Source of the DNA: a virus | Lineage: Duplodnaviria > Heunggongvirae > Uroviricota > Caudoviricetes | IMG/VR virus record: IMGVR_UViG_3300035682_000015 | Strand: one strand, 5' to 3' | Length of the DNA: 64,000 nucleotides | Part shown: positions 1 to 64,000 of the stretch, in pieces | How the letters are laid out: each line of letters opens with the position of its first letter | Numbering within the stretch: the first letter of the stretch is position 1 | The notes under the pieces: generated by a model | Told to the model about the DNA's origin: nothing | What the model saw: the letters and a program-made list of their open reading frames with translations, nothing else | The model's database searches: none | Program-made: the position numbers and the translations under genes

Positions 1-162
1 GATAGAAGTGGGGAAAAGGGTAAGTTTCTACAATTAAGAAATGATACTCAACCACCATATATTAATAGTAGATTACAGAGAGAAATCCCGGAAGAAGAAC
101 CTATTGTTGAAAGAGATGGGGTAATAAAAAGATTATTAAAAAAATTAAAATTAAAATTATGA
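1..162 (+). CDS. 3' end of upstream gene (partial), hypothetical
   Basis: Frame 1 is open from window edge to TGA 160-162, overlapping next start (ATGA). Confidence 0.4.
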   Translation, partial: DRSGEKGKFLQLRNDTQPPYINSRLQREIPEEEPIVERDGVIKRLLKKLKLKL

Positions 163-368
163 ATATGCAATTATTAAAGTTTAATAGTACGGACAAAACA
201 GCGGTACTTAAAGATGAATTTGGTGGGGATGAAATAATATATTTCAAAAATGTTCCGACCGTAAAAGTGGAAAATGGGTATTACGAGGTAATGCAAAAAA
301 CAGAAACAGGTGTAATACCTGTGTTAAGAGTACCAATAGCGAATACAAATATGTTAATTTTGAAATAA
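159..368 (+). CDS. hypothetical small protein
   Basis: ATG ORF 69 aa, start overlaps upstream stop. Confidence 0.4.
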   Translation: MNMQLLKFNSTDKTAVLKDEFGGDEIIYFKNVPTVKVENGYYEVMQKTETGVIPVLRVPIANTNMLILK

Positions 369-370
369 TA

Positions 371-1003
371 TTAAATATTTTTCCAAGTAATTTTATTGAT
401 TATTTTCCATATACAAGGTTTTTTAACATTATATTTAATTGCCAGTTCATCATAAGTAATTTCACCCTTATTGTAATCATTTCTAATTTCTTTTACGATT
501 GATTCAGTGAGTTTGGAATTACTATTATTTTCACCAGAACTGCTCAACTGAAATTTTTTAATAGTTTCTTTAGAATGGTTAAAACCTTTGTGATTTATTG
601 ACATTTTTTCTCGACTACTTTCACTATGTTTTTTACCAAACATTGGGTTATTCTTACCGGAAACATTATGATGGTTTTGTGATATTTTTAATCTATGTTC
701 GGGTGTTAATTTTTTATTTAAGAAAAAATTATTAGTAGACCCACCATCACCACCTTCACTTATATTATAACCTATATTTTTATTGGTTGAATTATATTGT
801 TTTATCCAATATTTTTCTCGTTCAGATAATTCGGATTTGGTTTTACAATATTCTAGAATTTCTCTTGTAAAATTATATTTACCATTTTTTTTTATAGATT
901 GTTTTAATATTTTACCGGAACCTAAATATGTTTTAGATTCTCTAACTAATTTACCTATGTAAATTTTACCATTAAGATTATTTGTTGTTTTATATATGAA
1001 CAT
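371..1003 (-). CDS. GIY-YIG homing endonuclease
   Basis: Internal Met start MFIYKTTNNLNGKIYIGK...; GIY..YIG motif, R/E/N catalytic core, NUMOD-like repeats (NPMFGKKHSE). The ORF-track N-terminal extension is low-complexity and probably not translated. Confidence 0.8.
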   Translation of the reverse strand: MFIYKTTNNLNGKIYIGKLVRESKTYLGSGKILKQSIKKNGKYNFTREILEYCKTKSELSEREKYWIKQYNSTNKNIGYNISEGGDGGSTNNFFLNKKLTPEHRLKISQNHHNVSGKNNPMFGKKHSESSREKMSINHKGFNHSKETIKKFQLSSSGENNSNSKLTESIVKEIRNDYNKGEITYDELAIKYNVKKPCIWKIINKITWKNI

Positions 1004-1084
1004 AATTTTACACGACTTAATTGAAGATATATTAGATAAATATAAAAAATAGTTGAAAAGTTTTGTTTTTAATAAAAAAAAAAT

Positions 1085-1092
1085 TATCTTTG
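1085..1092 (+). promoter_or_regulatory. Bacteroidetes-type -7 promoter element TATCTTTG
   Basis: TAnnTTTG consensus 25 nt upstream of ATG 1118. Confidence 0.5.
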
Positions 1093-1117
1093 TGTTATAA
1101 TTAAAAAAATTAAAATT

Positions 1118-1687
1118 ATGAATTATGTAGATTGGTGTATAGAACAACACCGCAAAACGAATCATCAATACGACCTCTACCTTCCGTATGAATTTCACCT
1201 ACGAATGGTGAATAACGTATGTGAAGATTTCCAACATTTATTGGATGATACCAAAGATTATTTTACGGGAGAACCATATCGTGGTCCAATGCAAAACCAA
1301 GTAACTTTAAAAGATGCTTGCCGTAAAGCTAGTTTTGGTCACGACCTTATAGAGGACACAAGAGTGTCTTACAACGATGTTAAAACTGAGTTGGGTGAAG
1401 AAGCCGCAGATATTATCTACGCAGTTACCAACGACAAAGGTAAGAATCGTAAAGAGAGAGCGGGAGATAAATACTACGAAGGTATTAGGAATACTCCGGG
1501 AGCTGTGTTTGTAAAACTATGTGATAGAATTGCTAACGTTCAGTATGGTAAGATGACTAAATCCCGTATGTTTGAGCAATATAAAAATGAGAATCCTGAG
1601 TTCATCCGTCAGTTGGGTTACGATATTAATGAGTATAATGTATATGGAGATATGTTCCATTATTTGAATAATTTATTTAGAAATTAA
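1118..1687 (+). CDS. RelA/SpoT-family HD-domain hydrolase (small alarmone hydrolase-like)
   Basis: Motifs HDLIEDT, LGEEAADIIYAVTN and KLCDRIANVQY parallel SpoT hydrolase motifs HDVIEDT / FGxxVAxLVEGVTK / KLADRLHNMRT. Confidence 0.6.
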   Translation: MNYVDWCIEQHRKTNHQYDLYLPYEFHLRMVNNVCEDFQHLLDDTKDYFTGEPYRGPMQNQVTLKDACRKASFGHDLIEDTRVSYNDVKTELGEEAADIIYAVTNDKGKNRKERAGDKYYEGIRNTPGAVFVKLCDRIANVQYGKMTKSRMFEQYKNENPEFIRQLGYDINEYNVYGDMFHYLNNLFRN

Positions 1688-1691
1688 AAAT

Positions 1692-1922
1692 ATGAAAAGT
1701 TTATTAAAATTTATGGGAGTTCTAATCGGACTCTTCACTTGGGTAGAATTGATTAAGTTATCATTCTACCTTATGAAACTATCTAATACCTTTGTGTTTT
1801 ATGGTGGCGTTTTATTGTTGGCGTTGGTAACGGTTGGACCAATAGTCTATTTTGGGGATAATATTGTTATGTTTTTACGTAATATGAAAGGTGTTTTCTT
1901 TGATAAAGAAAAAAAAGATTAA
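1692..1922 (+). CDS. small membrane protein
   Basis: 76 aa, two hydrophobic helices. Confidence 0.45.
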   Translation: MKSLLKFMGVLIGLFTWVELIKLSFYLMKLSNTFVFYGGVLLLALVTVGPIVYFGDNIVMFLRNMKGVFFDKEKKD

Positions 1923-1950
1923 AAAAGTTTGTGTATTAAAAAAAATGGTA

Positions 1951-1958
1951 TATCTTTG
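1951..1958 (+). promoter_or_regulatory. -7 promoter element TATCTTTG
   Basis: upstream of 1996. Confidence 0.45.
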
Positions 1959-1995
1959 TACCCAATTAAAAAAGTAATAATTAAAATAGAAAAAA

Positions 1996-2853
1996 ATGAA
2001 AAGAATTTTAGTAGTTGTTAGTGTAGTGTTATTGTTAATTTTTGGAGTGTCTTCTTGTAAAATTGCTGATTCAGCTGAAGTTGCTTTAGTGGTAGACCAA
2101 ATTGGAACCAACAAGGGTGTTCCCAATATAGAGATGGCCTCGGGATTTATCTTTTATTTCCCCCCAACACAGGATGTGTTTATGTATCCAACATCAGTTC
2201 AACACAAAGTATGGTCGGCAGAATCAAACGAGGATTCCCCAACGGATGAACATATTGATGTAACATCTGCGGATGGTGCGACATTCGGATTAGATGTATC
2301 GATTAACTTACAATTACAGAGAGCGAGAGCGTCCGAGTTATTTATTAAGTATAGAGTTGATATGGAGGACTTAATTAATACAAGAGTAAGAACTATTGTT
2401 AGAAAAGAATTATTAGACAACGCTGTTAATTTTGCGTCAGATAGTTTATTACAACATAGAAATGTATATGAGGCGAATGTGACTAAAACATTAACCGTGT
2501 CGTTAGAGAAAGAAGGGTTCACATTAAATAACATCGCAATCCTTAAAATGGCGTTACCGGCTTCGTATAAGGCAGCTATTGAGAGAAAGATTGCTGTTCT
2601 TCAGGAGACAGCAACCATTATATCTCAAACAAAACAAGCGGAACAAACGGCACTTAAGAAAGTGGCTTTGGCTAAGGGTAACTTTGAAGCGGCACAATAC
2701 GACGCTAAGACAAAGGAAATTTTATCTCAACCTAAATTGTTAGAATTGTATAGAGCGGAGACCGAAAGAATAAGAGCGACAAATGGTACATCAGAATACG
2801 GACAGAATAATGTCTTTGGTTCGGCTCAGGGAATATTGTTAAATAGAAAATAA
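1996..2853 (+). CDS. SPFH/band-7 (prohibitin/stomatin-like) membrane protein
   Basis: N-terminal TM/signal; C-terminal coiled region typical of band-7/HflK family (ALPASYKAAIERKIAVLQE...). Confidence 0.65.
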   Translation: MKRILVVVSVVLLLIFGVSSCKIADSAEVALVVDQIGTNKGVPNIEMASGFIFYFPPTQDVFMYPTSVQHKVWSAESNEDSPTDEHIDVTSADGATFGLDVSINLQLQRARASELFIKYRVDMEDLINTRVRTIVRKELLDNAVNFASDSLLQHRNVYEANVTKTLTVSLEKEGFTLNNIAILKMALPASYKAAIERKIAVLQETATIISQTKQAEQTALKKVALAKGNFEAAQYDAKTKEILSQPKLLELYRAETERIRATNGTSEYGQNNVFGSAQGILLNRK

Positions 2854-2862
2854 TATAAAATT

Positions 2863-3228
2863 ATGACAGTATTATTAGTGGTTTTAGGTTTTGTATTATT
2901 CGTAGGAATTTTATGGGACATAGTTGGTATGTGTATTGTTGGGTTTCCAACATCAGATGAAAAAATCTTAAACTTCCTTGAGGAAATTAAGAATAATAAT
3001 CCACAAGATGAGGGTTATGATAGTGAATTTAGTAAATCTATTTCACATATGTATAAAACAAAGATTCTTGATGAGACAATGATTTATACTTTTGGTAAAA
3101 GTTATATATCAAAGTCACCCCAAGGTGTTAGTTATAAATGGTATGTTGATGGTTTAGGTGTGGTGCCAAGATGGTACAAATCACATTCGGAGATTGAGAA
3201 ATTATATAATGAATTAAAAAATAACTAA
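2863..3228 (+). CDS. membrane protein, paralog pair member
   Basis: N-terminal TM; paralogous to 3231-3584 (FLEEIKNNNP / VPRWYKSHSEIEKLY). Confidence 0.55.
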   Translation: MTVLLVVLGFVLFVGILWDIVGMCIVGFPTSDEKILNFLEEIKNNNPQDEGYDSEFSKSISHMYKTKILDETMIYTFGKSYISKSPQGVSYKWYVDGLGVVPRWYKSHSEIEKLYNELKNN

Positions 3229-3230
3229 TT

Positions 3231-3584
3231 ATGGTAGGATTAATAGTATTTTTGGTTTTAGGTTTTGTGTTTTTTTTAGGTACTGAAATTGCCTTGATAA
3301 GTACAACAGGTTTACCCCCAAAAGACAAGGATGTTTTGGAATTCCTTGAGAAAGTTAGAAAGAGTAATCCGGAACTTACAGATGGGGCAAAACCAGAATC
3401 TATGATTTGGTCAAGTGGTAATCCATATATTTCAACATCTTTAAAGAGTTGTTTAATTGGGTGTTACATTAGTGATGTTGGTGGAATACCGAGATGGTAT
3501 AAATCGTATGGTGAGATTCAAAAACTATATATTGAGTTGGGTGCAAAAGGTGGTAAAACAAAAAGAGAAATGTTAGGGTTATGA
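3231..3584 (+). CDS. membrane protein, paralog pair member
   Basis: Tandem paralog of 2863-3228. Confidence 0.55.
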   Translation: MVGLIVFLVLGFVFFLGTEIALISTTGLPPKDKDVLEFLEKVRKSNPELTDGAKPESMIWSSGNPYISTSLKSCLIGCYISDVGGIPRWYKSYGEIQKLYIELGAKGGKTKREMLGL

Positions 3585-4126
3585 GATTAAATAAAAATTC
3601 AGTTAGTTCAAGATTATATAAATGGTTTTATGGTGTTAGTGAGTGGAAAGGGTTACCAAACAACCTTTGTCCTTACTTTTGGCGAGTAGTTCTAATGTAC
3701 GTTACAATCATTCCTTACACGTTATTCTCAATCCCGGTGGTTGTTTATGATATGTTTGATAAAGGATATGATAATGGGGATAGAAAGACCGGTGAGAGAT
3801 TAGGTATTAGTTTTGGGGTTTATTTTGCCTTATGGTTATTGGTTGCGGTTATAACAACAATTGTTGGACTATTCGTAAAAATTGAACCAAAAAGTTTTTG
3901 GGAATTCACTCAACTTTTAGGTTATTTGATTTGGTTTATAGCAATTATTGTTGGTGCGGTTGAAGGGTTTAAATATTTGAGAGAATATTCAACAACAGAT
4001 AAAGGTTATTGGGACTATACCCAAGACAAATGGGTTGTTAAGAAAGCTAAGGTTAATCTAACCACAGAGTTTATCAAAGCTAAGTATAATAAGTATTGTC
4101 CTAAAATTGATTGGTATAAGGAGTAA
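3581..4126 (+). CDS. multi-pass membrane protein
   Basis: ATGA overlap with upstream; several hydrophobic helices. Confidence 0.55.
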   Translation: MRLNKNSVSSRLYKWFYGVSEWKGLPNNLCPYFWRVVLMYVTIIPYTLFSIPVVVYDMFDKGYDNGDRKTGERLGISFGVYFALWLLVAVITTIVGLFVKIEPKSFWEFTQLLGYLIWFIAIIVGAVEGFKYLREYSTTDKGYWDYTQDKWVVKKAKVNLTTEFIKAKYNKYCPKIDWYKE

Positions 4127-4428
4127 TGGTTGGTGTTAAATCTTTTAGAAAAATATTGAAACGTCAATATCCTGAATATTATGATAGAATAAGTGTTAGT
4201 ATTAATCAGTATTCAAATTACTCACAATTTCTTGGTGTGGATGGTAGAATGAGAGAGGAACTTAATTATAATTTAAAAGTTACTGAAGTTAGGATTTCAT
4301 TTCCCGGAAATTCAGGTAATCTTTATCCCGACATTAGTTCTTTTATAAGGATTATTTGGGGTGGAAAAGTCGATGTGATGGCAACATTTGATTCTTGTGG
4401 AACTAATCATTTCGAATTTAAAATATAA
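4126..4428 (+). CDS. hypothetical protein
   Basis: TAATG coupling; followed by terminator. Confidence 0.5.
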   Translation: MVGVKSFRKILKRQYPEYYDRISVSINQYSNYSQFLGVDGRMREELNYNLKVTEVRISFPGNSGNLYPDISSFIRIIWGGKVDVMATFDSCGTNHFEFKI

Positions 4429-4460
4429 AAAAAACCCCCATTAAGTTGGGGGTTTTTTAT
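4428..4460 (+). terminator. intrinsic terminator
   Basis: CCCCCA-ttaagt-TGGGGG hairpin + T-run. Confidence 0.7.
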
Positions 4461-4481
4461 TTGTAAGATATTTATATAGGT

Positions 4482-6086
4482 ATGAAATTAATTGAAAGTA
4501 TAAAACAAATCATTTCGGAGGCATCCAAGAAACAAATCTTAATGGATAAGATTAGGTTTAACGAGGAGAATGCTGACTTATTGGATACAATTTGTGGTCC
4601 ATTATCTGTTTGGATGGGAAATAAGTTTATTGATTTTTATTCAAAACGTTTAGAATCAGTACTCCCAGAATATGAAAACGAAAAAGATTATAGAAAGGCT
4701 GTGATTAGAAACCTTAATAACAATTTTGCGATTAATTCACATAGACAAGATATTGTATCAATAATGGATTGGATTAGAGTTGGTTTGAATGGTAATTTAG
4801 GTGAAAATAAAGAATTAAATTTAAATGAATTACATCATAAATCAAAAGAATGGCGCGATAGTTTAGAGATTGGTCAAGGTACTATTAACTATAAAGAAGA
4901 AAATCCAACTATATTAGATTTTACTGATGAGGACGGGAATGGATTCTATTGGGCGGATTTGAATACAAAGAACTCATCAGAGGAATGTGATAGGATGGGG
5001 CATTGTGGAAGAAGTTCTTATGGATATCTTTATTCATTAAGACAAAATATCCCTATTAATAACAAATATAAATTAAACAAATCGGTTCTAACTGCGGCAA
5101 TCGGTGAGGATGGTATTTTGTATCAATTAAAGGGTGTTAAAAACTCTAAACCAAAAGATGAATATCATCAATATATTCTTCCATTATTTTATGTGTTAGG
5201 TGGAGATGGTGAACAGGATGATTACTTGATTCAAGGATTTGGTAGTGAATACGCGTCAGACCAAGATTTTAAACTATCTGACCTACCGGAAGAAACAATC
5301 AAAGATTTATATCAAAACAGACCGGAGTTATTCTCATCAAGAACTATGCAGAGATTGTTAGGTAAGATGGGAATTGTGGATGTTCAACCACTCCCAACAA
5401 CATTTGTGTTAGAGGTTAGTCCGGATGATTTTAGTGATTATATTGATGGTGGAACTTACAGAACATATACCAATAGAACTACAGGGGTTAAAACAACAGT
5501 GAGTCTCTTTGTTGAGATAATGTCGGGTGATGCTTGGGACTTATGGAGTCAAGATAATTACGAAGATTTTGGGGGTTATTTCCAATATACAATAGACAAC
5601 CCAACAGAAGAAAAATTATGGTCAATTGTTAGAGGTTTTGCTCAGAGAGATGGTATTGAATTAGATGAGAATTTAGGTTTGGAAGATGCTATTGATGAAG
5701 TAGATAGTAATGGTGAAATTAAACTAGCGATTGGTAGTGCTATAAGTGATGCTGATGCTAACGATTATGTTGACCACTTACAAGATGAAATAAAATCGGC
5801 TTTAGAGTTTTACGGTAATGTTTATGAATTTAATGATACCGGAGCCAAAATACAAGTTGATTTAAGTAATTTTGTTAATATTGATGACGAAGAAATTGAT
5901 GAGATGTTTGAAAACAATATGAATAGAGATGGTAGTTATAATTTAGAGGGTGTTTTAAATGAATTATTATCTGAAGATATGGTTGAAAAACCTGATTTTG
6001 ACCCCGATGACCGCTGGTACCCTTCACCTGATTCTAGTGTTGTAAATGAAAATGTGAGATACAGATTAGATGATATTAGTATATGA
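4482..6086 (+). CDS. large acidic hypothetical protein
   Basis: 534 aa; preceded by terminator + GATATTTATA motif. Confidence 0.6.
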   Translation: MKLIESIKQIISEASKKQILMDKIRFNEENADLLDTICGPLSVWMGNKFIDFYSKRLESVLPEYENEKDYRKAVIRNLNNNFAINSHRQDIVSIMDWIRVGLNGNLGENKELNLNELHHKSKEWRDSLEIGQGTINYKEENPTILDFTDEDGNGFYWADLNTKNSSEECDRMGHCGRSSYGYLYSLRQNIPINNKYKLNKSVLTAAIGEDGILYQLKGVKNSKPKDEYHQYILPLFYVLGGDGEQDDYLIQGFGSEYASDQDFKLSDLPEETIKDLYQNRPELFSSRTMQRLLGKMGIVDVQPLPTTFVLEVSPDDFSDYIDGGTYRTYTNRTTGVKTTVSLFVEIMSGDAWDLWSQDNYEDFGGYFQYTIDNPTEEKLWSIVRGFAQRDGIELDENLGLEDAIDEVDSNGEIKLAIGSAISDADANDYVDHLQDEIKSALEFYGNVYEFNDTGAKIQVDLSNFVNIDDEEIDEMFENNMNRDGSYNLEGVLNELLSEDMVEKPDFDPDDRWYPSPDSSVVNENVRYRLDDISI

Positions 6087-6793
6087 ATTTAAGTAAAGAT
6101 TTAACGATAGTAATACCCTGCAAAAACGAGGGGTTAATCATAAAGAAAACTTTGGGGTTAATAAACCTGCAAAACAATATCAAAGGTGTAAATATTATTG
6201 TTGCCGATTCTTCTAATGACGATGGTTTTACACAAAAATGTATATTAAACTCGTCCAATACTAATATCAATGTAAAGATTGTTAAAGGTGGGTTCCCTGC
6301 TGAGGCCAGAAACAACGGAACCAAAAAGATAAAAACACCTTATGTTTTATTTTTGGATGCTGACATATACCTTAATGATTATGATTTGTTAAAAGATATG
6401 GTTGAGGTTATGAAAGAAAATGATTATCATTTATCGACAACTAAAATGAGAACTGACGATGGTGATTACAATTATGTATATAAATCATTTGATGTTATCC
6501 AATACTTAACCAAATTCTCCACACCATTTGCGGTCGGTGGATTTATGTTATTTAATTTAGAAATATTCAATTCATTGGGTGGGTTTAATCCGGATGACAA
6601 GTTCGCTGAGGATTATCATTTAAGTTCAAAAATAAAACCAAATAAATTTTATGTGTCAGACAAAATTGTTTATACCACATCAAGACGATTTAAGAACAAA
6701 GGTTTATTCTATATGGTTAAGATGATGATTAAATCTTGGTTTAATAGAAATAACGATGAGTTCTTTACAAAGGAACATAATTACTGGACATAA
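6083..6793 (+). CDS. family-2 glycosyltransferase
   Basis: IVIPCKNEG ... DADIYL (DxD) GT-A signature. Confidence 0.7.
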   Translation: MNLSKDLTIVIPCKNEGLIIKKTLGLINLQNNIKGVNIIVADSSNDDGFTQKCILNSSNTNINVKIVKGGFPAEARNNGTKKIKTPYVLFLDADIYLNDYDLLKDMVEVMKENDYHLSTTKMRTDDGDYNYVYKSFDVIQYLTKFSTPFAVGGFMLFNLEIFNSLGGFNPDDKFAEDYHLSSKIKPNKFYVSDKIVYTTSRRFKNKGLFYMVKMMIKSWFNRNNDEFFTKEHNYWT

Positions 6794-7512
6794 TGAAATA
6801 CAAAACAATAATTCTATCAGACATTCACTTGGGTTCCAAATCAAGTAGAGCCAACGATGTTATAGAATTTCTTGAAAACAACACCACAGAGACCTTAATT
6901 TTGAATGGGGATATCGTTGATGGTTGGGCTCTTAAAAGAGGTGGTAAATGGACTGAAAGTCACACCAAAGTATTAAGGAAGATAATGAAGATGAGTGAGA
7001 AGGGAGTGAATGTTATTTGGATTAGAGGAAATCACGATGAGTTCCTAAAAGATTTCATCCCATTCCAATTATCCAATCTAACAATCACGGAGGATTATAC
7101 CTTTACATCACTTGATGGTCGTAAGATGTATGTGTTTCACGGAGATGTGTTAGATGTGTTTATTACCAAAGCAAAATGGTTGGCTCACATCGGTTCGATA
7201 GGTTATGATATAGCGTTATGGATGAATAGAGTGTACAACAAATATCGTGAGACGAGAGGGTTACCTTATTATTCCATCTCTAAAGATATAAAGAATGGTG
7301 TTAAGAAAGCGGTTAACTTTATTAATGATTTTGAAGAGAATGCTGTGTTATTGAGTAAGAAAAAAGGATGTGATGTTGCTGTATGTGGCCACATTCATCA
7401 ACCGGAACTTAAAGAGAATTATATGAATAGTGGTGATTGGTGTGAGAATTGTACAGCTCTTGTTGAGACAAAAAAAGGTGTGTGGGAAGTTATTGAGTTT
7501 CACAAAAAATAA
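6793..7512 (+). CDS. calcineurin-like metallophosphoesterase, LpxH-like topology
   Basis: DIHLG, GDIVDGW, GNHDE, HGD, GHIH, NSGDW motifs in the order seen in UDP-2,3-diacylglucosamine hydrolase. Confidence 0.6.
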   Translation: MKYKTIILSDIHLGSKSSRANDVIEFLENNTTETLILNGDIVDGWALKRGGKWTESHTKVLRKIMKMSEKGVNVIWIRGNHDEFLKDFIPFQLSNLTITEDYTFTSLDGRKMYVFHGDVLDVFITKAKWLAHIGSIGYDIALWMNRVYNKYRETRGLPYYSISKDIKNGVKKAVNFINDFEENAVLLSKKKGCDVAVCGHIHQPELKENYMNSGDWCENCTALVETKKGVWEVIEFHKK

Positions 7513-7513
7513 A

Positions 7514-7636
7514 ATGAAAAAGAAAGATTATATGGAGATGGAAAAAGAATATAAAAAAGGAACAAAAATGTTAATAATTATGTTTATAATGATTGTTATT
7601 GGAGCATTAGTAATAAATTATTGTAATGGAATATAA
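7514..7636 (+). CDS. small membrane peptide
   Basis: 40 aa hydrophobic ORF after stop of 6793-7512. Confidence 0.3.
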   Translation: MKKKDYMEMEKEYKKGTKMLIIMFIMIVIGALVINYCNGI

Positions 7637-7814
7637 AATTAATTCGGAAGAGAAAACTATCACAATATTTAATAGTGAGGGAAAGGTTGATGAGATTAAA
7701 TCATTGATGAAACTATTCCCCAATTATACACTAATCACGGGACAACCAAAGAAAGAATGTGTTTGTAACCCATCTAAAGGTGGTGATGGGATTTGTAAAT
7801 GTGAAAAAAAATGA
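7626..7814 (+). CDS. small Cys-rich protein
   Basis: 62 aa; CVCNPSKGGDGICKCEKK C-terminus. Confidence 0.4.
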   Translation: MEYKINSEEKTITIFNSEGKVDEIKSLMKLFPNYTLITGQPKKECVCNPSKGGDGICKCEKK

Positions 7815-7845
7815 CCCTAAGAGTTGAATTCTTAGGGTTTTTTAT
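7813..7845 (+). terminator. intrinsic terminator
   Basis: CCCTAAG-loop-CTTAGGG + T-run, followed by TATATTTG-N4-ATG. Confidence 0.6.
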
Positions 7846-7858
7846 TTATATTTGTGCT

Positions 7859-8005
7859 ATGGATAATTTAAAAAAGTTTATAATAAAAAGAAAGTATGAC
7901 CTTTTGGCTGTGGTTAGTATTATTTTAATGATTTCAATTAATGTTATATTTGCAGTCCCGGCAATTATTTTTCTTATAATCGGAGAAAGTAAAACAAAAC
8001 ATTAA
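7859..8005 (+). CDS. small membrane peptide
   Basis: ATG 4 nt after TATATTTG (7847-7854). Confidence 0.4.
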   Translation: MDNLKKFIIKRKYDLLAVVSIILMISINVIFAVPAIIFLIIGESKTKH

Positions 8006-8526
8006 TGGGTAAGTTATTACCTACCCCATATCCCGGACAATCGATGGAAGAATACCGGAAACAATTAATTAATTTCCAAAACAACTATTGGAACTTTTTA
8101 AAACCATCAAAAGGTGGAAGTAAGTTTATACCACTACCTCCTGAACATTTAAAACCAAAAGAAATGAGACCAAACATTATTCCTGCCGTTGTGGCATCAA
8201 ACAAAAGAAAAAACGAAACAAAAAGAATGTCAAGAAAATTAAGTGAGCACGTTGAAGATGAATTATTCAACAAAGAAAAAAGAACAATTGTGGAACCAAA
8301 AATTAAAAAAGTAGTACCTAAACCACCACAATCAGAACCAAGAGTAATTAAAGAAGGTGAGCAACCGGTCAAAAAGAAAAAACCATACTACAGAAAGAAA
8401 TACTCAACACCGAAACTTGTTGAGGTTATTGTTCCGGAACCTGTTGAACAACATTTGTTTATTAAAGGGTTGATAATTGGTACTGTACTAACGGCTATTA
8501 TTAGTCATCTAATTTATTCAATATAA
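8005..8526 (+). CDS. lysine-rich tail-anchored membrane protein
   Basis: K/P-rich with single C-terminal TM. Confidence 0.5.
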   Translation: MGKLLPTPYPGQSMEEYRKQLINFQNNYWNFLKPSKGGSKFIPLPPEHLKPKEMRPNIIPAVVASNKRKNETKRMSRKLSEHVEDELFNKEKRTIVEPKIKKVVPKPPQSEPRVIKEGEQPVKKKKPYYRKKYSTPKLVEVIVPEPVEQHLFIKGLIIGTVLTAIISHLIYSI

Positions 8527-8527
8527 A

Positions 8528-8917
8528 ATGAAAAAACTATTATTAGTATTAGCGTTATTTTTAACAACATTAGTGTTCTCTCAGGAGAAACCATTCTTAA
8601 TGAGAGCGGAAACATTCCAAGCAGGGGTGGTTGATAATAAGGGGAATGTTGTGTGGGATAAATCTACAATTAGAAATTGTAATATTTTAATTAAGTTAGA
8701 GGATAGTAAAGTGACCATTTATTCAAAAACATCACAAGTTTATAATGTGATTACAATTGTAACAAAAAGTGATGAAGGAAATCAATGGTGTTGTCTTGAT
8801 GATAAAGGGGTTCGTTGTAATATCTATTTTATGCCGTTAAAAAATAACCCGGATAAATTAACATTGGGTGTTGAATATAGTGATTATGTTTGGTACTATA
8901 TTTGTAAAGAGAATTAA
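8528..8917 (+). CDS. secreted protein (signal peptide)
   Basis: N-terminal signal-like MKKLLLVLALFLTTLVFS. Confidence 0.55.
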   Translation: MKKLLLVLALFLTTLVFSQEKPFLMRAETFQAGVVDNKGNVVWDKSTIRNCNILIKLEDSKVTIYSKTSQVYNVITIVTKSDEGNQWCCLDDKGVRCNIYFMPLKNNPDKLTLGVEYSDYVWYYICKEN

Positions 8918-9547
8918 TATGTGGGAATATATTTTAATTAGTATTTTTGTAATCTTAGGGTTAGGGTCTTGGTTATTTATAATGTCGGAGTTACTTAAAA
9001 ATATTGTTAGACGATTAAAAGAAAGAAAAAAATAGGAAAACTTATCAAAATTGATGATAAATCAAAATAGATAACTATTTATGCGATGAAGATGTTTTAA
9101 TCTTCCCTAATCTATAAGTAATCTCAACAAAAATGAATTTCATTGCACCTGCCGCAATTCTCGTGATTTTAGTATCACTTGTTCTTTATTTAGTAAAGAA
9201 AACCCCTAAACAAATAGTTCAAGAGGAAGTGGTTATTGAACCACCGGTCAAGAAGAAAAGAGTGTATAAAAAGAAAACAAAAAAGGAATAATGGAAACAT
9301 TAGACCCTTCTGTTCCACTACCAATATTATTTGGTGTGATTTGTGTGTTAATGTTAATAGTGATAAAAGATGAGTTTAAAAAAGATAAAAATAAAAGTTA
9401 AATTATTGTTTGTGTTCTTCGGATGGTGTATATTAGATATACGAGAGAACTATAATGATATGAAATCTCGTTATCTTTTGGAAACGGACCCTGAACTATT
9501 AGAAATTCAGGAACATATTAAAGAATTAATGAAAAAGAAATAAAATT

Positions 9548-9578
9548 AACCCCCATTTAAACGATGGGGTTTTTTATT
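9548..9578 (+). terminator. intrinsic terminator
   Basis: CCCCAT-loop-ATGGGG + T-run. Confidence 0.65.
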
Positions 9579-9598
9579 TTTGTGATATATTTATAGAA

Positions 9599-9967
9599 AT
9601 GGAAATTAAAATTAGTCAGGAACGTTTAAAATATTTTGAAGATTTCATTTTTAATAGTTTTTATATTGATAATGAAGATTTATCTAAATGTTTTCACCCT
9701 CAAATGGGTTATATTAAATTTTTAACTCCTGGAACAAGACGAGATTTAATTGCTCAATATGATAAACAGTATAATTATATTACAGTATTTGATGATAAAT
9801 TATATGAATTAGTTAATCGTTGGGTTGGTTCTCGTACCATTTATGATTTAATTAAAGAAGATTTAATTAGGAGAGTTTTTAAGGTATATACCGAAAAATA
9901 TAAAGGAATATATAAAAAAGAACCAAAGGAGGTTAAGTTTGTTGATAAAGATTTTAATAAAGTTTAA
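9599..9967 (+). CDS. hypothetical protein
   Basis: 122 aa ATG ORF after terminator/ATATTTATA motif. Confidence 0.5.
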   Translation: MEIKISQERLKYFEDFIFNSFYIDNEDLSKCFHPQMGYIKFLTPGTRRDLIAQYDKQYNYITVFDDKLYELVNRWVGSRTIYDLIKEDLIRRVFKVYTEKYKGIYKKEPKEVKFVDKDFNKV

Positions 9968-9985
9968 TAATAAATGAAAAAAAAA

Positions 9986-10012
9986 TGAAGAAGTGTTTGG
10001 CACTTCTTTTTT
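9986..10012 (+). terminator. intrinsic terminator
   Basis: GAAGTG-loop-CACTTC + T-run, followed by TATATTTG-N4-ATG. Confidence 0.55.
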
Positions 10013-10030
10013 TATGCCTATATTTGTGCT

Positions 10031-10552
10031 ATGGAAATGGACTTTACAAAATACTCGGTAGAAGAATTAAGAGAACTTCAAAACAAGATTGGTTATTATT
10101 TACAAACTCGTAATGATGATTTTGTTTATATCTGTGAGATTAGGTCGTATGGTAAAAATTGGGTGAATAAATACACCAATGAACTTGCTGTGAATGATTT
10201 GTGTGCTGATTACGATGGTTATGATGGTATCGTGGATGTATATACAACCAATCCGGATGCAGATATTAATAACTACGGTGAGGTTAATTACATCAAATCG
10301 GATGAACAATACCGTAAGTGGAAAGATAGTGAGAAATTAATATCTTCAATAAAAAGTGCTGAGGAGAGGTTGGCAAAATGGAAAGATAGAGATAACATTC
10401 CATTCCATTCAAGACCAACCTTTGCTCCGATGTGGACAGAACAAGATATTCTTGGGTGGAGAAATGAATTAGAAACCATTGGTGAGTATGAAAAACCTAC
10501 ATCAATTAAAAAAAGTGAAGAGTATGAAGAATCTGACTATGAAGGAGATTAA
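10031..10552 (+). CDS. hypothetical acidic protein
   Basis: 173 aa. Confidence 0.5.
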   Translation: MEMDFTKYSVEELRELQNKIGYYLQTRNDDFVYICEIRSYGKNWVNKYTNELAVNDLCADYDGYDGIVDVYTTNPDADINNYGEVNYIKSDEQYRKWKDSEKLISSIKSAEERLAKWKDRDNIPFHSRPTFAPMWTEQDILGWRNELETIGEYEKPTSIKKSEEYEESDYEGD

Positions 10553-10886
10553 CAAGAAATATGTTAATCGTATTATTGAGTCATTAGAGAATGACAAAGA
10601 ACTTTGGACAAGAGAAGTTATGTGCGGGATGGATGGATGTTTTGTCGATTATTATAGTCCAAAATATCCAACAAAAAATGGGGAAACTTTATCATTTTCT
10701 GATAGGGACTACGTTAGTGCTTATATTGATGGTAAATTTGCGTGGGAAATTCCATTTTGGATGTATCACAATCCATTTAGTGATTCGTCAAGACAATTAA
10801 GAAGAGCAATGGATACGATGAGAGTATATCTTAATGATAAAGATGACCAAGAACATAAAAATAAATTAACAGATTCAATTGAATAA
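10539..10886 (+). CDS. hypothetical protein
   Basis: ATG MKEINKK in frame with ORF 10479; 14-nt overlap. Confidence 0.45.
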   Translation: MKEINKKYVNRIIESLENDKELWTREVMCGMDGCFVDYYSPKYPTKNGETLSFSDRDYVSAYIDGKFAWEIPFWMYHNPFSDSSRQLRRAMDTMRVYLNDKDDQEHKNKLTDSIE

Positions 10887-10887
10887 T

Positions 10888-11634
10888 ATGAAAAAAATTA
10901 AACTTATAAAGTTGTACCCGGGGAGTCCTAATAATTTAGGTATTACATTAACACCTAAAGTGGATATAGATAATAATGATGCCAATAACTTCTATTGGGA
11001 AGGGAGTTGGTTTAATCCAAATCATTATCCTGAATTTTGGGAAGAAGTTGTTGAATTGAATTACGAAATAGTTGCTATGAAAACTCTTATGGGTACTGTT
11101 TTAGAATATGAAGATGGTGTTTGTGTTAAGAGGTCAGATACTAATTGTCCAAGTACAACAAATATATTACAGGTCACTCTCCGTGGAAATAAAAGTACTA
11201 TTTACTCAGTTAAACGTCTATCAGATGGTGAGGTATTCACAATAACCAATAAGGTTCAATTTATGGATACAAAAAGTGTTAACGGGTTTATCACTAAGTT
11301 TGAAATTGTTAATGATAGAATACTTGTTAGTTATGGTAATCAAACATCTAATTTAGATTCACTTGTTTTAGTAAAATTAGTAACATTCAAAACTGAAGAT
11401 GGTGTTGATGTGTTTGAGGGGGGTAAAGTGTGGTATGTTAGAAAAGATTTGACATATAACAATTCTTTTATTGTTAGTAATAATTGTTTTGTTGCTGGTG
11501 AGAATTTATATTTCTCAAAAAAAGAATTGATGAAAAATTATATTAGATTAAATACTCGTTGTTTAAGTTTAAATGATGTTTTGCGTAATACTTTAAATGA
11601 GTTAGATAGAATATCGTATAAAAGAGTGAAATAA
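10888..11634 (+). CDS. hypothetical protein
   Basis: ATG MKKIKLIK; ORF-track start 10879 is TTG. Confidence 0.55.
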   Translation: MKKIKLIKLYPGSPNNLGITLTPKVDIDNNDANNFYWEGSWFNPNHYPEFWEEVVELNYEIVAMKTLMGTVLEYEDGVCVKRSDTNCPSTTNILQVTLRGNKSTIYSVKRLSDGEVFTITNKVQFMDTKSVNGFITKFEIVNDRILVSYGNQTSNLDSLVLVKLVTFKTEDGVDVFEGGKVWYVRKDLTYNNSFIVSNNCFVAGENLYFSKKELMKNYIRLNTRCLSLNDVLRNTLNELDRISYKRVK

Positions 11635-11635
11635 T

Positions 11636-11836
11636 ATGTGGGTGGAAACTAAAATAGTGATGGATGGTGGTTACCAAGAGGCAATCATCTCACAAAATGA
11701 GACACAAAACGCGATTGTCTTAAAAATCGTTGAGGTGGAAGAGCCGGGTTCGGCAAGATTGTATATGTCTTACGATGAGGCGTTACGATTAGCAAATGAG
11801 TTAATAGATTTTGTAAGTAAAAATAGAAATAAATAA
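11636..11836 (+). CDS. hypothetical small protein
   Basis: 66 aa. Confidence 0.45.
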   Translation: MWVETKIVMDGGYQEAIISQNETQNAIVLKIVEVEEPGSARLYMSYDEALRLANELIDFVSKNRNK

Positions 11837-12156
11837 TGAAAGAAGAAATTAAAAGAATTGGGAGATTACCCAATAGTGTGAAGTTTTGGAATGGGTTGGT
11901 GTTAGTTGGTTTAATCGTTACCGGAGTATTAAGTTTAGATATTCTTTCGGTTGTGTTGGCAATAATATCGATTGCTGCTTTAGCGATGTTTATTGATGGT
12001 ATGGGTAGAGAAACTGATGATTATTTGGATAATCATATATGGATATATTTTGCACCATTAACTTGGGGTTTATATATCCTCGCTTTGATTGTTATTGGTT
12101 GTTATAAACTTTATGAGGGAACAATAGTTAAGTTTAATAATTGGTTAAATAAATAA
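11836..12156 (+). CDS. membrane protein
   Basis: TAATG coupling; three TM helices. Confidence 0.5.
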   Translation: MKEEIKRIGRLPNSVKFWNGLVLVGLIVTGVLSLDILSVVLAIISIAALAMFIDGMGRETDDYLDNHIWIYFAPLTWGLYILALIVIGCYKLYEGTIVKFNNWLNK

Positions 12157-12159
12157 GGT

Positions 12160-12495
12160 ATGGAAAAGAAATTAGGAAAAATTGAAGAAGTTCGTTTTGG
12201 TCTTGGTGGATATCAAGGTGCGATGTTAGGACTTCACGTTACATTAGGTAACGGAAGTTGGGGTGTTGGTGATTCAAAATGTAATTGGGACGCTGAACAA
12301 ATAATTTGGACCGAAAATACCCAATGGACTGAAGAAGATAGAGACGGATGGTATTCTGGGATTATGAGATATGTTTCAAAGTTACTATCAGAAGCCAAAG
12401 TGGATTCTGTTGATAAATTAAAAGGAAAACCTGTTGAGGTTACTTTTGATGGGAATCAGTTGAAGAGTTGGAGAATACTAACTGAAGTACTATAA
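12160..12495 (+). CDS. hypothetical protein
   Basis: 111 aa, followed by terminator. Confidence 0.5.
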   Translation: MEKKLGKIEEVRFGLGGYQGAMLGLHVTLGNGSWGVGDSKCNWDAEQIIWTENTQWTEEDRDGWYSGIMRYVSKLLSEAKVDSVDKLKGKPVEVTFDGNQLKSWRILTEVL

Positions 12496-12499
12496 AATA

Positions 12500-12528
12500 A
12501 ACCCCCATTCAACGTGGGGGTTTTTAAT
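12500..12528 (+). terminator. intrinsic terminator
   Basis: CCCCCA-loop-TGGGGG + T-run. Confidence 0.7.
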
Positions 12529-12547
12529 TTGTAAGATATTTATAATT

Positions 12548-12745
12548 ATGAAGTTAATAATTACAGAGTCACAATATAAAACCATCAACGAGATGATTAA
12601 TCTTGATATTAAAGTTGGGGACACCATTATGGGTGGAAAGTTTAAGAATAAAAAGGTTGTTGTGAAGACAATCGGTAAGAATGAAAAGGGTGATATTACT
12701 ATAAATGGTAAGCCGTTGTTACGTTTTAGAATTATAGAAAAATGA
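12548..12745 (+). CDS. MKIIITESQ-leader family protein
   Basis: N-terminus MKLIITESQYKTINEM. Confidence 0.5.
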   Translation: MKLIITESQYKTINEMINLDIKVGDTIMGGKFKNKKVVVKTIGKNEKGDITINGKPLLRFRIIEK

Positions 12746-13071
12746 GAATAATAATTAAAGAAAATAAAAGAGATAAAATAGCCAAGAAGATATTAACTGA
12801 TGAGTTCTCCGGTATGTATGAAGATGTTAATTATATAACAGATTCAAGGGGGGAACACAAAGCAATTGAATATCGTAATGGTAATGGTGTTATTATGATT
12901 TATGGTGATAGAAATGAATCTTTATATATTTGTGAAGATATTACAAATCCCCTTAGAGTATTAACATATACGCCACAACAACTTAAAAATGTTATTGGTG
13001 AATGGTTCTCAGAGTTTTTTGAGTTACCCGTTGAAAATGTTCATCACGTAAATAAAGAGAAATTAAACTAA
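12742..13071 (+). CDS. hypothetical protein
   Basis: ATGA overlap; MRIIIKENKRDKIAKKIL. Confidence 0.5.
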   Translation: MRIIIKENKRDKIAKKILTDEFSGMYEDVNYITDSRGEHKAIEYRNGNGVIMIYGDRNESLYICEDITNPLRVLTYTPQQLKNVIGEWFSEFFELPVENVHHVNKEKLN

Positions 13072-13072
13072 T

Positions 13073-13390
13073 ATGAAAATTTTAATAACAGAAAGTAAAT
13101 TAGAGAGAGTTGCCATTAATTGGTTGAACGATAACTATGGTAATTTGGAACCATATGAAACTAAAGAGTTTCCTGGGTTAATTCTTTACTTAGAAGGTAG
13201 AACAGTAATTATTGAATATAATAAAAAAAATAAAGATGTTTATGTGAATTATGAAAAGATTTGGAAGTTTTTTAAATCCTATTTTAGTTTGGAAAATGAA
13301 CAAATTCAACATTTAATAAAGATGTGGATAGAGGAGAATTACAAATTAAAAGTAAAATCTGCGTCTTATAATAATGTGTATTTACCATAA
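13073..13390 (+). CDS. family-C paralog (MKIxITESK...WLxxNYG...YNKKNG)
   Basis: Paralogous to 20176, 20554 and 49405 genes. Confidence 0.55.
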   Translation: MKILITESKLERVAINWLNDNYGNLEPYETKEFPGLILYLEGRTVIIEYNKKNKDVYVNYEKIWKFFKSYFSLENEQIQHLIKMWIEENYKLKVKSASYNNVYLP

Positions 13391-13391
13391 T

Positions 13392-13790
13392 ATGATAGAG
13401 TTAATAAAAAGAGTATTAAGAGAAGAAATAGAGACCAAGACAAAAGTTTTGGTCTATATCTATTTTTGTGACTACAAAGATGAGAACTTTAGGGAGTATG
13501 TTGATAGATTTAGAAATATGGATATTGATTTTTGGGTTAAACCGAGCAAAGGGCATCACAAAGGGTTCTCCATTCAATCTATATTAGATACTGATGATAT
13601 GTATGAGGCCAAACACATTTCAAGGGACATTTCCCGTGAATTTGATGATGATATATTAATTGTGTTATCAAAACAAAGAGTAACCAATATAGAACCTGTG
13701 GGTGAGAATAATGAAGATGTGTTTGTTAAACCCGGAAGAAAGTTTGATGAGTTGGTTTATAAAGGTAAGAAAGGGATTTATGTAATATGA
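13392..13790 (+). CDS. hypothetical protein
   Basis: Start at MIELIKRVLREE after upstream stop. Confidence 0.5.
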   Translation: MIELIKRVLREEIETKTKVLVYIYFCDYKDENFREYVDRFRNMDIDFWVKPSKGHHKGFSIQSILDTDDMYEAKHISRDISREFDDDILIVLSKQRVTNIEPVGENNEDVFVKPGRKFDELVYKGKKGIYVI

Positions 13791-14368
13791 AAGATTTAAT
13801 TAAAAAGATATTGAGAGAGGAAGTTCAGAAGAGATTTACAAAATCTAATCAAACTTTTGAAAAAATTATTATTAGACATATGGAGAATTTAATCTCTAAT
13901 ACAACAAGAGTTGTTGTGCCACCGGAAGATAATTATGGTAATTATGGGGAAGAATGGTGTAAAGATGGTAAAGCTGTTATTGATGTTAGATATAATTTTT
14001 TTGGTGAAGAAAAATTTGGTTCAGGTAGTTTATTTATTGCGGAAGATGAGGTTAATTTCTTATTCAAAATGTTACGGGTTAGAAAGTCTTATATTCTTAA
14101 TGTAATAACGGAATGGTATGATGATAAATATGCAACAAAGTTTGGACAAGAAACCAATCATCCGGAGTTTGAGATTGATAAAACAATTGAAACAGACAGT
14201 CCTCGTAAATGTTATCAGATGGTTAATACTGATAATTTGAGTAGAGATATGATGATTGATTATATTGATACTCAAACTTCATATAGTACTGAGGAAATAG
14301 AAGAAATGAATGATGAGGAATTAATAAAAACATACATAAGAGTTTATAATATCCAATTAAATAAGTAA
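13787..14368 (+). CDS. hypothetical protein
   Basis: ATGA overlap; MKDLIKKILREE leader. Confidence 0.5.
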   Translation: MKDLIKKILREEVQKRFTKSNQTFEKIIIRHMENLISNTTRVVVPPEDNYGNYGEEWCKDGKAVIDVRYNFFGEEKFGSGSLFIAEDEVNFLFKMLRVRKSYILNVITEWYDDKYATKFGQETNHPEFEIDKTIETDSPRKCYQMVNTDNLSRDMMIDYIDTQTSYSTEEIEEMNDEELIKTYIRVYNIQLNK

Positions 14369-14436
14369 TGAAATATATTACCAATCACCACAAGATAAAC
14401 CCCAATATACTAGGTTTATCCTACCACAAAAGGTAA

Positions 14437-14733
14437 TTACGACATATTCTTCAACACAGCTTCCAACATGGAGATAGATATCTTATCTTGTTTGGATTTC
14501 ACAGATTTTTTATTAAGATATTCCAACGACTCAATCATCTCTTGTTTCTTATCCATAGGTTTAAAAGGTGAGTTTGGAACGTTGATAGGTTGTTTAACAA
14601 CTTCCATAGGTTTATCCTTATAGATGATAGTGGTGGATTCACCAATCATTGCCATAATATCCTGAGCAGTTTTCTCCACTATAGATTTAACTAATTTCTT
14701 ATATTCCTTCTTGGTTAATTTTATTTTTTTCAT
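14437..14733 (-). CDS. hypothetical protein
   Basis: Real ATG at 14733 (MKKIKLTKKEYKK); track start 14763 is TTG. Confidence 0.5.
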   Translation of the reverse strand: MKKIKLTKKEYKKLVKSIVEKTAQDIMAMIGESTTIIYKDKPMEVVKQPINVPNSPFKPMDKKQEMIESLEYLNKKSVKSKQDKISISMLEAVLKNMS

Positions 14734-14734
14734 A

Positions 14735-14899
14735 TTATTTAAACATTGGTGTAAAGTATTCAATTAGATATTTTGCGTAATTAGTTAAAAACTCATTACC
14801 ATCAAAGATGAATGTTTCTTTAGAATTATTCACAGCGTTTTGATATTCGTTTTTTAATCTTGAGAATGTTGGTAAATCAACTGACATAGTATTTGACAT
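14735..14899 (-). CDS. hypothetical small protein
   Basis: 54 aa, 1 nt upstream of next gene; rc TATCTTTG at 14923-14930. Confidence 0.35.
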   Translation of the reverse strand: MSNTMSVDLPTFSRLKNEYQNAVNNSKETFIFDGNEFLTNYAKYLIEYFTPMFK

Positions 14900-14997
14900 A
14901 ACGGTTTATTTTAATTAGAGTACAAAGATACACTAATATTTTAACTTACCAAATTATTTGACAAAATAATTCATTATGTCTATTATTGTGAGGTAAA

Positions 14998-15573
14998 ATG
15001 ATTGATATGAAATTAAACGAACAATTAACAAAAATTAAATCAATGATGGGAATCAATGAAAACAAACAATCTTATCCATACTCTTGTGCTATGTTATACT
15101 TTAACCCGGATTCGGTTACAGAACTACATAGTAAAATAAACCCGGAGGACCTATACACAGAAGAAGATGGGTTTGGTTTAGAACCGGAATCACACTGTAC
15201 GTTACTATACGGATTACACGATAATGAGGTTGATATTGAAGATATTATTAACGTAATAAACAAATACTCTTACACAAATTGTAAGGCACATAACCTATCT
15301 TGTTTTAACAATCCAAAGTATGATGTGTTAAAATATGATATAATGGGGGATAATCTAAGTGAAACTAATGAGGAGTTAAAACAATTCCCATTCACAAGTG
15401 ATTACCCGGACTATCACGCCCATATGACCGTGGCATATCTTAAACCGGGTAAAGGTAATCATTATATTAATATGTTGGGTGATGAATACAAAGAAATGGT
15501 AATGACACCTCAACACGCTGTGTATTCAAGAACTGATGGTACCAAACACAAAATACCGGTTAGGTTTACATAA
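14998..15573 (+). CDS. 2H phosphoesterase superfamily protein (LigT/Acb1-like)
   Basis: Two H-x-T-x motifs 76 aa apart: HCTLLYGL (aa 66) and HMTVAYL (aa 142), matching HxTLxFxG / HxT[LV]A of LigT-type 2H enzymes. Confidence 0.55.
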   Translation: MIDMKLNEQLTKIKSMMGINENKQSYPYSCAMLYFNPDSVTELHSKINPEDLYTEEDGFGLEPESHCTLLYGLHDNEVDIEDIINVINKYSYTNCKAHNLSCFNNPKYDVLKYDIMGDNLSETNEELKQFPFTSDYPDYHAHMTVAYLKPGKGNHYINMLGDEYKEMVMTPQHAVYSRTDGTKHKIPVRFT

Positions 15574-15646
15574 CAATCTAACTCAGATTTACAATTCGGG
15601 TAATACCTGAGGAGTAGGAGTGACGGTCAGGAAAGACTGACAACTT

Positions 15647-15799
15647 GGTCAAGTGGCGAAAATGGTAGACGATAAGCACAGTGCGTGTGTGAGAGTTGTG
15701 ATGTAAGCTGGGGTGTACAACCCGGAGATTCCAATTATGGATTCAGTGGCGAACGCAAATAGCCATTAACTCGTACAGGTTCGAATCCTGTCTTGACCA
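15647..15799 (+). tRNA. tRNA gene with ~65-nt insertion (candidate intron); type-II (Leu-like) D-arm; anticodon unassigned
   Basis: Perfect 7-bp acceptor stem GGTCAAG/CTTGACC. T-arm ACAGG-TTCGAAT-CCTGT. D-loop GGCGAAAATGGTAGACG. Discriminator A. 153 nt total. Confidence 0.55.
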
Positions 15800-15839
15800 C
15801 AAATATATAAAAAAAGTTTGGATATATAAAAAATAGTAT

Positions 15840-15847
15840 TATCTTTG
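15840..15847 (+). promoter_or_regulatory. -7 promoter element TATCTTTG (copy 1 of duplicated 47-nt promoter unit)
   Basis: Identical unit at 16246-16292. Confidence 0.5.
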
Positions 15848-15874
15848 TGCTCAATATTAATTAAAAAAAAGACT

Positions 15875-16252
15875 ATGACAAAAACTCAGGAATATTTGAA
15901 AAACAAAAAAATACAAGAAATGGGTTTACCTAAATTGTATGTTGTTAAATCTTCCCCTGATGGGGTTGAAAAACCTATTGAGAGACAGGTTGTTGAAATC
16001 GAAGAAAATGTTGCGTTTAGAGGTAAAGAAAGATTACCGATTGACCGATACAAAGTTGAAAATGGTTATCCTTATGAAATAGATTTTCTTAGAGGTGAAA
16101 ACACTACAAAAGAAGATGGATACGGTTCAGGGATAGGTGATTTATGGGGTTGGTCGTATTTTTCAACCTTTTTAGAAGAAGAGGCTAAGATGTATTACAA
16201 CTTAGAGTTAAGTAGAGTTCAAAAAAAATATAATAAAAGTTTAACTATATAA
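15875..16252 (+). CDS. hypothetical protein
   Basis: ATG MTKTQEY; track start is TTG inside promoter. Confidence 0.5.
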   Translation: MTKTQEYLKNKKIQEMGLPKLYVVKSSPDGVEKPIERQVVEIEENVAFRGKERLPIDRYKVENGYPYEIDFLRGENTTKEDGYGSGIGDLWGWSYFSTFLEEEAKMYYNLELSRVQKKYNKSLTI

Positions 16253-16262
16253 AAAATAGTAT

Positions 16263-16270
16263 TATCTTTG
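16263..16270 (+). promoter_or_regulatory. -7 promoter element TATCTTTG (copy 2)
   Basis: Duplicate of 15823-15870. Confidence 0.5.
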
Positions 16271-16299
16271 TGCTCAATATTAATTAAAAAAAGAAAATT

Positions 16300-16815
16300 A
16301 TGATTTCAGAAGGTCAGTTTTTAGTGGGTTTGTTGATTGTGTTGACATTTGGTTTAACGTTTTTATTTAGAAAACTTGATAGTGATGGGGGTGTTCCTTG
16401 GTTATTATCGTCACTATTATCATTTTTTGCGTCGTGTCTATTGATTATTATAATCTTTTTCACAGTTAGATGGATAGATTCAAATGAAACTGAGTATTAC
16501 TCACGAAGAGCTAACATCACATCAATAAAGAATAATGATGAGGTTGGTGGCCATTTTATGTTGGGTTGTGGTAATATTGAACAAACGGAGTATTACTATT
16601 ACTATTACAAATCAGTAGATGGTTATGTGAGAGGTAAAAAACCGGTTAATAACACCTTCATTGTTGAGGATAGTTCAGTTAGACCACACGTTGAGGTTAA
16701 TATGACACATTTTGAATCAAAATCGGGGTTATTCACATATCACGATGAGGAAAATGAGAAATACAAAATAGTGGTACCAAAAGGTACTGTTGTTAATAAA
16801 TTTGAGGTATATTAA
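16300..16815 (+). CDS. membrane-anchored hypothetical protein
   Basis: N-terminal TM helices; C-terminus VVNKFEVY recurs as remnants downstream. Confidence 0.5.
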   Translation: MISEGQFLVGLLIVLTFGLTFLFRKLDSDGGVPWLLSSLLSFFASCLLIIIIFFTVRWIDSNETEYYSRRANITSIKNNDEVGGHFMLGCGNIEQTEYYYYYYKSVDGYVRGKKPVNNTFIVEDSSVRPHVEVNMTHFESKSGLFTYHDEENEKYKIVVPKGTVVNKFEVY

Positions 16816-16963
16816 TTATGATAGAAGATAAGATTGAAACATTTAAAAACAAATAACATGAAACAAACAAATATTGAACCACAATTAATTCCCTTAAAAG
16901 ATTTGATAAAAGAGTGGAAAAAAATAAAAGAATGGTTTAGTAAATTTAAAAAGAAATAAAGAT

Positions 16964-17410
16964 ATGAAACAAACAAAATTTGATATAGTTAAAGATGAAA
17001 AAGAAATAATAGATATTTTTAAATGGATTTCAAACAATAAATATGATGGTGAATATCCTAATTTTCAATTGCAAGGAACTTCTGAAAATATTAAATTACA
17101 TTTTCAAACATTTTTTGGTGAAAAAGAATTTGTAATAGATGATTGGTTAATTGATGGGGTTAAATACATTATGGAAGTTTATGGATATAAGTATAGTACA
17201 AACATAAAACCAATTAGTATTTCATTCAAAATTGATAATCCTAATTATGATGTGATTAATGACTTGATAAATGACTATGAAGGTGTTACTGTAGGTGGTA
17301 AATTACTTAAGAACTCAAATAAAAAAATAGTAAAATGTAAAACTTTTGATAAAATTGAAAAGGTTTTAAACTTAAAAGTTAGTAAATTATCTATTAAAAT
17401 ATCAAAATAA
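16964..17410 (+). CDS. hypothetical protein
   Basis: 148 aa. Confidence 0.5.
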   Translation: MKQTKFDIVKDEKEIIDIFKWISNNKYDGEYPNFQLQGTSENIKLHFQTFFGEKEFVIDDWLIDGVKYIMEVYGYKYSTNIKPISISFKIDNPNYDVINDLINDYEGVTVGGKLLKNSNKKIVKCKTFDKIEKVLNLKVSKLSIKISK

Positions 17411-17445
17411 ATACGCAAAAAAAAACAATTATAAAAAAATAAATT

Positions 17446-17712
17446 ATGAATATATTAGATATTGAAAAATTAAAACAACTTATATCAAGAACTGATATAA
17501 GTGGTAACGATAAGGTAAAATGGCTTACAGACTTTATAGATGGTAGAGAATTTCATCAACAAGAAAGAAGTTATAGTGAGGAAGAAGTATTTAGATTAAC
17601 ATTAGAAGCTTTAGACTTAGGAATGAGAATCAGGCAAGACCAATTAAATGGTTATTCTGAAAAATCTGGTAAAGAATTACATGAAGAATGGTTTGAACAA
17701 TTTAAAAAATAA
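17446..17712 (+). CDS. stand-alone C-module protein (QQERSYSEEE...WFEQFKK)
   Basis: Same module as C-termini of 28226, 29076, 30037 and 31280 genes. Confidence 0.5.
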   Translation: MNILDIEKLKQLISRTDISGNDKVKWLTDFIDGREFHQQERSYSEEEVFRLTLEALDLGMRIRQDQLNGYSEKSGKELHEEWFEQFKK

Positions 17713-17749
17713 AAATTATGGTGGTAAATACAATTGAGGTATATTAATT

Positions 17750-17965
17750 ATGATAGAAGATAAGATTGGGGGTCTAAATGATTCCGAAATTAACTTTCTA
17801 AAAGATTTTGGTACAGACCCTGTGTTAAGAAAGTTTATGACATCTGAAGAAATTAAGGTTTCAAATAAATTAGTTAAGAAAGGATTGATGGAAAAAGGAA
17901 TGTCTGACGATAAAAAGTCAAATGTTGTTTATTATGTTGATTCATTTATATATACAAGATTATGA
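17750..17965 (+). CDS. hypothetical small protein
   Basis: 71 aa. Confidence 0.4.
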   Translation: MIEDKIGGLNDSEINFLKDFGTDPVLRKFMTSEEIKVSNKLVKKGLMEKGMSDDKKSNVVYYVDSFIYTRL

Positions 17966-18054
17966 TAGTAAATACAATTGAATTCCCAACACCAATAGGG
18001 GTAAAATGTAATATGATGCCGTTCTATGGCAATACGAAGGTAGATAAAATTAAA

Positions 18055-18085
18055 CAAAGGAGATGTAACATTCTCCTTTTTTTTA
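18055..18085 (+). terminator. intrinsic terminator
   Basis: AGGAGA-loop-TCTCCT + T8, then TATATTTATATATATG start. Confidence 0.55.
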
Positions 18086-18096
18086 TATTTATATAT

Positions 18097-18594
18097 ATGA
18101 ATTTACAAGAGAATATAATTAGAATACAGGAAATGATGGGGATTATCTCTGAGGCTAAATCTTCATATACTGTATCTCAGATAAAGAAGGGGTTAAATAA
18201 GTCAGAAAACGACAAAGATATAACAATTAATACGAGTATTGATAATGTTATAGATAATATTGACCAATTTGAGTTTGAGATTGGTTCTGTAGAATCATTT
18301 TTAGATGATGAGAACAGTTTCACATCGGATTCGTTGGTGGATAAACTTATATCTTACGTCAAAGATAAGAATTTAAATATTGATATATCTAAATTGATTG
18401 AGTACAACAATTATAGAAAGGAGTACGATAAGAATGATGATAAAGTGTTTGAACTTTTATATAACACACACCCTGATGATGACTATTCAGAGGAGATAGA
18501 TAGGTTACGTGATAGAAATGATGAGTTATATAAGTATTTTGATTTACTAAAACAGGAAACCTTAAAGATTAAACAAGAGATTATTAATTTATAA
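18097..18594 (+). CDS. MNLQENI-leader family protein
   Basis: MNLQENIIRIQEMMGIISE. Confidence 0.5.
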   Translation: MNLQENIIRIQEMMGIISEAKSSYTVSQIKKGLNKSENDKDITINTSIDNVIDNIDQFEFEIGSVESFLDDENSFTSDSLVDKLISYVKDKNLNIDISKLIEYNNYRKEYDKNDDKVFELLYNTHPDDDYSEEIDRLRDRNDELYKYFDLLKQETLKIKQEIINL

Positions 18595-19364
18595 TGAATT
18601 TACAAGAAGATATACAGAGAATAAGACAGATGATGATTTCGGAAGAAATGGTTCAATCTGATGCGTGGAAATCAATCAAGAAAACATTAGACATTCTTAA
18701 AAAGAAAAAGAAAGTTTTAATCTTAAGTTGTTCCAATAGATATAATTGGGATGAGAAAAACCTTGACATACCAAAATCAAAGATGATTGCAATGTATCTT
18801 AACGATGAGTTAAAAAACTCAGTGTTAATTGATGTTTCCGAACTTAATATTGTTCCTTGTGAGGGGAATGTGTCGAGAAAAGACGGGAACAGTTGTGGTT
18901 TATTAAAAGCGATGCTCAAAGATAAGAAAAAGAATCCATCCGGTGACCATAGATGTTGGGCGAGTTATAACAATCCAAAGGATGAGTTATGGAAGATATC
19001 TAAGGAGTTATTTGAATCTGATGCTGTTGTATTCTTTAGTTCCGTAAGATGGGGACAGACCAATATGTTTTATCAGAATTTAATTGAGAGATTGACTTGG
19101 ATTGAGAACAGACACGCAACCTTGGGTGAATCAAATCTTGTTAAAGATATTGAGACAGGATTCATTTGTGTTGGACAGAATTGGAATGGTGAGAATGTGA
19201 CTGAAACACAGAAAGAAGTTCATAGGTTCTACGGATTCAAACCAAATAATGATTTATATTGGAATTGGCAATACACCAAGAATGTGAACGATGAAACCCA
19301 AAAATCATATAAGGATTCACACAAGAAATTTATCAAAGATACTAAATTATCTGATACCAAATAA
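18594..19364 (+). CDS. MNLQE-leader protein with flavodoxin-like/NADPH-FMN reductase-like fold
   Basis: KVLILSCSNR ... AVVFFSSVRWGQTNMFYQNLIER pattern resembles flavodoxin_2 family; weak. Confidence 0.4.
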   Translation: MNLQEDIQRIRQMMISEEMVQSDAWKSIKKTLDILKKKKKVLILSCSNRYNWDEKNLDIPKSKMIAMYLNDELKNSVLIDVSELNIVPCEGNVSRKDGNSCGLLKAMLKDKKKNPSGDHRCWASYNNPKDELWKISKELFESDAVVFFSSVRWGQTNMFYQNLIERLTWIENRHATLGESNLVKDIETGFICVGQNWNGENVTETQKEVHRFYGFKPNNDLYWNWQYTKNVNDETQKSYKDSHKKFIKDTKLSDTK

Positions 19365-19365
19365 T

Positions 19366-19800
19366 ATGAACTTACAAGAAAACATAGATAGAATACAAAT
19401 AATGATGGGAATTATCACAGAAAACAAGACAATTCAAAAAATGGTTGATGAGTTAGGTTTGGTAACGGCTATCAAATATTATGGGGGTTTTGATAATTTC
19501 ATTAAACATTATAGATTTCCACCTAAGGAGGAGATTCTTAATTTAATTAAGAAAGTATTCAAGGATTCAAAGACAAATGAATTTTATGATACAAATATTA
19601 ATATTTTAAATAGAAGAGATGATGAGGTGGATATTGTCAGTGTATTTCATCCTGATTCAATGTTTTTTGAGACCTACGAAACATTGGATGGTAGATTAAT
19701 AAAATTAAAAACAGAAAAAACAGTTAGATATGAGGATTTACCGGAGAATATTCTTAATAGAGTATTTTATGATATAATAAGATTGTCTGAAAAAAAATAA
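19366..19800 (+). CDS. MNLQENI-leader family protein
   Basis: MNLQENIDRIQIMMGIITE. Confidence 0.5.
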   Translation: MNLQENIDRIQIMMGIITENKTIQKMVDELGLVTAIKYYGGFDNFIKHYRFPPKEEILNLIKKVFKDSKTNEFYDTNINILNRRDDEVDIVSVFHPDSMFFETYETLDGRLIKLKTEKTVRYEDLPENILNRVFYDIIRLSEKK

Positions 19801-19806
19801 AACAAT

Positions 19807-20157
19807 ATGGACTTACGAGAGAACATAAGAACAGTATTAAGGGAGGAAACCAAAGTAGATTTAACTCGAGCAATACAAAGATTATTAAATGTGTTTGTTG
19901 ATAACCACAAAGACATTCTTTGTAGGGTTGAGGTTATCCATCCAAATAAGAGAATCAAACTACCGGAACATATGTATGACCACGAACACTACGCGGTTTA
20001 TTTCTATTTCATCGGGGGATATGGTAGTGTTAATTGGCCTGCCACCCGAGAGGTTTTGGATAAGTTTGATAAATTAATGAATGAAGCGTGGGGTTTGGTA
20101 TATAATTACACAAATCAAACAATAGATGTTTTTGCTAAACACGTAAAAGAATGTTAA
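19807..20157 (+). CDS. hypothetical protein
   Basis: MDLRENIRTVLREE leader variant. Confidence 0.5.
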   Translation: MDLRENIRTVLREETKVDLTRAIQRLLNVFVDNHKDILCRVEVIHPNKRIKLPEHMYDHEHYAVYFYFIGGYGSVNWPATREVLDKFDKLMNEAWGLVYNYTNQTIDVFAKHVKEC

Positions 20158-20175
20158 AACCTTATAAACGGGGGA

Positions 20176-20529
20176 TTAATTAATATGATATTTAGTGAGA
20201 TGATACTTACCACACTCATTACAATGCCAAGTAGTATATGTAACTTCTGTAACGTGTTGATTATAATTTTCTTCAATCCAAGGTATAAAGATTTTATTCA
20301 AGTCGTGACTATCAACACTAAATATAGAAACTAAAAATTGTTGTAGTTCATCATCCTCTATTGTGACAATACCGTAATCGTTACGAAATGTAAAAATGGT
20401 TGTCCCGTCTTTTTTTTTATAGTAAACTATTCCGTGACTATTCTCCATTCCAATTAAATCACCATAGTTATCGTCTAACCATTTAATAACAATATTGTTT
20501 CTTCTATTCTCTGTTAGTATTATTTTCAT
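20176..20529 (-). CDS. family-C paralog
   Basis: MKIILTENRRNNIVIKWLDDNYGDL. Confidence 0.55.
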   Translation of the reverse strand: MKIILTENRRNNIVIKWLDDNYGDLIGMENSHGIVYYKKKDGTTIFTFRNDYGIVTIEDDELQQFLVSIFSVDSHDLNKIFIPWIEENYNQHVTEVTYTTWHCNECGKYHLTKYHIN

Positions 20530-20553
20530 ATTATCTTAATTTTTAATGTTCCT

Positions 20554-20877
20554 TCACCCCCAATTTGATAACTCAGTAGTAGAAAGTATTCTTGTTACTC
20601 TTAAATTGTAACGTTCCTCCACCCATACCTTTGTTAAACTCTCAATTTGTTGGTTAGACATACTAAACATACGTTCAAAAAATGACCAAATTTCTTCATA
20701 AGTCACATAAACATACCCATTTTTTTTATTGTAATCAAAAATTATTTCTTCACCTTTTCGGTAAAAAATGTGGTTAGGAAATTTTTTTGGTTCATATGGT
20801 TTCAAATCACCATAGTTATTGTCTAACCATTTAATGGCGACTTTTTCTATTTTACTCTCAGTTATTATTACTTTCAT
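20554..20877 (-). CDS. family-C paralog
   Basis: MKVIITESKIEKVAIKWLDNNYG...YNKKNGYVYV; rc TATCTTTG at 20895-20902. Confidence 0.55.
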   Translation of the reverse strand: MKVIITESKIEKVAIKWLDNNYGDLKPYEPKKFPNHIFYRKGEEIIFDYNKKNGYVYVTYEEIWSFFERMFSMSNQQIESLTKVWVEERYNLRVTRILSTTELSNWG

Positions 20878-20960
20878 ATCAAATAAATATCTAACAAAGA
20901 TAAAACATTTTATTGATTATATGGGGGAAATTATATATTATTATAATAAAATTAAATACT

Positions 20961-21590
20961 ATGGAATTAATAGAATCGTTACAGTGGAGATATGCCACCA
21001 AGAAAATGAATGGGGATAAAATCCCACAAGATAAATTAGATAGAATCTTAGAGGCAACAAGATTGGCTCCGAGTTCATATGGGCTAACACCTTATCAGGT
21101 AATCGTGGTAGAGGACCAAGACTTAAAGGAACAATTGGTGGGAGCGTGTTATAACCAAACACAACTAAAAGATTCATCGGCTGTATTGGTATTCGCGGTG
21201 TGGGATACAATAGATGAAAATGAGGTGGAGTATTACATTAAGACTATGGCATTAGAAAGAAATATCCCGGTAGAAGTATTAAATGATTTCAAAGGAATGA
21301 TGTTAGGGACATTATCTAATATGACAGAGGAACAAAAAACTATATGGGCACAGAAACAAACGTATATAGGATTAGGATTCTCATTAGTGGCATCAGCAGT
21401 AGAAGGAATAGACTCTACTCCAATGGAGGGATTTGTACCATCACAGGTGGATGAGATATTAGGACTAAAAGAATTAGGGTTAAAGTCCACATTAGTTCTT
21501 ACGTTAGGATATAGAGATACAGAAGGAGATTCACTATCTACTATGAAGAAAATAAGAAGAGATGGTGAGAATTTCTTTATAAGAAAATAA
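20961..21590 (+). CDS. NAD(P)H nitroreductase family protein
   Basis: RYATKKM..DKIP..LDRILEATRLAPSS.GLTPYQVIVV nitroreductase N-terminal signature. Confidence 0.75.
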   Translation: MELIESLQWRYATKKMNGDKIPQDKLDRILEATRLAPSSYGLTPYQVIVVEDQDLKEQLVGACYNQTQLKDSSAVLVFAVWDTIDENEVEYYIKTMALERNIPVEVLNDFKGMMLGTLSNMTEEQKTIWAQKQTYIGLGFSLVASAVEGIDSTPMEGFVPSQVDEILGLKELGLKSTLVLTLGYRDTEGDSLSTMKKIRRDGENFFIRK

Positions 21591-21603
21591 TAGATACTAA
21601 TAA

Positions 21604-21630
21604 CCTCACCAATTAAAGGTGGGGTTTTTT
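21604..21630 (+). terminator. intrinsic terminator
   Basis: CCTCACC-loop-GGTGGGG + T-run. Confidence 0.65.
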
Positions 21631-21866
21631 ATTATAAGATAAAATACTAAACGATAAATCTATTCGTTCATAGTCCTACGTTCCACTCCGGAATTCACTC
21701 ATAGTTTCATCCTTTACTATTTTCTGTATATATTATAATTGTTTTACTCACCGTATATACATTTTACTTTTTACTATACATAGTAAAATAACAATATGTT
21801 CATAATTATTTTTGTTTCAGTGTTCATTTTTACTAATTTACCTATATTTATAATAAAAGATAAGTT

Positions 21867-22373
21867 ATGATTAATTGTACAAAATGTGGGGAAAATAAAG
21901 ATGAGTGTTATTTCAGACCAAGACCAACATTAAAAAGGGGGTTTCAATCTTGGTGTAAAGAGTGTGAATATAAACAAAATCGTCAAAGATATATACCAAA
22001 AGAACGAATTAAAAACGATATAAATCCTGATGAGGTAAAACTATTGGCAAAGAAACGAATGTTAAAACATAGATATTCATTAGAGTATGATGAATATAAT
22101 CAAATGTATAATAATCAAAATGGGGAATGTCTTATATGTGGGGTTAAAAAAAAATTAGGTAGTTCTAAAGGTTTATTAGTAGACCATTGTCATAACTCTA
22201 ATAAAGTTAGAGGATTACTATGTAGTAATTGTAATTCAGGGTTAGGTAAATTTATGGATAACACAAATATACTATTAAAAGCAATTAACTACCTTAATAA
22301 AACAATCCCCCCATTTAATGTGGGGACATTCTGTCCCCCCGTACAGAGTGGGACTTATGAGGGACACGATTAG
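21867..22373 (+). CDS. HNH endonuclease
   Basis: CxxC...LVDHCHNSNKVRGLLCSNCN HNH/EndoVII motif; N-terminal Cys4 zinc ribbon. Confidence 0.75.
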   Translation: MINCTKCGENKDECYFRPRPTLKRGFQSWCKECEYKQNRQRYIPKERIKNDINPDEVKLLAKKRMLKHRYSLEYDEYNQMYNNQNGECLICGVKKKLGSSKGLLVDHCHNSNKVRGLLCSNCNSGLGKFMDNTNILLKAINYLNKTIPPFNVGTFCPPVQSGTYEGHD

Positions 22374-22955
22374 TAATCCGGTATGGTGTTCATTTGTAGT
22401 TATATGTTCATTTGCAATGAACATTCTCATATTTTGAACTTAAACGGGATGTTATGGTAAGTTATGTTTTGTATCAGTGTAGTCAGTTTAAAACTCACAT
22501 GAGTGATACAAATAATAACTTTTAATGGTATTTTGTGTCTCTGTGGTGTCCCATATATAAACAATTTAGTTCGTTGATTAGTGGTCAATTATATACCCCT
22601 GACGGGTCGTTGAAGTAATCCTTCTAACACCTAACGGTTCCAACGCGTCACTAACCATTACTTACATAATTTACTGGGAAACGTATATAGTAAAATAATT
22701 GGTCCTGAGAGTACCTACAGAGGGGAAAAAGTGACTCTACACTATACTTAGACACAATAATGGTGGGAAAAAGTGGTAACAAAGGGTAATGTCCTACACC
22801 TAAAAGGGGGAAAAAGGATTATCCCCAATGAAGAAAGAGACTGACATTTTGTCAAAATCAAGAATTTTAACATAAAAAGTTATTAACAATTCCCCCTGAC
22901 AGTGTTGATAAGTCAATTGTTGATAACTATATTTAGAAAAAGTTATTAACAATAT

Positions 22956-23303
22956 ATGTACTTAGAATCATTTACCTCAAAGTATTCCGGTGAACCTTCA
23001 TACTTATCGGGTTTTACCCCCACTGTCACTATGTCACTTCCTTCGGTTGGTCTATCGACAGATAACACTTATATCGTGGATTACGGTATAGGAGAGTGTG
23101 TTTATTCCTATCAGAGGATGGGAAAAAGAATCAAGCAGGATGTCCTTCAACTAATCAAATGTGATATGTGGAAGGTTATAACTGTAATTAACGAAGAGTC
23201 CCCACTGAATGAGGGGGATTACAAGGACCTGAATATGGAAATCCGGAACCATTCTCTACAGTGTGTTACTGATTTTATAAATCGTAGGGGTCTTTCTGAC
23301 TAA
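22956..23303 (+). CDS. hypothetical protein of island
   Basis: 115 aa ORF starting right after repeat set. Confidence 0.3.
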   Translation: MYLESFTSKYSGEPSYLSGFTPTVTMSLPSVGLSTDNTYIVDYGIGECVYSYQRMGKRIKQDVLQLIKCDMWKVITVINEESPLNEGDYKDLNMEIRNHSLQCVTDFINRRGLSD

Positions 23304-23684
23304 TATGTTTTCTCCACCACTTAGAGAGGATACTATCCGGAGATAGAGTGGGGATAAGAAGTGCCTCAATGATAACAAAACATAACAGGATAAAGGTCAG
23401 ACATAGTAGAACAATAATAATAATCATAGTTTAATTATTTAAGGGTTACCGGTGGTTATCACCGTCAATCCCCAAAGATATGAATAAATTATGACATTAT
23501 CAAACAATCCCCCATTTATTTGAGAATAGTTATTAACCTATAGGATAAAGTACTGAGGGTGAGATGATTATTCGTAATGAAATCCCCATTCTACTGAGAA
23601 TACTAATGATTCCGGGGATAATCCCACCCCCAAGATGGGGGAAATTAAACGATTCTTAATGAAACCCCCAATCTACTGAGAATA

Positions 23685-24380
23685 ATGGGGGAATTAAAAA
23701 TAAAGTACTTACTCCGATTATCATATTCTCAAAGAATGGGGATTTATATTAAATATAAAGCAGGTTGGAGTCTACTCTTCCACCACTCGGTACGCCCCCA
23801 TCCGGACTATCTACCGGTAATGTGGTACAAAGATATAACAAATAATCTACACCACCAAATAAAATGGGGAAAGATTATTAATTATTATTTCAATATATTT
23901 ATATGTATGATAGAGACAAAACCTAAAGATATAACCCCAATCAAAAGAAAGGGGATAGATATGACCGTTAAAGGTCTACAAAAGAAATACCCATTCATAA
24001 TAGGATATAAGGATGATACAACAACTCAATATATATCATTACACTACATTGATTTAATAATAGACCTCAACAAACTATCTGAGTATGCGGATGTCCCGGT
24101 TAACCCATATTGGGAATCATATGTACTTGCGAACCCCCAATACGAAAAAGTATATGCCTTATGGTCCTATTTAGAATTCCCCAATAATGATTTGTTTGGG
24201 GATATTAAAGACCATCCCGGATATATAATACAACAGAAGGTAGTAGAGGACCTCGAATTTATATACTCACACCTACCATCTCAACTAACACTACACTATA
24301 CTCCCAAATCAACTTTCTTCCCCGATGACCCACCAACTTATACCGTGAGATTAAAACCTAACGCATATCTAATGAGGTAA
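23685..24380 (+). CDS. hypothetical protein of island (candidate initiator; start uncertain)
   Basis: 231 aa ORF; stop is immediately followed by 3x23-bp iterons. Confidence 0.35.
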   Translation: MGELKIKYLLRLSYSQRMGIYIKYKAGWSLLFHHSVRPHPDYLPVMWYKDITNNLHHQIKWGKIINYYFNIFICMIETKPKDITPIKRKGIDMTVKGLQKKYPFIIGYKDDTTTQYISLHYIDLIIDLNKLSEYADVPVNPYWESYVLANPQYEKVYALWSYLEFPNNDLFGDIKDHPGYIIQQKVVEDLEFIYSHLPSQLTLHYTPKSTFFPDDPPTYTVRLKPNAYLMR

Positions 24381-24449
24381 CACTCCCGTTGGTTGGTCTC
24401 TGACACTCCCGTTGGTTGGTCTCTGACACTCCCGTTGGTTGGTCTCTGA
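24381..24449 (+). repeat. 3 perfect tandem copies of 23-bp unit CACTCCCGTTGGTTGGTCTCTGA
   Basis: Read directly: copies at 24381, 24404, 24427. Confidence 0.9.
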
Positions 24450-24558
24450 CACCATGTCATGTTAATAACTTTGTTGATAACTTTTTACCTTAACTTATTA
24501 ACAATGTCATACTGTCATGTTGATAAGTTTTTTTGGATATGTCAAATATACCCCCACT

Positions 24559-24589
24559 CCCCCCATCTTTTACCGGGGGGTTTTTTTTT
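24559..24589 (+). terminator. intrinsic terminator
   Basis: CCCCCC-loop-GGGGGG + T9. Confidence 0.5.
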
Positions 24590-24846
24590 AACCCCTCCCC
24601 TAAACACCCCCCATACCCCCTCCCTATCCCCCGTGGGGGTATCCCCCCTCCCCTCCCTCCCCCTTATATAACCCAAATAGGGGGGATAATCCTCTCGATG
24701 ACGTGTATGGGGGAAAAAAACTTTATATGAAAATCGTTTTAAAATTTCTAAAAAAATTTTTGGAAAAAATCCCCCGGTATAAATGGGGTGGTCAAATAGT
24801 GAAAAAAAATTTTTGGAAAAAAATTGATTGTAAAAGGGGAATATCT

Positions 24847-24854
24847 TATCTTTG
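24847..24854 (+). promoter_or_regulatory. -7 promoter element TATCTTTG
   Basis: upstream of 24913. Confidence 0.45.
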
Positions 24855-24912
24855 TTGACTATGGAAAAGATATATTCAATTTGTGGGAATAAAAAACCGA
24901 AAGAAAAGTAAT

Positions 24913-25401
24913 ATGATGATAAGTAAATTAAAGATGTTAAAGATTGGGGAGACCTTGAAGGATTTTAAGTGTTTGGTTTCAAGATTTAATGAGGTAAAGG
25001 GTGATAGAATATTATTGAGGGAGTTCTGTTTAAGAAATAGAAATCCCATATGGGATTTAACGGGTATAAATTATTTCAAGACCGGATTAAAATCTGAGGG
25101 ATTGATTCGGGATGGGGGTAAGAAAAAGGATGACCATTATATTCAAAGGTCTTTATGTATGGAGATTATCTTTAAGGAATTGAATGCTAACCCGGATATG
25201 AATGTTGATGAATTTATTGAATTACTTCGTAAGTATTCATCTACAGTTCAATTGACGGAAGAGGAACATAAGAAAATAACATTATATACGAGGAATACTG
25301 ATATTATGAATTATACGGCTTATGGTGATGTTGGTATAATTGTTAAAGGTCTTAAGGAGATTATTAATTCTACCCCCGCTTATGTAGTTGGGGGTTTGTG
25401 A
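24913..25401 (+). CDS. hypothetical protein
   Basis: ATG MMISKLK; track start is GTG. Confidence 0.5.
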   Translation: MMISKLKMLKIGETLKDFKCLVSRFNEVKGDRILLREFCLRNRNPIWDLTGINYFKTGLKSEGLIRDGGKKKDDHYIQRSLCMEIIFKELNANPDMNVDEFIELLRKYSSTVQLTEEEHKKITLYTRNTDIMNYTAYGDVGIIVKGLKEIINSTPAYVVGGL

Positions 25402-25402
25402 A

Positions 25403-25449
25403 CCCGAACTCCCTCCGGTCGGGATTCAATCCCCCCGCCCCCTTTTTTT
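25403..25449 (+). repeat. conserved C-rich post-gene element, copy 1
   Basis: AACCCnnACTCCCTCCGGTCG..ATTCAA.CCCCCCGCCCCC-T7 shared with 26877 and 33227. Confidence 0.7.
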
Positions 25450-25473
25450 ATGAAAATTAATATATTTATTAGT

Positions 25474-26067
25474 ATGAAAAATTTGTTAAACGAAGAGATT
25501 GGTAAAATTAAAAAAATGATGGGTATATCTCATAAACCAATCAACTTACCTTATCACGAACATCTTATTGAAATTTATTCTGATATTCCCACCGAAATTA
25601 CTGAAAACTCTGAGGTTGATGATAGATATATTGTTATAAATAAAATTAAACATAACGATTTTATTCATAGTCCAAAATTATTTTTGAAGTCTATTAGAAA
25701 ATCATCTCGTGGTGAGATGTTAACCGAATATTCTTTGGAAGAATTGGAGGATATGTTAACATTTAAGTTGGATGGTTATGATATTGGTTATGCTTTGAAG
25801 AAAGGTGATGGTGATGAGTATAATGAAATTGTGTCTGTTTTCAATAATTCGGGAATTAAAGGTATTGGTGATGCGTTAATTAAGTCAGCAATTAAAAATG
25901 GTGGTCGTTATTTGGACCATTATGATGGATTTCTAAGTGGTTTTTACTCCAAACACGGGTTTGAGGAGTATAAACGAGATAAATTTGACCCCCAATATGA
26001 CCCAAACGGTGAATTTAGAGATAAATACGGAGAATCTGATATTATCTATAGAAAATACAACACTTAA
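25474..26067 (+). CDS. GNAT-family acetyltransferase-like protein
   Basis: Motif A-like NSGIKGIGDALIKSAIKNG and GFYSKHGFEEY; weak. Confidence 0.4.
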   Translation: MKNLLNEEIGKIKKMMGISHKPINLPYHEHLIEIYSDIPTEITENSEVDDRYIVINKIKHNDFIHSPKLFLKSIRKSSRGEMLTEYSLEELEDMLTFKLDGYDIGYALKKGDGDEYNEIVSVFNNSGIKGIGDALIKSAIKNGGRYLDHYDGFLSGFYSKHGFEEYKRDKFDPQYDPNGEFRDKYGESDIIYRKYNT

Positions 26068-26105
26068 TAATTGTTTTTGATGTTAATTTATCTTATTATT
26101 TTAAT

Positions 26106-26876
26106 ATGAACGTATTAACAAACACTTTATTGGGGAACGATGTAATCATTGACATAATTGAAGGTCAAATGATTCTACATATTCCACATTCAAAAACAGA
26201 AATACCATTTTATGATGGATTTAATATGAATTATATTGAAAATGAGACCAAATTATTGGTTGATTTTGCTACTGATAAAATTTTTGACATCCCTAATGTC
26301 GAATCTCTAACTTTTGAGTATAATAGAATATTTTGTGACGTTGAAAGATTGGACGATAATGATGAACCATTATTTAATCTTGGTAGAGGTTTTTTTTATA
26401 CCAAAACTGATGACGGAAAAGACCTTAGAGTGTTAGATGATATGGTGAAAAAAAAGATTAAAGAAGAATTTTATGATATTCACCATAATAAATTGAATCA
26501 AATGGTTGAATATAGGTTGAATGAGTATGGTTGTGCAGTAATTATTGATTGTCATTCGTTTAGTGATATCCCATTTATAACTGATTTAGATAAAAGTGAG
26601 GTTAGACCGGACATTTGTTTAGGTGTTGATGATTTTCACACACCAAAATGGTTAATTAATCAAATTAAATCATATTTTGAATATCATAATTTATCTGTTA
26701 AAATAAATTCCCCGTACTCAGGGACAATAATTCCATTAAAATATTATAATAAAAACAAAAATGTTATTGGAATTATGATTGAGGTGAATCGAAAACTTTA
26801 TATGGATGAATTTATTGTTGATGATAATAAGGTTGATGAATTAAATTCTATTATTAAAAAATCTTTATTCATATAA
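26106..26876 (+). CDS. N-formylglutamate amidohydrolase-like zinc amidohydrolase
   Basis: HIPHS...IP and IIDCHS motifs reminiscent of FGase family; weak. Confidence 0.35.
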   Translation: MNVLTNTLLGNDVIIDIIEGQMILHIPHSKTEIPFYDGFNMNYIENETKLLVDFATDKIFDIPNVESLTFEYNRIFCDVERLDDNDEPLFNLGRGFFYTKTDDGKDLRVLDDMVKKKIKEEFYDIHHNKLNQMVEYRLNEYGCAVIIDCHSFSDIPFITDLDKSEVRPDICLGVDDFHTPKWLINQIKSYFEYHNLSVKINSPYSGTIIPLKYYNKNKNVIGIMIEVNRKLYMDEFIVDDNKVDELNSIIKKSLFI

Positions 26877-26923
26877 CCCGGACTCGTTTCACTCGTATTC
26901 AAATCCCCCCGCCCCCTTTTTTT
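26877..26923 (+). repeat. conserved C-rich post-gene element, copy 2
   Basis: see 25403. Confidence 0.7.
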
Positions 26924-26956
26924 TGGATAATATTTGGTGGAATGAAATGTTTGTAT

Positions 26957-26964
26957 TATCTTTG
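26957..26964 (+). promoter_or_regulatory. -7 promoter element TATCTTTG (duplicated unit AATGAAATGTTTGT.TTATCTTTGT also at 27509)
   Basis: direct read. Confidence 0.5.
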
Positions 26965-26982
26965 TTCTTTAAATTTTATAAA

Positions 26983-27495
26983 ATGGTTGATTATCAAACT
27001 TACGAAGAATTACCTAAACGGATTCAATACTATGTGAACTCAATAAAAGAAACGGGTTATGACGATATTAGAAGTTTTCAATTCCCTTGTAAATATTTTG
27101 GGGGTAATTCTTTTGGATGTAGTATTTGGATTGATGCTGAAGAAATGGTAAAAGGTCTCATTCCTTACCGAGGTGTGATTCAAAATATGATAACGAATAG
27201 TTTAACAAAAAATATATTCAATATTGGGTATTTGCATATTTCTGTTCATTATAAAAACAAACAACAGTTGGGTAAGAAATTCCTCCCGGAATTAAAAAAA
27301 CGATTAAAGGAATCTCTTGCCGGTAAATATATTCATTCTGTTCGTTTTGATGAAAACTCTCGTAACAATGACCCCGAAGTTTTTGTTGTGTTAAGACGTG
27401 ATAACGATATTGAAACTTGGGGTATTGTGAAAAATATTCTTGAGGATTTCAAAATTGAAAAAGGTTATCCTAATTTGTATGTTAAAATTTCTTAA
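26983..27495 (+). CDS. hypothetical protein
   Basis: ATG MVDYQTYEEL 18 nt after motif. Confidence 0.5.
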   Translation: MVDYQTYEELPKRIQYYVNSIKETGYDDIRSFQFPCKYFGGNSFGCSIWIDAEEMVKGLIPYRGVIQNMITNSLTKNIFNIGYLHISVHYKNKQQLGKKFLPELKKRLKESLAGKYIHSVRFDENSRNNDPEVFVVLRRDNDIETWGIVKNILEDFKIEKGYPNLYVKIS

Positions 27496-27546
27496 TATTT
27501 GGCCGTATGAAATGTTTGTTATATCTTTGTCGGAAATAAATTGATT

Positions 27547-27690
27547 ATGAGAGATAGAATAAAAAAATGGTGGAATAGGACTTGGTCCAATTGGGAGGTT
27601 GATACTAAGAGTAAGTGGTATTTTTATATTATACTTAAGAGAACATCCAACGATGGTTTAATCCAATTTAAAAAAATAAAAACTGGGGTA
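27547..27690 (+). CDS. small basic protein
   Basis: 47 aa; ATGA overlap with next. Confidence 0.3.
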
Positions 27691-28217
27691 TGAAAAACAT
27701 TTATTTAATTCCGACAGATAAACGGACTCGATTACATTATGACCACACCGGTTTATTTTTATCTCACCATTATCAGGTAAGTAAGGAGATTAATTCAATT
27801 GTTGAAGGCAGATATATCTACATTACATCGGATGAATACATTGGGTTGAATTGGTATATTGATGGTGGCTGGGTAAGAAAGGGTGTTATTGATGATAAGG
27901 ATTATTGGTCTGTTAGAAAGGATTATAAAAAAATCGTTATAACCAATGACCCCAAGTTAATTAAGGATGGCGTTCAGGATATTGGGGACGGTGTGATGGA
28001 TTGGTTCATTGAGAACCCCACCTGTGAATACTTCAATATTGAACAGTACAATTCATATGGGATTGATAATTGGAAGTACTTGGTAACTCTTCCAACGGAT
28101 AAGATTGACTTTGAAAAGGAGTTATCTAAATGGGGTTACAATAAGGGTAATTCAATTGACGTTGAGATTTTGGTTAATGAGATACTTCCAAAATTATTTG
28201 AACAATTTAAAAAATAA
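27690..28217 (+). CDS. modular paralog 1 (N-module MKNIYLIPTDK + diverged central module)
   Basis: Tandem array member. Confidence 0.55.
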   Translation: MKNIYLIPTDKRTRLHYDHTGLFLSHHYQVSKEINSIVEGRYIYITSDEYIGLNWYIDGGWVRKGVIDDKDYWSVRKDYKKIVITNDPKLIKDGVQDIGDGVMDWFIENPTCEYFNIEQYNSYGIDNWKYLVTLPTDKIDFEKELSKWGYNKGNSIDVEILVNEILPKLFEQFKK

Positions 28218-28225
28218 ATAAGATT

Positions 28226-29071
28226 ATGAAAAACATACACGTATTAGGAACAGATAAACCAACTTTTTTACATAAAAGTACAAAAACAGGTATTTTAATG
28301 AAATCATCCGCTTGTATTAATGATATGAAACAAGCACAAGGAATGAACATTTACATCACTTCTGATGAAATAGTTACAAAATATTCAAATGGTTTGTATT
28401 TTATTGATATTTACACAAACACAAGACATATATTTTCACCGATTTATATTAATAAAGATACTATTGCTTTTGGAAAATTTCACACATATATGAATGATGG
28501 TGGTATGTGTAAAAAAATCATCCTAACAACAGACCAAGACTTAATCAAAAATGGTGTACAAGCTATTGATGATGAGTTTTTAGAATGGTTTGTTAAAAAT
28601 CCAAGTTGTGAAAAAATTAGAACTTATTTGACTAAAGTTTTACAAAGTGGTAATCCAACATTTTATAAAGATGATTACAGAATAATCATTCCAAAAGAAG
28701 AACATAAATGTACTTGTGAAAATGGACACCCATATAACAATCTTTGTTGTAAAATACATGGTAAATTCATAAAAGAAGAACCTAAACAAAAATATAAAGA
28801 CTGTAATGGCAATTTAACAGATTGTACTTGTATAGAAGATACTATTGAAATGAAACAAGAAACACTTGAAGAAGTAAGAGATTTATCATATTATAAAGCT
28901 AATGCTGAAGAAGATTATTTAGCAGTTCCAATAAGCGTATTGAGATATATTTCTCAATTAGAGCAACAAGAAAGAAGTTATAGTGAGGAAGATTTAGAAG
29001 TAGCTTATTTTGAAGGTAGAGAAGGATTATATTCATTCAATGATTGGTTTGAACAATTTAAAAAGAAATAA
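28226..29071 (+). CDS. modular paralog 2 (N + central + Cys-rich insert + C-module)
   Basis: MKNIHVLGTDK ... ILTTDQDLIKNGVQAIDDEFLEWFVKNPSCE ... QQERSYSEED..WFEQFKKK. Confidence 0.55.
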   Translation: MKNIHVLGTDKPTFLHKSTKTGILMKSSACINDMKQAQGMNIYITSDEIVTKYSNGLYFIDIYTNTRHIFSPIYINKDTIAFGKFHTYMNDGGMCKKIILTTDQDLIKNGVQAIDDEFLEWFVKNPSCEKIRTYLTKVLQSGNPTFYKDDYRIIIPKEEHKCTCENGHPYNNLCCKIHGKFIKEEPKQKYKDCNGNLTDCTCIEDTIEMKQETLEEVRDLSYYKANAEEDYLAVPISVLRYISQLEQQERSYSEEDLEVAYFEGREGLYSFNDWFEQFKKK

Positions 29072-29075
29072 AATT

Positions 29076-30035
29076 ATGAAAAACATACACATTTTACCAA
29101 CAGATAAACCAAGTAGGTTATGGATGACTAAATTAGGTAATCTAACAAGATGCCACGATATAAAACCTATTAAAGAAGCATTAGGAAATAATGTAAATAA
29201 CTACATCACTTCTGATGAAGAAATTAAAGAAGGAAATTGGTTTGTAAAACCTAAATATTCAAAAGCAATTAAAATTGGATATGAGATTAGTCAAGCTGAT
29301 TCATCTTTTTTTGGAGGGTATGGTTATGATTGGACTGATTGTAAAAAAATCATCTTAACAACAGACCAAGACTTAATCAAAGACGGTGTACAAGCTATTG
29401 ATGATGAGTTTTTAGAATGGTTTGTTAAAAATCCAAGTTGTGAGTTTGTTGAATTGAATAGAAACTATAATCGGGGTAATGGAAAATATTATTACAAAAT
29501 CATCATTCCAAAAGAAGAAGCTAAACAATTATTTACAGACTACCCAATTATTGAATTAGGTGATGACGAATTTAAAGAAGCACCAATAAGAGAATGTGAA
29601 TTACTTTCTTTTGATGATGATGATAATAAGTACTGCTATGTAAAAGTAGGAGGTATTGAAAAAGAAATTAAACGTTGTTATATATACCCACAAAAAGGTA
29701 GATGCGGTGACGTTAATTGTGTTTCAATTAAAGAAATAAAAGAGTTGTTAAAAGAAGAACCTAAACAAGATGCTATTGAATATTCATTAAATGCTTTTAA
29801 AGTTCCAAAAGAATATTTTGGAAAACAAGAAACACTTGGAGAAGCATTATCTGAACATATAAAAGATATAAAATATCCTACTCTAATACAATGTGCTAAA
29901 TTTGGTGCTAAATGGCAACAACAGAGAAGTTATAGTGAGGAAGAAGTTTTAGACTTATTACAAGATTTTGCTAATGACTTATCTGATAATGTAATTAATA
30001 TTAAATTTTGGTTTGAAAAATTTAAAAACAAATAA
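29076..30035 (+). CDS. modular paralog 3
   Basis: MKNIHILPTDKPSRL; central module 97% nt-identical to paralog 2. Confidence 0.55.
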   Translation: MKNIHILPTDKPSRLWMTKLGNLTRCHDIKPIKEALGNNVNNYITSDEEIKEGNWFVKPKYSKAIKIGYEISQADSSFFGGYGYDWTDCKKIILTTDQDLIKDGVQAIDDEFLEWFVKNPSCEFVELNRNYNRGNGKYYYKIIIPKEEAKQLFTDYPIIELGDDEFKEAPIRECELLSFDDDDNKYCYVKVGGIEKEIKRCYIYPQKGRCGDVNCVSIKEIKELLKEEPKQDAIEYSLNAFKVPKEYFGKQETLGEALSEHIKDIKYPTLIQCAKFGAKWQQQRSYSEEEVLDLLQDFANDLSDNVINIKFWFEKFKNK

Positions 30036-30036
30036 G

Positions 30037-30261
30037 ATGAAAGAAACACTTGAAGAAGCTGCTGAAAGAAGATTTCCAAGTAAAACGGAAATGTACGATG
30101 TTTTTATTGAAGGCTCTAAATGGCAACAAGAACAAGACAAGAATAAGTATAGTGAGGAAGATATGCACAATTTAATGGATGAATACCAAAATTGGTTATT
30201 TAATACTAATACCGTAGTATTAACTTTTAGAGAATGGTTTGAACAATTTAAAAACAAATAA
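30037..30261 (+). CDS. stand-alone C-module protein
   Basis: KWQQEQDKNKYSEEDM...WFEQFKNK. Confidence 0.45.
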   Translation: MKETLEEAAERRFPSKTEMYDVFIEGSKWQQEQDKNKYSEEDMHNLMDEYQNWLFNTNTVVLTFREWFEQFKNK

Positions 30262-30265
30262 AATT

Positions 30266-31276
30266 ATGAAAAACGTACACGTACTACCAACAGATAAAAC
30301 GAGTAGGTTAGTTTTAGATGTAAACAATAATTTAGCATTAGCCTTTAATAAATCTATTGAAGAAAATGCGCTGTATAAAAGAACCATCTACATCACTAAT
30401 GATGAAGAAATTAAAGAAAATACCAATGTAAAAGACAAATGGGTAATTTCTGAATATGGTTTTGTTGTAAAAGCAGATAGGATTGAAAACAATTACCTTA
30501 TACACTCAACTGGAGGTTCTAATTTTTTACATCATTATAAATTTATAATTATGACAACAGACCCTCAACTTATTCAAGATGGTGTACAACCTATTGATGA
30601 TGAGTTTTTAGAATTTATAGTTAAGAATCCAAGTTGTGAGTGGGTTGAGGTTGACAAAAATTGGAATTACCCATTAGATAAAAGTTGGGAATATAAATTA
30701 AGAATCATTCCAAAAGAAGAACCTAAACAACTATTTACAAAAGGAGATAAAGTATTGTTTACAGGAAAAATGTTAGATGAAAATGTTGTTGATAAAGTAG
30801 TAACAGTATTTTATACATTAGGTAGAGGAGAGATAGATGATATGTCAGATATAATGGATGAATACACTCACGTTTATAGAGTTTGGAATAAAGATTTAAA
30901 ACACACTTCAAAAGAAGAACCATTAAGTTTTGAAGAATTTAGAAAAATTGCTTCTAAAGAATTACTTGAAAAATTTGATACTGATTGTTTAGAATATTCA
31001 GAAGATGGAGATTTTGATAATTACTTTTACGCTAATTGTAAATATTGGGAAAGTAAACTAAAAGAAGAACCTAAACAAGAATTTGGTTATACTACTAAGA
31101 TGGGTGTTGAGGTTAAGGATGAGATGGTTAGACCACTTATGGTTCCAAAGAAATATTTTGGTGAGGTGGAACATCCGGATTATAGTTCAGTGTTTGATTT
31201 TTTATCCGATAAGGATTACTTAACAGACAAACGAGAAGTTATTGAGAAAGAATTTAAAGAATATTTAAAAAAATAA
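30266..31276 (+). CDS. modular paralog 4
   Basis: MKNVHVLPTDKTSRL; PKEEPKQ linkers x2. Confidence 0.55.
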   Translation: MKNVHVLPTDKTSRLVLDVNNNLALAFNKSIEENALYKRTIYITNDEEIKENTNVKDKWVISEYGFVVKADRIENNYLIHSTGGSNFLHHYKFIIMTTDPQLIQDGVQPIDDEFLEFIVKNPSCEWVEVDKNWNYPLDKSWEYKLRIIPKEEPKQLFTKGDKVLFTGKMLDENVVDKVVTVFYTLGRGEIDDMSDIMDEYTHVYRVWNKDLKHTSKEEPLSFEEFRKIASKELLEKFDTDCLEYSEDGDFDNYFYANCKYWESKLKEEPKQEFGYTTKMGVEVKDEMVRPLMVPKKYFGEVEHPDYSSVFDFLSDKDYLTDKREVIEKEFKEYLKK

Positions 31277-31279
31277 AAT

Positions 31280-31753
31280 ATGAGTAAATGTTATGACAAC
31301 CCCGAGTTTGACGACCAAGAACCTGAAACACAAAATACATGGAAACAATCTATACCAAAAGACAATTTTGACAATGCTTTGGAAAGTTTCAAGGAATCGT
31401 TAATTAAGAAGTGTGACCCCACCCTTAGTGAGAAGTTGGAAAAGGTTGTCTCTAAGGAACCAAGTAAGTTTTGGTCCGAGAGTGATGAGAGGGTTAGAAT
31501 TAAAGAAGAGAAAAAACTTAGAGAGGCGTTTGATGAAATATACGACTCAATTGATTTTAGAGAATTTGACTTTGCGTCGTTTAAGTTGGGAGTTAAATGG
31601 GGACAACAACAAGACGAGAATAAGTATAGTGAGGAAGATATGAGAGATGCTCATCAAATGGGTGCTATTTTTGCTTATGGAAAAAAGGAAGTAACAAGAG
31701 AGGATAGAGTAAAACATTTTGAGGGATGGTTTAATCAAATTAAAAATAAATAA
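31280..31753 (+). CDS. protein with C-module
   Basis: KWGQQQDENKYSEEDM...WFNQIKNK. Confidence 0.5.
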   Translation: MSKCYDNPEFDDQEPETQNTWKQSIPKDNFDNALESFKESLIKKCDPTLSEKLEKVVSKEPSKFWSESDERVRIKEEKKLREAFDEIYDSIDFREFDFASFKLGVKWGQQQDENKYSEEDMRDAHQMGAIFAYGKKEVTREDRVKHFEGWFNQIKNK

Positions 31754-32367
31754 TGGAGTATTGTGAATTACCTAAGGATTCGTTATTAACGAAACTACCC
31801 AATTTTAATTATGTTGGTGAGGATAAGAAGAGATTGAATGTTGTAATTGCCGGTGGTGCTGTCCGGGATAGTTTATTTGGTGACGATTATAGTGATATCG
31901 ACATATTTGGTCTTACCAAAGGTGAATTAGATTCATTTGTGGAGATAAATCTGTCAAAATCACAAGGATATAAGATGGTTTATTTCAACGAGAACCTAAG
32001 AACTTACAGAAAAGGGAAGATTAAGGTTCAAATTATCTACCGAGAGTACGAAAAACTAACAGATATTATTGATTTGTTTGATTTTACCGTATGTCAGTTT
32101 ATGTATGACGGTGAAAAGGTCATTTGTAACCCCTCCGGAATACTAGATGTTCATCATAAGAGGATTATTATCAACCATTTGGAACCTTTATTTGTTTTTG
32201 ATTCGTTAAGACGGGTTCAAAAGTACGTTCAGAAGGGATATACTATCTGTAATGGGGGAATTAAGGACATTTTGGACAAATGTCGGGAATTAACACAGGA
32301 ACAATACGACGAAAACGTAGAATTTTACCCAAATACTGAGGAATATAGGATAATTAGGTTCGATTAA
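31753..32367 (+). CDS. polymerase-beta-type nucleotidyltransferase, CCA/poly(A)-polymerase head-domain-like
   Basis: VVIAGGAVRDSLFGDDYSDIDIF matches the hGGxVRD...DhDh signature of tRNA nucleotidyltransferase/PcnB head domain. Confidence 0.55.
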   Translation: MEYCELPKDSLLTKLPNFNYVGEDKKRLNVVIAGGAVRDSLFGDDYSDIDIFGLTKGELDSFVEINLSKSQGYKMVYFNENLRTYRKGKIKVQIIYREYEKLTDIIDLFDFTVCQFMYDGEKVICNPSGILDVHHKRIIINHLEPLFVFDSLRRVQKYVQKGYTICNGGIKDILDKCRELTQEQYDENVEFYPNTEEYRIIRFD

Positions 32368-32385
32368 AATTAAAAAAAATAAGAT

Positions 32386-32556
32386 ATGAAAACAATTTTG
32401 TGGTTTATAGTTAGTCATTTGGTGTTATATGTGTTGGGAAGTTTTATTGCTTGGGATTTGAACCCTTTGAATTGGTGGTTATTCACCTCATCCTTTGGTA
32501 GGGTGTTGTTTGTTATTATTGAATTGTTTTGGATTGGTAATTCTTTGAGTGATTAA
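32386..32556 (+). CDS. small membrane peptide
   Basis: 56 aa, two hydrophobic segments. Confidence 0.3.
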   Translation: MKTILWFIVSHLVLYVLGSFIAWDLNPLNWWLFTSSFGRVLFVIIELFWIGNSLSD

Positions 32557-32595
32557 CCCTTTTTTATTTCAAAATAATTTATTATACTTGTTACT

Positions 32596-33000
32596 ATGGA
32601 AATAGAAGAATCAAAATTAACGACTGAGGAGATTAGACAATTATATGATAATGCCTTCAAAAGAGAGATTGTGTTACCTGAAACATATAAACTTGTGATA
32701 TCAAAAATGTGTTCTGAGATTGAAGAGGTTTTGGTTCAGGGTTATGATACTACCACGGTATATAATCCAAATAATTTTGAACCGATGAAGAGATTTTTGG
32801 TAAATGTTAATATTCGATTTAAACCGGAATGTGCCATTTCTGGAAATAAGAAAAAATATGAAGAACAATTAAACAATTATTTCACAATGACTTTTGGTAG
32901 TCAGATTGATTTTATTAAGTTCAGTGTTCTATCATTCATTATCCCTCCCGAGAAGAGTAATGAAGATAAATTTTTTGAATTGTTTGGTATAAATAAATAA
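32596..33000 (+). CDS. hypothetical protein
   Basis: 134 aa. Confidence 0.5.
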   Translation: MEIEESKLTTEEIRQLYDNAFKREIVLPETYKLVISKMCSEIEEVLVQGYDTTTVYNPNNFEPMKRFLVNVNIRFKPECAISGNKKKYEEQLNNYFTMTFGSQIDFIKFSVLSFIIPPEKSNEDKFFELFGINK

Positions 33001-33009
33001 ATAAATATT

Positions 33010-33225
33010 ATGAGTGAATTAGTTAATGTCGGTAAGACAATGAAGGGAACCTATCAACAAATTTGTGATGGAGGATTTTTGACCCAATTCCCGGGGTCAG
33101 AGTTTAGAAATGAATCCAAGATAACAGGATTCGGTGATGTGTATGTTAAAAGTGATTTGGTTCAAACTTTTAATGAATTGAAAGAACAAATGACTGAGGC
33201 TAACGGAAGTTTCCCCATTTTGTAA
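33010..33225 (+). CDS. hypothetical small protein
   Basis: 71 aa, followed by C-rich element. Confidence 0.45.
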   Translation: MSELVNVGKTMKGTYQQICDGGFLTQFPGSEFRNESKITGFGDVYVKSDLVQTFNELKEQMTEANGSFPIL

Positions 33226-33226
33226 C

Positions 33227-33277
33227 CCATACTCCCTCCGGTCGATTTCAAACCCCCTCTCCTTTTTTGGTGTTGGG
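33227..33277 (+). repeat. conserved C-rich post-gene element, copy 3
   Basis: see 25403. Confidence 0.65.
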
Positions 33278-33291
33278 GGATATTTATTTAT

Positions 33292-33609
33292 ATGGGTAAG
33301 AAGAAACAAATCGTGTTTAAGTATTTTGATATAATATATTCCAGTTATAAGAAACATGGGAGACGGTCAATAAATATGAAATCACCTCACGTTCTATTTG
33401 AATATATGGATGATAATGGTCGTACCGCTTTTGATTATGACACAGAAAGAGAATCAATACAATTTGATTATGGTGATTTTTACACCGCCCAAAAAATGTT
33501 TGGGGTTTCTATACCTGATTTGGTGGATATCTGTAAAGAATATGTTGCCAATAAATTTGATATACCTAAAGCAGCCAATTCAAGTTTTCTTCCTAAAAGA
33601 TTAAATTAA
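33292..33609 (+). CDS. family-D paralog (xVFKYFD...)
   Basis: Paralogous to 35799 and 37192 genes; preceded by TGGGGGATATTTATTTATATG. Confidence 0.5.
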   Translation: MGKKKQIVFKYFDIIYSSYKKHGRRSINMKSPHVLFEYMDDNGRTAFDYDTERESIQFDYGDFYTAQKMFGVSIPDLVDICKEYVANKFDIPKAANSSFLPKRLN

Positions 33610-33610
33610 T

Positions 33611-33976
33611 ATGAAACTAATAATAACAGAAAATAAATTTAAGAGTTTAATAAATCGGGTGGTAGGATATGATTTGTCCGACCATATTGAGATGATTACC
33701 AATTGGATTGAATTGGGTTCCGAAGGTCAAAAATTATTTACAGATGGTAGAGATGAGCTTAGATGGTTACTTAATAATTTTGGTCCGATGTATTTATTTA
33801 CAATTGATGATAAAAAGTATCTTGTACAAAATCAAAATAAGGAATATGGTTGGTTAATTTTAAGTTATGAGAAAAATAGGAGAATTAATGAAGATGATTT
33901 TCTAAAAATTCTTGGTATTCGTTCATTGGGAATTGATTTTTTAAATAAAATAATCAATGAATTTGTTGAAGAATGA
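33611..33976 (+). CDS. MKIIITE-leader family protein
   Basis: MKLIITENKFKSLINRVVG. Confidence 0.5.
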   Translation: MKLIITENKFKSLINRVVGYDLSDHIEMITNWIELGSEGQKLFTDGRDELRWLLNNFGPMYLFTIDDKKYLVQNQNKEYGWLILSYEKNRRINEDDFLKILGIRSLGIDFLNKIINEFVEE

Positions 33977-34293
33977 AAATACTAATAACTGAGAGACAGA
34001 GTAAATTATTAATGGAGAATTTACCGCCAGGAATCCGTAGAAGGTATAATTATAATACGATTAAAGACCATTTGGATTTTACCGTTATAGAGTCCATTAG
34101 CCCTTGTGATTATTTTGGTTCAAGTTATTTTATTACTGAGATGTGTAATATGATTACGAATGATTTAATTGAGGATTTTGAAGATGAAACCCAACAAATT
34201 TTGACCTCAAAAGTTAAAGATAATATGTATTATTTTATTGTTGATAATTTTGCGGACTATCTTCAAGATATTTACGATAAACAATGCCAATAA
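33973..34293 (+). CDS. MKIIITE-leader family protein
   Basis: MKILITERQSKLLMENL. Confidence 0.5.
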   Translation: MKILITERQSKLLMENLPPGIRRRYNYNTIKDHLDFTVIESISPCDYFGSSYFITEMCNMITNDLIEDFEDETQQILTSKVKDNMYYFIVDNFADYLQDIYDKQCQ

Positions 34294-34319
34294 CCATATA
34301 TTTATATTAAACAATTAAA

Positions 34320-34784
34320 ATGAAAAAAATTATAAAATTAACGGAATCTGATTTAAGAAATATTGTGATGAGAATCATTAACGAACAATTTGATTCTGAA
34401 TACTACGACATTATTTTGGATTTATATAACGAAGTTGGGCTTGAGGGTATGACTGATGAAGAAATTAAATATCTGAAAAGTGGTGGTGAGAGCAATGTCC
34501 CTGAAAGATTTTTGGGTGGTGATTTAAATATTGATTTTGATGACGAATCGGAAGGCGATTATGATGGTCTTGATAGATTCAAAGAAATTATGGATGGTTT
34601 CAATCATAAGATTGTCGATACCGCTCCGGATGGTAAGTTAAGAGTTGTCTTTAAAGAAAGACCTGAGATATTAGAGAAACTTAAAGGTGTGGTTTCCGAA
34701 TCATCAATTGAAGTTAGACAAGGTCATATAATTATTCTTGTTCCTGAGAATTGGACTGATGATATCTTTGGAGAAGAAATATAA
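34320..34784 (+). CDS. acidic protein with LTESDLRNI leader
   Basis: MKKIIKLTESDLRNIVMRIINEQ, same leader as 59994-60230. Confidence 0.5.
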   Translation: MKKIIKLTESDLRNIVMRIINEQFDSEYYDIILDLYNEVGLEGMTDEEIKYLKSGGESNVPERFLGGDLNIDFDDESEGDYDGLDRFKEIMDGFNHKIVDTAPDGKLRVVFKERPEILEKLKGVVSESSIEVRQGHIIILVPENWTDDIFGEEI

Positions 34785-34805
34785 ACATACAAATAAATAA
34801 AAATT

Positions 34806-35201
34806 ATGAATAGAAGTTTTAGTAAAATTAGACACATACAAGAATCCAACATGAGATTGGAACAAAGAATGTTATCGGAACAAGTGACACCAACAACCAC
34901 AAGTGCAGCAACACCTACGATGAACATTACGACAACACCGGCTAAATCTCCAATGTTTGGAACACCTGAACAAAGAGCTGCAGCCAAAGCTAAACGAGAT
35001 ACTCAAGCTCAAAAAAATGAGGCAGCATTTGTAAAGGCGGCTCAAGATGCTGGAATGACAAGAGAAGAATATTCTGATTGGTTAGATAAAGAAAATAAAA
35101 AACCAACTTTAGGTCAAGCTAATCTTAACGATACAGGGAGAAAAGTAAGAAATAATAATCCCCCACCTTGTAAAAGAGGTAAATGTACCGGAGAGAATTA
35201 A
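34806..35201 (+). CDS. hypothetical T/P/A-rich protein
   Basis: 131 aa; locally higher GC. Confidence 0.4.
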   Translation: MNRSFSKIRHIQESNMRLEQRMLSEQVTPTTTSAATPTMNITTTPAKSPMFGTPEQRAAAKAKRDTQAQKNEAAFVKAAQDAGMTREEYSDWLDKENKKPTLGQANLNDTGRKVRNNNPPPCKRGKCTGEN

Positions 35202-35216
35202 GATAGTTAAATTATA

Positions 35217-35243
35217 ACCCCACCTTGACAGTGGGGTTTTTTA
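35217..35243 (+). terminator. intrinsic terminator
   Basis: CCCCAC-loop-GTGGGG + T-run. Confidence 0.65.
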
Positions 35244-35272
35244 TTTGTATCTTTATCTAAAACTTATACATT

Positions 35273-35455
35273 ATGTCAAAACATTATCAGGTAGATTATT
35301 ATTTAATCTATGAAGGAGGGGGTAAAGCGTCTCAATCAACAACACTAATTATGGAATCAGACTCTGATTCGGAAGCAATTAGAAAAATTAAAGGTAAGAA
35401 TAATTTAACATCCAATGTTAAAGAAATTCAAATAATTAAAATAAAAAAATCTTAA
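35273..35455 (+). CDS. hypothetical small protein
   Basis: 60 aa. Confidence 0.35.
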   Translation: MSKHYQVDYYLIYEGGGKASQSTTLIMESDSDSEAIRKIKGKNNLTSNVKEIQIIKIKKS

Positions 35456-35459
35456 CATT

Positions 35460-35744
35460 ATGTCAGAACAAACACCAAAAACAATTGCTGTATTCGCTAC
35501 AGAATATTATGAAACATCAATCACCCGAGAACCGGTAGAATTAAACCTTGATGACTATCCTGAATTGGAAGGTATGACAACACAAGAAGCTATTGATTAT
35601 GTTGAATCAAATGCCTGGGAAATGGCCTCATCAAATCCTGATATGTATGAATCATTGGGAGAAGAGTTAAATGATATGGATATTCGTAGAGATAAAATCA
35701 CGAATGAAACCCAAGAAATCAATGCTGTCGATAAAATGTTTTAA
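35460..35744 (+). CDS. acidic small protein
   Basis: 94 aa. Confidence 0.45.
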   Translation: MSEQTPKTIAVFATEYYETSITREPVELNLDDYPELEGMTTQEAIDYVESNAWEMASSNPDMYESLGEELNDMDIRRDKITNETQEINAVDKMF

Positions 35745-35749
35745 TAAAA

Positions 35750-35786
35750 AAATCCCCAATTATTTTTTAGTTGGGGATTTTTTTAT
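35750..35786 (+). terminator. intrinsic terminator
   Basis: TCCCCAA-loop-TTGGGGA + T7. Confidence 0.65.
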
Positions 35787-35798
35787 TATCTTTGTCGA

Positions 35799-36059
35799 AT
35801 GAAAAAATGGGTGTTCAAATATTTTGATACGTTTTGTTATGGGGAACTAATTGAGGATGAAAAAGACCCTAATTGGACTAAACCAAATTCGTCTTATGAA
35901 GGATTTGGATATTCAATAGATGCAAAATATGTTTTTTACAATCAGTCATTGGAAAATATCGTTTTTTCTATGTTTTGTGTTGGAAGGACTGATTTTAAAA
36001 AATATTTGGGTGAGTGGTTTGAAAGTAGATATGATTTACCGGTATCGTTGGTTTTGTAA
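35799..36059 (+). CDS. family-D paralog
   Basis: MKKWVFKYFD; TATCTTTG 4 nt upstream (leaderless class). Confidence 0.5.
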   Translation: MKKWVFKYFDTFCYGELIEDEKDPNWTKPNSSYEGFGYSIDAKYVFYNQSLENIVFSMFCVGRTDFKKYLGEWFESRYDLPVSLVL

Positions 36060-36076
36060 TTAAAAAAGTTAGAAAT

Positions 36077-36505
36077 ATGAAAAAAGTATTAGTGTTATTA
36101 ATGTTAGGGTTTTTAATAGGTTGTCAAGGAATTCCACCGGACAAAGATTTACATAGTGAAAAAATTTATCTAAGACAATTGGTAAATCGTAATGTAACGG
36201 AAACCCACACATCAGGTATGTTCTTTTTGGTTGCTGGTTCAATGAGTTCTGACACTGAAACTTCTACGGTTGTAAAACTTATGGGTGAGGTTAAAGGGGA
36301 ATATCGGTTTATGCAATTTGATTTTACAAAAGTTAGAATCAGAATTGATAATAAGGTGACCACTCCGTATATTGTTTTGAATTACAATAATCGTGATGTT
36401 GTAGAAACTGATTACCTATTAAAATATCCGTATTATATTGAGAGTATTACCATCGTATGTCCGGAACAATATCTACCTGAGAAATTATTACCAATTCAAA
36501 TATAA
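36077..36505 (+). CDS. lipoprotein
   Basis: Signal + lipobox LIGC. Confidence 0.55.
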   Translation: MKKVLVLLMLGFLIGCQGIPPDKDLHSEKIYLRQLVNRNVTETHTSGMFFLVAGSMSSDTETSTVVKLMGEVKGEYRFMQFDFTKVRIRIDNKVTTPYIVLNYNNRDVVETDYLLKYPYYIESITIVCPEQYLPEKLLPIQI

Positions 36506-36511
36506 AACAAA

Positions 36512-36790
36512 ATGGATGAATTAACAGTCGCGGTAACGTATAGACGAGAAGATAAAAAAAATTATTTTGATATCGCTTTTCCAAAGGGTCAAGAGTTAAT
36601 CTCCGTTAAGGAAGCTACGATGATATTGGCGGCCGGGATGTCTTTATTGATTAAAGCCGGGCATAAAAAAGGTGATGTTAAAGATTATGAAATGTTAGAG
36701 ATGATAGTTGGTTATTTAAATAGTGAGTTTGTTTCTACTGATTCATTTGAGGATGCTACCATTCAACCAAATACATTGAGAGATGAATAA
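36512..36790 (+). CDS. hypothetical protein
   Basis: 92 aa. Confidence 0.45.
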   Translation: MDELTVAVTYRREDKKNYFDIAFPKGQELISVKEATMILAAGMSLLIKAGHKKGDVKDYEMLEMIVGYLNSEFVSTDSFEDATIQPNTLRDE

Positions 36791-37199
36791 TTATCAAGTT
36801 CATAAAGTAGATGCGACCAGATTTAAGGATTTTATAAAACTTAGGGTACATTTCCAACAAAAGGTTATGTTTCTTAAAACTTTGATACAACATAATTCTC
36901 GATATAAAGGTGGTGATACAATTAAAACTCATTCTTGTAATCAAAATTTATTTGACAACAGTAACCAACATTTATTGGATATGTATTATTTCTTTGACGA
37001 TACATTAGAAAAGAACATTGTTATTATTGAATGTTGTGAAATATTAACTAATTTAAAATTTATCCCAAAAACGACGGAACCAAATGAAGAGGGTCAATTT
37101 GGGACAATAGAATTTGTTCTAGTTAATGAATGTTCGGAAGAAGACATTCAAAATTATAAAAATGGACTCGGATGTATAATAGAAATTGTTTATGACTGA
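36783..37199 (+). CDS. hypothetical protein
   Basis: 138 aa. Confidence 0.5.
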   Translation: MNNYQVHKVDATRFKDFIKLRVHFQQKVMFLKTLIQHNSRYKGGDTIKTHSCNQNLFDNSNQHLLDMYYFFDDTLEKNIVIIECCEILTNLKFIPKTTEPNEEGQFGTIEFVLVNECSEEDIQNYKNGLGCIIEIVYD

Positions 37200-37434
37200 T
37201 AAAAAAGAAAAAATCGTTATTAAGTATATGGATTTCGCCTATGGTGATAGAGAAACATATGAAAGTGAAAAGTCTATTGGAATTAACGGTGTTTGTGTTT
37301 ATTACAAAAATCTCAAGCAAGTTGGTTTTATAGGTGAGATTCATTTAAATTTATCTAGCCGCTTTGGTGTGGGAAGATATCAACCGACCATGACTAAATG
37401 GTTCTCAGAAAAATATAATTTAGAAGTTATCTAA
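37192..37434 (+). CDS. family-D paralog
   Basis: ATG MTDKKEKIVIKYMDF; track start 37186 is TTG. Confidence 0.5.
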   Translation: MTDKKEKIVIKYMDFAYGDRETYESEKSIGINGVCVYYKNLKQVGFIGEIHLNLSSRFGVGRYQPTMTKWFSEKYNLEVI

Positions 37435-37473
37435 ACCTCCAGTTTCTTTTTAGATTGGGGGATATTTATTTAT

Positions 37474-37971
37474 ATGAAACTTATTATAACTGAAAAACAA
37501 GAAGAACTATTAAAGGATTATTTGACCGAAGGTGAGAATAAACCAACCAATCCGGCACTTTGGTCACAATGTTTATCTTGGGCAAGGTCTAAATACAAAG
37601 TATGTCCAAGTGCGTATTGTAATGGTGCTGCTGCCAAACGATATAAATCAAAAGGTGGTGGTTGGAAAAAGAAACCTAAAAACGAATCTGTTAATGAAGA
37701 CCTCAAAAGATGGTTTAAAGAGAAATGGGTTGATGTGAGTAAGAAAGTTGATGGGAAACACCCACCTTGTGGAAGAAAGGATGCTGACGGAAAGTCATAT
37801 CCAAAATGTCGTCCATCAAAAAAGGTTTCATCTGAAACACCAAAGGTGGCTTCCTCATATGATAAGGATGAGAAGAAATCTATGACCCAACAAAAGAGAA
37901 GAGCGGAAAAGAAAGACCCAAAAGTGGGAACCGGAAATAAACCAACAATGACACACTACGAAAAAAAATGA
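37474..37971 (+). CDS. MKIIITE-leader family, basic Lys-rich protein
   Basis: MKLIITEKQEELLKDYL. Confidence 0.5.
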   Translation: MKLIITEKQEELLKDYLTEGENKPTNPALWSQCLSWARSKYKVCPSAYCNGAAAKRYKSKGGGWKKKPKNESVNEDLKRWFKEKWVDVSKKVDGKHPPCGRKDADGKSYPKCRPSKKVSSETPKVASSYDKDEKKSMTQQKRRAEKKDPKVGTGNKPTMTHYEKK

Positions 37972-38339
37972 AAATAATAATATCAGAATCACAATATAAC
38001 AAACTATTCAATGAATTAGACGATAGTTTCTATGGTTCAGTTGAGGAGACCGACTTTGTTGTTGGTGACTTAATAAATGAAGCTGAATATCAGGGACGTA
38101 AAGTTCAACTTGGTAAAATTATGCAAGGTGATGTAAAAAAATCGAAAGTGTATGTTAAGAACGACAAAGGAAAAGTTGTTAAGGTAAATTTTGGTTTTGG
38201 TGGAAAATCTGCTCACGGAAAACGAATGGTAATTAAGAAAAATAATCCAGCGAGAAGAAAATCGTTTAGAGCAAGAATGAATTGTGATAATCCGGGGCCA
38301 AGATGGAAAGCGAGATATTGGGCTTGCAGGACGTGGTAG
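37968..38339 (+). CDS. MKIIITE-leader family protein
   Basis: MKIIISESQYNKLFNEL. Confidence 0.5.
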   Translation: MKIIISESQYNKLFNELDDSFYGSVEETDFVVGDLINEAEYQGRKVQLGKIMQGDVKKSKVYVKNDKGKVVKVNFGFGGKSAHGKRMVIKKNNPARRKSFRARMNCDNPGPRWKARYWACRTW

Positions 38340-38361
38340 TAAAAACAATTGTGAAAATATA

Positions 38362-38763
38362 ATGAATATAGAAGACGAAATATCAATAAGAATTATTGAT
38401 AAGTATATGAACACACTTGGTAATAAACTAATAAATAAAATGACTTGTTCTGATGTGAAATATAATTTCAGTGTTAGGATTGTTAATTTATATAAGGGTG
38501 AGGAGCGTTGGGATTTTTCAGATAGTTGGAGAAATAGTTACGATTATGTTGTTGTTATTGATTCCGAAATTCCGGTTTCCCGGGTTGTATGTAATGAATA
38601 TAAGGAAAAATATCTGAAGGATGAAGTTGCGATTAGTTATCCGTTATTGTGGGCGTTTGTTCCGGTGATGAAAGAAGAATTAAAAAAATATTTAAGTGTT
38701 GATTTAGATAGTGTTTCGTTTGGTAAAGCCGGTATACATTTTAATAATTACAAAAAATTATAA
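38362..38763 (+). CDS. hypothetical protein
   Basis: ATG MNIEDEISIR. Confidence 0.45.
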   Translation: MNIEDEISIRIIDKYMNTLGNKLINKMTCSDVKYNFSVRIVNLYKGEERWDFSDSWRNSYDYVVVIDSEIPVSRVVCNEYKEKYLKDEVAISYPLLWAFVPVMKEELKKYLSVDLDSVSFGKAGIHFNNYKKL

Positions 38764-38790
38764 TAATATACTTATATATAAATCATTATT

Positions 38791-38907
38791 ATGTCTAAAT
38801 CAAAAAAAATAGGGAAACCTAAAAAAAACAGAGTGAATGTTGTTAAGAAATTAAAAATAATGAATAAAAACAACGAAATTCTTTCAAGATTAAAATCAGA
38901 AATGTAA
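38791..38907 (+). CDS. small basic protein
   Basis: 38 aa. Confidence 0.3.
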   Translation: MSKSKKIGKPKKNRVNVVKKLKIMNKNNEILSRLKSEM

Positions 38908-38909
38908 AA

Positions 38910-38941
38910 ATTAACCCCATCCTAATCGGTGGGGTTTTTTG
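38910..38941. terminator. bidirectional intrinsic terminator
   Basis: CCCCATC-loop-GGTGGGG with A-run/T-run flanks; overlaps stop of minus gene. Confidence 0.65.
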
Positions 38942-39944
38942 TTCCATATTTAATTATGATTTCAGTTGTTTCTTTTTGTCTTGAACCACTAATATAAGTT
39001 CTGGATATTTTAACACCTTCATCTATAACCTCATCAATTTGAGGACCCCACTTAATATATATGAGATTGGTTTTTGGGTCGGTATATCCGGCTGCCACAG
39101 TTTCTTTAACACCATTCTCAATCACATCATCAATCATTTTGGGAACACTATTGGTTTCATTTTCTTCCAACCAATCAAGAACACCAACAAGGTCACCATC
39201 TTCACCGGGTGTTTTTGTTTCTTTAACACCATTTTTAATCACACCAGCAATTCTTCCTTTGTGGTGATATACATCATCGTGAGTTTCTATTACACCCTTG
39301 TCAATCACTTTATCAACTATATCTCCACCTACATATTGACGTGGGTGAGAAGTTTTTACACCATTTCCGAGAACCTCATCAATGTCTCCTGTATATTCAC
39401 GAGATTGTAAGGGTGAAATTATTTTAACACCATTTTGTAGGACATCTTCAGCTAAAGTAGAACCACCTACAAAGGCAAAAATGGTTTCCTTCACACCATT
39501 TTCAAGAGTATCATCAACTGATAAGATTCTTTTATCACCCCAATAATTGGTGTTCTTTACCCCATTTTCAATAGTATCCTCAACCGACCAATCCGTTTTC
39601 ATATGAGCCATTTTAGTTTTTTTCACACCATTTTCAAGAGTGTCCTCAAATTGTTGTTTTCTATCCCGGGCATCTCTAAAGAGTGTAACATAAGTTAACT
39701 CTTTATTTATAATATTATCTTCCACCCATTTGGTGATGAGGTGTTGGTTCTGAACGCAATCCAACGAAGCGTAAGCAAAAATACTTTTGAAGAAGTTGTA
39801 ATTATACCATAGAGTTTTATTCTCAGTTAGTTCAATCATCCATTGTTTGGACTCAGTAAAGATTAACCAAGTGGAACCATTATGGGTATAAGTGTCCACC
39901 CCTTTAGTAAATTCATTAATTAATTTATTTATAATTCTTTCCAT
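38922..39944 (-). CDS. repeat protein with ~9 copies of D[TV][LI]ENGVK[EK]T unit
   Basis: Internal ~28-aa repeats read in translation. Confidence 0.6.
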   Translation of the reverse strand: MERIINKLINEFTKGVDTYTHNGSTWLIFTESKQWMIELTENKTLWYNYNFFKSIFAYASLDCVQNQHLITKWVEDNIINKELTYVTLFRDARDRKQQFEDTLENGVKKTKMAHMKTDWSVEDTIENGVKNTNYWGDKRILSVDDTLENGVKETIFAFVGGSTLAEDVLQNGVKIISPLQSREYTGDIDEVLGNGVKTSHPRQYVGGDIVDKVIDKGVIETHDDVYHHKGRIAGVIKNGVKETKTPGEDGDLVGVLDWLEENETNSVPKMIDDVIENGVKETVAAGYTDPKTNLIYIKWGPQIDEVIDEGVKISRTYISGSRQKETTEIIIKYGTKNPTD

Positions 39945-40000
39945 AGAACAAAGATAATAAAACTATTTCTTATCATCAAATAATAAATTATATTTTTTAA

Positions 40001-40297
40001 ATGAAGAGATTGGTTATAGTAAGAAAAGTTTTTGAGATATTATATCCTGATTTAACGGTAATTGTTCGATATAATAAAAAACGATATGTTGAAATAATAT
40101 TGAAAAATGTTAAACAAATGTCTGTCGATGGCACAACTTATAAAGTTATATTATTAATTCCCGGTAAAGATAGTTTGGTTTTAGAAGATTTTGTATCTAA
40201 GTTATTTGCATATTGTTCCATAATAAATGAGGATAATTGTATTATAAAATATTTGGATAAAAAAGGTTCTCGACAAATAACAAAAAAATTAGAATAG
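40001..40297 (+). CDS. hypothetical protein
   Basis: 98 aa. Confidence 0.45.
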   Translation: MKRLVIVRKVFEILYPDLTVIVRYNKKRYVEIILKNVKQMSVDGTTYKVILLIPGKDSLVLEDFVSKLFAYCSIINEDNCIIKYLDKKGSRQITKKLE

Positions 40298-40336
40298 GTT
40301 ATTGATTGGTAAATAAGTTTTATTTATGATTATCAC

Positions 40337-40519
40337 ATGGAAGAAATTAAAATCACAAGAACTATTAAGTTCGCGGACAAAAAATGTATTATGAAACCTA
40401 TGGATGGTGAGACCGGTTTGACTGAAACTTGGAACACCCACCCAAATGTTGATAATCCAAGGGATGTGTTTATGAAACACGAAGGAACCACGTATTATTT
40501 AGTTTCGTCTAAAGAATAA
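40337..40519 (+). CDS. hypothetical small protein
   Basis: 60 aa. Confidence 0.4.
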   Translation: MEEIKITRTIKFADKKCIMKPMDGETGLTETWNTHPNVDNPRDVFMKHEGTTYYLVSSKE

Positions 40520-40523
40520 TTTT

Positions 40524-40552
40524 AACCCCCAGTTAATTTTGGGGGTTTTTTA
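40524..40552 (+). terminator. intrinsic terminator
   Basis: ACCCCC-loop-GGGGGT + T-run. Confidence 0.7.
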
Positions 40553-40565
40553 ATTTAATGTAATT

Positions 40566-41060
40566 ATGAAATTTATTATTTGTTTATTGTTTTGTTGTCT
40601 TGGGTATTCCCAATTACCAACAAATATTGTTATTGGGGATTCTCAAACTCCATATGTTGATTTAAATTCAAAAAAAGTTGTGAAAGTTGTTGGTCTATGG
40701 AAAAAAGGTATTCGCGTCCCAGAGCTTACCAAAATGATTAAGAGACATAATGTCTCACCAATAATTCAAAATGTTTTTTTGTGTATTGGAACCAACGACC
40801 TTTATTATAGAAATGGTGTTGAGAAATTATTTAATTCCATTTGTGTTACATTCCCAAATGCGAAGATTTACGTCATCCAAGGTTCTTGGGGTTGGGGAAA
40901 TCTTAGACACACCAGATATGGTAAAGTTAAAAAATATTACAAACGATACGAGGAATTGGGTGGAACCATAATTGAACCTCCAATTGGAAAAGGTGACCCC
41001 CACCATAACTCTCCGGTGTATAAGAAAATTGGGGAAGTCATTGATAATATGTTATTGTAA
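40566..41060 (+). CDS. secreted SGNH/GDSL hydrolase
   Basis: Signal peptide; blocks IGDSQT, GTND, DPHHN. Confidence 0.65.
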   Translation: MKFIICLLFCCLGYSQLPTNIVIGDSQTPYVDLNSKKVVKVVGLWKKGIRVPELTKMIKRHNVSPIIQNVFLCIGTNDLYYRNGVEKLFNSICVTFPNAKIYVIQGSWGWGNLRHTRYGKVKKYYKRYEELGGTIIEPPIGKGDPHHNSPVYKKIGEVIDNMLL

Positions 41061-41073
41061 TATATTTATTGAT

Positions 41074-41460
41074 ATGAAAATAATAATAACGGAGAGTAAA
41101 TTAAATCAGGCGGTCATTGATTACCTGAACAAAACATACGACACCAATAACATTGGTTGGGAATATGGTATTGATGATTGGGGTAATGAAGTGGATTACG
41201 CAATAAAGTTTTATCAAGGTGATTATGATGAAGACGATACCTTATTTAGATGGTATGGTGAAGATTATTGGGGTAGTGAAGAATCTGAAAGTTATTCGGA
41301 TAAACTTTGTCAAGAAAAAAAAGATAAATCACCAATATTATACTTTGAAGATGATGTTATTTTAAGAACTTTGAACGGGTATTTCGGTAATAATTGGAAA
41401 CAACCATTTATTGAATGGTTTTGGGATAAATTCCATGTTCCTGTCAAAACAATAGAGTAG
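41074..41460 (+). CDS. MKIIITE-leader family acidic protein
   Basis: MKIIITESKLNQAVIDYL; track start 40972 is TTG. Confidence 0.5.
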   Translation: MKIIITESKLNQAVIDYLNKTYDTNNIGWEYGIDDWGNEVDYAIKFYQGDYDEDDTLFRWYGEDYWGSEESESYSDKLCQEKKDKSPILYFEDDVILRTLNGYFGNNWKQPFIEWFWDKFHVPVKTIE

Positions 41461-41812
41461 TGGAAAATATTTAACAAAACACCCTTTTTAGTGGAAAAAA
41501 ACGTCTATTTTAAAGATTTTTTTAATTTTTAATGGAAAATACCTTACATTTGTAATATGATATACCTTATTCTTTATTTTAATATTGGTCTTATACTCTC
41601 ATTACTTTTTTTTATACTGATGAGTATTTCAGAACAAGACATAACTTTTAACGACATTCTTGTTGTTATATTTTTATGGCCTTTAGTAATTTATTATATA
41701 ATCACCGAACACTTTTAAAAATTTGAGATATTTATAAAAACTAGTATATTATTTTACTAGTTTTTATATTAAATAATTCATTATTAATAGTTTAAAAATA
41801 TCAAGACCCAAA

Positions 41813-41840
41813 TTCCCTCCTTACCGGAGGGTTTTTTATT
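41813..41840 (+). terminator. intrinsic terminator
   Basis: CCCTCC-loop-GGAGGG + T-run. Confidence 0.65.
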
Positions 41841-41859
41841 TATACAGATATTTATAATT

Positions 41860-42978
41860 ATGAAAATTAGAATTAAAGAATCTCAATATACTAAATTGAA
41901 TGAAGCCGTAGGTGTTCCAACTAACATTGTTTCAGTTGCACAACAATTATTTGACAAAATGATGATGGAGCTTAAACCAACATCTGATTTACAAACTCAA
42001 TTTAAAAAAACAATTATATTAAAAGGTGATTTCCAAATTAACGATTATAAATTTAAGAAGATAAAATTATCCTTCAACATTGAAGATATTAATGATTATA
42101 GTTTTGATGGGGTTAAAAAACCTAAAGTATTGGTAAATGGTATGACCCACCACGGGAAGGTTGAGATAAACGCTAAATTTAATTATGAAAGAACTCAAGA
42201 CATAAATAATGTGGTGTTATCAATCACTTTTGCCGTTGATTATGGTGTAACCACTCAGGACGTTATTGATGAGTTTAATAAAGAAAGAGTTGTTATGGTT
42301 TCAAGTTTGGCTCACGAACTAAAACACGCATATGATGAATCTGTTAACCCAATAGTTAAAACACCTGAAAGAGTTGAATATCATATTGGTTCTCAAAGAA
42401 GGTTCGGAAATATACCCCCATTAAATAAATTGTTAAATTATATGTATTTTGCTCACACCACAGAAAACTTGGTAAGAGCAACTGAGTTATATGCCGCCTT
42501 AGAAGAGAGTGGGATTACAAAGAAAGATTTTTATAAGTTCATAACAAACCACAGAGTCTATGTTGCGTATAAAGAGGGTTCCGAATTAACTTATGAAGGG
42601 TTGAGGGAAGAATTAAAATTAATTATCCCCCAAATAAAACAAACTTTTGATGATAATGATATGGATTATCCGGATAATGTAACCGACGATGAAATGGTTG
42701 ATTTAACATTACAACAATATTTTAAAACACTATTACAGTGGAGAGGAGGATTAATGAAAGATTTTTTAACTAACGACTTTATGGAAAATATGTTTGGATT
42801 CAGAGGTGCAAAACAAAGGTATTTTGATAAATATTTAAATAAAATAACTAGATTTGGTACTGATTATGAAAAATTCTTTAGATATGAAATTAATCAAACA
42901 AGAAACATTTGTCTTAAGATGATGAAAAAACTAAGTAAAATATATTCCTTAATAAAAGATGAAAACCCCCAACAATAA
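41860..42978 (+). CDS. MKIRIKESQ-leader large protein
   Basis: 372 aa. Confidence 0.55.
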   Translation: MKIRIKESQYTKLNEAVGVPTNIVSVAQQLFDKMMMELKPTSDLQTQFKKTIILKGDFQINDYKFKKIKLSFNIEDINDYSFDGVKKPKVLVNGMTHHGKVEINAKFNYERTQDINNVVLSITFAVDYGVTTQDVIDEFNKERVVMVSSLAHELKHAYDESVNPIVKTPERVEYHIGSQRRFGNIPPLNKLLNYMYFAHTTENLVRATELYAALEESGITKKDFYKFITNHRVYVAYKEGSELTYEGLREELKLIIPQIKQTFDDNDMDYPDNVTDDEMVDLTLQQYFKTLLQWRGGLMKDFLTNDFMENMFGFRGAKQRYFDKYLNKITRFGTDYEKFFRYEINQTRNICLKMMKKLSKIYSLIKDENPQQ

Positions 42979-42994
42979 TTGGGGGTTTTTTTTT
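42964..42994. terminator. bidirectional intrinsic terminator
   Basis: CCCCCAA-loop-TTGGGGG + T9. Confidence 0.7.
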
Positions 42995-43334
42995 AGATTG
43001 AGATTGAATCTATGGTTTTAAAATTACCATTTTTGTAATTATCTTGAGGTGTTGGTTCTCCTACTTGTAGTTCACCTTCAAAATAGTTTTGATAAGAACC
43101 CCAATATTCTTCCATTGACCCGTTTTTTAATTCATACAATGCGTCTTGTGTTTCCTCATCAAACGATGGTTCGCCTTCTCCGTCAACCCATTCATCCAAA
43201 TTTTCAGAGATGTATTGTAAAAAGTCTTCTTCTGTTTCTCCCTTGAAGTTAGGGAATTTTTCGCTATCCAACTCTACCGGAGTGTTTGCGTTGTGGGAGG
43301 TGTAATACTCCGTTTTTCTAAAATGTGATTTCAT
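42993..43334 (-). CDS. acidic hypothetical protein
   Basis: 113 aa. Confidence 0.5.
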   Translation of the reverse strand: MKSHFRKTEYYTSHNANTPVELDSEKFPNFKGETEEDFLQYISENLDEWVDGEGEPSFDEETQDALYELKNGSMEEYWGSYQNYFEGELQVGEPTPQDNYKNGNFKTIDSISI

Positions 43335-43353
43335 AATTGTTTTTTATAATGGT

Positions 43354-43878
43354 TTAATTTTCTTCTACACTTCTTTCATCCATCACCTCACGATAACCTT
43401 CATATAAAGAATCTCGAAGTTCGTATAGACCGTCATACATTTCATCCATATAATCATCGTCCTGAAACATTTTATCATATTCAAACTCTTCATAATTTTC
43501 AATATCATCGTAGTTCTCAGCATATACAAATGCTCCAAGTGGGTCGTAACCTTCGTCTTCATAAGTACCATATATTACAACATCTCCACCAATAACCTCA
43601 ACTATCTTTTGAAAATACTCTGTCGGGACTGACCAAGCAGTTTCAAGAATCAAATCTATCGTTTCTCGATATTCTAAATCTTCACACTCAATCTCTAAAA
43701 ATGTTGACCCAACATTTAACAACATCCAATCTTTATCAATCTCTTTAAAGTCGGTTCCGTATAATGTGTTGACGTGATTTAATAGGTCGTCAGATTTTTC
43801 AAATAACTCAACAAATTTTTTGTGTGTTTCTTCGTTAAGGCCGCCAACCTTAACATAACTTGTCATTGTGTTTGCCAT
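43354..43878 (-). CDS. acidic hypothetical protein
   Basis: 174 aa. Confidence 0.5.
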   Translation of the reverse strand: MANTMTSYVKVGGLNEETHKKFVELFEKSDDLLNHVNTLYGTDFKEIDKDWMLLNVGSTFLEIECEDLEYRETIDLILETAWSVPTEYFQKIVEVIGGDVVIYGTYEDEGYDPLGAFVYAENYDDIENYEEFEYDKMFQDDDYMDEMYDGLYELRDSLYEGYREVMDERSVEEN

Positions 43879-43882
43879 CGTA

Positions 43883-44209
43883 TTAAGATTTAAATTTTTC
43901 TCCTTTTATTTTAACCCATTCCAAATCACCATCCAAGATTAATACATCACTATGTGATGGGACATCTTTAGTGTTTTCTTCGGTGTGTTCATTATCATCA
44001 CCAACAGATTCAATAACCTTAACGAAATCAGTTCCTTTCTCATCGATTGTAATTTTCCATTCACCGTCGTAAAAAAATGACCCTTTGGTTCCTGAGGGAG
44101 TTTTGAATTTAATAGGTTCCCTGTCGGCTGAGTAAGCCTCAACCTCATCAATAATTTGTCCGTCAATTTCTATCAAATCATCGGATGCTCCGTAAATTCT
44201 TGTAATCAT
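43883..44209 (-). CDS. hypothetical protein
   Basis: 108 aa. Confidence 0.5.
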   Translation of the reverse strand: MITRIYGASDDLIEIDGQIIDEVEAYSADREPIKFKTPSGTKGSFFYDGEWKITIDEKGTDFVKVIESVGDDNEHTEENTKDVPSHSDVLILDGDLEWVKIKGEKFKS

Positions 44210-44319
44210 ATTATCGTTTTTTATTTAAGTATAAATAAAAAAATAAATAAAAACAATACCACCGGAAGTAAAACTATGATTTTACATAATTTGTTGATAT
44301 TTATAATAAAAGATAAGTT

Positions 44320-45219
44320 ATGAATACATTTATTTATGGGTTAGTCAGTAAAGAATCACCTAATGAAATTAGATATATTGGGAAATCGGATAATCCTTCT
44401 TATAGATTGAAAAGACATATATATTTAACAAAATACTCGGTTAAAAAAAATAAAAATTTAACACATAAAGATTATTGGATAATTAAAAACAATTATGATA
44501 TTGATTTTATTATCCTTGAAGAGTGTGATAATTTATTATGGAGTGAAAAAGAAAAAGAATATATCTTAAAACACACAAATTTGACAAACACTTCGTCGGG
44601 TGGGTTAGGTGGTTGTGGAATAACTTATAAAATGACTTATGATGAAACTAAATCTTGGATTCAAAAAAATTTAAAAATTAAATCAAAATCAGATTGGTAT
44701 CGTCAAATTAAAACACTTAAATTGCCTGATTATATTTGTAAATATCCCGACCAATCCTACGAAAAAAGAGGTTGGATTAGTTGGATTGATTTTTTGGGGT
44801 CAAATAATAAATTTGATAATGATGTTACCTATATTTCATATGATGAGGCAAAATTTAAATTACGTAATTTTAAATTTAAATGTTCCGAAGATTATCGGAA
44901 ACATCATAGAAATGGGTTAATCCCGTTTGATGTTCCGTTAAAACCTTTCAGATATTATGGTAAAAGGGGGTGGGTTAGTTGGTCAAATTATTTGAGTAAT
45001 AATAAGGTTACCAATATTGATAAAAAATTTGTTTCTTTTGATGAATTTATTAAAATAGTTAAAAAACTTGACATTAAAAGTGGTTATCAGTATAAAAAAA
45101 TAGATAAAACGATTAGAGATAAATATTGTCTTCCCTCAGTCCCATCAACACAATACAAAAATGAGGGTTGGAATGGTTGGGGGTTTAAAGTAAAAAAGTC
45201 CGGAAAACCGGACTTTTAA
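44320..45219 (+). CDS. GIY-YIG-type homing endonuclease-like protein
   Basis: IYGLVSKESPNEIRYIGKSDNPSYRLKRH GIY-YIG N-terminus; repeated KRGW[IV]SW DNA-binding-like modules. Confidence 0.6.
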   Translation: MNTFIYGLVSKESPNEIRYIGKSDNPSYRLKRHIYLTKYSVKKNKNLTHKDYWIIKNNYDIDFIILEECDNLLWSEKEKEYILKHTNLTNTSSGGLGGCGITYKMTYDETKSWIQKNLKIKSKSDWYRQIKTLKLPDYICKYPDQSYEKRGWISWIDFLGSNNKFDNDVTYISYDEAKFKLRNFKFKCSEDYRKHHRNGLIPFDVPLKPFRYYGKRGWVSWSNYLSNNKVTNIDKKFVSFDEFIKIVKKLDIKSGYQYKKIDKTIRDKYCLPSVPSTQYKNEGWNGWGFKVKKSGKPDF

Positions 45220-45220
45220 T

Positions 45221-45958
45221 TTATTTATTGTAAATTTCTTTTGAATAGTAATCTTCAAAACCTTCCATCATTTGACTGATTGAGGGACTATTTTCTAAAC
45301 CAATAATGTTATCAATTAATCCAATTTCTTTTGATTCTTCAGAGTTAAACCATTTATCTCGTCTTGAAATTTCATAAATCTCATCAAAAGTTTTATCACA
45401 ATTTTGAGATAATATTTTGAATAACATATAGTTATATTTTTCGGCTTCCATATGACTTATACGAGTATCTTGGATATTCCCCGATGTCCCATAACTTACA
45501 AAATGAGTCATAACTTTAGAAAAAATTAATGAATTTCTTTTACCTTTAGCTCCCGAAGACAATAATATTGAACCCATAGATGCACACATTCCAAGATTAG
45601 TTGTTGAAACATCTGCTTTAACATAATTCATAACATCTCTTATACCAAGTCCCATCATCACTGACCCACCAGGACTATTTAAGTAAAGACTAATATCTTT
45701 TTTATCTGTGGTGTCTAAAAAAATTAATTGTGCTTGGATAATATCACCCATTCTATCATCTACAGGTCCTGATGCCCAAACAATTCTATCAAGAATTAAT
45801 CTTGAAAAAATATCCATCTGAGTTGCTCTCATTTCTCGTTCTTCCAAAATATACGGGGTTAATGAATTTTCCATATGTTTTTGGTAGTAATCTAAATTAA
45901 GTCCTGAAATACCTCTGTCGCTCATTGCGAACTTTTTAAAATCGTTTCCGTAATTCAT
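45221..45958 (-). CDS. clpP: ClpP-family serine protease
   Basis: Ser-His-Asp triad context: GMCASMG, KVMTHFVSYGTSGNIQD, RRDKWFNSEESKEIGLID. Confidence 0.8.
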   Translation of the reverse strand: MNYGNDFKKFAMSDRGISGLNLDYYQKHMENSLTPYILEEREMRATQMDIFSRLILDRIVWASGPVDDRMGDIIQAQLIFLDTTDKKDISLYLNSPGGSVMMGLGIRDVMNYVKADVSTTNLGMCASMGSILLSSGAKGKRNSLIFSKVMTHFVSYGTSGNIQDTRISHMEAEKYNYMLFKILSQNCDKTFDEIYEISRRDKWFNSEESKEIGLIDNIIGLENSPSISQMMEGFEDYYSKEIYNK

Positions 45959-46182
45959 TATGCTTTTTGTTTGGTTGGAACTAACGTTAATGCTTTTGCC
46001 ACGGCAGCATCTTTTGATTTTAATCCTTTCTCAACAAGTTTCCCTGATTTGAAGATACAATAATCATAAGACATCGTGTATCCGTGTTTTTTTGTTGTGT
46101 CCGGTTTAGACATGATTTTAACATAAATGTCATAAAGACCTGCTTTAACAACATATTTCCCTTTCGTGTTTAATTTTCCCAT
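45958..46182 (-). CDS. hypothetical protein translationally coupled to clpP
   Basis: TAATG overlap; rc TATCTTTG 30 nt upstream (46213-46220). Confidence 0.5.
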   Translation of the reverse strand: MGKLNTKGKYVVKAGLYDIYVKIMSKPDTTKKHGYTMSYDYCIFKSGKLVEKGLKSKDAAVAKALTLVPTKQKA

Positions 46183-46281
46183 TTTTAAATGTTTTAGATT
46201 ATTATTATTCGACAAAGATATACAAAAAATCTTATTACAACAACTTTTTATTAAAAATATTTTTCTTATATTTGTATTGTT

Positions 46282-46512
46282 ATGGAACAGAAAAAGTTTG
46301 AAAGAATATTATATGGTTTATTTCCCAATCTTAAAATTATAGATTATAAATTATGGGAAAGATATGAAGTTGATGAAAATGGTGAATTTATAAAACCAAA
46401 TTCTCCTGCAATATTTGTTGAGGTGACTGGTGAAATTGAACCGGGTGTTAATATTGGTGAGCATATAACTCGTATGACGGGGTTAGAAGTTATTATAGAT
46501 AAATTTAATTAA
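46282..46512 (+). CDS. hypothetical small protein
   Basis: TATATTTG 7 nt upstream. Confidence 0.45.
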   Translation: MEQKKFERILYGLFPNLKIIDYKLWERYEVDENGEFIKPNSPAIFVEVTGEIEPGVNIGEHITRMTGLEVIIDKFN

Positions 46513-46539
46513 AAAATTGTGAGATTAAAATAAATATTA

Positions 46540-46547
46540 TATCTTTG
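46540..46547 (+). promoter_or_regulatory. -7 promoter element TATCTTTG
   Basis: 19 nt upstream of 46567. Confidence 0.45.
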
Positions 46548-46566
46548 CTGAATAAAATTAAAAAAT

Positions 46567-46770
46567 ATGGGTAACACAAAAATAACAATTGAGCTTAGTG
46601 ATAAGCAACAAGAAAAATACGATAAATGGATTTTAACCATTAAAAGTTTATATGGTAAATACGGAAATATGACTTGGTCGGTTTCCGACTGTGGTATTGG
46701 ACAAACAATTAAAGTCTATAATGACTTAACTAAATTAACCTTAGATTTAACTGACGTAGATGAGTGGTAA
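46567..46770 (+). CDS. hypothetical small protein
   Basis: 67 aa. Confidence 0.45.
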   Translation: MGNTKITIELSDKQQEKYDKWILTIKSLYGKYGNMTWSVSDCGIGQTIKVYNDLTKLTLDLTDVDEW

Positions 46771-46928
46771 AAAGAATAGTTTTAACGATATGATTATTGG
46801 ACATTCAATGAAACACGACAAGTCCCACAATTGTCATATGATATCACCCGAGAAAAGAGGTGGTCTGTGGGAAACAAAAGAAGAAACTAAATGTATTGGT
46901 AGAAAACAATTTGAAAACAACAATTAAA

Positions 46929-47132
46929 ATGGAACAAACAGAATTAGAATTTGTGTGCTTTATGAGAGGTACATCCGGGTCGTTTAGAACGAATTTATTT
47001 CAAACAATTTTTAGTGCTGATATTGAAAATTTAACTAAATTGTCGTTAGGATTTCCTAACGAGGTTGAAGTGGTTTATAGATATAGAAACGAAGAGGGTT
47101 ATTGGCAAAAATTATTAAAAAAATTAGAATAA
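46929..47132 (+). CDS. hypothetical small protein
   Basis: ATG MEQTELEF. Confidence 0.4.
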   Translation: MEQTELEFVCFMRGTSGSFRTNLFQTIFSADIENLTKLSLGFPNEVEVVYRYRNEEGYWQKLLKKLE

Positions 47133-47135
47133 GAT

Positions 47136-47312
47136 GAAAAAATCAGTAATATTCTTAATTTTTGGGTTCATGGGGTCATTATTAGGTATATATTTGGAAT
47201 GTATCACTATTGTTACGATAGGTGTGGTAATTCAATTATATTCCATAATTGTAAAACTTAGAGAAAATGATATGGGATTAAAAAGAAAAACAATAGAAGA
47301 TAAATTATGAAA
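47136..47312 (+). CDS. small membrane peptide
   Basis: 58 aa hydrophobic. Confidence 0.3.
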
Positions 47313-47741
47313 AAAATACTATTAATGTTCCTAATTGGAACGATGACGATGTTCTCACAAACAATAAAAGTGAGAGGTGTAACATTATCTTACGATAAGG
47401 TTAAAAAAATAATGACTTTAACTACAACGCCCAAAATTATGTATACCAACGATATTGATATGGATGTGAAGATTGAGATACATAAAGAGTTTGCTCTTAA
47501 AATGACGATTGGTGGTGTTAATTATTCTGTAACTGAAGCATTTTTTGAACATTCAGGTCACGTAAGAGAAATGGGTTGGTCATTTATAACATATAAATCA
47601 GGTGGGTGTAAGGAGATTAAGAAAAATTATGTTTTTCAATTTACGAGTGTTGAACCGGGTGAGTATATTTTGACAGTAAGTAACGTATGTAACGATAAAT
47701 ATGTAACTAACGAACAAACAATGTCAATTCAAATTAATTAA
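47307..47741 (+). CDS. secreted protein
   Basis: Signal peptide MKKILLMFLIGTMTMFSQ. Confidence 0.5.
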   Translation: MKKILLMFLIGTMTMFSQTIKVRGVTLSYDKVKKIMTLTTTPKIMYTNDIDMDVKIEIHKEFALKMTIGGVNYSVTEAFFEHSGHVREMGWSFITYKSGGCKEIKKNYVFQFTSVEPGEYILTVSNVCNDKYVTNEQTMSIQIN

Positions 47742-47742
47742 G

Positions 47743-48405
47743 ATGGATAACGCAATTTACGAATATATAAAAAATGGGATAACCATTAATGGTGACCCGG
47801 TTGGTGGATATCAAGTATTCACAATCCCAACCCAACATTTTAAAATTGATTCTTTACATCAATTAACTCCGGAAACTTTTGAAAGGGAAATTCAAAAACA
47901 AAAAGAACACGATGAATTAACTTCCGAGATATTCAAAGAAGTTCAAAAAGAAATTGACCAAGAGATTGTAAACCAATTACGTGGTGGTGAACCTAATCCT
48001 GATATCATTCCGATGAATACAAACGATAGATTGTATAAGAATTATTTGGTTTATGTTATTGAGGGTGTTAAAAACGGATTTGATAGGATAAAAGGTTATT
48101 TAGATGGATGTTTAGTTGAGTTTGATGGGTATTATGAACATTTCACAAACCCATCTTTTCAATACGGATTTAGACCCTTAACACAAGAAGAGTTCATTAA
48201 TAAGTTATTATTTGATGATGACTTCTACCAAAAGTGGGGTGAGAATTGTTGTAAGGAATTGACTTACGAGGAAAGATATAAAATATGGTTCAGTAAAAAC
48301 TATGAAACCGGATTTGAATATGACGACGAAAAAATGATTACTATTATTGACTTTGATAACTCATATTGGACACCAACACCAAAAAGAAAATTAAAATGGA
48401 ATTAA
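47743..48405 (+). CDS. hypothetical protein carrying ThyA-insert-like motif
   Basis: PLTQEEFINKLLFDDDFYQKWGEN. Confidence 0.5.
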   Translation: MDNAIYEYIKNGITINGDPVGGYQVFTIPTQHFKIDSLHQLTPETFEREIQKQKEHDELTSEIFKEVQKEIDQEIVNQLRGGEPNPDIIPMNTNDRLYKNYLVYVIEGVKNGFDRIKGYLDGCLVEFDGYYEHFTNPSFQYGFRPLTQEEFINKLLFDDDFYQKWGENCCKELTYEERYKIWFSKNYETGFEYDDEKMITIIDFDNSYWTPTPKRKLKWN

Positions 48406-48983
48406 GTGTGATGGAAAGGTATGTAGCATTCATCTGTAATGAACTACCAAAAACGAGAAGAGTATTATTAAATCCCCCACCTCCAATGGAGAACGGAGAG
48501 TATGGATATAAGAGAATGAGTAAAATCGGACCTCACGTTTATATGTCTGTGGAAATTGAGATTGTTGAAAAATACACTCGTTCTGCTAAGTTATGTGTCA
48601 AATTTGAGGATTATCAAATGAACGATATATTCTATATGTCCCGTCATAAGGGGCCGGATAAACTATTGGAGGAAATTGACAAGAAGATTGATAAGATTGT
48701 TAATAGAACTTTGATTGATGATGGAAGACAGGAGTGGGTGAGAGAACAATATAAAATCAAGAGTGATGATTTCAAAAGTAAATTTAAGTTATTACTACCG
48801 GAAATTGATTTGTTTAGTAATTTGTATAAGAGATACGAACTTAATTGGATGAAGGAGAATCCCCCATTTTCAGGTCCATATACTGATGTGTGTTTAACTA
48901 AACAAGAATTTATTGATAAGTTAAGAGACGACAAGGAGTTTAACAAAGTGTGGGGTGGTAACAGAGAAAATATTTTAGAATAA
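48396..48983 (+). CDS. hypothetical protein carrying ThyA-insert-like motif
   Basis: CLTKQEFIDKLRDDKEFNKVWGGN. Confidence 0.5.
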   Translation: MELSVMERYVAFICNELPKTRRVLLNPPPPMENGEYGYKRMSKIGPHVYMSVEIEIVEKYTRSAKLCVKFEDYQMNDIFYMSRHKGPDKLLEEIDKKIDKIVNRTLIDDGRQEWVREQYKIKSDDFKSKFKLLLPEIDLFSNLYKRYELNWMKENPPFSGPYTDVCLTKQEFIDKLRDDKEFNKVWGGNRENILE

Positions 48984-49174
48984 TGTATATTATAGTTTGG
49001 AGAAATAGTCACCGGGAACCTTTTTTAGATACGGATTCTCGTAGTTTTTTGGAGTCGTATTATAGTTACGAGGAGGCTAAGGCTGCTGCCGAAGAAATTG
49101 TTAAAAACGAAAATGAGGGGGAACAAAGTCCCTGGTATTTTGATTATAAAATTTATGAAGAATCAAATGGATAA
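48983..49174 (+). CDS. hypothetical small protein
   Basis: TAATG coupling. Confidence 0.4.
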   Translation: MYIIVWRNSHREPFLDTDSRSFLESYYSYEEAKAAAEEIVKNENEGEQSPWYFDYKIYEESNG

Positions 49175-49412
49175 AGAAAAATTTATTGAAAAAGTAATTG
49201 AAAATGTTAAACACCTAACGGGAAAAATTATTGAATTTATACCTATGGAATTTAACGTTGGTATGTTTATAATAATTGATGGTGTTTCTAAGGGTTTAAC
49301 TAATTCAGTTTTACGTGATTATAAAAACACTATCGATTATTATGAAATAGATATTATCACGGATTTTAGTAATATGATTATTAAAGAATTTAATTTGAAA
49401 TCAAATGACTAA
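49167..49412 (+). CDS. hypothetical small protein
   Basis: ATG MDKEKFIEK overlapping upstream stop. Confidence 0.4.
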   Translation: MDKEKFIEKVIENVKHLTGKIIEFIPMEFNVGMFIIIDGVSKGLTNSVLRDYKNTIDYYEIDIITDFSNMIIKEFNLKSND

Positions 49413-50010
49413 ATTAGAGAATCTTTGTATTAAGTGGTTGAATGAAAATTTTAACCCTATGGAACCATTCATTATGGAAGAATACCCTGATTATATTTTT
49501 CATATGAAAGATGGGAAATGTATTTTACAATACAATAAAAAAAATGGGTATGTTTATGTGAGTTATAGAGAAATTTGGAAATTTTTTGAATCCTATTTTA
49601 GTATGTCTAACCAACAAATTAAGGACATTACAAAGATATGGGTGGAGGAATACTACAAAGTGGGGGTAACAACAACTAAATTACATGAGAGAATTGGAAG
49701 AAGAATGGTGGAGGAACACTACAAAATGGGGGTGACAACAACTTTTGGTTTGGATAGATTGAATTACAGTAAGGTGGAGGAACACTACAAAATGGGGGTA
49801 ACAACAACTGGATTAATCCATCAACACCACCTAAGTCAGGTGGAGGAACACTACAAAATGAGGGTAACAACAACACTATCTGATTTTGGTAACGCAACTC
49901 TACCGGTGGAGAAACAATACAAAGAAATTCAAACAACCAACAACCAATTACAATTTTACTCTGAAAAGGATGTTGAAGAATTATATGAACAAAAAACAAA
50001 TGGAAAATAA
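49405..50010 (+). CDS. family-C paralog with C-terminal 22-aa tandem repeats (VEEHYKMGVTTT)
   Basis: N-terminal domain paralogous to 13073 and 20554 genes. Confidence 0.55.
   Translation: MTKLENLCIKWLNENFNPMEPFIMEEYPDYIFHMKDGKCILQYNKKNGYVYVSYREIWKFFESYFSMSNQQIKDITKIWVEEYYKVGVTTTKLHERIGRRMVEEHYKMGVTTTFGLDRLNYSKVEEHYKMGVTTTGLIHQHHLSQVEEHYKMRVTTTLSDFGNATLPVEKQYKEIQTTNNQLQFYSEKDVEELYEQKTNGK
49642..49941 (+). repeat. 66-bp tandem repeat, 4 good copies + 1 degenerate
   Basis: Unit starts at 49642, 49708, 49774, 49840, 49906. Confidence 0.85.
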
Positions 50011-50401
50011 ATACGAAGACAGAACGATTAAACTAAATGAATTATCTGAAGGTGATGAGTTTATTGGTAAATGGTCTCCCACAAAAATTAGATACTTAAA
50101 AAATTTAGGTGGGGATAGACATTTATTAAAGGATGTTGAAACCGGACGAGAATGGGAAGTTCCTCACGGAAGATTTCCTTCGTTTAAGAAAATAACAACA
50201 TTCATAAATGAACCAATTGAAACTATTTTGGAAAAACCTGACCTTAATAGTTGGAAATATTATTCAAAATTACTATCTTTATCGGAAAAGATATATTTGG
50301 AGATGTTTGGTGAGCCAAAATCTCACACAGAATGGGCGGATAGTATCAATAAAATAGGGAGAATAAACAGATTAATAATAAAACACGCAAATGGCAACTA
50401 A
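49985..50401 (+). CDS. hypothetical protein
   Basis: ATG MNKKQMENKYED; alternative ATG at 50000. Confidence 0.45.
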   Translation: MNKKQMENKYEDRTIKLNELSEGDEFIGKWSPTKIRYLKNLGGDRHLLKDVETGREWEVPHGRFPSFKKITTFINEPIETILEKPDLNSWKYYSKLLSLSEKIYLEMFGEPKSHTEWADSINKIGRINRLIIKHANGN

Positions 50402-50708
50402 AAAAGAAAAAAAAGTTAGAGAAAAGATTGATTTGGACCACGATACCCTTATGGATTTATGGGATAATGTTAATTATAAAGGTGATAGTCACGAATTAAA
50501 CGGTGAGAAATATACTCACGTAGATAAAATAAACACATCTGATAAGTCAGATGGTGATTCTTGGGATTATATTGTACAAAGAAAATCTGATGGAAAACAT
50601 TTCAAATTTAATGTTTGGGATGCAGGTTCACATAATGGTTATGTCTTTGAAGATAAGTTCTTAGAAGAAGTATTTCCTAAAACAGTTACAACAACCAAAT
50701 ATAAATAA
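50391..50708 (+). CDS. hypothetical protein
   Basis: 105 aa. Confidence 0.5.
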   Translation: MATKKEKKVREKIDLDHDTLMDLWDNVNYKGDSHELNGEKYTHVDKINTSDKSDGDSWDYIVQRKSDGKHFKFNVWDAGSHNGYVFEDKFLEEVFPKTVTTTKYK

Positions 50709-50709
50709 A

Positions 50710-51213
50710 ATGGCGAAATACGATAATAAAAACAGAAAACCCCATTTAGGGTTACTAAATTTTGAAGGGGATACATTCAGAGCATACAAACTTGGTGTCT
50801 CTGATTACGTAATTGTGGATGACCAACACGAGATAATTGAGATGACCAACACAAAAGGTATCATCTACATTATGAATGGTGGTAAATCTTTAACAACAAG
50901 TTATGGTAGAACATATACCATTCCAAATGAACATAAAGATGCGAGACCAACTGACGAAAAGTTAAGAATTTTCTTGGGATTGGATTCTTTAGAAGATGAG
51001 GAAGATGATTTGGAACTTTGGGAATCAGTTCAGTACAGAATGGATGAAGAAGGATTTGACTATTGTTTTGAAAGTTATAGTCATTGGGATGAAATCAAAG
51101 ATGAAGAGTTCCACCGATTAAGATTGGGATTCTTACAATCTATGGAAGACCTTAGAAATTATATTAATAAAAAAGTTGAAGAAGGTAGAGAAAAAGAATT
51201 GGATGGAGAATAA
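50710..51213 (+). CDS. hypothetical acidic protein
   Basis: 167 aa. Confidence 0.5.
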   Translation: MAKYDNKNRKPHLGLLNFEGDTFRAYKLGVSDYVIVDDQHEIIEMTNTKGIIYIMNGGKSLTTSYGRTYTIPNEHKDARPTDEKLRIFLGLDSLEDEEDDLELWESVQYRMDEEGFDYCFESYSHWDEIKDEEFHRLRLGFLQSMEDLRNYINKKVEEGREKELDGE

Positions 51214-51496
51214 CAATCATAAATACAATACAAGAATCCCCCCAGAAATGAAGGGAAAATATAAACAACTTGATGAGGTTTATAATGATTGGAATGATTT
51301 TTTTGACAAATATGCTGATGGTAAAAGACAAAATAATGGAATAATCTCATATTTTTTGGGGTCATCAAATGAAGTTACGTTATTTTGGTTTGAAGGTGAA
51401 GAATTTCCATTTGCTTACGTTTTTAGTAGTGGGATTTATGAAATTAATGGTGAATATAAACGAGGATATAGATTTTATTTAAAAGATGGAGAGTAA
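51203..51496 (+). CDS. hypothetical protein
   Basis: ATG MENNNHKYN. Confidence 0.45.
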   Translation: MENNNHKYNTRIPPEMKGKYKQLDEVYNDWNDFFDKYADGKRQNNGIISYFLGSSNEVTLFWFEGEEFPFAYVFSSGIYEINGEYKRGYRFYLKDGE

Positions 51497-51788
51497 AGAA
51501 TATAATTTTAGATGTACCTATAAGAAAGGTGAACATCGTTGTAACGGAAGTCACCTTTTTGAATTGAACGATTCTATTTTACCGTTACTATCATATTATA
51601 TGATTTTCAGAGGTAACTTAACTATTGATAAGGAAATGGTGTTATCTGAAATGAAAGAGTTTGAAACTTATCTTGATGAATTATACCTTGATAATGAAAG
51701 TAAAGGTGGTGAAATATTTATACATTTCACCACAATTGATATACAAGCCGAATTAATACATTCCTTTGTGGATAAAAAATATGAATAA
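51486..51788 (+). CDS. hypothetical protein
   Basis: 100 aa. Confidence 0.45.
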   Translation: MESKEYNFRCTYKKGEHRCNGSHLFELNDSILPLLSYYMIFRGNLTIDKEMVLSEMKEFETYLDELYLDNESKGGEIFIHFTTIDIQAELIHSFVDKKYE

Positions 51789-51927
51789 ACCGGAAATAAT
51801 TGACGATGAATTATGGGACCATTACAGTGGGTTACCAAATCCAATGTGGTATCAACGTAATAAAGAATTAGAGGATGAAGAAGAAGATACAAGTGATAGT
51901 GATGATACTGAAGTTACTACTGAATAA
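51781..51927 (+). CDS. small acidic protein
   Basis: 48 aa. Confidence 0.3.
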   Translation: MNKPEIIDDELWDHYSGLPNPMWYQRNKELEDEEEDTSDSDDTEVTTE

Positions 51928-51951
51928 AATAAAACGAAAAAGAAAAAGTAT

Positions 51952-52125
51952 ATGGGACTTATAAATAATCTTTATGCTGTGTATGAAAAATCACCGGCAC
52001 ACGGGAGCAAAGAACATAATGTAATTTTGGCTCCTTTCAAAACTAAAGAAGAGGCAGAACAAAACAGAATTAAATACGGTTATAACACCGATAATTATTA
52101 CGTAGATATTTTGAAATATGAATAA
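51952..52125 (+). CDS. hypothetical small protein
   Basis: 57 aa, stop overlaps thyA start. Confidence 0.3.
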   Translation: MGLINNLYAVYEKSPAHGSKEHNVILAPFKTKEEAEQNRIKYGYNTDNYYVDILKYE

Positions 52126-53266
52126 ACTAGATAAACAATACACAGACCTTCTCCAAGACATTCTTGACAACGGAGTAACAAAACAAGACAGAACAGGTAC
52201 AGGGACAATCTCAGTATTCGGAAGACAAATACGTCACGATATGAAAGATGGTTTTCCTCTTTTGACTACAAAGAAAATGCCATTCAAAACAATCGTAACA
52301 GAACTTCTTTGGTTCTTACGAGGAGATACCAACATTAAGTTTTTGGTTGATAATAATTGTCATATTTGGGATGGTGATTGCTACAAATCTTATAAACAAA
52401 GTATTTTAGAATCCTTTGATAGATTATCAAATGACCCCGTAATAGATGCGATGCCACCTAGAATATTAACACAAGAAGAATTCACCAACAAAATCAAAAC
52501 AGATGATGAGTTTGCTAAGAAGTGGGGTGAGTTAGGTCCTGTGTACGGTAAGCAATGGAGAAAGTGGGGTTATGATAGTGATAAATGGAGAGAAGACTAT
52601 AACAAATTACAATTTGGTTCTAAAGAAGAAATTGAACACCTTAGTAAAAAAGGTATAGACCAAATCACAAACCTAATCAACGACCTTAAAACAAATCCAG
52701 ACTCAAGACGATTGATGGTTAATGCTTGGAATGTTGGAGAATTAGACCAAATGGTTCTTCCACCTTGTCATTATGGATTTCAAGTTTATACAAGAGAGTT
52801 GAGTTTAGATGATAGAAAAGATATTTGGAATAAAAACAATTTCAGTCAAGATATGTCGTGGCATAATATGGAAGAACACGATATTATGGATTTACTAAAC
52901 GATAATGACATCCCAAAACGAGCAATCTCTTTAATGTTTAATATGAGGTCAAATGATGTTCCATTAGGGCTTCCATTTAATATATCATCTTATGGTTTAT
53001 TATTAGAAATTATTGGGAAAATGGTTAATATGATACCTGACGAATTAATTACTAATTTAGGTGATGCTCATATCTATAAAAACCAAGTAGATGGTGTTAA
53101 AGAACAATTAACAAGGAAACCATTTGAATTACCTAAATTAGTTATGTCTAACCAAATTAATTTTAATGAAAGTGTTGCTGAATTTTTGAATAGTTGTCTA
53201 ATAACTGATTTTATTGTTGAAAATTATCAATCACATCCAACCATAAAAATGCCATTATCTAACTAG
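52118..53266 (+). CDS. thyA: thymidylate synthase family (ThyA, long-insert type); possibly pyrimidine hydroxymethylase
   Basis: DRTGTGT, ELLWFLRGDTN, LGPVYGKQWR, LPPCHYGFQ (catalytic Cys), DVPLGLPFNISSYG; L. casei-like small-domain insert plus extra ~35-aa insert. Confidence 0.8.
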   Translation: MNKLDKQYTDLLQDILDNGVTKQDRTGTGTISVFGRQIRHDMKDGFPLLTTKKMPFKTIVTELLWFLRGDTNIKFLVDNNCHIWDGDCYKSYKQSILESFDRLSNDPVIDAMPPRILTQEEFTNKIKTDDEFAKKWGELGPVYGKQWRKWGYDSDKWREDYNKLQFGSKEEIEHLSKKGIDQITNLINDLKTNPDSRRLMVNAWNVGELDQMVLPPCHYGFQVYTRELSLDDRKDIWNKNNFSQDMSWHNMEEHDIMDLLNDNDIPKRAISLMFNMRSNDVPLGLPFNISSYGLLLEIIGKMVNMIPDELITNLGDAHIYKNQVDGVKEQLTRKPFELPKLVMSNQINFNESVAEFLNSCLITDFIVENYQSHPTIKMPLSN

Positions 53267-53322
53267 TTTTTTCATAATTTTATGATATTTATATTAAAGA
53301 GTAATCCTTAAACTAAATCAAT

Positions 53323-54153
53323 ATGAAAAAGTTTTTAATCTATGAAATAAAAAACAATATAAATGGTAAATCTTATATTGGACAATATAGTGGTGAGTCA
53401 TTTGAAAAGTATTTTGGAAGTGGAAAATTAATTAAGTTATCAATAAAAAAATATGGGTTAGAAAATTTTTCTAAAACAATTTTAGAAGAGTGCTTTAATA
53501 AAAATGAATTGAATGAAAAAGAAATTTTTTGGATAGATAAATTAAAAACTATTGAAAATGGTTATAATTTGACTGAAGGTGGAACAGGGGGTGATTTGTC
53601 TGAATTTATAAAGTATGGTGAGAATTGGGTTGAAAAACAAAGAATCTCCACAAAAAAATATTGGGACAATCTAACTGAAGATGAAAGAAAAAAAAGAAGT
53701 GAAATTGTTTCAGGTGAAAAAAATGGGATGTATGGTAAAGATGGATTTTGGAAGGGTAAAAAAATACCAATAGATATTATTAAAAAGTCATTGGAGAATA
53801 GAAGAAGTTACGATAAAGAACAAAACCCAAATTGGAAAGGTGGTGTTACATATGTTTATTGTGAATGTGGTAAAAGAATAGGTTATGGTCACATTCATTG
53901 TAACAAATGTAGACCTAGAACTAAAAACAATAATCCATTTTATGGGAAACAACATTCCGAAGAGACTAAAAAAAAATTAAGTGAAAAAAGGAAAGGGGTA
54001 AAACCAACAAATATGAAACCGGTAATGATTGATAATATTATTTATGAAAGTTTGGCGGAAGCGTCAAATATACTTAAAATTCCAATGGTTACAATTCGTT
54101 GGAGAGTGAAAAGTAATAATGAAAAATTTAATAATTACCAATATAAAGAATAA
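53323..54153 (+). CDS. GIY-YIG homing endonuclease
   Basis: IYEIKNNINGKSYIGQ ... NGYNLTEGGTGG; NUMOD-like repeats; Cys4 zinc finger CECGKRIGYGHIHCNKCR. Confidence 0.75.
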   Translation: MKKFLIYEIKNNINGKSYIGQYSGESFEKYFGSGKLIKLSIKKYGLENFSKTILEECFNKNELNEKEIFWIDKLKTIENGYNLTEGGTGGDLSEFIKYGENWVEKQRISTKKYWDNLTEDERKKRSEIVSGEKNGMYGKDGFWKGKKIPIDIIKKSLENRRSYDKEQNPNWKGGVTYVYCECGKRIGYGHIHCNKCRPRTKNNNPFYGKQHSEETKKKLSEKRKGVKPTNMKPVMIDNIIYESLAEASNILKIPMVTIRWRVKSNNEKFNNYQYKE

Positions 54154-54156
54154 AAA

Positions 54157-54393
54157 ATGTTAATACATATTCAGACACAGGAATTGGAAAAAGAATTCAT
54201 AAATCCGGTTAAAAATGGGTTTGTGTCTCATCCGGCGATTGATTACCAAACAAATGCCATCCACGCACAATACGAAGGAAAAGATGTGATAATCTTTAAC
54301 TTCAAAAAGTATGGGTGGTTAAACGATAATAGATTTAACACCTACAACCTATCATTAGGACCGGCAGGTATAACAATTGAAATAATATTATGA
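54157..54393 (+). CDS. hypothetical small protein
   Basis: 78 aa. Confidence 0.4.
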   Translation: MLIHIQTQELEKEFINPVKNGFVSHPAIDYQTNAIHAQYEGKDVIIFNFKKYGWLNDNRFNTYNLSLGPAGITIEIIL

Positions 54394-54593
54394 CTATAAC
54401 ACAAATAACGACATCGACTTTTGAATATAATGATGAAAAATATAGTGTATGTACCCGAAGATTTATAGATTTTAATGATTTTCAAAATTACTTGGAAAGA
54501 AATCGTAAATTAGGTAAAACAAAATTATTCATTCATTCCATATTTACATTACCTGAACAAACAGAAATTTGGATTAAATACCAACTAATATAA
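54390..54593 (+). CDS. hypothetical small protein
   Basis: ATGA overlap. Confidence 0.4.
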   Translation: MTITQITTSTFEYNDEKYSVCTRRFIDFNDFQNYLERNRKLGKTKLFIHSIFTLPEQTEIWIKYQLI

Positions 54594-54598
54594 ATATT

Positions 54599-54802
54599 AT
54601 GAAAAGTCCATTAACCGGAAAAGAAATGAAATTAATGTCGGAACCATCCACATTAAATTACAGAGGAAAACAATACAATGTGAATCACCACTTCTACCTA
54701 TGTGAATTAACAAACGAACAATTCACAACAACAGAGTTAGATGAACAAAATTTAGACGAATTATATAAACAAGTAGAAAATGAACGAAGCAACAGAATTT
54801 GA
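54599..54802 (+). CDS. hypothetical small protein
   Basis: 67 aa. Confidence 0.4.
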   Translation: MKSPLTGKEMKLMSEPSTLNYRGKQYNVNHHFYLCELTNEQFTTTELDEQNLDELYKQVENERSNRI

Positions 54803-54971
54803 GATGATGAGGTCACTCCATACATTATGGATGAAAGGTTTGATAACTTGGGACCAAGTTGAGGAATTATTAGTGGCAAGTATCCAATTAGAACTAACAT
54901 TCTTAAATAAGGATGAATTTACGGCAGAAACATTAGATGGAAAAACAAAATATAGACTCGGAGAACAATAA
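54780..54971 (+). CDS. hypothetical small protein
   Basis: 63 aa. Confidence 0.35.
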   Translation: MNEATEFEMMRSLHTLWMKGLITWDQVEELLVASIQLELTFLNKDEFTAETLDGKTKYRLGEQ

Positions 54972-55293
54972 TTACTTTAAGAAAAATAAAGTAAAAATTA
55001 ATAAAATTGTTAAGGAATATAAGAGTGCAACACCAAAAGAAATTTGGGTGGGTGTAAGAGATAATTTTACCTTTGGGTTCTTAGGTGCTACCTTAGTTGT
55101 TTTCATCTCTACACGTACCGATATTGCGGTATTCTTAGATTATTTAGTATATTATTTCTTTATGGGTAAGATTGTTAATAGAACAAAATATGTGACTGAT
55201 TTGGGTAAATTAATTGTGTTTCCATTACCATCTGCTTTAGGAGCGTTCACCGGATACAAATTAAGTTATATTTTATTACACTTTATTAAATAA
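54937..55293 (+). CDS. membrane protein (start uncertain)
   Basis: Hydrophobic helices; overlaps upstream ORF by 35 nt. Confidence 0.35.
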   Translation: MEKQNIDSENNNYFKKNKVKINKIVKEYKSATPKEIWVGVRDNFTFGFLGATLVVFISTRTDIAVFLDYLVYYFFMGKIVNRTKYVTDLGKLIVFPLPSALGAFTGYKLSYILLHFIK

Positions 55294-55295
55294 AA

Positions 55296-55322
55296 AAACC
55301 GACATATGTCGGTTTTGTTGTT
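55296..55322. terminator. bidirectional intrinsic terminator
   Basis: AACCGACAT-ATGTCGGTT palindrome, A7/T-run flanks. Confidence 0.7.
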
Positions 55323-55925
55323 TTAAGCGATTTCTGATTTATTGATTGGGTGTGGTTTTGGGGAATGACCGGAAACATATCCTTGAGTTACTTTACGTAA
55401 TAAATCTTTAGTACCCCATTTTGAATTTATAACTGCATCGGATAATTGAGATAAACCTACATCATTTTTTAGTCCATCGATAATATTATAATATCCGTAT
55501 TTATCTCTACCATTTTTAAGAGTTTTACAGGTTGCTTCAATACCTTCTTCCGGAGTTGAATAATTTTTAACACCTACGGAAGTATTACTAATATTTGTTG
55601 CTCCAGGCATTTTCATAGTAGTATTGAATGGGTTGTTTTTTGCTTTACCACCTTCAGCTTGTCTCCAAGCGTACATAAATAACATATTATTTTTAGTTGG
55701 TTCAGCACCTAAACATTTTAAAACTGATTTATAAAAATCGTCATCAGTTGTTGTTATGTTATTTGAAGTGTTATCGTCATCATCATTAAACTTGCCTGTT
55801 TTTAACATATTGGATATTTTATCGGTTAATCCTTTAAAAATATCATCGGCCCCCTGTTCATTAATATTATATAATAATTTAATGTGGTTTTTATCTTCTT
55901 CTGTTATTAAAATTTTCTTAGACAT
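55323..55925 (-). CDS. hypothetical protein with KILITEED leader
   Basis: MSKKILITEEDKNHIKLLYNINEQ. Confidence 0.5.
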   Translation of the reverse strand: MSKKILITEEDKNHIKLLYNINEQGADDIFKGLTDKISNMLKTGKFNDDDDNTSNNITTTDDDFYKSVLKCLGAEPTKNNMLFMYAWRQAEGGKAKNNPFNTTMKMPGATNISNTSVGVKNYSTPEEGIEATCKTLKNGRDKYGYYNIIDGLKNDVGLSQLSDAVINSKWGTKDLLRKVTQGYVSGHSPKPHPINKSEIA

Positions 55926-55976
55926 ATAAAATTTAGTTTATTATAAATACTAACAAATTTTAATATATTTATAAAT

Positions 55977-56366
55977 ATGAAAGTAATAGTTAAACATATT
56001 GATTCTGATGTTCCAAAAGAGAATTATAAATTCTTTAATGACTTCATCAAATACTTACAAAAACTGTATCCATTAAAAAATGATATAACGATTAAGTTTG
56101 TTGGTGAAAGAGTTGGTAATATGACAACAGGTCAAAGAAATGATAAAGATGAGTTATTAATTTTATCTAAGGGTAGAATGAATAGGGACATTTTAAGAAC
56201 ACTTGCCCACGAATGGGTTCACGAATATCAAAGAACAATTTTAAAACGTAATCAAGGTCCTGATATTGGTGGTAAGAATGAAGATGAAGCGAATTCTGAA
56301 TCCGGAGCAATTATTAAAAAATATGAAAAGAAATATCCAAAAGACGAAAAAAAGATGTATAAATAA
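55977..56366 (+). CDS. putative HExxH zinc metallopeptidase-like protein
   Basis: LAHEWVHEY motif; weak. Confidence 0.35.
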   Translation: MKVIVKHIDSDVPKENYKFFNDFIKYLQKLYPLKNDITIKFVGERVGNMTTGQRNDKDELLILSKGRMNRDILRTLAHEWVHEYQRTILKRNQGPDIGGKNEDEANSESGAIIKKYEKKYPKDEKKMYK

Positions 56367-56369
56367 AAA

Positions 56370-56392
56370 AAGGGACAATTAAGTCCCTTTTT
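56370..56392. terminator. bidirectional intrinsic terminator
   Basis: AGGGAC-aattaa-GTCCCT with A/T flanks. Confidence 0.65.
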
Positions 56393-56394
56393 AA

Positions 56395-56823
56395 TTATTC
56401 AGAAATTTCAATAACTTCTAAATCAAATATAAGATTTTTACCGGCTAACGGATGATTTGCGTCTAATGTGACAGTTTCATCATTCACGGCAACGACTTGA
56501 ACATTAACGGGCCCTTGAGGTCCCATACCTTGTAAAGATTCACCAACTTGAATTCCTTCAGGAACATTAGTTTTTGGAACTTCATTGATAAATTCAGGTT
56601 TTGGCTCACCGTAAGCGTCTTCCACAGAAATCTCAACAGTTTTTTTATCACCTTCAGACATATCAATTAATCCTGATTCAAATCCTTTAATAAGTTGTCC
56701 TAAACCTAGTTCAACTTCTAATGGTTCTCTACCTTCAGCGATTGATGTATCAAAAATTGTTCCGTCTTCTAATCTACCTGTGTAATGTACTTTTACTTTA
56801 CTTGTTGTTTCTACTTTTTTCAT
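56395..56823 (-). CDS. FKBP-type peptidyl-prolyl cis-trans isomerase (SlyD/FkpB-like)
   Basis: VKVHYTGRLEDGTIFDTS ... IKGFESGLIDMSEGDKKTVEI ... YGEPKPEF. Confidence 0.8.
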   Translation of the reverse strand: MKKVETTSKVKVHYTGRLEDGTIFDTSIAEGREPLEVELGLGQLIKGFESGLIDMSEGDKKTVEISVEDAYGEPKPEFINEVPKTNVPEGIQVGESLQGMGPQGPVNVQVVAVNDETVTLDANHPLAGKNLIFDLEVIEISE

Positions 56824-56943
56824 AAAATTAAATGTTTTAGATAATTATAAGATTAATAAAAATAAAAATCAAACCATATTGATTAAAAAACAAAATATTA
56901 CTATAATTATTAGTAATTAACCCCCTAAAACTTTTATATTATT

Positions 56944-57138
56944 ATGTCAAACGAAGAACACGTTGAGGAAATGTACTATTTCGCACATATTTCAGGAGTA
57001 TTCAGAGAATTCTCAAATGAAGTAACTAAAATTAGAAATAATGACCCAAAAATTAATTTTTCTACGGTCGTCCAGGAAGTGTTTGAAAGTTTTACGACAG
57101 AAGGTTTAATTCAATCTGATTTACATTTATTTATTTAA
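56944..57138 (+). CDS. hypothetical small protein
   Basis: 64 aa. Confidence 0.4.
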   Translation: MSNEEHVEEMYYFAHISGVFREFSNEVTKIRNNDPKINFSTVVQEVFESFTTEGLIQSDLHLFI

Positions 57139-57400
57139 CATCGATTGAGTGACTTATGTTAATATTTTCTCTAAGTCCCGTATATTTCCAACTCTCCATC
57201 ACTAAAAGAATTAATCCATCAGGGAAAAAATCTTCACATAATTCAGGGTCGGTTGTAAGTAATTTACAATCGATTGTGAAACATTTATTATTGGTTGAGT
57301 ATTTGATAAAATTAATAACAACTTGGCTACCTTCACCAAATAAGGTTTCCATCTCATCTTTTCGTAAATTGTTTATGTAAAATTGAACTGACCTTTTCAT
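57131..57400 (-). CDS. hypothetical protein
   Basis: ATG MKRSVQFY; track start is TTG. Confidence 0.45.
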   Translation of the reverse strand: MKRSVQFYINNLRKDEMETLFGEGSQVVINFIKYSTNNKCFTIDCKLLTTDPELCEDFFPDGLILLVMESWKYTGLRENINISHSIDVK

Positions 57401-57486
57401 ATTGTTAAATATAAGATTAAATAATGGTAATTTCAATTGAAAATTTGATTTAACCAAATTAATGATTTATTCTTAAAGAAAAAACT

Positions 57487-57747
57487 ATGTATTTAAATGT
57501 AATTTTAACAATTTTCGTGATTGTCCAAGTGGTGACAATAGTATTAATTTATAAATGGTGGAAAAAATATGGAAGAAAACTTTTCACATCATTTACTGAA
57601 ATAAAAAAAAGTTTTCCATCTCAAATGATGAATTCTGTTAGTAAAGATGGTATTAAAAACCCTAATTTATTCGCAAATATCCCGGACATGAGTGAAATGA
57701 TGAAACAATTAGAGTCTATGACTAAAAATATGGGTAAATTCAAATAA
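57487..57747 (+). CDS. membrane-anchored small protein
   Basis: N-terminal TM. Confidence 0.45.
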   Translation: MYLNVILTIFVIVQVVTIVLIYKWWKKYGRKLFTSFTEIKKSFPSQMMNSVSKDGIKNPNLFANIPDMSEMMKQLESMTKNMGKFK

Positions 57748-57959
57748 TGGACGTATATCAAATTCACCAGGAGTTCAATTGGGTTAATAAGGTCTTATTT
57801 TCATCCCAAACTGATAAACATATAGAATGTTGTATTAATTTATTCAATAATTTTATGAATAAATGGAGTTTTGAGATGACTCAAGATTTAAAAATAAATT
57901 TTAATCGAGATTTTAATGAAAATTATTTGTCTCATAAAGAAAAATTACTATCTTTGTAA
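57747..57959 (+). CDS. hypothetical small protein
   Basis: TAATG coupling. Confidence 0.4.
   Translation: MDVYQIHQEFNWVNKVLFSSQTDKHIECCINLFNNFMNKWSFEMTQDLKINFNRDFNENYLSHKEKLLSL
57949..57956 (+). promoter_or_regulatory. -7 promoter element TATCTTTG
   Basis: 16 nt upstream of ATG 57973. Confidence 0.45.
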
Positions 57960-57972
57960 AAAAATATTAGAA

Positions 57973-58620
57973 ATGGAACCAGAAAAAGACATATTCGACG
58001 AATGGGCGGAAAAATCTGAAAAAAAATCGTGGATTGTACGAAAAATACAGTTTATTCCGTTGTGGTGGAATCACGATGGTAGATATTACCACAAATACAT
58101 CAAACAAGGTGTGAAGAACCTAATTTATTGGTTCCCAATTATATGGAAAGACCGAAATTGGGATAGTCATTATATCTTTGAGATTATGAAACATAAATTA
58201 TCAGGACAAGCTGAATATATTGGTCGTAGAGACTTACATACTCGAGCTCAAGAAGATGTAAAAAGAATGAAATTGTGCGTAAAATTGATGGGGTTAGTTC
58301 AAGATGAATTTTATTCAGGCGAATACACTGACTATCATAATACAAAACATTGGTTTGAACCCGTACCGGGAAAAGAAGGGTATAGTTCTTGGGAATCACG
58401 ATTATTAGAAGAAAACTTCGATGACTACTTTAAAAAATATCCACGAATTTATAAAAGAGTCTTAAATGGTGAAGGTATTTTTTCATTAGAAGACCACGAT
58501 AACGTCAGTACCGATAAAAAACAAAGAATTGCTATGAATATCGGACATATTAACCACGATAGAGCTCGAAAATTGTTATTCAATATTATGAGTGATAATA
58601 TTGAAAAATGGTGGGATTGA
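57973..58620 (+). CDS. hypothetical protein
   Basis: ATG MEPEKDIFDEW. Confidence 0.5.
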   Translation: MEPEKDIFDEWAEKSEKKSWIVRKIQFIPLWWNHDGRYYHKYIKQGVKNLIYWFPIIWKDRNWDSHYIFEIMKHKLSGQAEYIGRRDLHTRAQEDVKRMKLCVKLMGLVQDEFYSGEYTDYHNTKHWFEPVPGKEGYSSWESRLLEENFDDYFKKYPRIYKRVLNGEGIFSLEDHDNVSTDKKQRIAMNIGHINHDRARKLLFNIMSDNIEKWWD

Positions 58621-58925
58621 GCGAAAACACAAAAGGACATTCAACAAGACACAAGGCTAAAGAATGGCCACTAACAAATAAAGAAAATATGAAAAATTAT
58701 GTGGTAGGGATTTTAAGTTTGTTTGAAAACGACTTACAATTATTTAAAGTTGAAGCTGAAGACAAATATGAAGCTTTGAAAAAAGGAATGGTAGATTATA
58801 CTTCGGAAGAGTATAAACAAGATGAAATTGAATTTCAAAATGGTGACGTATGTCCCCCAAATTTTAAATCATTAACTGATTACTATTCCGTAGGAGAATT
58901 AATGACAAATGTTATAGAAATCTAA
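58608..58925 (+). CDS. hypothetical protein
   Basis: 105 aa. Confidence 0.45.
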   Translation: MVGLSENTKGHSTRHKAKEWPLTNKENMKNYVVGILSLFENDLQLFKVEAEDKYEALKKGMVDYTSEEYKQDEIEFQNGDVCPPNFKSLTDYYSVGELMTNVIEI

Positions 58926-58935
58926 GATTTTTTAT

Positions 58936-58943
58936 TATCTTTG
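58936..58943 (+). promoter_or_regulatory. -7 promoter element TATCTTTG
   Basis: 17 nt upstream of 58961. Confidence 0.45.
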
Positions 58944-58960
58944 TAAAAAAAATAGAAATT

Positions 58961-59653
58961 ATGAAAGTGACTTTTTTATCTGATACGCACAATAAACACA
59001 AACAAGTGACGGCCGATTTACCGGGAGGTGATTTGTTAGTTCATAGTGGAGACATTTCTTCTATGGGTTACGAACACGAAATCAGAGAGTTCTGTAAGTG
59101 GTTTAACAACATAGAAGGTTACACTCACAAGGTATTTATTGCTGGAAATCACGATTGGGGTTTTCAAGACAACGTTGATAAGGTAAAAGAAATATTAGAT
59201 TTCTACTCCGGAATCACATATCTTCAGGATAGTGAATTGGTAATCAAAGTTGGTGATGAGAGAGAAGTAAAAATCTATGGTAGCCCTTGGCAACCTTGGT
59301 TTTACGATTGGGCATTTAATTTACCTAAAAATGGTTTTGGGTTAGCTAGTAAATGGGAAGGAATCCCTGATGATACCGACATCTTACTTACCCACGGACC
59401 AGCATTTGGAATATTAGATACTGTTGATGGTAGAAGACACGACAACTTAGGTTGTGAGTTATTAGTTGAAAGATTAGAGAGATTGAATGTTAAACTTCAT
59501 AATGTTGGTCACATCCATACCGGATATGGTTACGTTAGAAAAGGAGATACCCACCACTTTAATTCTGCGGTGTTAGATGAGAGATACATCTACACTCAAA
59601 AACCAATGACTATTGATTGGAATCCGGAAACAAACGAAGTTGAGTTTGTGTAA
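58961..59653 (+). CDS. calcineurin-like metallophosphoesterase
   Basis: LSDTH, GDLLVHSGDI, GNHDWG, THGP, GHIHTGYG motifs. Confidence 0.65.
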   Translation: MKVTFLSDTHNKHKQVTADLPGGDLLVHSGDISSMGYEHEIREFCKWFNNIEGYTHKVFIAGNHDWGFQDNVDKVKEILDFYSGITYLQDSELVIKVGDEREVKIYGSPWQPWFYDWAFNLPKNGFGLASKWEGIPDDTDILLTHGPAFGILDTVDGRRHDNLGCELLVERLERLNVKLHNVGHIHTGYGYVRKGDTHHFNSAVLDERYIYTQKPMTIDWNPETNEVEFV

Positions 59654-59662
59654 TAATAAAAC

Positions 59663-59690
59663 CCCTACTGAAGAGTGGGGGTTTTATTTT
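59663..59690. terminator. bidirectional intrinsic terminator
   Basis: CCCCTACT-gaag-AGTGGGGG. Confidence 0.65.
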
Positions 59691-59992
59691 GTTTTAATTG
59701 ATATTGTGTTACCAGTGACGTATTCTATTGTATATTCGTCCGGTGTTAAATAATACGTTTTATAATAGTATTCTTGAATTAATTCTTTTAATTTTTCATC
59801 CATTTCATACCCATCATCAAATTTATGTCTTTGGTATTTTTGTATTAAATCATAAAATTCATCACTAACACATCTTGTTCTTTGTTTCCATTGGCCAACA
59901 ATTCGTTTATAAACGTGAAATGTTACTTGAGTTGGACAGGTTTCGTATCTACCAATTTTTTCATATTGGTCTTCAGTAATAATTATTTTCAT
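59684..59992 (-). CDS. MKIIITE-leader family protein
   Basis: MKIIITEDQYEKIGRYE. Confidence 0.5.
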   Translation of the reverse strand: MKIIITEDQYEKIGRYETCPTQVTFHVYKRIVGQWKQRTRCVSDEFYDLIQKYQRHKFDDGYEMDEKLKELIQEYYYKTYYLTPDEYTIEYVTGNTISIKTK

Positions 59993-59993
59993 A

Positions 59994-60230
59994 TTACAAA
60001 TTTTGCCAAACCACTTGTGGTATTTTAGTCCATACTTCGTCAGAACCTTCTTTTTTTAAGTGCGGTAATGTTTTGATATATTTATGAATAAATTTTGGAC
60101 CTCTTTCAATTCTTTTAATCATAGATTCCCGTCTATATAATTGGTCAGGTTTATAATGGTCTTGTTCAGAAATAACTCTTCTAATAATGTTGGTTAAATC
60201 TGATTCGGTTAATCTTACTATTTTTTTCAT
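59994..60230 (-). CDS. LTESDL-leader small protein
   Basis: MKKIVRLTESDLTNIIRRVISEQ. Confidence 0.5.
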   Translation of the reverse strand: MKKIVRLTESDLTNIIRRVISEQDHYKPDQLYRRESMIKRIERGPKFIHKYIKTLPHLKKEGSDEVWTKIPQVVWQNL

Positions 60231-60255
60231 AATGATAAATATTAACTAAAATAAA

Positions 60256-60287
60256 AAACCCCACATTTACGGTGGGGGTTTTTATTA
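60256..60287. terminator. bidirectional intrinsic terminator
   Basis: CCCCAC-atttac-GGTGGGGG. Confidence 0.65.
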
Positions 60288-60473
60288 TCCATTCATAATC
60301 TGTTGTAATTGACCCATAATTCTTTGTTGTTGTTCTAAAAGTTTGTTTATTTTAGATTGTTGTTCTTGGTTTAGGTCAATATTCTCCCCTTTAATTGAGG
60401 CGATTTCATTAGCAATTCTATCGAAACCATACGTTAGATTGTTGTACTGTTGGGCTTTTTGTTCTTCGTTCAT
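60285..60473 (-). CDS. coiled-coil small protein
   Basis: 62 aa Q-rich. Confidence 0.4.
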   Translation of the reverse strand: MNEEQKAQQYNNLTYGFDRIANEIASIKGENIDLNQEQQSKINKLLEQQQRIMGQLQQIMNG

Positions 60474-60598
60474 ATTTTAATTATAAATAGATTAATAAAA
60501 AAGTAAAACATATTGACTTTTTATCTCAATATAGTATATTTATTACCAATGAACCGATATGAATTATACACGCCGAACAATTATATTACTGAAAAGTA

Positions 60599-60632
60599 AG
60601 TCCCTATTTTATTTTAGGGACTTTTTTTTGCC
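60599..60632 (+). terminator. orphan intrinsic terminator after 16-codon mini-ORF
   Basis: AGTCCCTA-loop-TAGGGACT + T8 in divergent intergenic region. Confidence 0.5.
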
Positions 60633-60666
60633 CATATGTTAAAAATTAAAATTAAATATAAAAACC

Positions 60667-61497
60667 ATGAAAAACACAAAAACTTACCACGAGTTGGTAC
60701 AAAAATTAAGAACGTTCTTCGTAAATAAGAACTTTATTGAGGTTCCGACCCAATCAAGATTATCTATTTTAGCTGCTTGTGAAAACCCACACTCAGTAAA
60801 AACCTTTGAATATGGGGGTGAAATTTGGCCATTACCACAAACCGGGCAAATGTGGTTAGAATTGGAATTATTGAAGAATCCTGAATGGGATGGAGTGTTC
60901 TGTATTTCAACATCATATAGAGAAGAGAAAAATCCAATCCCGGGTCGTCACGAATTAATCTTTCCCATGTTTGAATTTGAATCAAAGGGCGGTATGCTTC
61001 ATTTACTCGTATTAGAACGTGAATTATTACAATATTTAGGTTTCTCAGAACCAGTTCCCGTAGATTACGAACAAGTTTGTAAAGAATATGGAGATGTTTC
61101 TATTTTAGAAGATGAACACGAATCGAGAATGTGGAAAGAAAAAAGTGAGGTTATATCATTACAAAACTTTCCAATTAGAACAAACCCATTTTGGAATATG
61201 AAACACGATTCAGATAACATCTTCAATAAGGTTGACGTAATCCTTTTTGGTCAAGAAACTATTGGTTCTGCTGAAAGAAGTTGTGATGTTGAAAAGATGC
61301 GAGAGATGTTCTATACAATTGAAGGTGGTGGTTACTCTCAGAAATTATTTGAATTATTTGGAAAAGATAGAGTTGAGAAAGAATTAAAAGAATTCTTATC
61401 TTTGGACTTTTTCCCAAGATTCGGAGCCGGAATTGGTTTAACAAGATTGGCAAGAGCTTATGAATTAAATCAAAAAGTTTTGGAAGTTATAGAATAA
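60667..61497 (+). CDS. class-II aminoacyl-tRNA synthetase catalytic-core paralog (EpmA/GenX- or AsnA-like), no anticodon-binding domain
   Basis: Motif 1 FFVNKNFIEVPTQ; motif 2 YREEKNPIPGRHELIFPMFEFE; motif 3 RFGAGIGLTRLARAY. Confidence 0.6.
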   Translation: MKNTKTYHELVQKLRTFFVNKNFIEVPTQSRLSILAACENPHSVKTFEYGGEIWPLPQTGQMWLELELLKNPEWDGVFCISTSYREEKNPIPGRHELIFPMFEFESKGGMLHLLVLERELLQYLGFSEPVPVDYEQVCKEYGDVSILEDEHESRMWKEKSEVISLQNFPIRTNPFWNMKHDSDNIFNKVDVILFGQETIGSAERSCDVEKMREMFYTIEGGGYSQKLFELFGKDRVEKELKEFLSLDFFPRFGAGIGLTRLARAYELNQKVLEVIE

Positions 61498-61502
61498 TTT
61501 AT

Positions 61503-61510
61503 TACCTTTG
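61503..61510 (+). promoter_or_regulatory. -7 promoter element TACCTTTG, 4 nt from ATG (leaderless class)
   Basis: direct read. Confidence 0.4.
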
Positions 61511-61514
61511 TCCT

Positions 61515-61697
61515 ATGAGTAAAGTGGTAAAAGAATTAGGAAAAAAGTGGGAACAGATTTATGATGACCCCGATGAAACAGTTATTTGGAGATATGATAC
61601 TTCAAAAAGTAAATTTGGACCTTATGAGGTCGAAATAAAATACAAACGACCAGTGGTTAGAACCAAGAAAGTCACAAGAAAGGTTACTGTAAAGTAA
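61515..61697 (+). CDS. small basic protein
   Basis: 60 aa. Confidence 0.4.
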   Translation: MSKVVKELGKKWEQIYDDPDETVIWRYDTSKSKFGPYEVEIKYKRPVVRTKKVTRKVTVK

Positions 61698-61781
61698 CCT
61701 TTTTCGTTTTTAATACTAACAAATACACAAATAAATTTTACAATATTTATTATAATATAAACAATTGTAAAATTAAAAATT

Positions 61782-62600
61782 ATGTTATTAAAAATAGGGT
61801 CGACAGGTGATGACGTAAAAAAACTACAAACAAAACTAGGGGCAACACCTGATGGAACTTTTGGTCCTGGTACAGATAAATTGGTGAAAGAATGGCAAGC
61901 CAAAAATGGATTAACCGCTGACGGACTTGTTGGTGATGGAACTTGGATAAAAATGTTTGGTTCGGTAATTAAAGAAGATGTTATAATACCTTCTTCAGGG
62001 AATTTAAAATTGGAAAAATTAAAAGGACATATCCCGGATTCCGTTATTACTCAAATTCCTGAAGTTGCTTCTAAATTTGGTATTACTAGTAATTTAAGAC
62101 TGGCTCACTTCTTGTCACAGGCTAGTCACGAATCAGGGGGTTTTAAAGCGGTTCAAGAAAATGTGAATTATTCGTCGGATGGTCTTAAAAAAATATTCCC
62201 AAAATATTTCCCTGGTAACTTATCAGAATCTTACGCTAGAAATCCTGAAAAAATCGCATCTCGTGTTTATGGTGGTAGAATGGGTAATGGTGATGAAGCA
62301 TCAAAAGAAGGTTATAAATTTCGTGGAAGAGGATTTTTACAAACCACAGGTAAAGAAAACTACACAAAATTTACAAAATTTATTGGTGAAGATTGTGTTA
62401 GTAATCCAGACCTTGTGGCGACAAAATATCCATTGGCATCTGCGGCATTTTTCTTTACATCAAACAGTCTTTGGTCTATTTGTGATAAAGGAGCGACAAC
62501 TGATGTTGTGACTCAATTAACTAAGAGAATAAATGGTGGGACAATAGGGTTAGACCAACGAATTAAAGAGTTTAATGAATTTTATAACTTATTGAAGTAA
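61782..62600 (+). CDS. endolysin: PG-binding domain + GH19-like muramidase/chitinase domain
   Basis: N-term LQTKLGATPDGTFGPGTDKLVKEWQAKNGLTADGLVGDGTW; C-term AHFLSQASHESGG ... YGGRMGNGD ... FRGRGFLQTTGKENY. Confidence 0.8.
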   Translation: MLLKIGSTGDDVKKLQTKLGATPDGTFGPGTDKLVKEWQAKNGLTADGLVGDGTWIKMFGSVIKEDVIIPSSGNLKLEKLKGHIPDSVITQIPEVASKFGITSNLRLAHFLSQASHESGGFKAVQENVNYSSDGLKKIFPKYFPGNLSESYARNPEKIASRVYGGRMGNGDEASKEGYKFRGRGFLQTTGKENYTKFTKFIGEDCVSNPDLVATKYPLASAAFFFTSNSLWSICDKGATTDVVTQLTKRINGGTIGLDQRIKEFNEFYNLLK

Positions 62601-62610
62601 CTTACTTATT

Positions 62611-62886
62611 ATGGAAAAAAAAGAAAATACGGGAGGAATAACGGATACTTTTTTTAATAAATTAAAGGAACAATCATTTACCATTATATTATTGGTGGGG
62701 ATTATGTATTATCAAAATATGACCTTTAACAATCAACTTGTTGAGTATAAAAAAATGATTGATGATAAAGAAACATTAATTTTAAAACTCACTGACGACG
62801 AAAGACAGAGATTAATTGAAAGAACTGAATATTTATTAGAACAACGTGATAAGTATGTTGAGGAATTAATAAATAATAATAAATAA
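62611..62886 (+). CDS. membrane protein downstream of endolysin (holin/spanin candidate)
   Basis: Single TM then coiled-coil. Confidence 0.4.
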   Translation: MEKKENTGGITDTFFNKLKEQSFTIILLVGIMYYQNMTFNNQLVEYKKMIDDKETLILKLTDDERQRLIERTEYLLEQRDKYVEELINNNK

Positions 62887-62889
62887 AAA

Positions 62890-63327
62890 ATGAATAAGAA
62901 ATTAATTAATGAAGATATTGCAAATATGAAATATCTTTTTGGGTATAAGGCTGGTAGAGTTATTTCAGAACAAGATTTTGATTATACTACCGACGATTAT
63001 TTGGATACTGAAATAGATGAAAGTGGTTTACCTGAAAGATTAGTGAAACATATGGATAGTGATAAGATTGTTGGAACCCACAAACACGGAATAGGTTTTA
63101 CCCCAAATCGTCACGGAGAAGAATTAGGTTTTGACATCCATTTAACAGATATACCACACGAAACTAAATTTGGTGGTGTTGAAGTTGGTGATTTTGATGA
63201 AGAAATGGAAGAAGGTTATGGATACGACGATGTTGATGAAACTAACCCTGATGATTTTGAAGACGATACTTTTGGGGATTTTGATTTAAGTAAATTAGGT
63301 CTTGATGACGAAGATGAAGAATATTAA
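62890..63327 (+). CDS. acidic hypothetical protein
   Basis: 145 aa D/E-rich C-terminus. Confidence 0.45.
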   Translation: MNKKLINEDIANMKYLFGYKAGRVISEQDFDYTTDDYLDTEIDESGLPERLVKHMDSDKIVGTHKHGIGFTPNRHGEELGFDIHLTDIPHETKFGGVEVGDFDEEMEEGYGYDDVDETNPDDFEDDTFGDFDLSKLGLDDEDEEY

Positions 63328-63331
63328 TATA

Positions 63332-63358
63332 AAAACCCCCAATTAAGGGGGTTTTTAA
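63332..63358. terminator. bidirectional intrinsic terminator
   Basis: CCCCC-aattaa-GGGGG with A5/T5 flanks. Confidence 0.7.
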
Positions 63359-63360
63359 TT

Positions 63361-63957
63361 TTAAGATAAGTCCTTCGACATATTGATTGCTGCTTGTAAA
63401 GCTTCAGGATTATTCTCAATTACTTTATGACCTCGTTTAGTATAAGGCATTACATAAGATATTCCGGATTTTACCATCCATTTTTTATCTAAGTCATCAC
63501 TTTCATCAAATAATTTGTCGTATTTTTGTTTCCAGCCAACCCATTCCCACTCTTCGTAGTCCTCTTCTTTTGGTTTATAAGATGGGTCAAATAATCTATC
63601 ACCAATTTTAAATGTTTGTCCCCCTCTGTGGGTGTATCCGTGATATCCGGCAATAAATTGTTGGTCGGGATACATATCATTGTATTCAATAATTGTTGCA
63701 ACTCCGTGGGGGTATTCATCATTCACCACCATATTGTTTTGATAATACCACCAACCTATCTCAATATCTCCAATATATTCACCCGTCTTTGATAAAAATG
63801 AATTAGGTAATTCATGTTCATTTTCATCCCCAAATGTATGATTTTTAATGATTCCACCAGTATATTTTTGAATTTTATAAACGCATTCGGGATTAACAAC
63901 CCATCCGGCAGATGTTCTAACTGGTGTAATTCTTGAAACAAGTTTTGTAAAACCCAA
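63361..63957 (-). CDS. hypothetical protein (probable TTG start)
   Basis: 198 aa; no in-frame ATG near 5' end. Confidence 0.4.
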   Translation of the reverse strand: MGFTKLVSRITPVRTSAGWVVNPECVYKIQKYTGGIIKNHTFGDENEHELPNSFLSKTGEYIGDIEIGWWYYQNNMVVNDEYPHGVATIIEYNDMYPDQQFIAGYHGYTHRGGQTFKIGDRLFDPSYKPKEEDYEEWEWVGWKQKYDKLFDESDDLDKKWMVKSGISYVMPYTKRGHKVIENNPEALQAAINMSKDLS

Positions 63958-64000
63958 ATTTAAGTGAATTTTGTTTAATTTATCTTTTCCGGTGTATTCT

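Follow-up and report, generated by a model that had tools for sequence, protein, structure and literature searches.

A phage-borne, stand-alone SpoT/Mesh1-type HD protein that is most likely a small alarmone hydrolase

Results

The window analysed here (the whole 64,000-nucleotide stretch of viral DNA) carries at 1118..1687 (+) a gene for a 189 aa protein with an RSH-superfamily HD domain, identified from its ORF, from PDB, PHROG, and NCBIfam matches, from an AF2 model, and from fold matches. The protein is most likely a small alarmone hydrolase (SAH) that would destroy bacterial stress-signal nucleotides such as (p)ppGpp. Taken whole, the best explanation, in which we place considerable confidence, is a phage stand-alone SAH hydrolysing alarmones and keeping their levels low in infection; its basis is homology, fold, intact conserved catalytic residues, stand-alone architecture, and the phage and Bacteroidota context. 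The first-pass annotation had called the gene a phage-encoded RelA/SpoT-type HD alarmone hydrolase, and this is supported by every computational test that was run.

The ORF begins with ATG, at the position where its homologs also start, and both the ORF listing and the translation yield the 189 aa previously given for it. The three hydrolase motifs named in the first-pass annotation are all in the translation, with HDLIEDT at aa 75-81 (nt 1340-1360), GEEAADIIYAVTN at aa 93-105, and KLCDRIANVQY at aa 133-143 (nt 1514-1546), and phmmer alignments to PDB entries pair them with Mesh1/SAH motifs (HDLIEDT with HDTVEDT, AVTNDK with EVTDDK, and KLCDRIANV with KLADKLYNL). All 189 aa fall within the HD fold, TGS, ACT, and synthetase domains are absent, and a Pfam search of the protein returned no further domain above threshold. 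A GTG-started 275 aa ORF at 371..1198 (-), which overlaps the SAH start, was rejected as a by-product of listing ORFs mechanically. Domain alignments, and the gene calls on contigs with an identical SAH protein, place a homing-endonuclease gene at 371..1003, and there is therefore no overlap with the SAH start.

Using phmmer against PDB, the protein matched human Mesh1 (3nr1, E=2.5e-6), Drosophila Mesh1 (3nqw, E=3.3e-6), and the P. aeruginosa SAH, PaSAH (6yvc, E=5.2e-6), and the matches to Mesh1, PaSAH, and Rel overall ranged from E 1e-5 to 1e-8. PHROG 990 ("metal-dependent phosphohydrolase") was matched at E=8e-21, and TIGR00691 spoT_relA gave a local match at E=1.8e-6. At the level of sequence, the SpoT/Mesh1 hydrolase match is far above chance. 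The Pfam check proposed in the first-pass annotation (PF13328/HD_4) fell short for this protein alone, at 14.6 bits and E=0.028, under the 27.2-bit gathering cutoff; HD_4 is matched at E<=0.01 by 23 of 64 diverse family members, the best at E=7e-9. By these scores the family is at the edge of the curated HD_4 model, and is therefore filed by fold and catalytic motifs and not by the gathering threshold. The AF2 model is confident (pLDDT 96.7), its best Foldseek matches are all SAH, Mesh1, or RelH, and superposition of its all-alpha HD fold favours the hydrolase domains of Mesh1, SAH, and Rel over other HD families. The family profile also aligned to SSU5_099 (hhalign probability 97%) over 139 columns, in which the HD..ED and D..N motifs pair up; SSU5_099 was taken as the validated SAH of phage SSU5, identified through the metal-dependent-phosphohydrolase annotation in that record.

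The family comprises 2,988 clusters at 50% identity, and conservation was counted in two sets of 18 close and 64 diverse homologs. H27, the predicted first metal-binding His, lies in LPYEFH (codon at 1196..1198, +), where the profile alignment sets lpyefHl against PaSAH LPYLVHL, and is His in 63/64 diverse homologs; we take it to be the equivalent of His53 of RelSeq and His35 of Mesh1. The RSH metal-binding tetrad in RelSeq is H53, H77, D78, and D144. We would like to note that H27, the fourth metal ligand, was overlooked in the first-pass annotation although it is nearly invariant in the family. The motif HDLIED (1340..1357, +), aligned to Mesh1 HDTVED and PaSAH HDTLED, contains the metal-binding HD dyad H75-D76 and the catalytic ED dyad E79-D80, with H75, D76, and E79 each kept in 63/64 and D80 in 60/64 diverse homologs. 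The motif KLCDRIAN (1514..1537, +), aligned to Mesh1 KLADKLYN and nearly identical in the profile alignment to PaSAH KLCDRITN, contains K133, the metal-binding D136 (kept in 64/64), R137, A139 (61/64), which is the D+3 position after the metal Asp, and N140 (63/64). H27, H75, D76, E79-D80, D136, and N140 are invariant in 18/18 close homologs and at least 94% conserved in the 64 diverse ones. The predicted metal tetrad (H27, H75, D76, and D136) aligns to PaSAH and Mesh1 residues, and the RSH-type HDxxED dyad (E79, D80) and the DxxxN Asn (N140) are both in the protein. Loss of the Mn-binding His and Asp residues had been named as evidence against the assignment, and all four are present.

What appears distinctive in the sequence is a clade-specific 18-residue insertion, together with an HD1 base-contact position at which no Arg aligns. 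The insertion (aa 44-61, DTKDYFTGEPYRGPMQNQ, 1247..1300, +) forms a loop between helix 2 and the HD helix. Its columns are gapped among the 64 diverse homologs (aa 44-45 in 16-19/64 and aa 46-61 in 40-54/64), and the H27-to-H75 spacing is 47 aa in this protein versus a mode of 29 in that set. Inside the close clade (the 18 close homologs) the insertion is largely invariant, and it is modelled confidently (block pLDDT 91-97, AF2). The HD1 Arg, which we take to be RelSeq R44 and Mesh1 R24 and to contact the guanine base, lies in the loop that precedes the PY..H helix; it is usual in (p)ppGpp hydrolases, although some active SAHs do without it. [quoted passage not shown] The HD1 Arg is unmatched in these alignments, and the guanine preference of the protein is therefore uncertain.

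The SAH gene seems to have its own Bacteroidota-type promoter, presumed to be functional. This putative sigma-A promoter (1062..1092, +), put forward from motif counts against shuffles, consists of a -33 TTTG (1062-1065), a 19-nt spacer, and a -7 TATCTTTG (1085-1092), which ends 25 nt upstream of the SAH ATG. TAnnTTTG occurs in 133 copies in the window versus 105 +/- 9 in shuffles, and TATCTTTG in 26 copies versus about 5 expected, 13 of them intergenic. An automated count placed 11 copies of TATCTTTG no more than 60 nt ahead of a start on the same strand; the SAH gene's own copy was left out of the 11 because the overlapping longer ORF had displaced SAH from the crude gene set. The contexts of the copies share AAAAGTTTG-N19-21-TATATCTTTGT, and this -33/-7 consensus is presumably the Bacteroidota promoter. 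A sigma-70 promoter and terminator scan around the SAH gene gave nothing above shuffles.

Precomputed Pfam annotations of the sequence flanking the SAH gene, covering up to 6-10 kb on either side in the window and in four relatives, contained no RelA_SpoT-type synthetase, and no alarmone synthetase was found among all window ORFs of at least 190 aa. The protein has a single domain and holds up as the stand-alone enzyme of the first-pass annotation, and it is without an adjacent co-oriented toxic RSH synthetase of the kind seen in ATfaRel-like or Aph1-like pairings. Across 80 IMG/VR viral loci no neighbouring family was conserved in more than 26/80. A small gene lying 4-5 nt past the SAH stop in the window and in two related loci (L012 and L014) was considered as a conserved downstream partner and rejected, the encoded proteins being unrelated both to each other and to the products of the overlapping genes (155/173 aa) in L005 and L007. 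In 21/80 related viral loci the SAH gene has a CCA-adding-type nucleotidyltransferase no more than 3 kb away, and none was found in the window (blastp, E<=1e-3). Cellular SAH homologs (Kordia, Chitinophagaceae, Prevotella, and Salinivirgaceae) are orphan chromosomal genes among housekeeping genes with no adjacent synthetase, as expected for housekeeping hydrolases of alarmones; a TA-like arrangement was considered for them and rejected.

The phage origin claimed for the gene is borne out by the phage genes in the window (GIY-YIG homing endonucleases, a head-maturation protease, an endolysin, and ThyA, the remainder being mostly ORFans), by its best relatives in protein matches, which are uncultured 480-735 kb "huge phages" and Lak phages, and by SAH homologs at 58-86% identity on 124 IMG/VR viral contigs. 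A megablast of window positions 1-8000 against 50,697 phage records gave no match, and the lineage was therefore inferred from protein matches; a tRNA scan of the window found none. The window is best read as a fragment of a huge/jumbo phage with a Bacteroidota-type host, and the full genome is likely larger than 200 kb. The window also encodes a nitroreductase, an Acb1-like 2H phosphodiesterase in which HCT and HMT motifs are present, and a protein resembling the Thoeris inhibitor Tad6 (49.5 bits); the two anti-defence genes lie 13 and 62 kb from the SAH gene. Relatives of the window carry a PRPP-synthetase-like gene and an NMNAT-like CTP_transf_like gene.

Discussion

We infer here that the enzyme needs a metal, which substrates it takes, when it acts, and how it serves the phage, the chemistry by analogy with RelSeq, Mesh1, and PaSAH. 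A metal ion would be held by H27, H75, D76, and D136, the attacking water would be activated by E79-D80, and the phosphates would be positioned by N140, R137, and K133. On the same analogy, the 3'-pyrophosphate of (p)ppGpp, and probably of (p)ppApp too, would be removed to leave GDP/GTP or ADP/ATP. With a putative host-type promoter of its own, the gene would probably be transcribed by host RNA polymerase early in infection. Alarmone levels would then be held low during infection, and the stringent response or an alarmone arrest would be unable to stop translation, nucleotide supply, and the making of rRNA and tRNA, on which a large phage would depend. SAH-type enzymes are promiscuous, acting also on NADPH (PMC9765508) and on pyrophosphorylated tRNA (bioRxiv 10.1101/2021.04.30.441581), and the physiological substrate, whether (p)ppGpp, (p)ppApp, or pyrophosphorylated tRNA, is not readable from sequence.

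It is possible, if rather doubtful, that the protein serves mainly in counter-defence, neutralising toxic RSH synthetases (toxSAS such as CapRel, FaRel, or PhRel, or (p)ppApp synthetases delivered by phages or T6SS). Either (pp)pApp would be degraded, or tRNA CCA ends would be freed of the 3'-pyrophosphate that such toxins add, or both. The chemistry overlaps with that of the best explanation, and the two differ in physiological substrate and selective pressure. Salmonella phages SSU5 (PaSpo) and PVP-SE1 (PbcSpo) encode SAHs that neutralise each of the five toxSAS tested (Jimmy et al. 2020, PMC7229694), and MESH1 and ATfaRel restore aminoacylation of FaRel2-modified tRNA (bioRxiv 10.1101/2021.04.30.441581). 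The (p)ppApp synthetase toxin Apk2 is carried by Bacteroides prophages (PMC10083569), so such toxins can occur in Bacteroidota cells; the apparent absence of the HD1 Arg would suit a non-guanine substrate (PMC10083569); and the Tad6-like and Acb1-like genes against nucleotide-signal defences, as well as the CCA-adding-type enzyme near SAH in related loci, also favour a counter-defence role. However, the gene is unlinked to toxSAS or defence genes, given the distances to the two anti-defence genes in a genome of this likely size, and the CCA-adding-type enzyme accompanies only about a quarter of the relatives and not this window. The named toxSAS subfamilies are mainly from Actinobacteria, Firmicutes, Proteobacteria, and Cyanobacteria, not Bacteroidota (PMC7229694), and the orphan, housekeeping setting of the cellular Bacteroidota homologs suggests that their ancestral role was ordinary turnover of alarmones. 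A related reading, which we consider unlikely, would make the protein an anti-defence or RNA-repair enzyme acting on a macromolecular or non-canonical 3'-(pyro)phosphate rather than an alarmone scavenger; its substrate could be the toxSAS-pyrophosphorylated tRNA CCA end or a 3'-phosphorylated immune signalling nucleotide. This reading starts from the 18-residue insertion, largely invariant in this huge-phage clade, and the shortened, apparently Arg-less HD1 loop, and in its tRNA-repair form SAH would act alongside the CCA-adding-type nucleotidyltransferase that is its neighbour in about a quarter of related phages.

Metazoan Mesh1 and XccSAH are the models for a metabolic 2'/3'-phosphatase that would mainly convert NADPH to NADH, or act on a pAp/PAPS-type nucleotide, and so reshape host cofactor pools. 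XccSAH does cleave NADPH besides alarmones (PMC9765508), and ThyA and the nitroreductase in the window, with the PRPP-synthetase-like and NMNAT-like genes of relatives, would fit such a role; but the bacterial enzyme is about 1,000-fold less efficient on NADPH (kcat/Km 3.6e2 versus about 5e5 to 1e6 for alarmones; PMC9765508), identity to Mesh1 is just about 18-21%, and the gene context holds no specific NADP(H) pointer, making this very improbable. We give still less credence to a generic HD phosphohydrolase unrelated to alarmones (a dNTP triphosphohydrolase or nucleotidase, DatZ/YfbR-like) or a catalytically dead remnant. The HD_4 score under the Pfam threshold and the database annotation of relatives merely as "metal-dependent phosphohydrolase" agree with it, as does the homolog in Tenacibaculum phage PTm1, where HDAVSD substitutes the E of the ED dyad and some family members may therefore have drifted. 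Nevertheless, the present protein keeps the RSH-specific ED dyad and D..N motif intact, both are conserved, and the strong purifying conservation over thousands of homologs speaks against an inactive protein.

The phage SAH described here is a distant addition to an already known, experimentally tested class of phage genes. Phage SAHs and their neutralisation of toxSAS are already published (PMC7229694) and reports of jumbo-phage "HD-alarmone PDEases" date from 2021 (Iyer et al. 2021), so the idea is not new; with this prior art of 2020-2021, the present gene opens no new concept. If the enzyme is active, Bacteroidota huge phages would gain a direct handle on host alarmone signalling, and a divergent, insertion-bearing subfamily would join the few SAHs that can be compared for ppGpp, ppApp, and pyrophosphorylated-tRNA specificity. 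The practical value of the gene is modest: it joins the other counter-nucleotide-signal genes of the window (Acb1-like and Tad6-like), is a compact candidate for toxSAS-neutralisation assays, and supports the Bacteroidota host assignment of the phage lineage.

Comparison with known alarmone hydrolases

Aph1 (7smg), a (p)ppApp-specific hydrolase of a Bacteroides caccae prophage, has no Arg at the base-contact position, as appears to be so in the phage protein. It is shorter (141 aa, 8 helices, tetrameric), is an immunity protein paired with the Apk2 toxin, and is a weaker structural match to the phage protein than the SAHs are. Its specificity residue R119 corresponds to Ala139 here, and in Aph1 guanine could enter the pocket once R119A, at this D+3 position, was combined with D24R (PMC10083569). 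The Aph family signature (D24, R96, D116, R119, K133, and Y134 in a compact 8-helix tetramer; PMC10083569) is not found in the phage protein. Mesh1 (HDDC3; 3nr1, 3nqw, and 5vxa) is, like the phage SAH, a single-domain protein of similar size, but it is eukaryotic, shares 17-21% identity, lacks the loop insertion, and has the HD1 Arg; its nicotinamide-riboside motif supports NADPH phosphatase activity (PMC9765508).

The SSU5 and PVP-SE1 SAHs are also stand-alone with no adjacent toxin, are carried by lytic or plasmid-like phages, and have the same proposed use in countering alarmone-based growth arrest. The SSU5 protein is homologous by hhalign (97%) at about 22% identity, and neither phage was retrieved by tblastn of the SAH against the 50,697 phage records at E<=1e-3; the present protein therefore belongs to a different subfamily. 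SSU5 SAH retains the H..GQ.R HD1 motif that is shortened here, the hosts are Enterobacteria instead of Bacteroidota, and toxSAS neutralisation is demonstrated for the Salmonella phage proteins. As for subfamily assignment, pbcSpo2 and paSpo, SAHs of Flavobacteria and Cytophagia in Atkinson 2011 (PMC3153485), are candidates only.

The nearest homologs from cultured phages are the "phosphohydrolase" of Tenacibaculum phages PTm1/PTm5/pT24 (BBI90623.1) and its counterparts in Nodularia, PAK_P1-like Pseudomonas, and Caulobacter phages (tblastn 28-36% identity, hhalign 99.9%, top BFVD fold matches), and one Pakpunavirus homolog is annotated "small alarmone hydrolase" (phage Adele, PMC12846349). The Tenacibaculum phages share the jumbo-phage context and the Bacteroidota host, but the PTm1 protein is without the 18-aa insertion and has HDAVSD in place of HDLIED. 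BBI90576.1, the "HD-alarmone PDEase" of Iyer et al. 2021, was considered as an earlier description of the family and rejected as a different PTm1 protein (hhalign 0.3%); the true PTm1 homolog is BBI90623.1.

PaSAH (6yvc, 6z3n, and 6z3o) differs in its chromosomal gene, in sharing about 21-25% identity with the phage-borne protein, and in lacking about 18 residues that the latter has between helix 2 and the HD helix. It hydrolyses ppGpp as well as ppApp (PMC10083569), and experiments show it acting on both (p)ppGpp and (p)ppApp; for the phage protein such activity is predicted. Both are single HD domains (PaSAH of about 180 aa) without an aligned Arg at the HD1 position, PaSAH too is an orphan without toxin linkage (PMC10083569), and the two share the LPY..HL, HD..ED, and KLCDRI(A/T)N motifs.

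A predicted stand-alone alarmone hydrolase of the RSH type

The ORF listing and translation confirm the gene position given in the first-pass annotation (1118..1687 on the plus strand, ATG start, 189 aa), and the three motifs on which that annotation relied are all present in the product (HDLIEDT at aa 75-81, GEEAADIIYAVTN at aa 93-105, and KLCDRIANVQY at aa 133-143). A PDB search with this putative small alarmone hydrolase (SAH) using phmmer retrieved RSH hydrolases only, namely human Mesh1 (2.5e-6), fly Mesh1 (3.3e-6), the P. aeruginosa SAH (PaSAH, 6yvc; 5e-6), and the N-terminal domains of Rel and SpoT, with all three motifs aligned. The protein also matches PHROG 990 'metal-dependent phosphohydrolase' (8e-21) and, locally, TIGR00691 spoT_relA (1.8e-6). 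The Pfam HD_4 profile proposed as a check matches 23 of 64 diverse family members (best 7e-9), and the window sequence by itself scores below its cutoff (E=0.028, 14.6 bits, cutoff 27.2). A profile of 18 close homologs improved the PaSAH match to 7.7e-8 and paired the N-terminal lpyefHl with LPYLVHL of PaSAH, and H27, absent from the first-pass motifs, is therefore predicted to be the first metal-binding His. By sequence, the evidence is consistent with an RSH-type hydrolase, though for the single sequence it is not overwhelming.

An AlphaFold2 model generated from a 64-sequence alignment is all-helical and of very high confidence (pLDDT 96.7, pTM 0.92). Foldseek comparison to the PDB placed PaSAH (TM 0.70/0.74), Mesh1, RelH, and other SAHs on top, while the generic HD hydrolases YpgQ, DatZ, HD-GYP, OxsA, and YfbR scored at most 10.1, and thus the predicted fold is that of RSH hydrolase domains in particular. 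Residues H27, H75, D76, E79, D80, D136, R137, and N140 are invariant in the 18 close homologs (70-92% identity) and kept in 60-64 of 64 diverse homologs (37-65% identity), as are, in the same proportion of the latter, H11, N15, Y18, Y24, G108, R111, R114, Y120, K133, Y155, E158, and F162. Given this conservation across both sets, the objection that the Mn-binding His and Asp residues might have been lost fails. The earlier reading as a SpoT/Mesh1-type hydrolase is thus supported computationally by the PDB, PHROG, TIGR00691, and fold matches and by the conserved catalytic residues, and we consider a Mn2+-dependent 3'-pyrophosphohydrolase the likely enzyme class.

The claim that the enzyme stands alone was also borne out. 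No RelA/SpoT synthetase was found among window ORFs of at least 190 aa or, using precomputed Pfam assignments, in the flanks (up to 6-10 kb per side) of the window copy and four relatives. The gene directly downstream varies among relatives, and clustering of flanking ORFs from 80 viral loci yielded no neighbor present in more than 26, the commonest being an SPFH lipoprotein (26/80), a 69-aa protein (24/80), a CCA-adding-type nucleotidyltransferase (21/80), and a PRPP-synthetase-like protein (10/80). With no synthetase nearby and no constant neighbor, the SAH is an independent accessory gene rather than an antitoxin or immunity protein. In those 21 loci, the nucleotidyltransferase (~240 aa, CCA-adding/poly(A)-polymerase head) is encoded no more than 3 kb from the SAH, often accompanied by a cREC_REC protein; examples are the copies in the relatives L005 (8055-8774), L007 (7086-7805), and L114 (752-1480). 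No window homolog of it was detected by blastp at E<=1e-3; a weakly related nucleotidyltransferase is encoded at 31753-32367, 30 kb from the SAH gene.

Loop insertion and base preference

Residues 44-61 (DTKDYFTGEPYRGPMQNQ) form a clade-specific loop insertion, mostly invariant among the close clade, with positions 46-61 gapped in 40-54 of the 64 diverse sequences; the H27-H75 spacing is accordingly 47 residues, versus a mode of 29 in the diverse set. A further deviation concerns the HD1 Arg, the residue through which RelSeq and Mesh1 contact guanine; its counterpart in the hydrolase Aph1, D24, is one determinant of (p)ppApp specificity (PMC10083569). In the low-scoring N-terminal alignment, no Arg of the window SAH falls at this position, which is occupied by a shortened loop with H16 or Y18. 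Since PaSAH likewise shows no HD1 Arg in the alignment and hydrolyses both ppGpp and ppApp (PMC10083569), the missing Arg does not appear to argue against activity, yet it makes a preference for guanine less certain. Ala139, three residues past the metal-binding Asp, is present in 61 of 64 members; at the equivalent site of Aph1, R119A together with D24R let guanine in (PMC10083569). Because of this Ala and the near identity of KLCDRIAN to KLCDRITN of PaSAH, we predict that the enzyme would hydrolyse (p)ppGpp as well as (p)ppApp.

Upstream homing endonuclease and putative promoter

Directly upstream and divergent lies a GIY-YIG/NUMOD3 homing endonuclease gene (371..1003, minus strand). A 275-aa GTG-started ORF (371..1198) overlapping the SAH start was considered and rejected: the endonuclease Pfam and PHROG alignments start at residue 55-66 of it, and in contigs encoding an identical SAH the gene is called shorter, equivalent to window 371..1003. 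A 114-nt intergenic region therefore precedes the SAH start. The endonuclease gene is found beside the SAH in the four contigs with identical SAH (L001-L004) and is missing from that place in L005, L007, L012, and L014 (70-77% identity); it is thus likely to be a mobile element that inserted there recently.

The octamer TATCTTTG occurs 26 times in the window versus about 5 expected, with 13 copies intergenic and just upstream of genes, and the copies share the context AAAAGTTTG-N19-21-TATATCTTTGT. A putative SAH promoter spans 1062-1092 on the plus strand (TTTG at 1062-1065, TATCTTTG at 1085-1092), ending 25 nt before the start codon. Other sites include 1951, 15840, 16263, 46540, and 58936 on the plus strand and 14923, 20895, 39949, and 46213 on the minus strand. 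This context, which we take to be of the Bacteroidota promoter type (-33 TTTG / -7 TAnnTTTG), looks like a -33/-7 sigma-A promoter that would serve many phage genes.

Genomic context, lineage, and host

The window (30% GC) carries dense small genes, mostly on the plus strand, and a tRNA scan of its 64 kb found no tRNAs. Domain matches include a head-maturation-protease-like protein, an endolysin, a GT2 glycosyltransferase, and an SPFH/Band_7 lipoprotein (1996-2853, plus strand; PHROG 200) with its own putative TATCTTTG promoter. Pfam and PHROG searches gave two clear GIY-YIG homing endonucleases and a weak third match. The second (53323-54153, plus strand) lies immediately downstream of a thymidylate synthase, ThyA (52118-53266, plus strand), whose 382 aa are covered from residue 6 to 381 by a 266-position Pfam model, implying an insertion of ~110 aa; the pair is reminiscent of td/thyA-homing-endonuclease associations. 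Auxiliary enzymes uncommon in phages are also encoded on the plus strand: an N-formylglutamate amidohydrolase family protein (26106-26876; 1.6e-33), a nitroreductase (20913-21590; 3.6e-19), and two calcineurin-like metallophosphoesterases (6793-7512 and 58961-59653). A 276-aa class-II aaRS-core-like protein (60667-61497, plus strand; tRNA-synt_2 6e-14, catalytic core only) shares 53% identity with a protein named 'tRNA ligase' in the Prochlorococcus phages P-SSM2, P-SSM5, and P-SSM7 and ~50% with genes of 484-735 kb huge phages; an AsnA- or EpmA-like role is possible.

No DNA-level match to window 1-8000 was found in INPHARED by megablast. The window protease shares 59.8% identity with its homolog in an uncultured 'huge phage' of 634 kb and 44.6% with the proteases of Prevotella Lak phages, and the 735-kb records LR756501/3 encode homologs of both the SAH (33.9% identity) and the aaRS-like protein. 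In IMG/VR, 124 viral contigs carry SAH homologs at 58-86% identity, and many of these contigs are 200-434 kb long; close homologs are also present on metagenomic contigs up to 323 kb. Homologs at 40-76% identity were seen on L018, L021, L038, and L040, MAG contigs labelled Saccharibacteria, Methanobacterium, or Bifidobacterium, which are probably mis-binned phage contigs rather than true hosts. Among the best 80 of 254 relatives in a GTDB genome scan, Bacteroidota predominate overwhelmingly at 36-50% identity (Kordia, Chitinophagaceae, Salinivirgaceae, Prevotella, Flavobacteriaceae), plus Nannocystis. In the flanks of five Bacteroidota loci, the cellular SAH adjoins housekeeping genes (rRNA methyltransferase, EngB-like GTPase, SIS, prephenate dehydrogenase) and no synthetase. 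From the Bacteroidota-type promoter context and these cellular relatives, we assign the phage to a Bacteroidota host, and its SAH gene to a lineage represented in that phylum by an orphan housekeeping SAH.

Proposed role

We propose that the SAH would be transcribed from a host-type promoter and, in infected cells, would reduce (p)ppGpp and probably also (p)ppApp. The stringent response, or alarmones more generally, would then be kept from shutting down what a very large phage depends on, namely transcription, translation, and the supply of nucleotides. Neither a role as NADPH phosphatase, like that of Mesh1, nor that of a generic HD hydrolase is likely.

The main rival, which is compatible with the lowering of alarmones, is that selection on the SAH acts through counter-defence, and we hold it to be possible though rather doubtful. 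In its favor, phage SAHs neutralise every tested toxSAS (PMC7229694), the pyrophosphate put on tRNA CCA ends by FaRel2-type toxins is removable by SAHs (bioRxiv 10.1101/2021.04.30.441581), and a toxin that synthesizes (p)ppApp occurs in Bacteroides prophages (PMC10083569). Circumstantially, the CCA-enzyme neighbor in a quarter of relatives also fits, as do two genes of the same window. One encodes an Acb1-like 2H phosphodiesterase (14998-15573, plus strand; 27.2 bits to Pfam Acb1, right at its cutoff; PHROG 755) with both H-x-T motifs (SHCTLLYG and HAHMTVAY); it may counter CBASS or degrade cyclic nucleotides. The other, a putative second counter-defence gene (63361-63957, minus strand), matches PF25188 'Type I Thoeris inhibitor Tad6' (49.5 bits, cutoff 27).

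Comparison with known phage SAHs

Phage stand-alone SAHs are established: a 2020 study tested the enzymes of PVP-SE1 (PbcSpo) and SSU5 (PaSpo) (PMC7229694), and the latter is in routine use to keep toxSAS harmless while they are expressed (PMC9712102). An 'HD-alarmone PDEase' figures among the jumbo-phage counter-nucleotide genes listed by Iyer et al. (2021) (PMC7824862); their example, BBI90576.1, belongs to a different family per hhalign. One homolog, from a Pakpunavirus, already carries the annotation SAH (PMC12846349), and many close homologs are already named '(p)ppGpp synthase/HD superfamily hydrolase' by the JGI pipeline. The closest cultured-phage relatives are Tenacibaculum phages (28-36% identity). 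The nearest homolog among them, that of PTm1 (BBI90623.1; L016 3950-4471), has HDAVSD instead of HDxxED, the catalytic Glu being replaced by Ser, and may be inactive or have altered chemistry. The SSU5 SAH (SSU5_099, identified by annotation) is homologous but distant (hhalign 97%, ~22% identity). Given these identities to the SSU5 and Tenacibaculum phage proteins, the predicted SAH of the window is a new, distant addition to the already known phage SAHs.

Follow-up and report, generated by a model that had tools for sequence, protein, structure and literature searches.

Sites of the box in the window

The window, i.e. the whole stretch of 64,000 nucleotides of viral DNA that was analysed, has a G+C content of 30% and carries a short AT-rich box with the consensus [G/T]ATATTTAT[A/T] at 19 co-oriented sites. 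The sites, together with the terminators and host-type elements next to them, are the following:

4429..4458, plus strand: hairpin of an intrinsic terminator, joined to the 4467 box as a composite cassette
4467..4476, plus strand: box GATATTTATA, 5 nt before ATG 4482 of a 534-aa protein; the operon also holds a GT2 glycosyltransferase and a metallophosphatase
9551..9569, plus strand: intrinsic terminator ahead of the 9586 box
9586..9595, plus strand: box TATATTTATA, 3 nt before ATG 9599; host-type TATTTTTG lies in tandem 4 nt 5' of it
12499..12523, plus strand: intrinsic terminator ahead of the 12535 box
12535..12544, plus strand: box GATATTTATA, 3 nt before ATG 12548, the first of three tandem MKxIITE-family genes
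18056..18079, plus strand: intrinsic terminator ahead of the 18084 box
18084..18093, plus strand: box TATATTTATA, 3 nt before ATG 18097 (MNLQENI family)
20882..20891, minus strand: box GATATTTATT, 4 nt before ATG 20877 (the 8-mer ends 5 nt before it)
4 nt 5' of the 20882 box, minus strand: host-type TATCTTTG, in tandem
21843..21852, plus strand: box TATATTTATA, a 13-nt A-rich stretch before ATG 21867 (endonuclease VII / HNH-like)
23894..23903, plus strand: box TATATTTATA, 3 nt before ATG 23907
25461..25470, plus strand: box TATATTTATT, 3 nt before ATG 25474; C-rich hairpin and T-tract 5' of the box
33279..33288, plus strand: box GATATTTATT, 3 nt before ATG 33292; adjoining hairpin at 33253-33279
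34297..34306, plus strand: box TATATTTATA, a 13-nt stretch before ATG 34320 (MKKIIKLTESDL protein)
37461..37470, plus strand: box GATATTTATT, 3 nt before ATG 37474 (DUF5872 protein); adjoining hairpin at about 37436-37461
41061..41070, plus strand: box TATATTTATT, 3 nt before ATG 41074
41727..41736, plus strand: orphan box GATATTTATA without an ORF; AT-rich hairpin and T-run on its 3' side
41847..41856, plus strand: box GATATTTATA, 3 nt before ATG 41860 of a 372-aa protein; terminator at about 41815-41837
44296..44305, plus strand: box GATATTTATA, a 14-nt stretch before ATG 44320 (GIY-YIG-like endonuclease)
53284..53293, plus strand: box GATATTTATA, a 29-nt stretch before ATG 53323 (GIY-YIG / I-TevI-like homing endonuclease, 3' of thyA)
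55964..55978, both strands: box TATATTTATA, 3 nt before ATG 55977
60233..60243, minus strand: box AATATTTATC, 3 nt before ATG 60230 (MKKIVRLTESDL protein); terminator at about 60259-60278
61742..61751, plus strand: box AATATTTATT, a 30-nt stretch before ATG 61782 of the endolysin (PG_binding_1 and GH19)

All 12 box coordinates given in a first-pass annotation of this DNA were recovered, including its close class, in which the box ends 3 nt before ATGs 9599, 12548, 18097, 33292, 37474, 41074, 41860 and 55977 and 5 nt before 4482. The distance of 25-35 nt reported there for 21867, 44320 and 53323 is approximate: the 10-mer starts 24, 24 and 39 nt before these ATGs, and the 8-mer ends 15 nt before the first two and 30 nt before the third. 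The sites at ATGs 23907, 25474, 34320 and 61782 (plus strand) and 20877 and 60230 (minus strand), as well as the orphan at 41727, were absent from it. The orphan may specify a short RNA or act as a decoy. The 41061 box has a one-base overlap with the last codon and stop codon of the upstream gene 40566-41060, whose last base is 41060, and ATATTTATAATAAAAGATAAGTTATG at the 21867 site is identical to that at the 44320 site. The 14-mer ATATTTATAAATAT (55965-55978) is a perfect palindrome, so that this box is also present on the minus strand, facing the divergent gene 55323-55925. ATGs 18097, 23907 and 25474 are internal in-frame codons of longer mechanical ORFs (17962-18594 in the case of 18097); we argue that they are the true starts because of the positions of box and terminator.

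The frequency of the motif exceeds the AT-rich background, as determined with dinucleotide-preserving shuffles: (i) ATATTTAT-N4-ATG, also written ATATTTATNNNNATG, occurs 11 times against 0.46 expected, each time at a gene start, the best shuffle reaching 3; (ii) GATATTTATA occurs six times against 1.15, a count obtained in none of 100 shuffles. For the 16-mer with up to three mismatches, 13 copies stand against an expectation of 6.1. When the 60 nt 5' of 130 genes were scanned for 7-mers without bias, the top words included TATTTAT (21 found, 4.3 expected) and ATATTTA (19 found, 3.5 expected). At 13 genes the box ends 4-6 nt ahead of the start codon, the base at -1 being T and that at +1 A; 11 of these 13 proximal sites end in TATG, and of 27 non-redundant sites 26 have T at -1. 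The start codon next to proximal boxes is ATG throughout, and there would be neither a leader nor a Shine-Dalgarno (SD) sequence.

The box marks operon heads. The median 5' gap is 56 nt for the 19 box-bearing genes and 55 nt for genes with a host-type box, whereas it is 6 nt for the other 91 genes; a gap of 15 nt or less is found at only one of the 19. Ahead of the tightly coupled internal genes, at least 50 in number, the box is absent and A-rich AAATAAAA-type leaders take its place.

Terminator-box cassettes

The box had been described as directly following a terminator in most cases, which applies to seven of those 12 sites and fails at 41074, 55977, 21867, 44320 and 53323. Canonical terminators with hairpin and T-tract precede the box at 4482, 9599, 12548, 18097 and 41860, and C-rich hairpins adjoin it at 33292 and 37474. 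The 55-nt terminator-box units at 4482, 9599, 12548, 41860 and 60230 (minus strand) are 73-87% identical, and the box joined to its preceding intrinsic terminator would form a composite terminator-promoter cassette repeated through this hyperplastic region.

Such an arrangement resembles the PeSL cassettes of T4-like phages (PMC2839356, PMC4122927), in which a stem-loop terminator is followed at once by a promoter and the unit is repeated between the small variable ORFs of a hyperplastic region. The similarity of the window copies over 55 nt would also make them candidate recombination points, as with PeSLs. In contrast to PeSLs, whose promoters are of the early sigma-70 type, the promoter half in the window is the phage-specific box. 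Host-type versions of the cassette occur too, e.g. at 10031, where the -33 element lies inside the hairpin loop.

Conservation and virus specificity

At orthologous loci the box persists with its spacing, although the flanks and even the neighbouring genes differ. The 4467 box is kept in eight orthologous loci with diverged flanks, and the 9586 box and its spacing are unchanged in eight orthologues whose proteins are only 40-57% identical, a pattern that suggests purifying selection on the box. The TerL orthologues (74-100% identity) all have a terminator and [A/G]TATTTAT, placed 4, 5, 7 or 13-15 nt from the ATG; in Flavobacterium phage immuto the distance from box to ATG ranges from 2 to about 70 nt.

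The terminator-box-ATG arrangement is virus-specific. The pattern GGGTTTTT-N0-14-ATATTTAT-NNNTATG was found in at least 116 IMG/VR loci, with an ORF of at least 50 aa opening at that ATG in 112 among the matches listed. In a 596-Gb collection of bacterial genomes it gave 105 matches, 23 with such an ORF, two of which are plainly phage contigs. The box is also lineage-specific and not host-general: the unrelated F. psychrophilum phage Fpv1 has 9 copies on the gene strand, every one of them intragenic, and 15 on the other.

Most likely, the box is common to a very abundant group of large aquatic Flavobacteria phages. The lineage would comprise Flavobacteriia-infecting myoviruses with T4-like head genes, including the window phage and the cultured Immutovirus; the box-bearing phages carry T4-like genes for portal, prohead protease and major capsid protein. 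A 294-kb contig (L364) has six proteins in common with the window. The window shares hallmarks of the moraphages, namely a class II aaRS-like gene and ClpP, with DnaK 4 kb past its right end, and by these hallmark genes, not by phylogeny, the phage would be a moraphage-like jumbo phage of roughly 300 kb. For moraphages, no RNA polymerase and an encoded core sigma factor have been reported (PMC12619734).

Possible reading of the box

The Bacteroidota -7 element has the form T-12 A-11 H H T-8 T-7 T-6 G-5 and in F. johnsoniae is separated from the transcription start by 4-5 nt (PMC6847099). The box resembles the promoters of Bacteroidota sigma-A (sigma-ABfr; -33 TTTG / -7 TAnnTTTG) in its A, its TTT tract and its 4-5-nt spacing to the start, and in the window both kinds of box stand 4-5 nt before ATGs. 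It differs in that there is no -33 element, A-T replaces the near-invariant G at the last position, T-A occupies the two free positions, G is allowed as the first base, and its arrangement is specific to viruses. Host-type TAnnTTTG-N4-ATG occurs at five real gene starts, the register of the phage box being one base off; complete TTTG-N19-21-TAnnTTTG promoters are also present and would represent the host-sigma-A (early) class. At two sites (9599 and 20877) a host box and a phage box stand in tandem. Placed 3-4 nt before ORF-opening ATGs, the template NA-NN-TTT-NN separates into two discrete classes with few intermediates, KATATTTAT (38 sites) and TAnnTTTGn (about 25 sites). The box forms a class of its own beside the host-type TAnnTTTG box, from which it had been called distinct; its close kinship with the host -7 element had escaped notice.

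Judged from sequence comparison, the box is probably a -33-independent, late-type phage promoter that gives leaderless or nearly leaderless mRNAs at 13 window genes and belongs to a lineage-wide class. It would serve as the sole recognition element, of the -10/-7 type, at which RNA polymerase opens the DNA and starts 4-5 nt downstream with the geometry of the Bacteroidota -7 element. With the box 4-6 nt before the ATG at 13 genes, their mRNAs would start on the AUG or no more than 2 nt from it. Five or six other window genes, and most structural genes of the relatives, would have the same box with an A-rich leader of 10-30 nt. That close spacing implies leaderless mRNAs had gone unremarked in the first-pass annotation. 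In known leaderless mRNAs (lambda cI from PRM; abundant in Actinobacteria, Deinococcus and archaea) a -10-type element likewise lies 4-6 nt before the ATG. Elsewhere in Flavobacterium such mRNAs are a minority, 87% of transcripts having leaders longer than 10 nt (PMC6847099), whereas here, if the reading is true, they would be systematic in phage accessory-gene operons.

The genes served, namely terminase, prohead protease, tail sheath, baseplate, endolysin and homing endonucleases, point to a late, or middle and late, class. In L364 the box lies 5' of TerL, the head maturation protease and two more genes of the head module; immuto has 30 boxes on the gene strand and 4 on the other, with boxes 5' of TerL, tail sheath, baseplate hub and tail fibre genes. 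The window genes that it precedes include the endolysin and three homing endonucleases, but most box-driven genes there are small accessory ORFans and not classical late genes, which counts against a late class.

The host core RNA polymerase would be redirected to the box by a phage-encoded, sigma-like specificity factor. Neither the gp55 HMM nor the sigma-70 HMM matched anything in the window, in the complete genome of immuto or in some 2.5 Mb of related loci, and Pfam and PHROGs revealed no sigma among the window proteins or the immuto hypothetical proteins, so the sigma-like gene that the earlier annotation proposed to look for did not turn up there. Its suggestion of a phage-specific middle or late promoter agrees with all the comparative and positional evidence; since no homologue of sigma-70, gp55 or RNA polymerase was detected in these sequences, a phage-encoded or phage-modified specificity is something that we infer.

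It is unlikely, yet deserves consideration, that the host sigma-A holoenzyme reads the box directly as a -33-independent, fully specified -7 variant, without any phage sigma, timing being set by a phage block of -33 recognition (as by Thermus P23-45 gp39/gp76 or T4 AsiA) or by promoter competition. The agreement with the -7 consensus in the A, the TTT and the spacing, the tandem boxes and the lack of a detectable sigma or gp55 in the complete immuto genome argue for such direct reading. Moreover, the roughly 20 tandem early promoters of immuto (TTG-N20-TATATTTAGG) carry TATATTTA(G) at -7 with a -33 TTG; host sigma-A may thus tolerate A at the last box position and read the box without a phage factor. 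On the other hand, every copy has A in place of the near-invariant G-5 (PMC6847099), 9-10 positions are fixed in the box compared with six in the host box, and the classes are discrete. A host-read element would also be expected in both bacterial genomes and Fpv1, while the arrangement is essentially absent from the 596 Gb of the former and the pattern is absent from the latter.

Action on the RNA, either as an AU-rich initiation region for SD-less mRNAs or as an endoribonuclease site trimming read-through transcripts, is improbable. Bacteroidota do not use SD sequences and have AU-rich unstructured leaders instead (PMC6847099), which suits an AU-rich box close to the AUG, and immuto has a weak RegB-like Pfam match (E = 0.006), which also speaks for it. 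The initiation region, previously offered as an alternative, is not supported: the box is absent at the coupled internal genes with their A-rich leaders; the variable distance to the ATG, 4-15 nt in the TerL orthologues, indicates that the box is not a translation signal, and the wider range in immuto agrees. Since the box usually lies 3' of a strong terminator, few read-through transcripts would include it. The T-1/A+1 preference and the register nearly shared with the host -7 element are DNA-level promoter features, and the orphan copy has no ORF.

A promoter for a phage-encoded RNA polymerase, either of the phiKZ/AR9 virion type with an AT-rich element of about 10 nt near -10 or single-subunit, is very improbable. 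Early promoters of jumbo phages are conserved, bioinformatically findable AT-rich 10-mers near -10, and phiKZ late promoters have TATG at the start site (PMC7598289), to which the TATG ends of the proximal sites may be likened. Against this, no DFDGD motif was found in the roughly 2.5 Mb of related loci, among which the immuto genome (160 kb) is covered over its first 150 kb, and the immuto annotation lists no catalytic subunit, its only RNA polymerase-labelled gene being a 100-aa "subunit N". Moraphages are likewise reported without RNA polymerase homologues (PMC12619734), the box precedes late structural genes and not early operons, and full host-type promoters are present in the window. That the box has no function, being AT-rich background or 5' sequence copied with duplicated paralogues such as the MKxIITE family, is effectively refuted and retains a negligible probability: despite the low G+C content, the identical N-termini of several downstream paralogues and the similarity of some cassettes, the shuffles never match the observed counts, the box stands only at the head of each paralogue cluster but also at many unrelated genes, and it is kept across phages with strongly diverged proteins and across hundreds of viral contigs.

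As a phage-specific promoter, the box is comparable to the T4 late promoters (TATAAATA, about -13 to -6; gp55, gp33 and the gp45 clamp). Both are single conserved AT-rich elements of 8-10 bp in the -10 region, without a -35/-33 partner; they share their position with respect to the inferred start, and both serve head, tail, lysis and homing endonuclease genes; the box relates to the host -10/-7 element as TATAAATA does to TATAAT. The differences concern the sequence, the box being TATATTTAT with two central bases changed and close to the reverse complement of the T4 element, the gp55 homologue, undetectable in the loci searched, and the immuto DNA polymerase, which belongs to family A. T4 late mRNAs are not known to be leaderless, whereas many box transcripts would be. 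Middle and late promoters independent of -35 are also used by host sigma after phage remodelling, as in the extended -10 class of Thermus phage P23-45 and in T4 middle transcription with AsiA/MotA. The box has neither a TG extension nor a MotA-box equivalent; the likeness would lie in a class switch through promoters without an upstream element, with the host core enzyme kept.

Box copies, operon heads and terminator cassettes

The recurrent AT-rich box found upstream of ATG codons in the window, with the consensus [G/T]ATATTTAT[A/T], is genuine: its occurrence is strongly non-random, and it is conserved. All twelve sites reported by the first-pass annotation are present, with small corrections for the three distant ones only. 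The doubt raised there, that the motif might not exceed an AT-rich background, is removed by its frequency: ATATTTAT-N4-ATG is found 11 times where 0.46 would be expected (3 in the best shuffle) and GATATTTATA 6 times against 1.15 expected. An unbiased 7-mer scan returned as enriched upstream words the box, the host ATCTTTG box, the AACCCCC terminator arm and A-rich leaders; sigma-70-type -35/-10 promoters were not enriched (110 against 100.5 expected). The co-oriented copies number 19: in 13 the box stops 4-6 nt short of an ATG, in 5 the distance is 14-31 nt, and 1 is an orphan. In the position profile of 27 non-redundant sites, conservation upstream of the box is limited to the T-tract and terminator arms, so that the box class shows a single -10-region element with no conserved -35/-33 partner.

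Operon heads are marked by the box. The median upstream gap is 56 nt for box genes, 55 nt for genes with host-type promoters and 6 nt for the other 91 genes. In the paralogous small-gene clusters (12548/12742/13073 and 33292-34293) the box stands at the first gene only, and internal operon genes carry AAATAAAA-type leaders in its place, which argues against a general translation-initiation element.

The box is preceded by canonical terminators at 6 copies and by abutting C-rich hairpins at 2 more. Five terminator and box units show 73-87% identity over 55 nt (background mean 57%, 95th percentile 67%), and these units appear to be composite terminator-promoter cassettes placed between small variable ORFs. 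They resemble the PeSL elements of T4-like phages, in which a stem-loop terminator is followed by a promoter and the unit is repeated in a hyperplastic region (PMC2839356, PMC4122927). However, the promoter half of PeSL is an early host-sigma promoter, whereas the box is of another class and is tied to late genes. The 13-mer CTCCCTCCGGTCG occurs twice in the window (25409-25421 and 33232-33244; 0.13 expected), each copy lying just upstream of a C-rich hairpin and T-tract followed by a ATATTTAT box.

Three further arrangements are found in the window:

41727-41775: orphan box ATATTTAT with no ORF; 4 nt on, an AT-rich hairpin (ACTAGTA...TACTAGT) and a T-run
55965-55978: perfect palindrome ATATTTATAAATAT between the divergent genes 55323-55925(-) and 55977-56366(+)
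21844-21869 and 44297-44322: identical 26-nt box and leader ATATTTATAATAAAAGATAAGTTATG, upstream of endonuclease VII/HNH-like and GIY-YIG-like genes

The orphan may give a transcript of about 35-40 nt, or may be a decoy or the remnant of a cassette. The palindromic copy is legible as a box on either strand, which suggests a bidirectional promoter, and the 26-nt repeat suggests a mobile promoter-leader module travelling with homing endonucleases. Host box and phage box stand in tandem at 2 sites, before 9599 and 20877(-), suggesting expression in both phases. The box also lets operons and true start codons be annotated: the longest mechanical ORFs at 17962-18594, 23685-24380 and 25450-26067 run across terminators, and the box positions indicate that their true starts are 18097, 23907 and 25474, which corrects three mechanical starts of the window.

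Phage lineage, conservation and late genes

The window has a G+C content of 30%. Of its roughly 130 genes, most of which are small, 111 lie on the plus strand. Those with recognisable function are accessory: thyA, ClpP, endolysin, endonuclease VII, GIY-YIG homing endonucleases, a GT2 glycosyltransferase, metallophosphatases, Acb1-like and Tad6-like anti-defence genes and a truncated class II aminoacyl-tRNA synthetase (aaRS)-like gene. Neither tRNAs nor Rfam matches were found in the window, and GenBank yielded no phage with near-identical DNA; identical proteins are seen again in several freshwater JGI metagenomes. Complete Bacteroidota host-type promoters (TTTG-N19-21-TAnnTTTG) are present. 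The features bearing on the identity of the phage and on its anti-defence are as follows:

14998-15573: Acb1-like (anti-CBASS), a weak match
45221-45958, minus strand: ClpP
60667-61497: class II aaRS-like gene, 276 aa, with an Asp/Lys/Asn-tRNA-synthetase catalytic core and without the anticodon-binding domain, EpmA-like
63361-64000, minus strand: Tad6-like gene (anti-Thoeris)
14673-16541 of the related locus L362: DnaK, 4 kb past the right end of the window

The recently described moraphages are freshwater phages of 200-307 kb whose hosts are predicted to be Flavobacteriia; they have a T4-like structural core, a core sigma factor, a class II Lys-tRNA-ligase-like gene, and Clp and DnaK genes, and no RNA polymerase (PMC12619734). 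The aaRS-like gene, ClpP and the nearby DnaK are hallmarks common to the window and the published moraphages, and T4-like portal and protease genes were found in L364, a locus of a 294-kb relative. The combined features of the window match the moraphages, and on these features it would be a member of that group.

Among relatives, the box is kept where its surroundings are not. Orthologues of the genes at 4482, 9599 and 12548 retain box and spacing amid changes in flanks, terminators and even adjacent genes. The 534-aa protein of 4482 has orthologues 72-81% identical on IMG/VR contigs of 207-322 kb, and between relatives the upstream neighbours of its gene vary while the box stays; the 9599 family is only 40-57% identical and its box is invariant. 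The box is under selection.

The relation to the start codon was followed in the terminase gene. The TerL of the 294-kb relative, used as query, matched at least 600 IMG/VR stretches, the best 80 at 74% identity or more. The non-redundant orthologues carry a terminator and then [A/G]TATTTAT[A/T], 4, 5, 7 or 13-15 nt from the ATG, the sole exception being the related locus L391, where the TerL ATG comes directly after the upstream coding region. Sequence and post-terminator place are thus kept and the distance to the start codon is not, as would be expected of a transcription signal. The other option of the first-pass annotation, an AT-rich translation-initiation region, is not supported: the distance is variable and the internal genes have no box.

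The pattern of terminator tail, box and NNNTATG was found at no fewer than 116 IMG/VR loci; among the 116 matches listed, G+C is 27-40% in all, and the ATG opens an ORF of at least 50 aa in 112. Bacterial and archaeal genomes totalling 596 Gb contain the pattern at 105 places, 23 of them with an ORF of at least 50 aa, and 2 of these 23 are obvious phage contigs in MAGs. Scanning with the exact string of terminator and 16-mer gave zero matches, and a broad IMG/VR scan with ATATTTATNNNTATGAA was too unspecific to inform. In Fpv1, an unrelated phage of F. psychrophilum, the box shows no strand bias (9 versus 15 copies) and 9/9 gene-strand copies are intragenic, which speaks against a host-general signal. 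A motif general to Flavobacterium and read by the host is weakened by the absence of such a signal from Fpv1 and from bacterial genomes; the box is virus-specific and lineage-specific. Literature searches on the motif string and on late promoters of Flavobacterium or Bacteroidota phages found no description of it.

In the 294-kb relative (IMGVR_UViG_3300027804_000038), which has six proteins in common with the window, TerL follows the box with no leader in between, and A-rich leaders of 14-16 nt separate the box from the gene for the head maturation protease and from two other genes of the head module. At syntenic positions this arrangement recurs in two more large relatives, of 242-259 kb. 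The cultured Flavobacterium phage immuto (160 kb), which carries T4-like gp20, gp21 and gp23 genes, has 30 copies of ATATTTAT on the gene strand versus 4 on the opposite one, and its intergenic boxes precede TerL, tail sheath, tail completion, baseplate hub, tail fibre and spike genes. Those copies of the window that have a leader lie before the endolysin and three homing endonucleases, kinds that are commonly late genes in T4. The box thus lies upstream of morphogenesis genes in the 294-kb relative and in immuto, and upstream of a lysis gene, the endolysin, in the window.

The early region of immuto bears about 20 tandem TTG-N20-TATATTTAGG promoters. At 67.6-76.3 kb of its record (17600-26300 of the extracted locus) there are about 20 tandem small genes, each after a near-identical AGTTG-N20-TATATTTAGGTATCAATAATTAAAAC; this array is early-type, with a -7 box ending in A-G, not G.

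Geometry of the box and predicted leaderless starts

In F. johnsoniae the -7 element reads T-12 A-11 H H T-8 T-7 T-6 G-5, with the transcription start 4-5 nt away (PMC6847099). TAnnTTTG-N4-ATG, with this host-type box exactly 4 nt before the ATG, occurs at five real gene starts in the window and is kept as such in relatives:

10019-10033
35787-35801
39942-39956, minus strand
41545-41559
61503-61517

At ATG 10031 the -33 TTTG falls inside the loop of the preceding terminator hairpin, an arrangement kept in 8 relatives. These five starts would make host-promoted leaderless genes already a feature of this phage, implying leaderless mRNAs from host sigma-A promoters.

Set on the host template, the box reads K-A-T-A-T-T-T-A-T and lies 1 nt farther from the ATG than the host box. 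When the window and twelve related loci were scanned with a neutral template, NA-NN-TTT-NN placed 3-4 nt ahead of an ORF-opening ATG, two discrete classes emerged, KATATTTAT with 38 sites and TAnnTTTGn with about 25, intermediates being few. Unlike the -7 element TAnnTTTG of Bacteroidota sigma-A promoters, which ends in G, every box copy has A then T at that position; and the -33 TTTG at 19-21 nt upstream, found at the host-type promoters of the window, is absent from the box class. From the end of the box to the A of the start codon the distance is 4 nt for the 8-mer, or 5 nt in the alignment with the -7 8-mer, and the base preceding that codon is T at 26/27 non-redundant sites, which gives a pyrimidine(-1)/purine(+1) pair of the kind typical of transcription start sites. 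In the simplest reading, the predicted start of transcription is the A of the start codon itself or a base at most 2 nt away. Judged from promoter geometry only, the mRNAs would be leaderless.

Candidate readers of the box and the MK..ITE proteins

The best explanation of the box is a late-type promoter that is specific to this phage lineage, needs no -33 element and yields leaderless or near-leaderless mRNAs in this region. The phage-specific promoter of the first-pass annotation is favoured by the operon heads, the conservation, the virus specificity and the late genes; the dedicated polymerase specificity is the part that found no counterpart, as no sigma factor, gp55 or RNA polymerase was detected in the sequences searched. 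The proposed search for sigma-like and Alt/Mod-like genes, run with Pfam and PHROGs on all 130 window ORFs, returned no sigma factor, RNA polymerase or ADP-ribosyltransferase. A gp55 HMM built from the T4, PhiW-14, cyanophage and Moby proteins gave nothing at E < 0.09, and a sigma-70 (RpoS/FliA) HMM gave no match, in the window (a partial sample of its phage), the complete immuto genome and about 2.5 Mb of related loci; weak FliA matches proved to be tape-measure-like proteins. No sigma domains were found among the immuto hypothetical proteins.

The box is analogous to the T4 late promoters in being a single -10-region element without -35/-33 upstream of late genes, yet it differs from their consensus TATAAATA and no gp55 was detected in the sequences searched; in immuto the strand bias of TATAAATA is opposite to that of the box (14 on plus versus 28 on minus).

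That host sigma-A reads the box directly, perhaps after remodelling by the phage, is a live rival because the early promoters of immuto tolerate TATATTTA at -7. A phage sigma acting on the host core enzyme would fit the core sigma factor reported for moraphages (PMC12619734), although immuto seems to be without one. A phage-encoded RNA polymerase is an unlikely reader, since the DFDGD catalytic motif is absent from about 2.5 Mb of related loci, the immuto annotation lists no RNA polymerase catalytic subunit and moraphages are reported to have no such enzyme (PMC12619734). The phiKZ-type late TATG or virion-RNAP reading is rejected, as phiKZ and AR9 encode multisubunit RNA polymerases and no such gene was found here.

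To our knowledge, gene timing in Bacteroidota phages is almost unstudied except in the crAss-like phages. As a late-type promoter, the box would allow the late (or middle plus late) regulon to be traced by sequence in a lineage that, given at least 600 IMG/VR stretches matching one TerL, is highly abundant in aquatic viromes. From the box, leaderless translation is predicted to be widespread in a host without Shine-Dalgarno pairing, and a concrete search for an RNA-polymerase specificity factor is defined. Because the cultured immuto has the same box, these predictions are directly testable.

About 17 small and otherwise dissimilar proteins share the N-terminus MK(I/L/V)(I/L)ITE(S/N/K)Q, with variants MKKI(I/V)(K/R)LTESDL:

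MK..ITE genes: 12548, 13073, 20176(-), 20554(-), 33611, 33973, 37474, 37968, 41074, 59684(-)
MKKI..LTESDL variants: 34320, 59994(-), 55323(-)

The MK..ITE signature also occurs in internal operon genes and at 18 of the 116 IMG/VR loci listed, and synonymous codon differences show that the protein is what selection acts on. I-T-E matches the motif (L/I)-x-E at which the T4 prohead protease cleaves and is similar to a short capsid-targeting propeptide, so that these may be packaged internal proteins. A bolder and rather improbable scheme would have late transcription driven by a factor without detectable sigma-70/gp55 similarity, or by a novel retargeting of host sigma-A to a -33-less TATATTTAT, with dozens of accessory genes expressed leaderless and the 7-residue MK(I/L)IITE of a subset acting as a possible prohead-protease-cleaved capsid-targeting tag. 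If true, it would link this class of promoters with a group of proteins that are packaged and injected, and bring systematic leaderless expression to a phylum already without Shine-Dalgarno pairing.

Positions 24380-24900 of the window form a non-coding, unusually C/G-rich stretch. It holds ACACTCCCGTTGGTTGGTCTCTG three times in tandem, then long C-rich runs and several hairpins, and may be an origin of replication, a site for packaging or a binding array.

What the first reader, a model, noticed from the sequence alone, without database searches (positions are those of the whole stretch)
7847..61514. Two spacing classes of TAnnTTTG promoters, one implying leaderless mRNAs
One class has the -7 box 16-37 nt before the ATG (1085, 1951, 15840, 16263, 26957, 27522, 46540, 57949, 58936, plus minus-strand 14923, 20895, 46213). 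The second class has exactly 4 nt between the box and the ATG: TATATTTG-tgct-ATGG at 7847 and 10019, TATCTTTG-tcga-ATG at 35787, TACCTTTG-tcct-ATG at 61503, and rc TATCTTTG-ttct-ATG at 39949. With Bacteroidetes initiation about 5 nt past the box, class-2 transcripts would start at the A of the ATG, making them leaderless. The two TATATTTGTGCTATGG copies are identical 16-mers, each placed after a terminator.
Basis: partly seen in the sequence, partly recalled or inferred. Interest (0 to 1): 0.5.

Follow-up and report, generated by a model that had tools for sequence, protein, structure and literature searches.

The report
Leaderless genes in a Bacteroidota jumbo phage
In this large phage of Bacteroidota bacteria, about a third of the host-type promoters sit exactly four bases before a gene's ATG, so the messenger RNA should begin at the start codon itself; this "leaderless" layout is rare in the hosts but conserved across dozens of gene families in related phages.

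Summary
All five TAnnTTTG-N4-ATG sites are at the stated coordinates, and a sixth is at 41545. The 12 leadered sites have spacers of 16-37 nt, and no site has a spacer of 8-15.

- **Enrichment:** TANNTTTGNNNNATG occurs 8 times against 2.0±1.3 expected. Six of the eight open intergenic ORFs.
- **Related phages:** in 1.17 Mb of related jumbo-phage contigs, spacer 4 is the largest single class (36 gene families, plus 11 at spacer 5), ahead of a broad leadered hump of 78 families. Controls are flat.
- **Conservation:** orthologues down to ~36% identity keep the 4-nt spacing while the spacer letters change.
- **Shared promoter:** both classes have the same architecture (TTG at -35..-33, T at -4). 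Codon periodicity starts at codon 2, and only ATG, not GTG or TTG, is enriched at this offset.
- **Geometry:** published TSS maps place the box at -12..-5, so +1 falls on the A of the ATG.

The leaderless reading is therefore well supported but still inferred, because no 5' ends were mapped.

Leaderless mRNAs are known and occur at 4-13% in Bacteroidota. The ~30-38% seen in this phage clade is new. This is a new member of a known kind, of moderate interest.

The parts
7813..7839 (+). Intrinsic-terminator-like hairpin just upstream of the class-2 promoter. Its loop carries the -33 TTG (7824-7826, 20 nt before the box).
7847..7854 (+). Class-2 -7 box TATATTTG, 4 nt (tgct) before the ATG at 7859.
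7859..8005 (+). 48-aa hydrophobic ORF, predicted leaderless. An in-frame ATG at 7811 is an alternative start that some gene callers use.
9987..10009 (+). Terminator-like hairpin. Its loop carries the -33 TTTG (9996-9999, 19 nt before the box). Orthologues keep a hairpin with different stem sequences.
10019..10026 (+). Class-2 -7 box TATATTTG, 4 nt (tgct) before the ATG at 10031. All 7 orthologous loci keep a box plus 4 nt.
10031..10552 (+). 173-aa ORF (MEMDFTKY...), predicted leaderless. Independent JGI gene calls use the same start.
35754..35776 (+). Hairpin (CCCCAA...TTGGGG) followed by a T-run, upstream of the class-2 promoter. Orthologues have different hairpins at the same place.
35787..35794 (+). 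Class-2 -7 box TATCTTTG, 4 nt (tcga) before the ATG at 35799. Orthologues L004, L009 and L120 have TATCTTTG-tcaa-ATG.
35799..36059 (+). 86-aa ORF, predicted leaderless. Public gene calls use the same start.
39949..39956 (-). Class-2 -7 box TATCTTTG, 4 nt (ttct) before the ATG at 39944. A -33 TTG lies 20 nt upstream. The spacing is kept in orthologues of 36-60% identity, with spacers ttgt, ctgt, ttat, tggt and tcct.
38922..39944 (-). 340-aa ORF with ENGVK repeats, predicted leaderless.
41545..41552 (+). Class-2 -7 box TACATTTG, 4 nt (taat) before the ATG at 41557. This is the weakest member: there is no -33 TTG and the L115 homologue lacks the box.
41557..41718 (+). 53-aa hydrophobic ORF. It is not called in any public assembly.
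61503..61510 (+). Class-2 -7 box TACCTTTG, 4 nt (tcct) before the ATG at 61515. The -33 TTG (gap 20) lies inside the 3' end of the upstream aaRS-like gene. Orthologues L035, L036, L037 and L042 keep spacer 4. L058 has the same box 26 nt upstream, a leadered variant.
61515..61697 (+). 60-aa ORF, predicted leaderless. The same start is called in 43 blocks of public assemblies.
46267..46274 (+). Box TATATTTG, 7 nt before the ATG at 46282 (76-aa ORF 46282-46512). The predicted leader is 2-3 nt. Orthologues L003 and L115 keep the 7-nt spacing with TATACTTG.
1085..1092 (+). Class-1 box TATCTTTG, 25 nt before the ATG at 1118. -33 TTG at gap 19.
1951..1958 (+). Class-1 box, 37 nt before the ATG at 1996. 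-33 TTG at gap 19.
9575..9582 (+). Class-1 box TATTTTTG, 16 nt before the ATG at 9599, just after terminator 9551-9569.
14923..14930 (-). Class-1 box, 23 nt before the ATG at 14899. -33 TTG at gap 19.
15840..15847 (+). Class-1 box, 27 nt before the ATG at 15875. -33 TTG at gap 19.
16263..16270 (+). Class-1 box, 29 nt before the ATG at 16300.
20895..20902 (-). Class-1 box, 17 nt before the ATG at 20877.
26957..26964 (+). Class-1 box, 18 nt before the ATG at 26983. -33 TTG at gap 20.
27522..27529 (+). Class-1 box, 17 nt before the ATG at 27547. -33 TTG at gap 20.
34763..34770 (+). Class-1 box, 35 nt before the ATG at 34806. It lies in the 3' end of the upstream gene.
40534..40541 (+). Class-1 box TAATTTTG, 24 nt before the ATG at 40566.
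46213..46220 (-). Class-1 box, 30 nt before the ATG at 46182. -33 TTG at gap 20.
46540..46547 (+). Class-1 box, 19 nt before the ATG at 46567. -33 TTG at gap 20.
57949..57956 (+). Class-1 box, 16 nt before the ATG at 57973. -33 TTG at gap 19.
58936..58943 (+). Class-1 box, 17 nt before the ATG at 58961.

Best explanation
The window is part of a ~300-kb freshwater jumbo phage that infects Bacteroidota. Its genes are transcribed from promoters of the host primary-sigma type: TTG at about -33, a 19-20 nt gap, then TAnnTTTG at -12..-5.

In about two thirds of promoter-proximal genes the start codon lies 16-37 nt past the box. That gives an 11-33 nt, A-rich, SD-less leader of the usual Bacteroidota kind.

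In the remaining third the ATG lies exactly 4 nt past the box (sometimes 5 nt in relatives). RNA polymerase should then initiate with the A of the ATG and make a 5'-pppAUG mRNA with no leader, or at most 1 nt. Such an mRNA would be translated by direct binding of ribosome and initiator tRNA to the 5'-terminal AUG. This is the route known from lambda cI and from Actinobacteria and Deinococcus.

Some of these units are compact cassettes. The hairpin and T-run of the upstream terminator double as the -33 element and the T-rich spacer of the promoter.

Shown: the motif geometry, its enrichment, its conservation, the promoter architecture shared by both classes, the specificity for ATG, and coding that starts at that ATG.

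Inferred: the TSS position, use of host sigma-A RNA polymerase, and the translation mode.
For: 1. Enrichment in the window. The pattern occurs 8 times against 2.0 expected, with 6 at intergenic ORF starts.

2. Bimodal spacing in the window: 6 sites at 4 nt, 1 at 7 nt, none at 8-15 nt, 15 at 16-37 nt.

3. Spacing in 1.17 Mb of related IMG/VR loci plus the window, collapsed to protein families. Spacer 4 has 36 families, spacer 5 has 11, spacers 7-14 are nearly empty, and spacers 15-37 hold 78 families. Controls with the reversed motif and with G changed to C are flat.

4. Specificity for ATG. ATG is the most frequent trinucleotide at spacer 4 (97 of 1221 box contexts, against 12-41 at other offsets). 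GTG and TTG are not enriched.

5. Conservation in orthologues. The 340-aa gene keeps box plus 4 nt in relatives of 36-60% identity, with six different spacer tetramers. The 173-aa gene keeps it in all 7 loci. The 86-aa and 60-aa genes also keep it. Within families, neighbouring non-motif positions differ in ~50-60% of pairs, while -35/-34 TT, -18..-15, -4 T and -1 T stay conserved. Third-codon-position variability begins at codon 2.

6. Same promoter in both classes. TTG lies 19-20 nt upstream of the box in 26 of 47 class-2 families and 27 of 78 class-1 families, against ~5% expected by my estimate. Both have an A-tract at -24..-20 and T at -4. In class 1, A is the commonest base (56%) at the position where class 2 has the A of the ATG. 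Class 2 has T at -1 in 75% of families, the pyrimidine-purine pair expected to fix the start site.

7. Published geometry. The box sits at -12..-5 (PMC9723704). There are 4-5 nt between box and TSS (PMC6847099). The host example Fjoh_0236 has the TSS on its start codon.

8. Host type. There is no SD enrichment (7% against 8% in random 15-mers). A is enriched at -3, -6 and -11..-13, the determinants validated in F. johnsoniae. ClpP is closest to huge phages and to Lak phages of Prevotella. ThyA relatives lie on ~250-kb contigs binned with Bacteroidota MAGs.

9. Negative control. 478 kb of non-Bacteroidota bacterial DNA holds 501 boxes and none at spacer 4 or 5.

10. The same layout occurs in cultured Flavobacterium phage 11b, where the ATG at 21116 is the annotated CDS start, and in huge phage LR745206.
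Against: - No 5'-end data exist for this phage or any relative. The TSS is extrapolated from host studies.
- Baez's RNA-seq table uses offsets of 4-5 from the box G, which is 3-4 nt between G and TSS. A 1-nt leader (U-AUG) is therefore as compatible as a true zero leader.
- Read-through from upstream genes could also produce leadered, polycistronic copies of these ORFs. At 61503, for example, there is no terminator.
- Two of the window's six sites are weak. The 7859 ORF has an alternative in-frame start at 7811. The 41557 ORF is uncalled in public assemblies and its homologue lacks the box.
- One orthologue (L058) carries the same gene with a 26-nt leader, and L006 and L020 have spacer 6, so the arrangement is not obligatory.
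- Leaderless translation has not been demonstrated biochemically in Bacteroidota.
- The prevalence is patchy. The Lak-A1 sample, the first 50 kb of PTm1, and the contigs around ThyA show none.
Confidence: 0.75

Rival explanations
1. The boxes are real promoters, but initiation is imprecise or offset by 1-3 nt. Class-2 mRNAs would then carry very short leaders or start inside the ATG. The ORFs would be translated mainly from read-through polycistronic transcripts, not from 5'-terminal AUGs.
For: - Baez's table gives TSS-to-G offsets of 4 as often as 5.
- Spacers of 5, 6 and 7 nt also occur.
- At 61503 the box starts 5 nt after the upstream stop codon, with no terminator.
Against: - The sharp peak at one spacing (36 families at 4 nt, 11 at 5, 3 each at 3 and 6), the specificity for ATG, and the strong T(-1)A(+1) all indicate selection to place the A at the start site.
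- If these ORFs depended on read-through there would be no reason to conserve the spacing.
- Several sites sit directly after terminators, which limits read-through.
Confidence: 0.12
2. The box-proximal ATG is not the real start codon. Translation would begin at a downstream codon, so the transcript has a conventional leader and the ATG at +1 merely reflects a preference for initiating with A-U-G.
For: - The 173-aa gene has a second in-frame ATG 6 nt downstream (MEM...).
- The class-1 consensus after the box is also A-T/A-A.
Against: - Variability at third codon positions begins at codon 2, and the first residues are conserved among orthologues (MERIINKL / MEKIIHKL, MKKWVFKYF / MKNLVFKYF).
- Independent gene callers choose the same ATG.
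- ATG at +1 is 3-8 times more frequent than at neighbouring offsets, and it opens an ORF of at least 40 aa in 7 of 8 window cases.
- Most class-2 ORFs have no nearby in-frame alternative start.
Confidence: 0.04
3. The motif next to the ATG is not read by host sigma-A RNA polymerase. It would be a phage-specific signal that happens to resemble the host -7 box, such as a site for a phage-encoded sigma or regulator, or a translational or RNA-processing signal.
For: - Jumbo phages often carry their own transcription machinery.
- The window is mostly ORFans, and nothing about timing is known.
Against: - The box, the -33 TTG at a 19-20 nt gap, the A and T tracts and T at -4 are identical in class 1 and class 2, and they match the published Bacteroidota consensus.
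- The same layout occurs in a small Flavobacterium phage and in a host gene.
- No sigma factor or RNA polymerase subunit turned up among the ~60 window proteins scanned.
- Even with a phage sigma factor the leaderless geometry would still hold.
Confidence: 0.05
4. The result is chance or compositional bias in an AT-rich genome.
For: TAnnTTTG is common in the window: 133 copies against 105 expected.
Against: - None of 100 shuffles reaches 8 copies of the full pattern.
- Control motifs are flat.
- 501 boxes in non-Bacteroidota DNA of similar GC content (0.35) give none at spacer 4 or 5.
- The spacing is conserved in orthologues.
Confidence: 0.01

Closest known systems
Bacteroidota primary-sigma (sigma-ABfr) promoters: -33 TTTG / -7 TAnnTTTG (Bayley 2000; Vingadassalom 2005; Baez 2019, PMC6847099; Ryan 2020, PMC7366714; PMC9723704)
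   Same: - The -7 box is the same, preferring TAHHTTTG (no G at -10 or -9).
- The -33 TTG lies 19-20 nt upstream.
- Class-1 leaders are 11-33 nt, like host leaders (modes of about 18-25 nt).
   Different: These promoters are on a phage genome. About one third are fused to a start codon at +1, against 3.7-13% short or absent leaders reported for host mRNAs.
Leaderless mRNAs of bacteria and phages: lambda cI from PRM; Actinobacteria and Deinococcus-Thermus; the in-silico signature of a -10-like element at a fixed short distance from the start codon (Zheng 2011, PMC3160421; GeneMarkS-2, PMC6028130)
   Same: - A -10-equivalent element sits at a fixed distance, so that +1 is the A of the AUG.
- The signal is specific to AUG.
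- There is no SD or other leader signal.
- The layout is conserved in orthologues.
   Different: - The promoter element is the Bacteroidota TAnnTTTG box, not a Pribnow TANNNT box.
- Zheng 2011 detected leaderless genes in only 1 of 37 Bacteroidetes/Chlorobi genomes, and noted that non-Pribnow promoters could be missed.
- TSS and translation are not yet demonstrated here.
Host leaderless genes in Flavobacteriia: F. johnsoniae Fjoh_0236 (Baez Table S2) and the 5.5% leaderless mRNAs of F. psychrophilum (PMC9723704)
   Same: The geometry is identical: TACTTTTG, 4 nt, then the start codon, with the predicted TSS on the start codon.
   Different: In the hosts this is a rare exception: 1 of ~21 probable promoters in the part of the table I read, the rest having leaders of 15-50 nt. 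In this phage clade it is the most common single spacing.
Freshwater bS21-encoding jumbo phages of Bacteroidetes (Chen et al. 2022, PMC9723584) and the huge phages of Al-Shayeb et al. (e.g. LR745206)
   Same: - Genome size (293-331 kb), GC content (~31-34%), freshwater origin and predicted Bacteroidetes hosts all match the window's relatives (272-318 kb contigs, 30.6% GC).
- The window's ClpP is 60% identical to that of LR745206, and a 50-kb sample of LR745206 shows the same box-N4/5-ATG sites.
   Different: - Membership of the window in the bS21 clade was not tested.
- No bS21 gene is in the window.
- That paper reports no promoter or leader analysis.

Membership tests
Bacteroidota sigma-A (sigma-ABfr) type promoter | -7 element TAnnTTTG (refined to TAHHTTTG) | tested here: met
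   All class-1 and class-2 sites carry it. In the window the boxes are TATCTTTG, TATATTTG, TACCTTTG and TACATTTG. G is absent at -10 and -9 by construction of the pooled search.
Bacteroidota sigma-A (sigma-ABfr) type promoter | -33 element TTG/TTTG about 19-21 nt upstream of the -7 box | tested here: met
   - TTG lies at a 19-20 nt gap in 26 of 47 class-2 families and 27 of 78 class-1 families, with T at 78% at -35 and -34.
- Four of 6 window class-2 sites and 10 of 15 class-1 sites have it.
- It is conserved within families while its neighbours diverge.
Bacteroidota sigma-A (sigma-ABfr) type promoter | Transcription initiates 4-5 nt downstream of the box, dependent on host sigma-A holoenzyme | not testable with these tools
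   No 5'-end data are available. The only indirect support is A at 56% at the predicted +1 of class-1 promoters.
Leaderless mRNA / leaderless gene | TSS coincides with the first base of the start codon (5' UTR of 0 to a few nt) | not testable with these tools
   - This is predicted from geometry only: box G at -5, 4-nt spacer, A of the ATG at +1.
- A contig that begins exactly at the ATG (L174) is explained by a strain-variation boundary, not by a TSS.
Leaderless mRNA / leaderless gene | A -10-type promoter element at a fixed short distance upstream of the start codon, genome-wide (the in-silico criterion of Zheng 2011 and GeneMarkS-2) | tested here: met
   There is a sharp peak at spacer 4 (36 families) and spacer 5 (11 families), against a background of 0-3 at spacers 0-14. 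The controls are flat.
Leaderless mRNA / leaderless gene | Start codon is AUG (a 5'-terminal AUG is required) | tested here: met
   At spacer 4 ATG is enriched (97 of 1221 box contexts), while GTG (10) and TTG (19) are at background.
Leaderless mRNA / leaderless gene | The ORF is really translated from that AUG | tested here: inconclusive
   - Computational support only.
- Codon periodicity starts at codon 2, N-termini are conserved, and independent gene calls agree for 4 of 6 window ORFs.
- No proteomic or ribosome-profiling data exist.
- The 7859 and 41557 ORFs are uncertain.
Leaderless mRNA / leaderless gene | Absence of the leader-borne initiation signals used by leadered genes of the same genome | tested here: met
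   - Window genes overall show A at -3 (69%), -6 (57%) and -11/-12 (61-64%), with no SD.
- In class 2, -6 and -12 are fixed as T by the box and -3 is A in only 36%.
Terminator-promoter insulated cassette (moron-like unit) | Intrinsic terminator immediately upstream of an own promoter and a single ORF | tested here: inconclusive
   - Three of 6 window class-2 sites fit (7847, 10019, 35787).
- In the pooled families the figure is 26% for class 2 against 12% for class 1, p = 0.07.
- It is a trend, not a defining property.
bS21-encoding freshwater Bacteroidetes jumbo phages (Chen 2022) | bS21 gene in the conserved structural-gene block; TerL phylogeny | not tested
   - The window holds no structural block.
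- None of the six relative-locus sample IDs I searched for appears in the paper's supplements.
- Only size, GC content, habitat and host phylum match.

The most novel reading that the evidence does not exclude
The high share of leaderless transcripts (about a third of promoter-proximal genes, and the largest single spacing class across the clade) is an adaptation, not a by-product of genome compaction. Jumbo phages of Bacteroidota would use 5'-terminal-AUG mRNAs as a separate translation channel. That channel would stay active, or be favoured, when the phage remodels host ribosomes or shuts off host initiation. Candidate triggers are the phage-encoded bS21 found in freshwater relatives, or a host defence that blocks canonical initiation. 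Leaderless phage mRNAs would then escape competition with A-rich-leader host mRNAs.
Probability: 0.1. Interest if true: 0.75.

Novelty: new member of a known kind. Interest (0 to 1): 0.42.

Why it matters
- **Expectation overturned.** Bacteroidota are usually described as using neither SD-led nor leaderless initiation. Published host TSS maps find only 4-13% short or absent leaders. A widespread clade of freshwater jumbo phages has the box-N4-ATG layout as its commonest promoter-gene geometry. This shows that leaderless expression works well enough in these hosts to be selected repeatedly.

- **Practical rule for annotation.** TAHHTTTG-T-NNN-ATG marks both a promoter and a true start codon. 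Applying it would correct gene starts that callers extend through terminators. Examples are 7811 against 7859 in this window, and probably the TerS start of Flavobacterium phage 11b.

- **Parts for expression.** The sites are compact terminator-promoter-AUG cassettes that could drive expression in Flavobacteriia.

- **A testable link.** It connects to the open question of why phages of these hosts carry ribosomal protein and translation genes.

Tried and rejected
1. **Contig end as a TSS proxy.** One JGI contig (L174) begins exactly at the ATG of the 173-aa gene. Strain variants are identical from the ATG onward and differ from position -1 upstream, so an assembly-graph break there is expected. 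This is not TSS evidence.

2. **The two identical 16-mers as a duplicated element.** The flanks are unrelated, orthologues carry other boxes and spacers, and identity within such a constrained motif is only marginally unexpected (about 0.07 pairs expected). I treat it as coincidence.

3. **'Class 2 follows terminators' as a class property.** The figures are 26% against 12%, p = 0.07, and the MFE difference is not significant. It is only a trend.

4. **Function of class-2 proteins.** PHROGs and Pfam give nothing for the class-2 ORFs scanned.

5. **Same-method host baseline.** The ClpP scan of genome contigs found nothing. The ThyA scan returned mostly phage-like contigs or other phyla, with only ~50 kb of genuine Bacteroidota DNA, which is too little. 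I relied on published TSS statistics and a sample of Baez Table S2 instead.

6. **Generality.**
   - No class-2 sites were found in the 50-kb samples of Lak-A1 and Tenacibaculum phage PTm1.
   - Cellulophaga phi38:1 has one, and LR756502 and LR756504 have one or two.
   - So this is not a universal trait of Bacteroidota phages.

7. **Relatives of neighbouring genes.** The scan for relatives of the 8005 gene found none. The 41860 gene has a single relative.

8. **Antisense TATCTTTG boxes at 18-19 kb.** They are explained by a repeated coding motif in three tandem paralogues, not by promoters.

9. **Known phages and RNAs.** Megablast of 8 kb against GenBank phages found no match. Rfam and tRNA scans found nothing in the window.

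Full report
**What the window is.** The 64-kb window has 30.6% GC, is densely packed with small genes that lie mostly on the + strand, and has no tRNA or Rfam hit. It has no nucleotide match among GenBank phages, and most of its proteins are ORFans.

The recognisable genes are:
- three GIY-YIG homing endonucleases and endonuclease VII;
- ClpP, thymidylate synthase, a GT2 glycosyltransferase and two metallophosphatases;
- an FKBP isomerase, a nitroreductase and an N-formylglutamate amidohydrolase;
- a truncated class-II aaRS-like protein and a PG-binding/GH19 endolysin.

This is an accessory, non-structural region of a large phage. Close relatives are IMG/VR contigs of 175-318 kb, mostly from freshwater. 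ClpP is most similar to that of the 635-kb 'huge phage' LR745206 (60% identity) and to Lak megaphages of Prevotella. ThyA relatives lie on ~250-kb contigs binned into Bacteroidetes, Flavobacteriaceae, Schleiferiaceae and Saprospirales MAGs.

Three features of the sequence itself point to a Bacteroidota host:
- The promoter consensus matches the Bacteroidota type (see below).
- SD motifs are not enriched upstream of genes (7% against 8% in random 15-mers).
- A is enriched at -3 (69%), -6 (57%) and -11/-12 (61-64%). These are the positions shown experimentally to stimulate initiation in Flavobacterium johnsoniae (PMC6847099).

**Checking the observation.** TANNTTTGNNNNATG occurs 8 times against 1.99 +/- 1.34 in shuffles, with none of 100 shuffles reaching 8.
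- The other two, 5674 and minus-strand 25680, are inside genes and are noise.
- A seventh site, 46267, has a 7-nt spacer.
- The 12 listed class-1 boxes precede gene starts by 16-37 nt. I found three more, at 9575, 34763 and 40534.
- No box-to-start distance falls between 8 and 15 nt.

About 7 of 22 promoter-proximal genes in the window are therefore of the short-spacing kind. The identical 16-mers and the upstream terminators at 7813-7839 and 9987-10009 are also real.

**Is it more than this window?** I fetched 120 related loci (1.17 Mb). I recorded the distance from each TAHHTTTG box to the first ATG of an ORF of at least 40 aa, then collapsed the sites into protein families by all-against-all BLASTP.
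- Spacer 4 holds 36 families and spacer 5 holds 11.
- Spacers 0-3 and 6-14 hold 0-3 families each.
- A broad hump at 15-37 nt holds 78 families.
- The reversed motif and a G-to-C variant give flat profiles.
- Among all 64 trinucleotides, ATG is the most frequent at spacer 4 (97 of 1221 unique box contexts, against 12-41 at other offsets). GTG and TTG are not enriched there.
- 478 kb of bacterial DNA from other phyla, with similar GC content and 501 boxes, has none at spacer 4 or 5.

The pattern also appears outside the clade, but unevenly:

| Sample | Sites at spacer 4 or 5 |
|---|---|
| LR745206, 50-100 kb | 6, several right after terminators |
| Flavobacterium phage 11b (36 kb) | 2, both after terminators; one is the annotated CDS start at 21116 |
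| Cellulophaga phage phi38:1, 50 kb | 1 |
| LR756502, 50 kb | 1 |
| LR756504, 50 kb | 2 |
| Lak-A1, 50 kb | 0 |
| Tenacibaculum phage PTm1, first 50 kb | 0 |

**Conservation.**
- *340-aa gene.* Orthologues at 36-60% identity keep box plus 4 nt plus ATG with six different spacer tetramers. Some relatives have the gene inside an operon with no box, and two have a 6-nt spacer.
- *173-aa gene.* All seven orthologous loci keep the spacing and an upstream hairpin whose stem sequence differs.
- *86-aa gene.* Its orthologues keep TATCTTTG-tcaa-ATG behind three different hairpins.
- *60-aa gene.* It keeps spacer 4 with three different boxes, although one relative (L058) has the box 26 nt upstream.
- *Within eight multi-member families.* Non-motif upstream positions differ in 50-60% of pairs. 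The -35/-34 TT, the T-tract at -18..-15, T at -4 and T at -1 stay conserved. Downstream of the ATG, third codon positions vary more than first and second positions from codon 2 onward.

The box and the ATG are invariant there by construction, but the other features are not. Independent gene callers pick the same ATG for four of the six window ORFs.

**What it is.** Aligned on the box, class 1 and class 2 share one architecture:
- TTG at -35..-33, 19-20 nt from the box (26 of 47 class-2 families and 27 of 78 class-1 families; about 5% expected by chance);
- an A-tract at -24..-20 and a T-tract at -18..-15;
- T at -4.

This is the published Bacteroidota primary-sigma promoter. TSS maps place the box at -12..-5 (PMC9723704) and report 4-5 nt between box and TSS (PMC6847099). 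With a 4-nt spacer, +1 is therefore the A of the ATG.

In class 1, A is the commonest base (56%) at that same position. Class 2 has T at -1 in 75% of families, against 31% in class 1. That gives the pyrimidine(-1)/purine(+1) pair expected to pin the start site.

Baez's Table S2 contains a host precedent, Fjoh_0236. It has TACTTTTG, with the box G 5 nt before the start codon and the predicted TSS on the start codon. It is the only such case among about 21 probable promoters in the part I read; the others have leaders of 15-50 nt.

Class-2 genes cannot carry the A(-3)/A(-6)/A(-12) leader determinants, because the box occupies those positions. This fits a different mode of initiation.

**Mechanism, and what is inferred.** The most likely reading is that host sigma-A RNA polymerase initiates at the A of the ATG. 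The resulting 5'-terminal-AUG mRNA would be translated by the leaderless pathway.

Sequence analysis shows the geometry, the enrichment, the conservation, the shared promoter, the specificity for ATG, and coding from that ATG. Three things are inferred:
- the exact TSS (a 1-nt leader is equally compatible with Baez's offsets of 4-5 from the G);
- the identity of the polymerase;
- the translation mode.

Read-through transcripts may add leadered copies at some sites. Two window members are weak: 7859 has an alternative in-frame start at 7811, and 41557 is uncalled and its homologue lacks the box.

**Sub-claims not supported.** The identical 16-mers are probably coincidence within a tightly constrained motif. 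Placement after a terminator is a trend only (26% against 12%, p = 0.07). Where it does occur, the cassette is neat: the terminator loop supplies the -33 TTG and the T-run supplies the T-rich spacer.

**Comparison with what is known.** Leaderless mRNAs are well established. Examples are lambda cI and many genes of Actinobacteria and Deinococcus, and the in-silico signature is a -10 element at a fixed distance from the start codon. They are reported as rare in Bacteroidota:

| Study | Organism or set | Leaderless or short-leader share |
|---|---|---|
| PMC7366714 | B. thetaiotaomicron | 3.7% of 5' UTRs under 10 nt |
| PMC9723704 | F. psychrophilum | 5.5% leaderless |
| PMC6847099 | F. johnsoniae | 13% with leaders of 10 nt or less |
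| PMC3160421 | 37 Bacteroidetes/Chlorobi genomes | detected in 1 genome (2.4% of its genes); non-Pribnow promoters could be missed |

I found no paper in the searchable library that describes TAnnTTTG promoters or leaderless transcripts in phages of Bacteroidota. That includes the paper on freshwater bS21 jumbo phages that resemble this one.

The finding is therefore a new member of a known kind. The mechanism is familiar, but its prevalence here is unexpected: about 32% of promoter-proximal genes in the window and 38% of families in the clade (47 class-2 against 78 class-1).

**Verdict.** Confidence that these are promoter-start fusions producing mRNAs with a leader of 0-1 nt is ~0.75. Interest is moderate (0.42). 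The more ambitious idea, that leaderless mRNAs form a phage-favoured translation channel linked to phage ribosome remodelling, is not excluded, but no evidence here supports it.

Noticed in passing
window 22373-24860: A gene-poor stretch with origin-like repeats, possibly a replication origin or another protein-binding array.
- TGTTGATAAC and its reverse complement occur seven times in both orientations (22877, 22918, 22940, 24460, 24472, 24492, 24518). The reverse complement, TTATCAACA, is one mismatch from a DnaA box.
- Three perfect tandem copies of a 23-nt unit, ACACTCCCGTTGGTTGGTCTCTG, lie at 24380-24452.
- Three copies of a ~33-nt repeat lie at 23496-23684.
   Followed up: partly
window 60667-61497: A 276-aa protein consisting only of a class-II aaRS catalytic core (Pfam tRNA-synt_2; AsnA/EpmA-like in size). 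It is very strongly conserved: more than 590 IMG/VR contigs match at 71-97% identity in the 80 best loci. It is 53% identical to the 'tRNA ligase' of Prochlorococcus phages P-SSM2 and P-SSM7. Its function in phages is unknown.
   Followed up: partly
window 14998-15573 (+) and 63361-63732 (-): Possible anti-defence genes. The first has a borderline match to anti-CBASS Acb1 (27.2 bits, cut-off 27). The second matches the Thoeris inhibitor Tad6 (32.3 bits, cut-off 27).
   Followed up: no
window 18097-19800: Three tandem paralogous genes begin at 18097, 18594 and 19366 with nearly the same N-terminus (MNLQE.I..I..MM). The true start of the ORF listed as 17962-18594 may therefore be 18097. The four antisense TATCTTTG boxes at 18213-19334 lie within these genes; those at 18360 and 18917 sit in a shared repeated motif (TCAAAGATAAGAA), so they are not promoters.
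   Followed up: yes
L172 against window 9950-10031 (also L030, L031, L034): Strain variants have an identical coding sequence from the ATG of the 173-aa gene onward, but a different terminator-promoter cassette immediately upstream (other hairpin stem, box TACTTTTG, spacer tcga). This suggests that regulatory cassettes are exchanged as modules at the start codon.
   Followed up: partly
L165 (Flavobacterium phage 11b, AJ842011) 4858-5340: The annotated small-terminase CDS starts at 4858 and runs through a terminator hairpin and a TATCTTTG box. The box sits 4 nt before an in-frame ATG at 4930. The annotated start is probably too far upstream, and the gene may be leaderless.
   Followed up: partly
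window 371-1165 (-), 44320-45219 (+), 53323-54153 (+), 21867-22373 (+): Three GIY-YIG/NUMOD3 homing-endonuclease genes and an endonuclease VII gene lie within 64 kb. The one at 53323 sits directly after thymidylate synthase (52118-53266), a classic target of homing endonucleases.
   Followed up: no
window 38922-39944 (-): The 340-aa class-2 protein contains about ten copies of a short repeat (…D.[IL]ENGVK.T…). It has no Pfam or PHROG match, yet it is conserved across many related phages.
   Followed up: no
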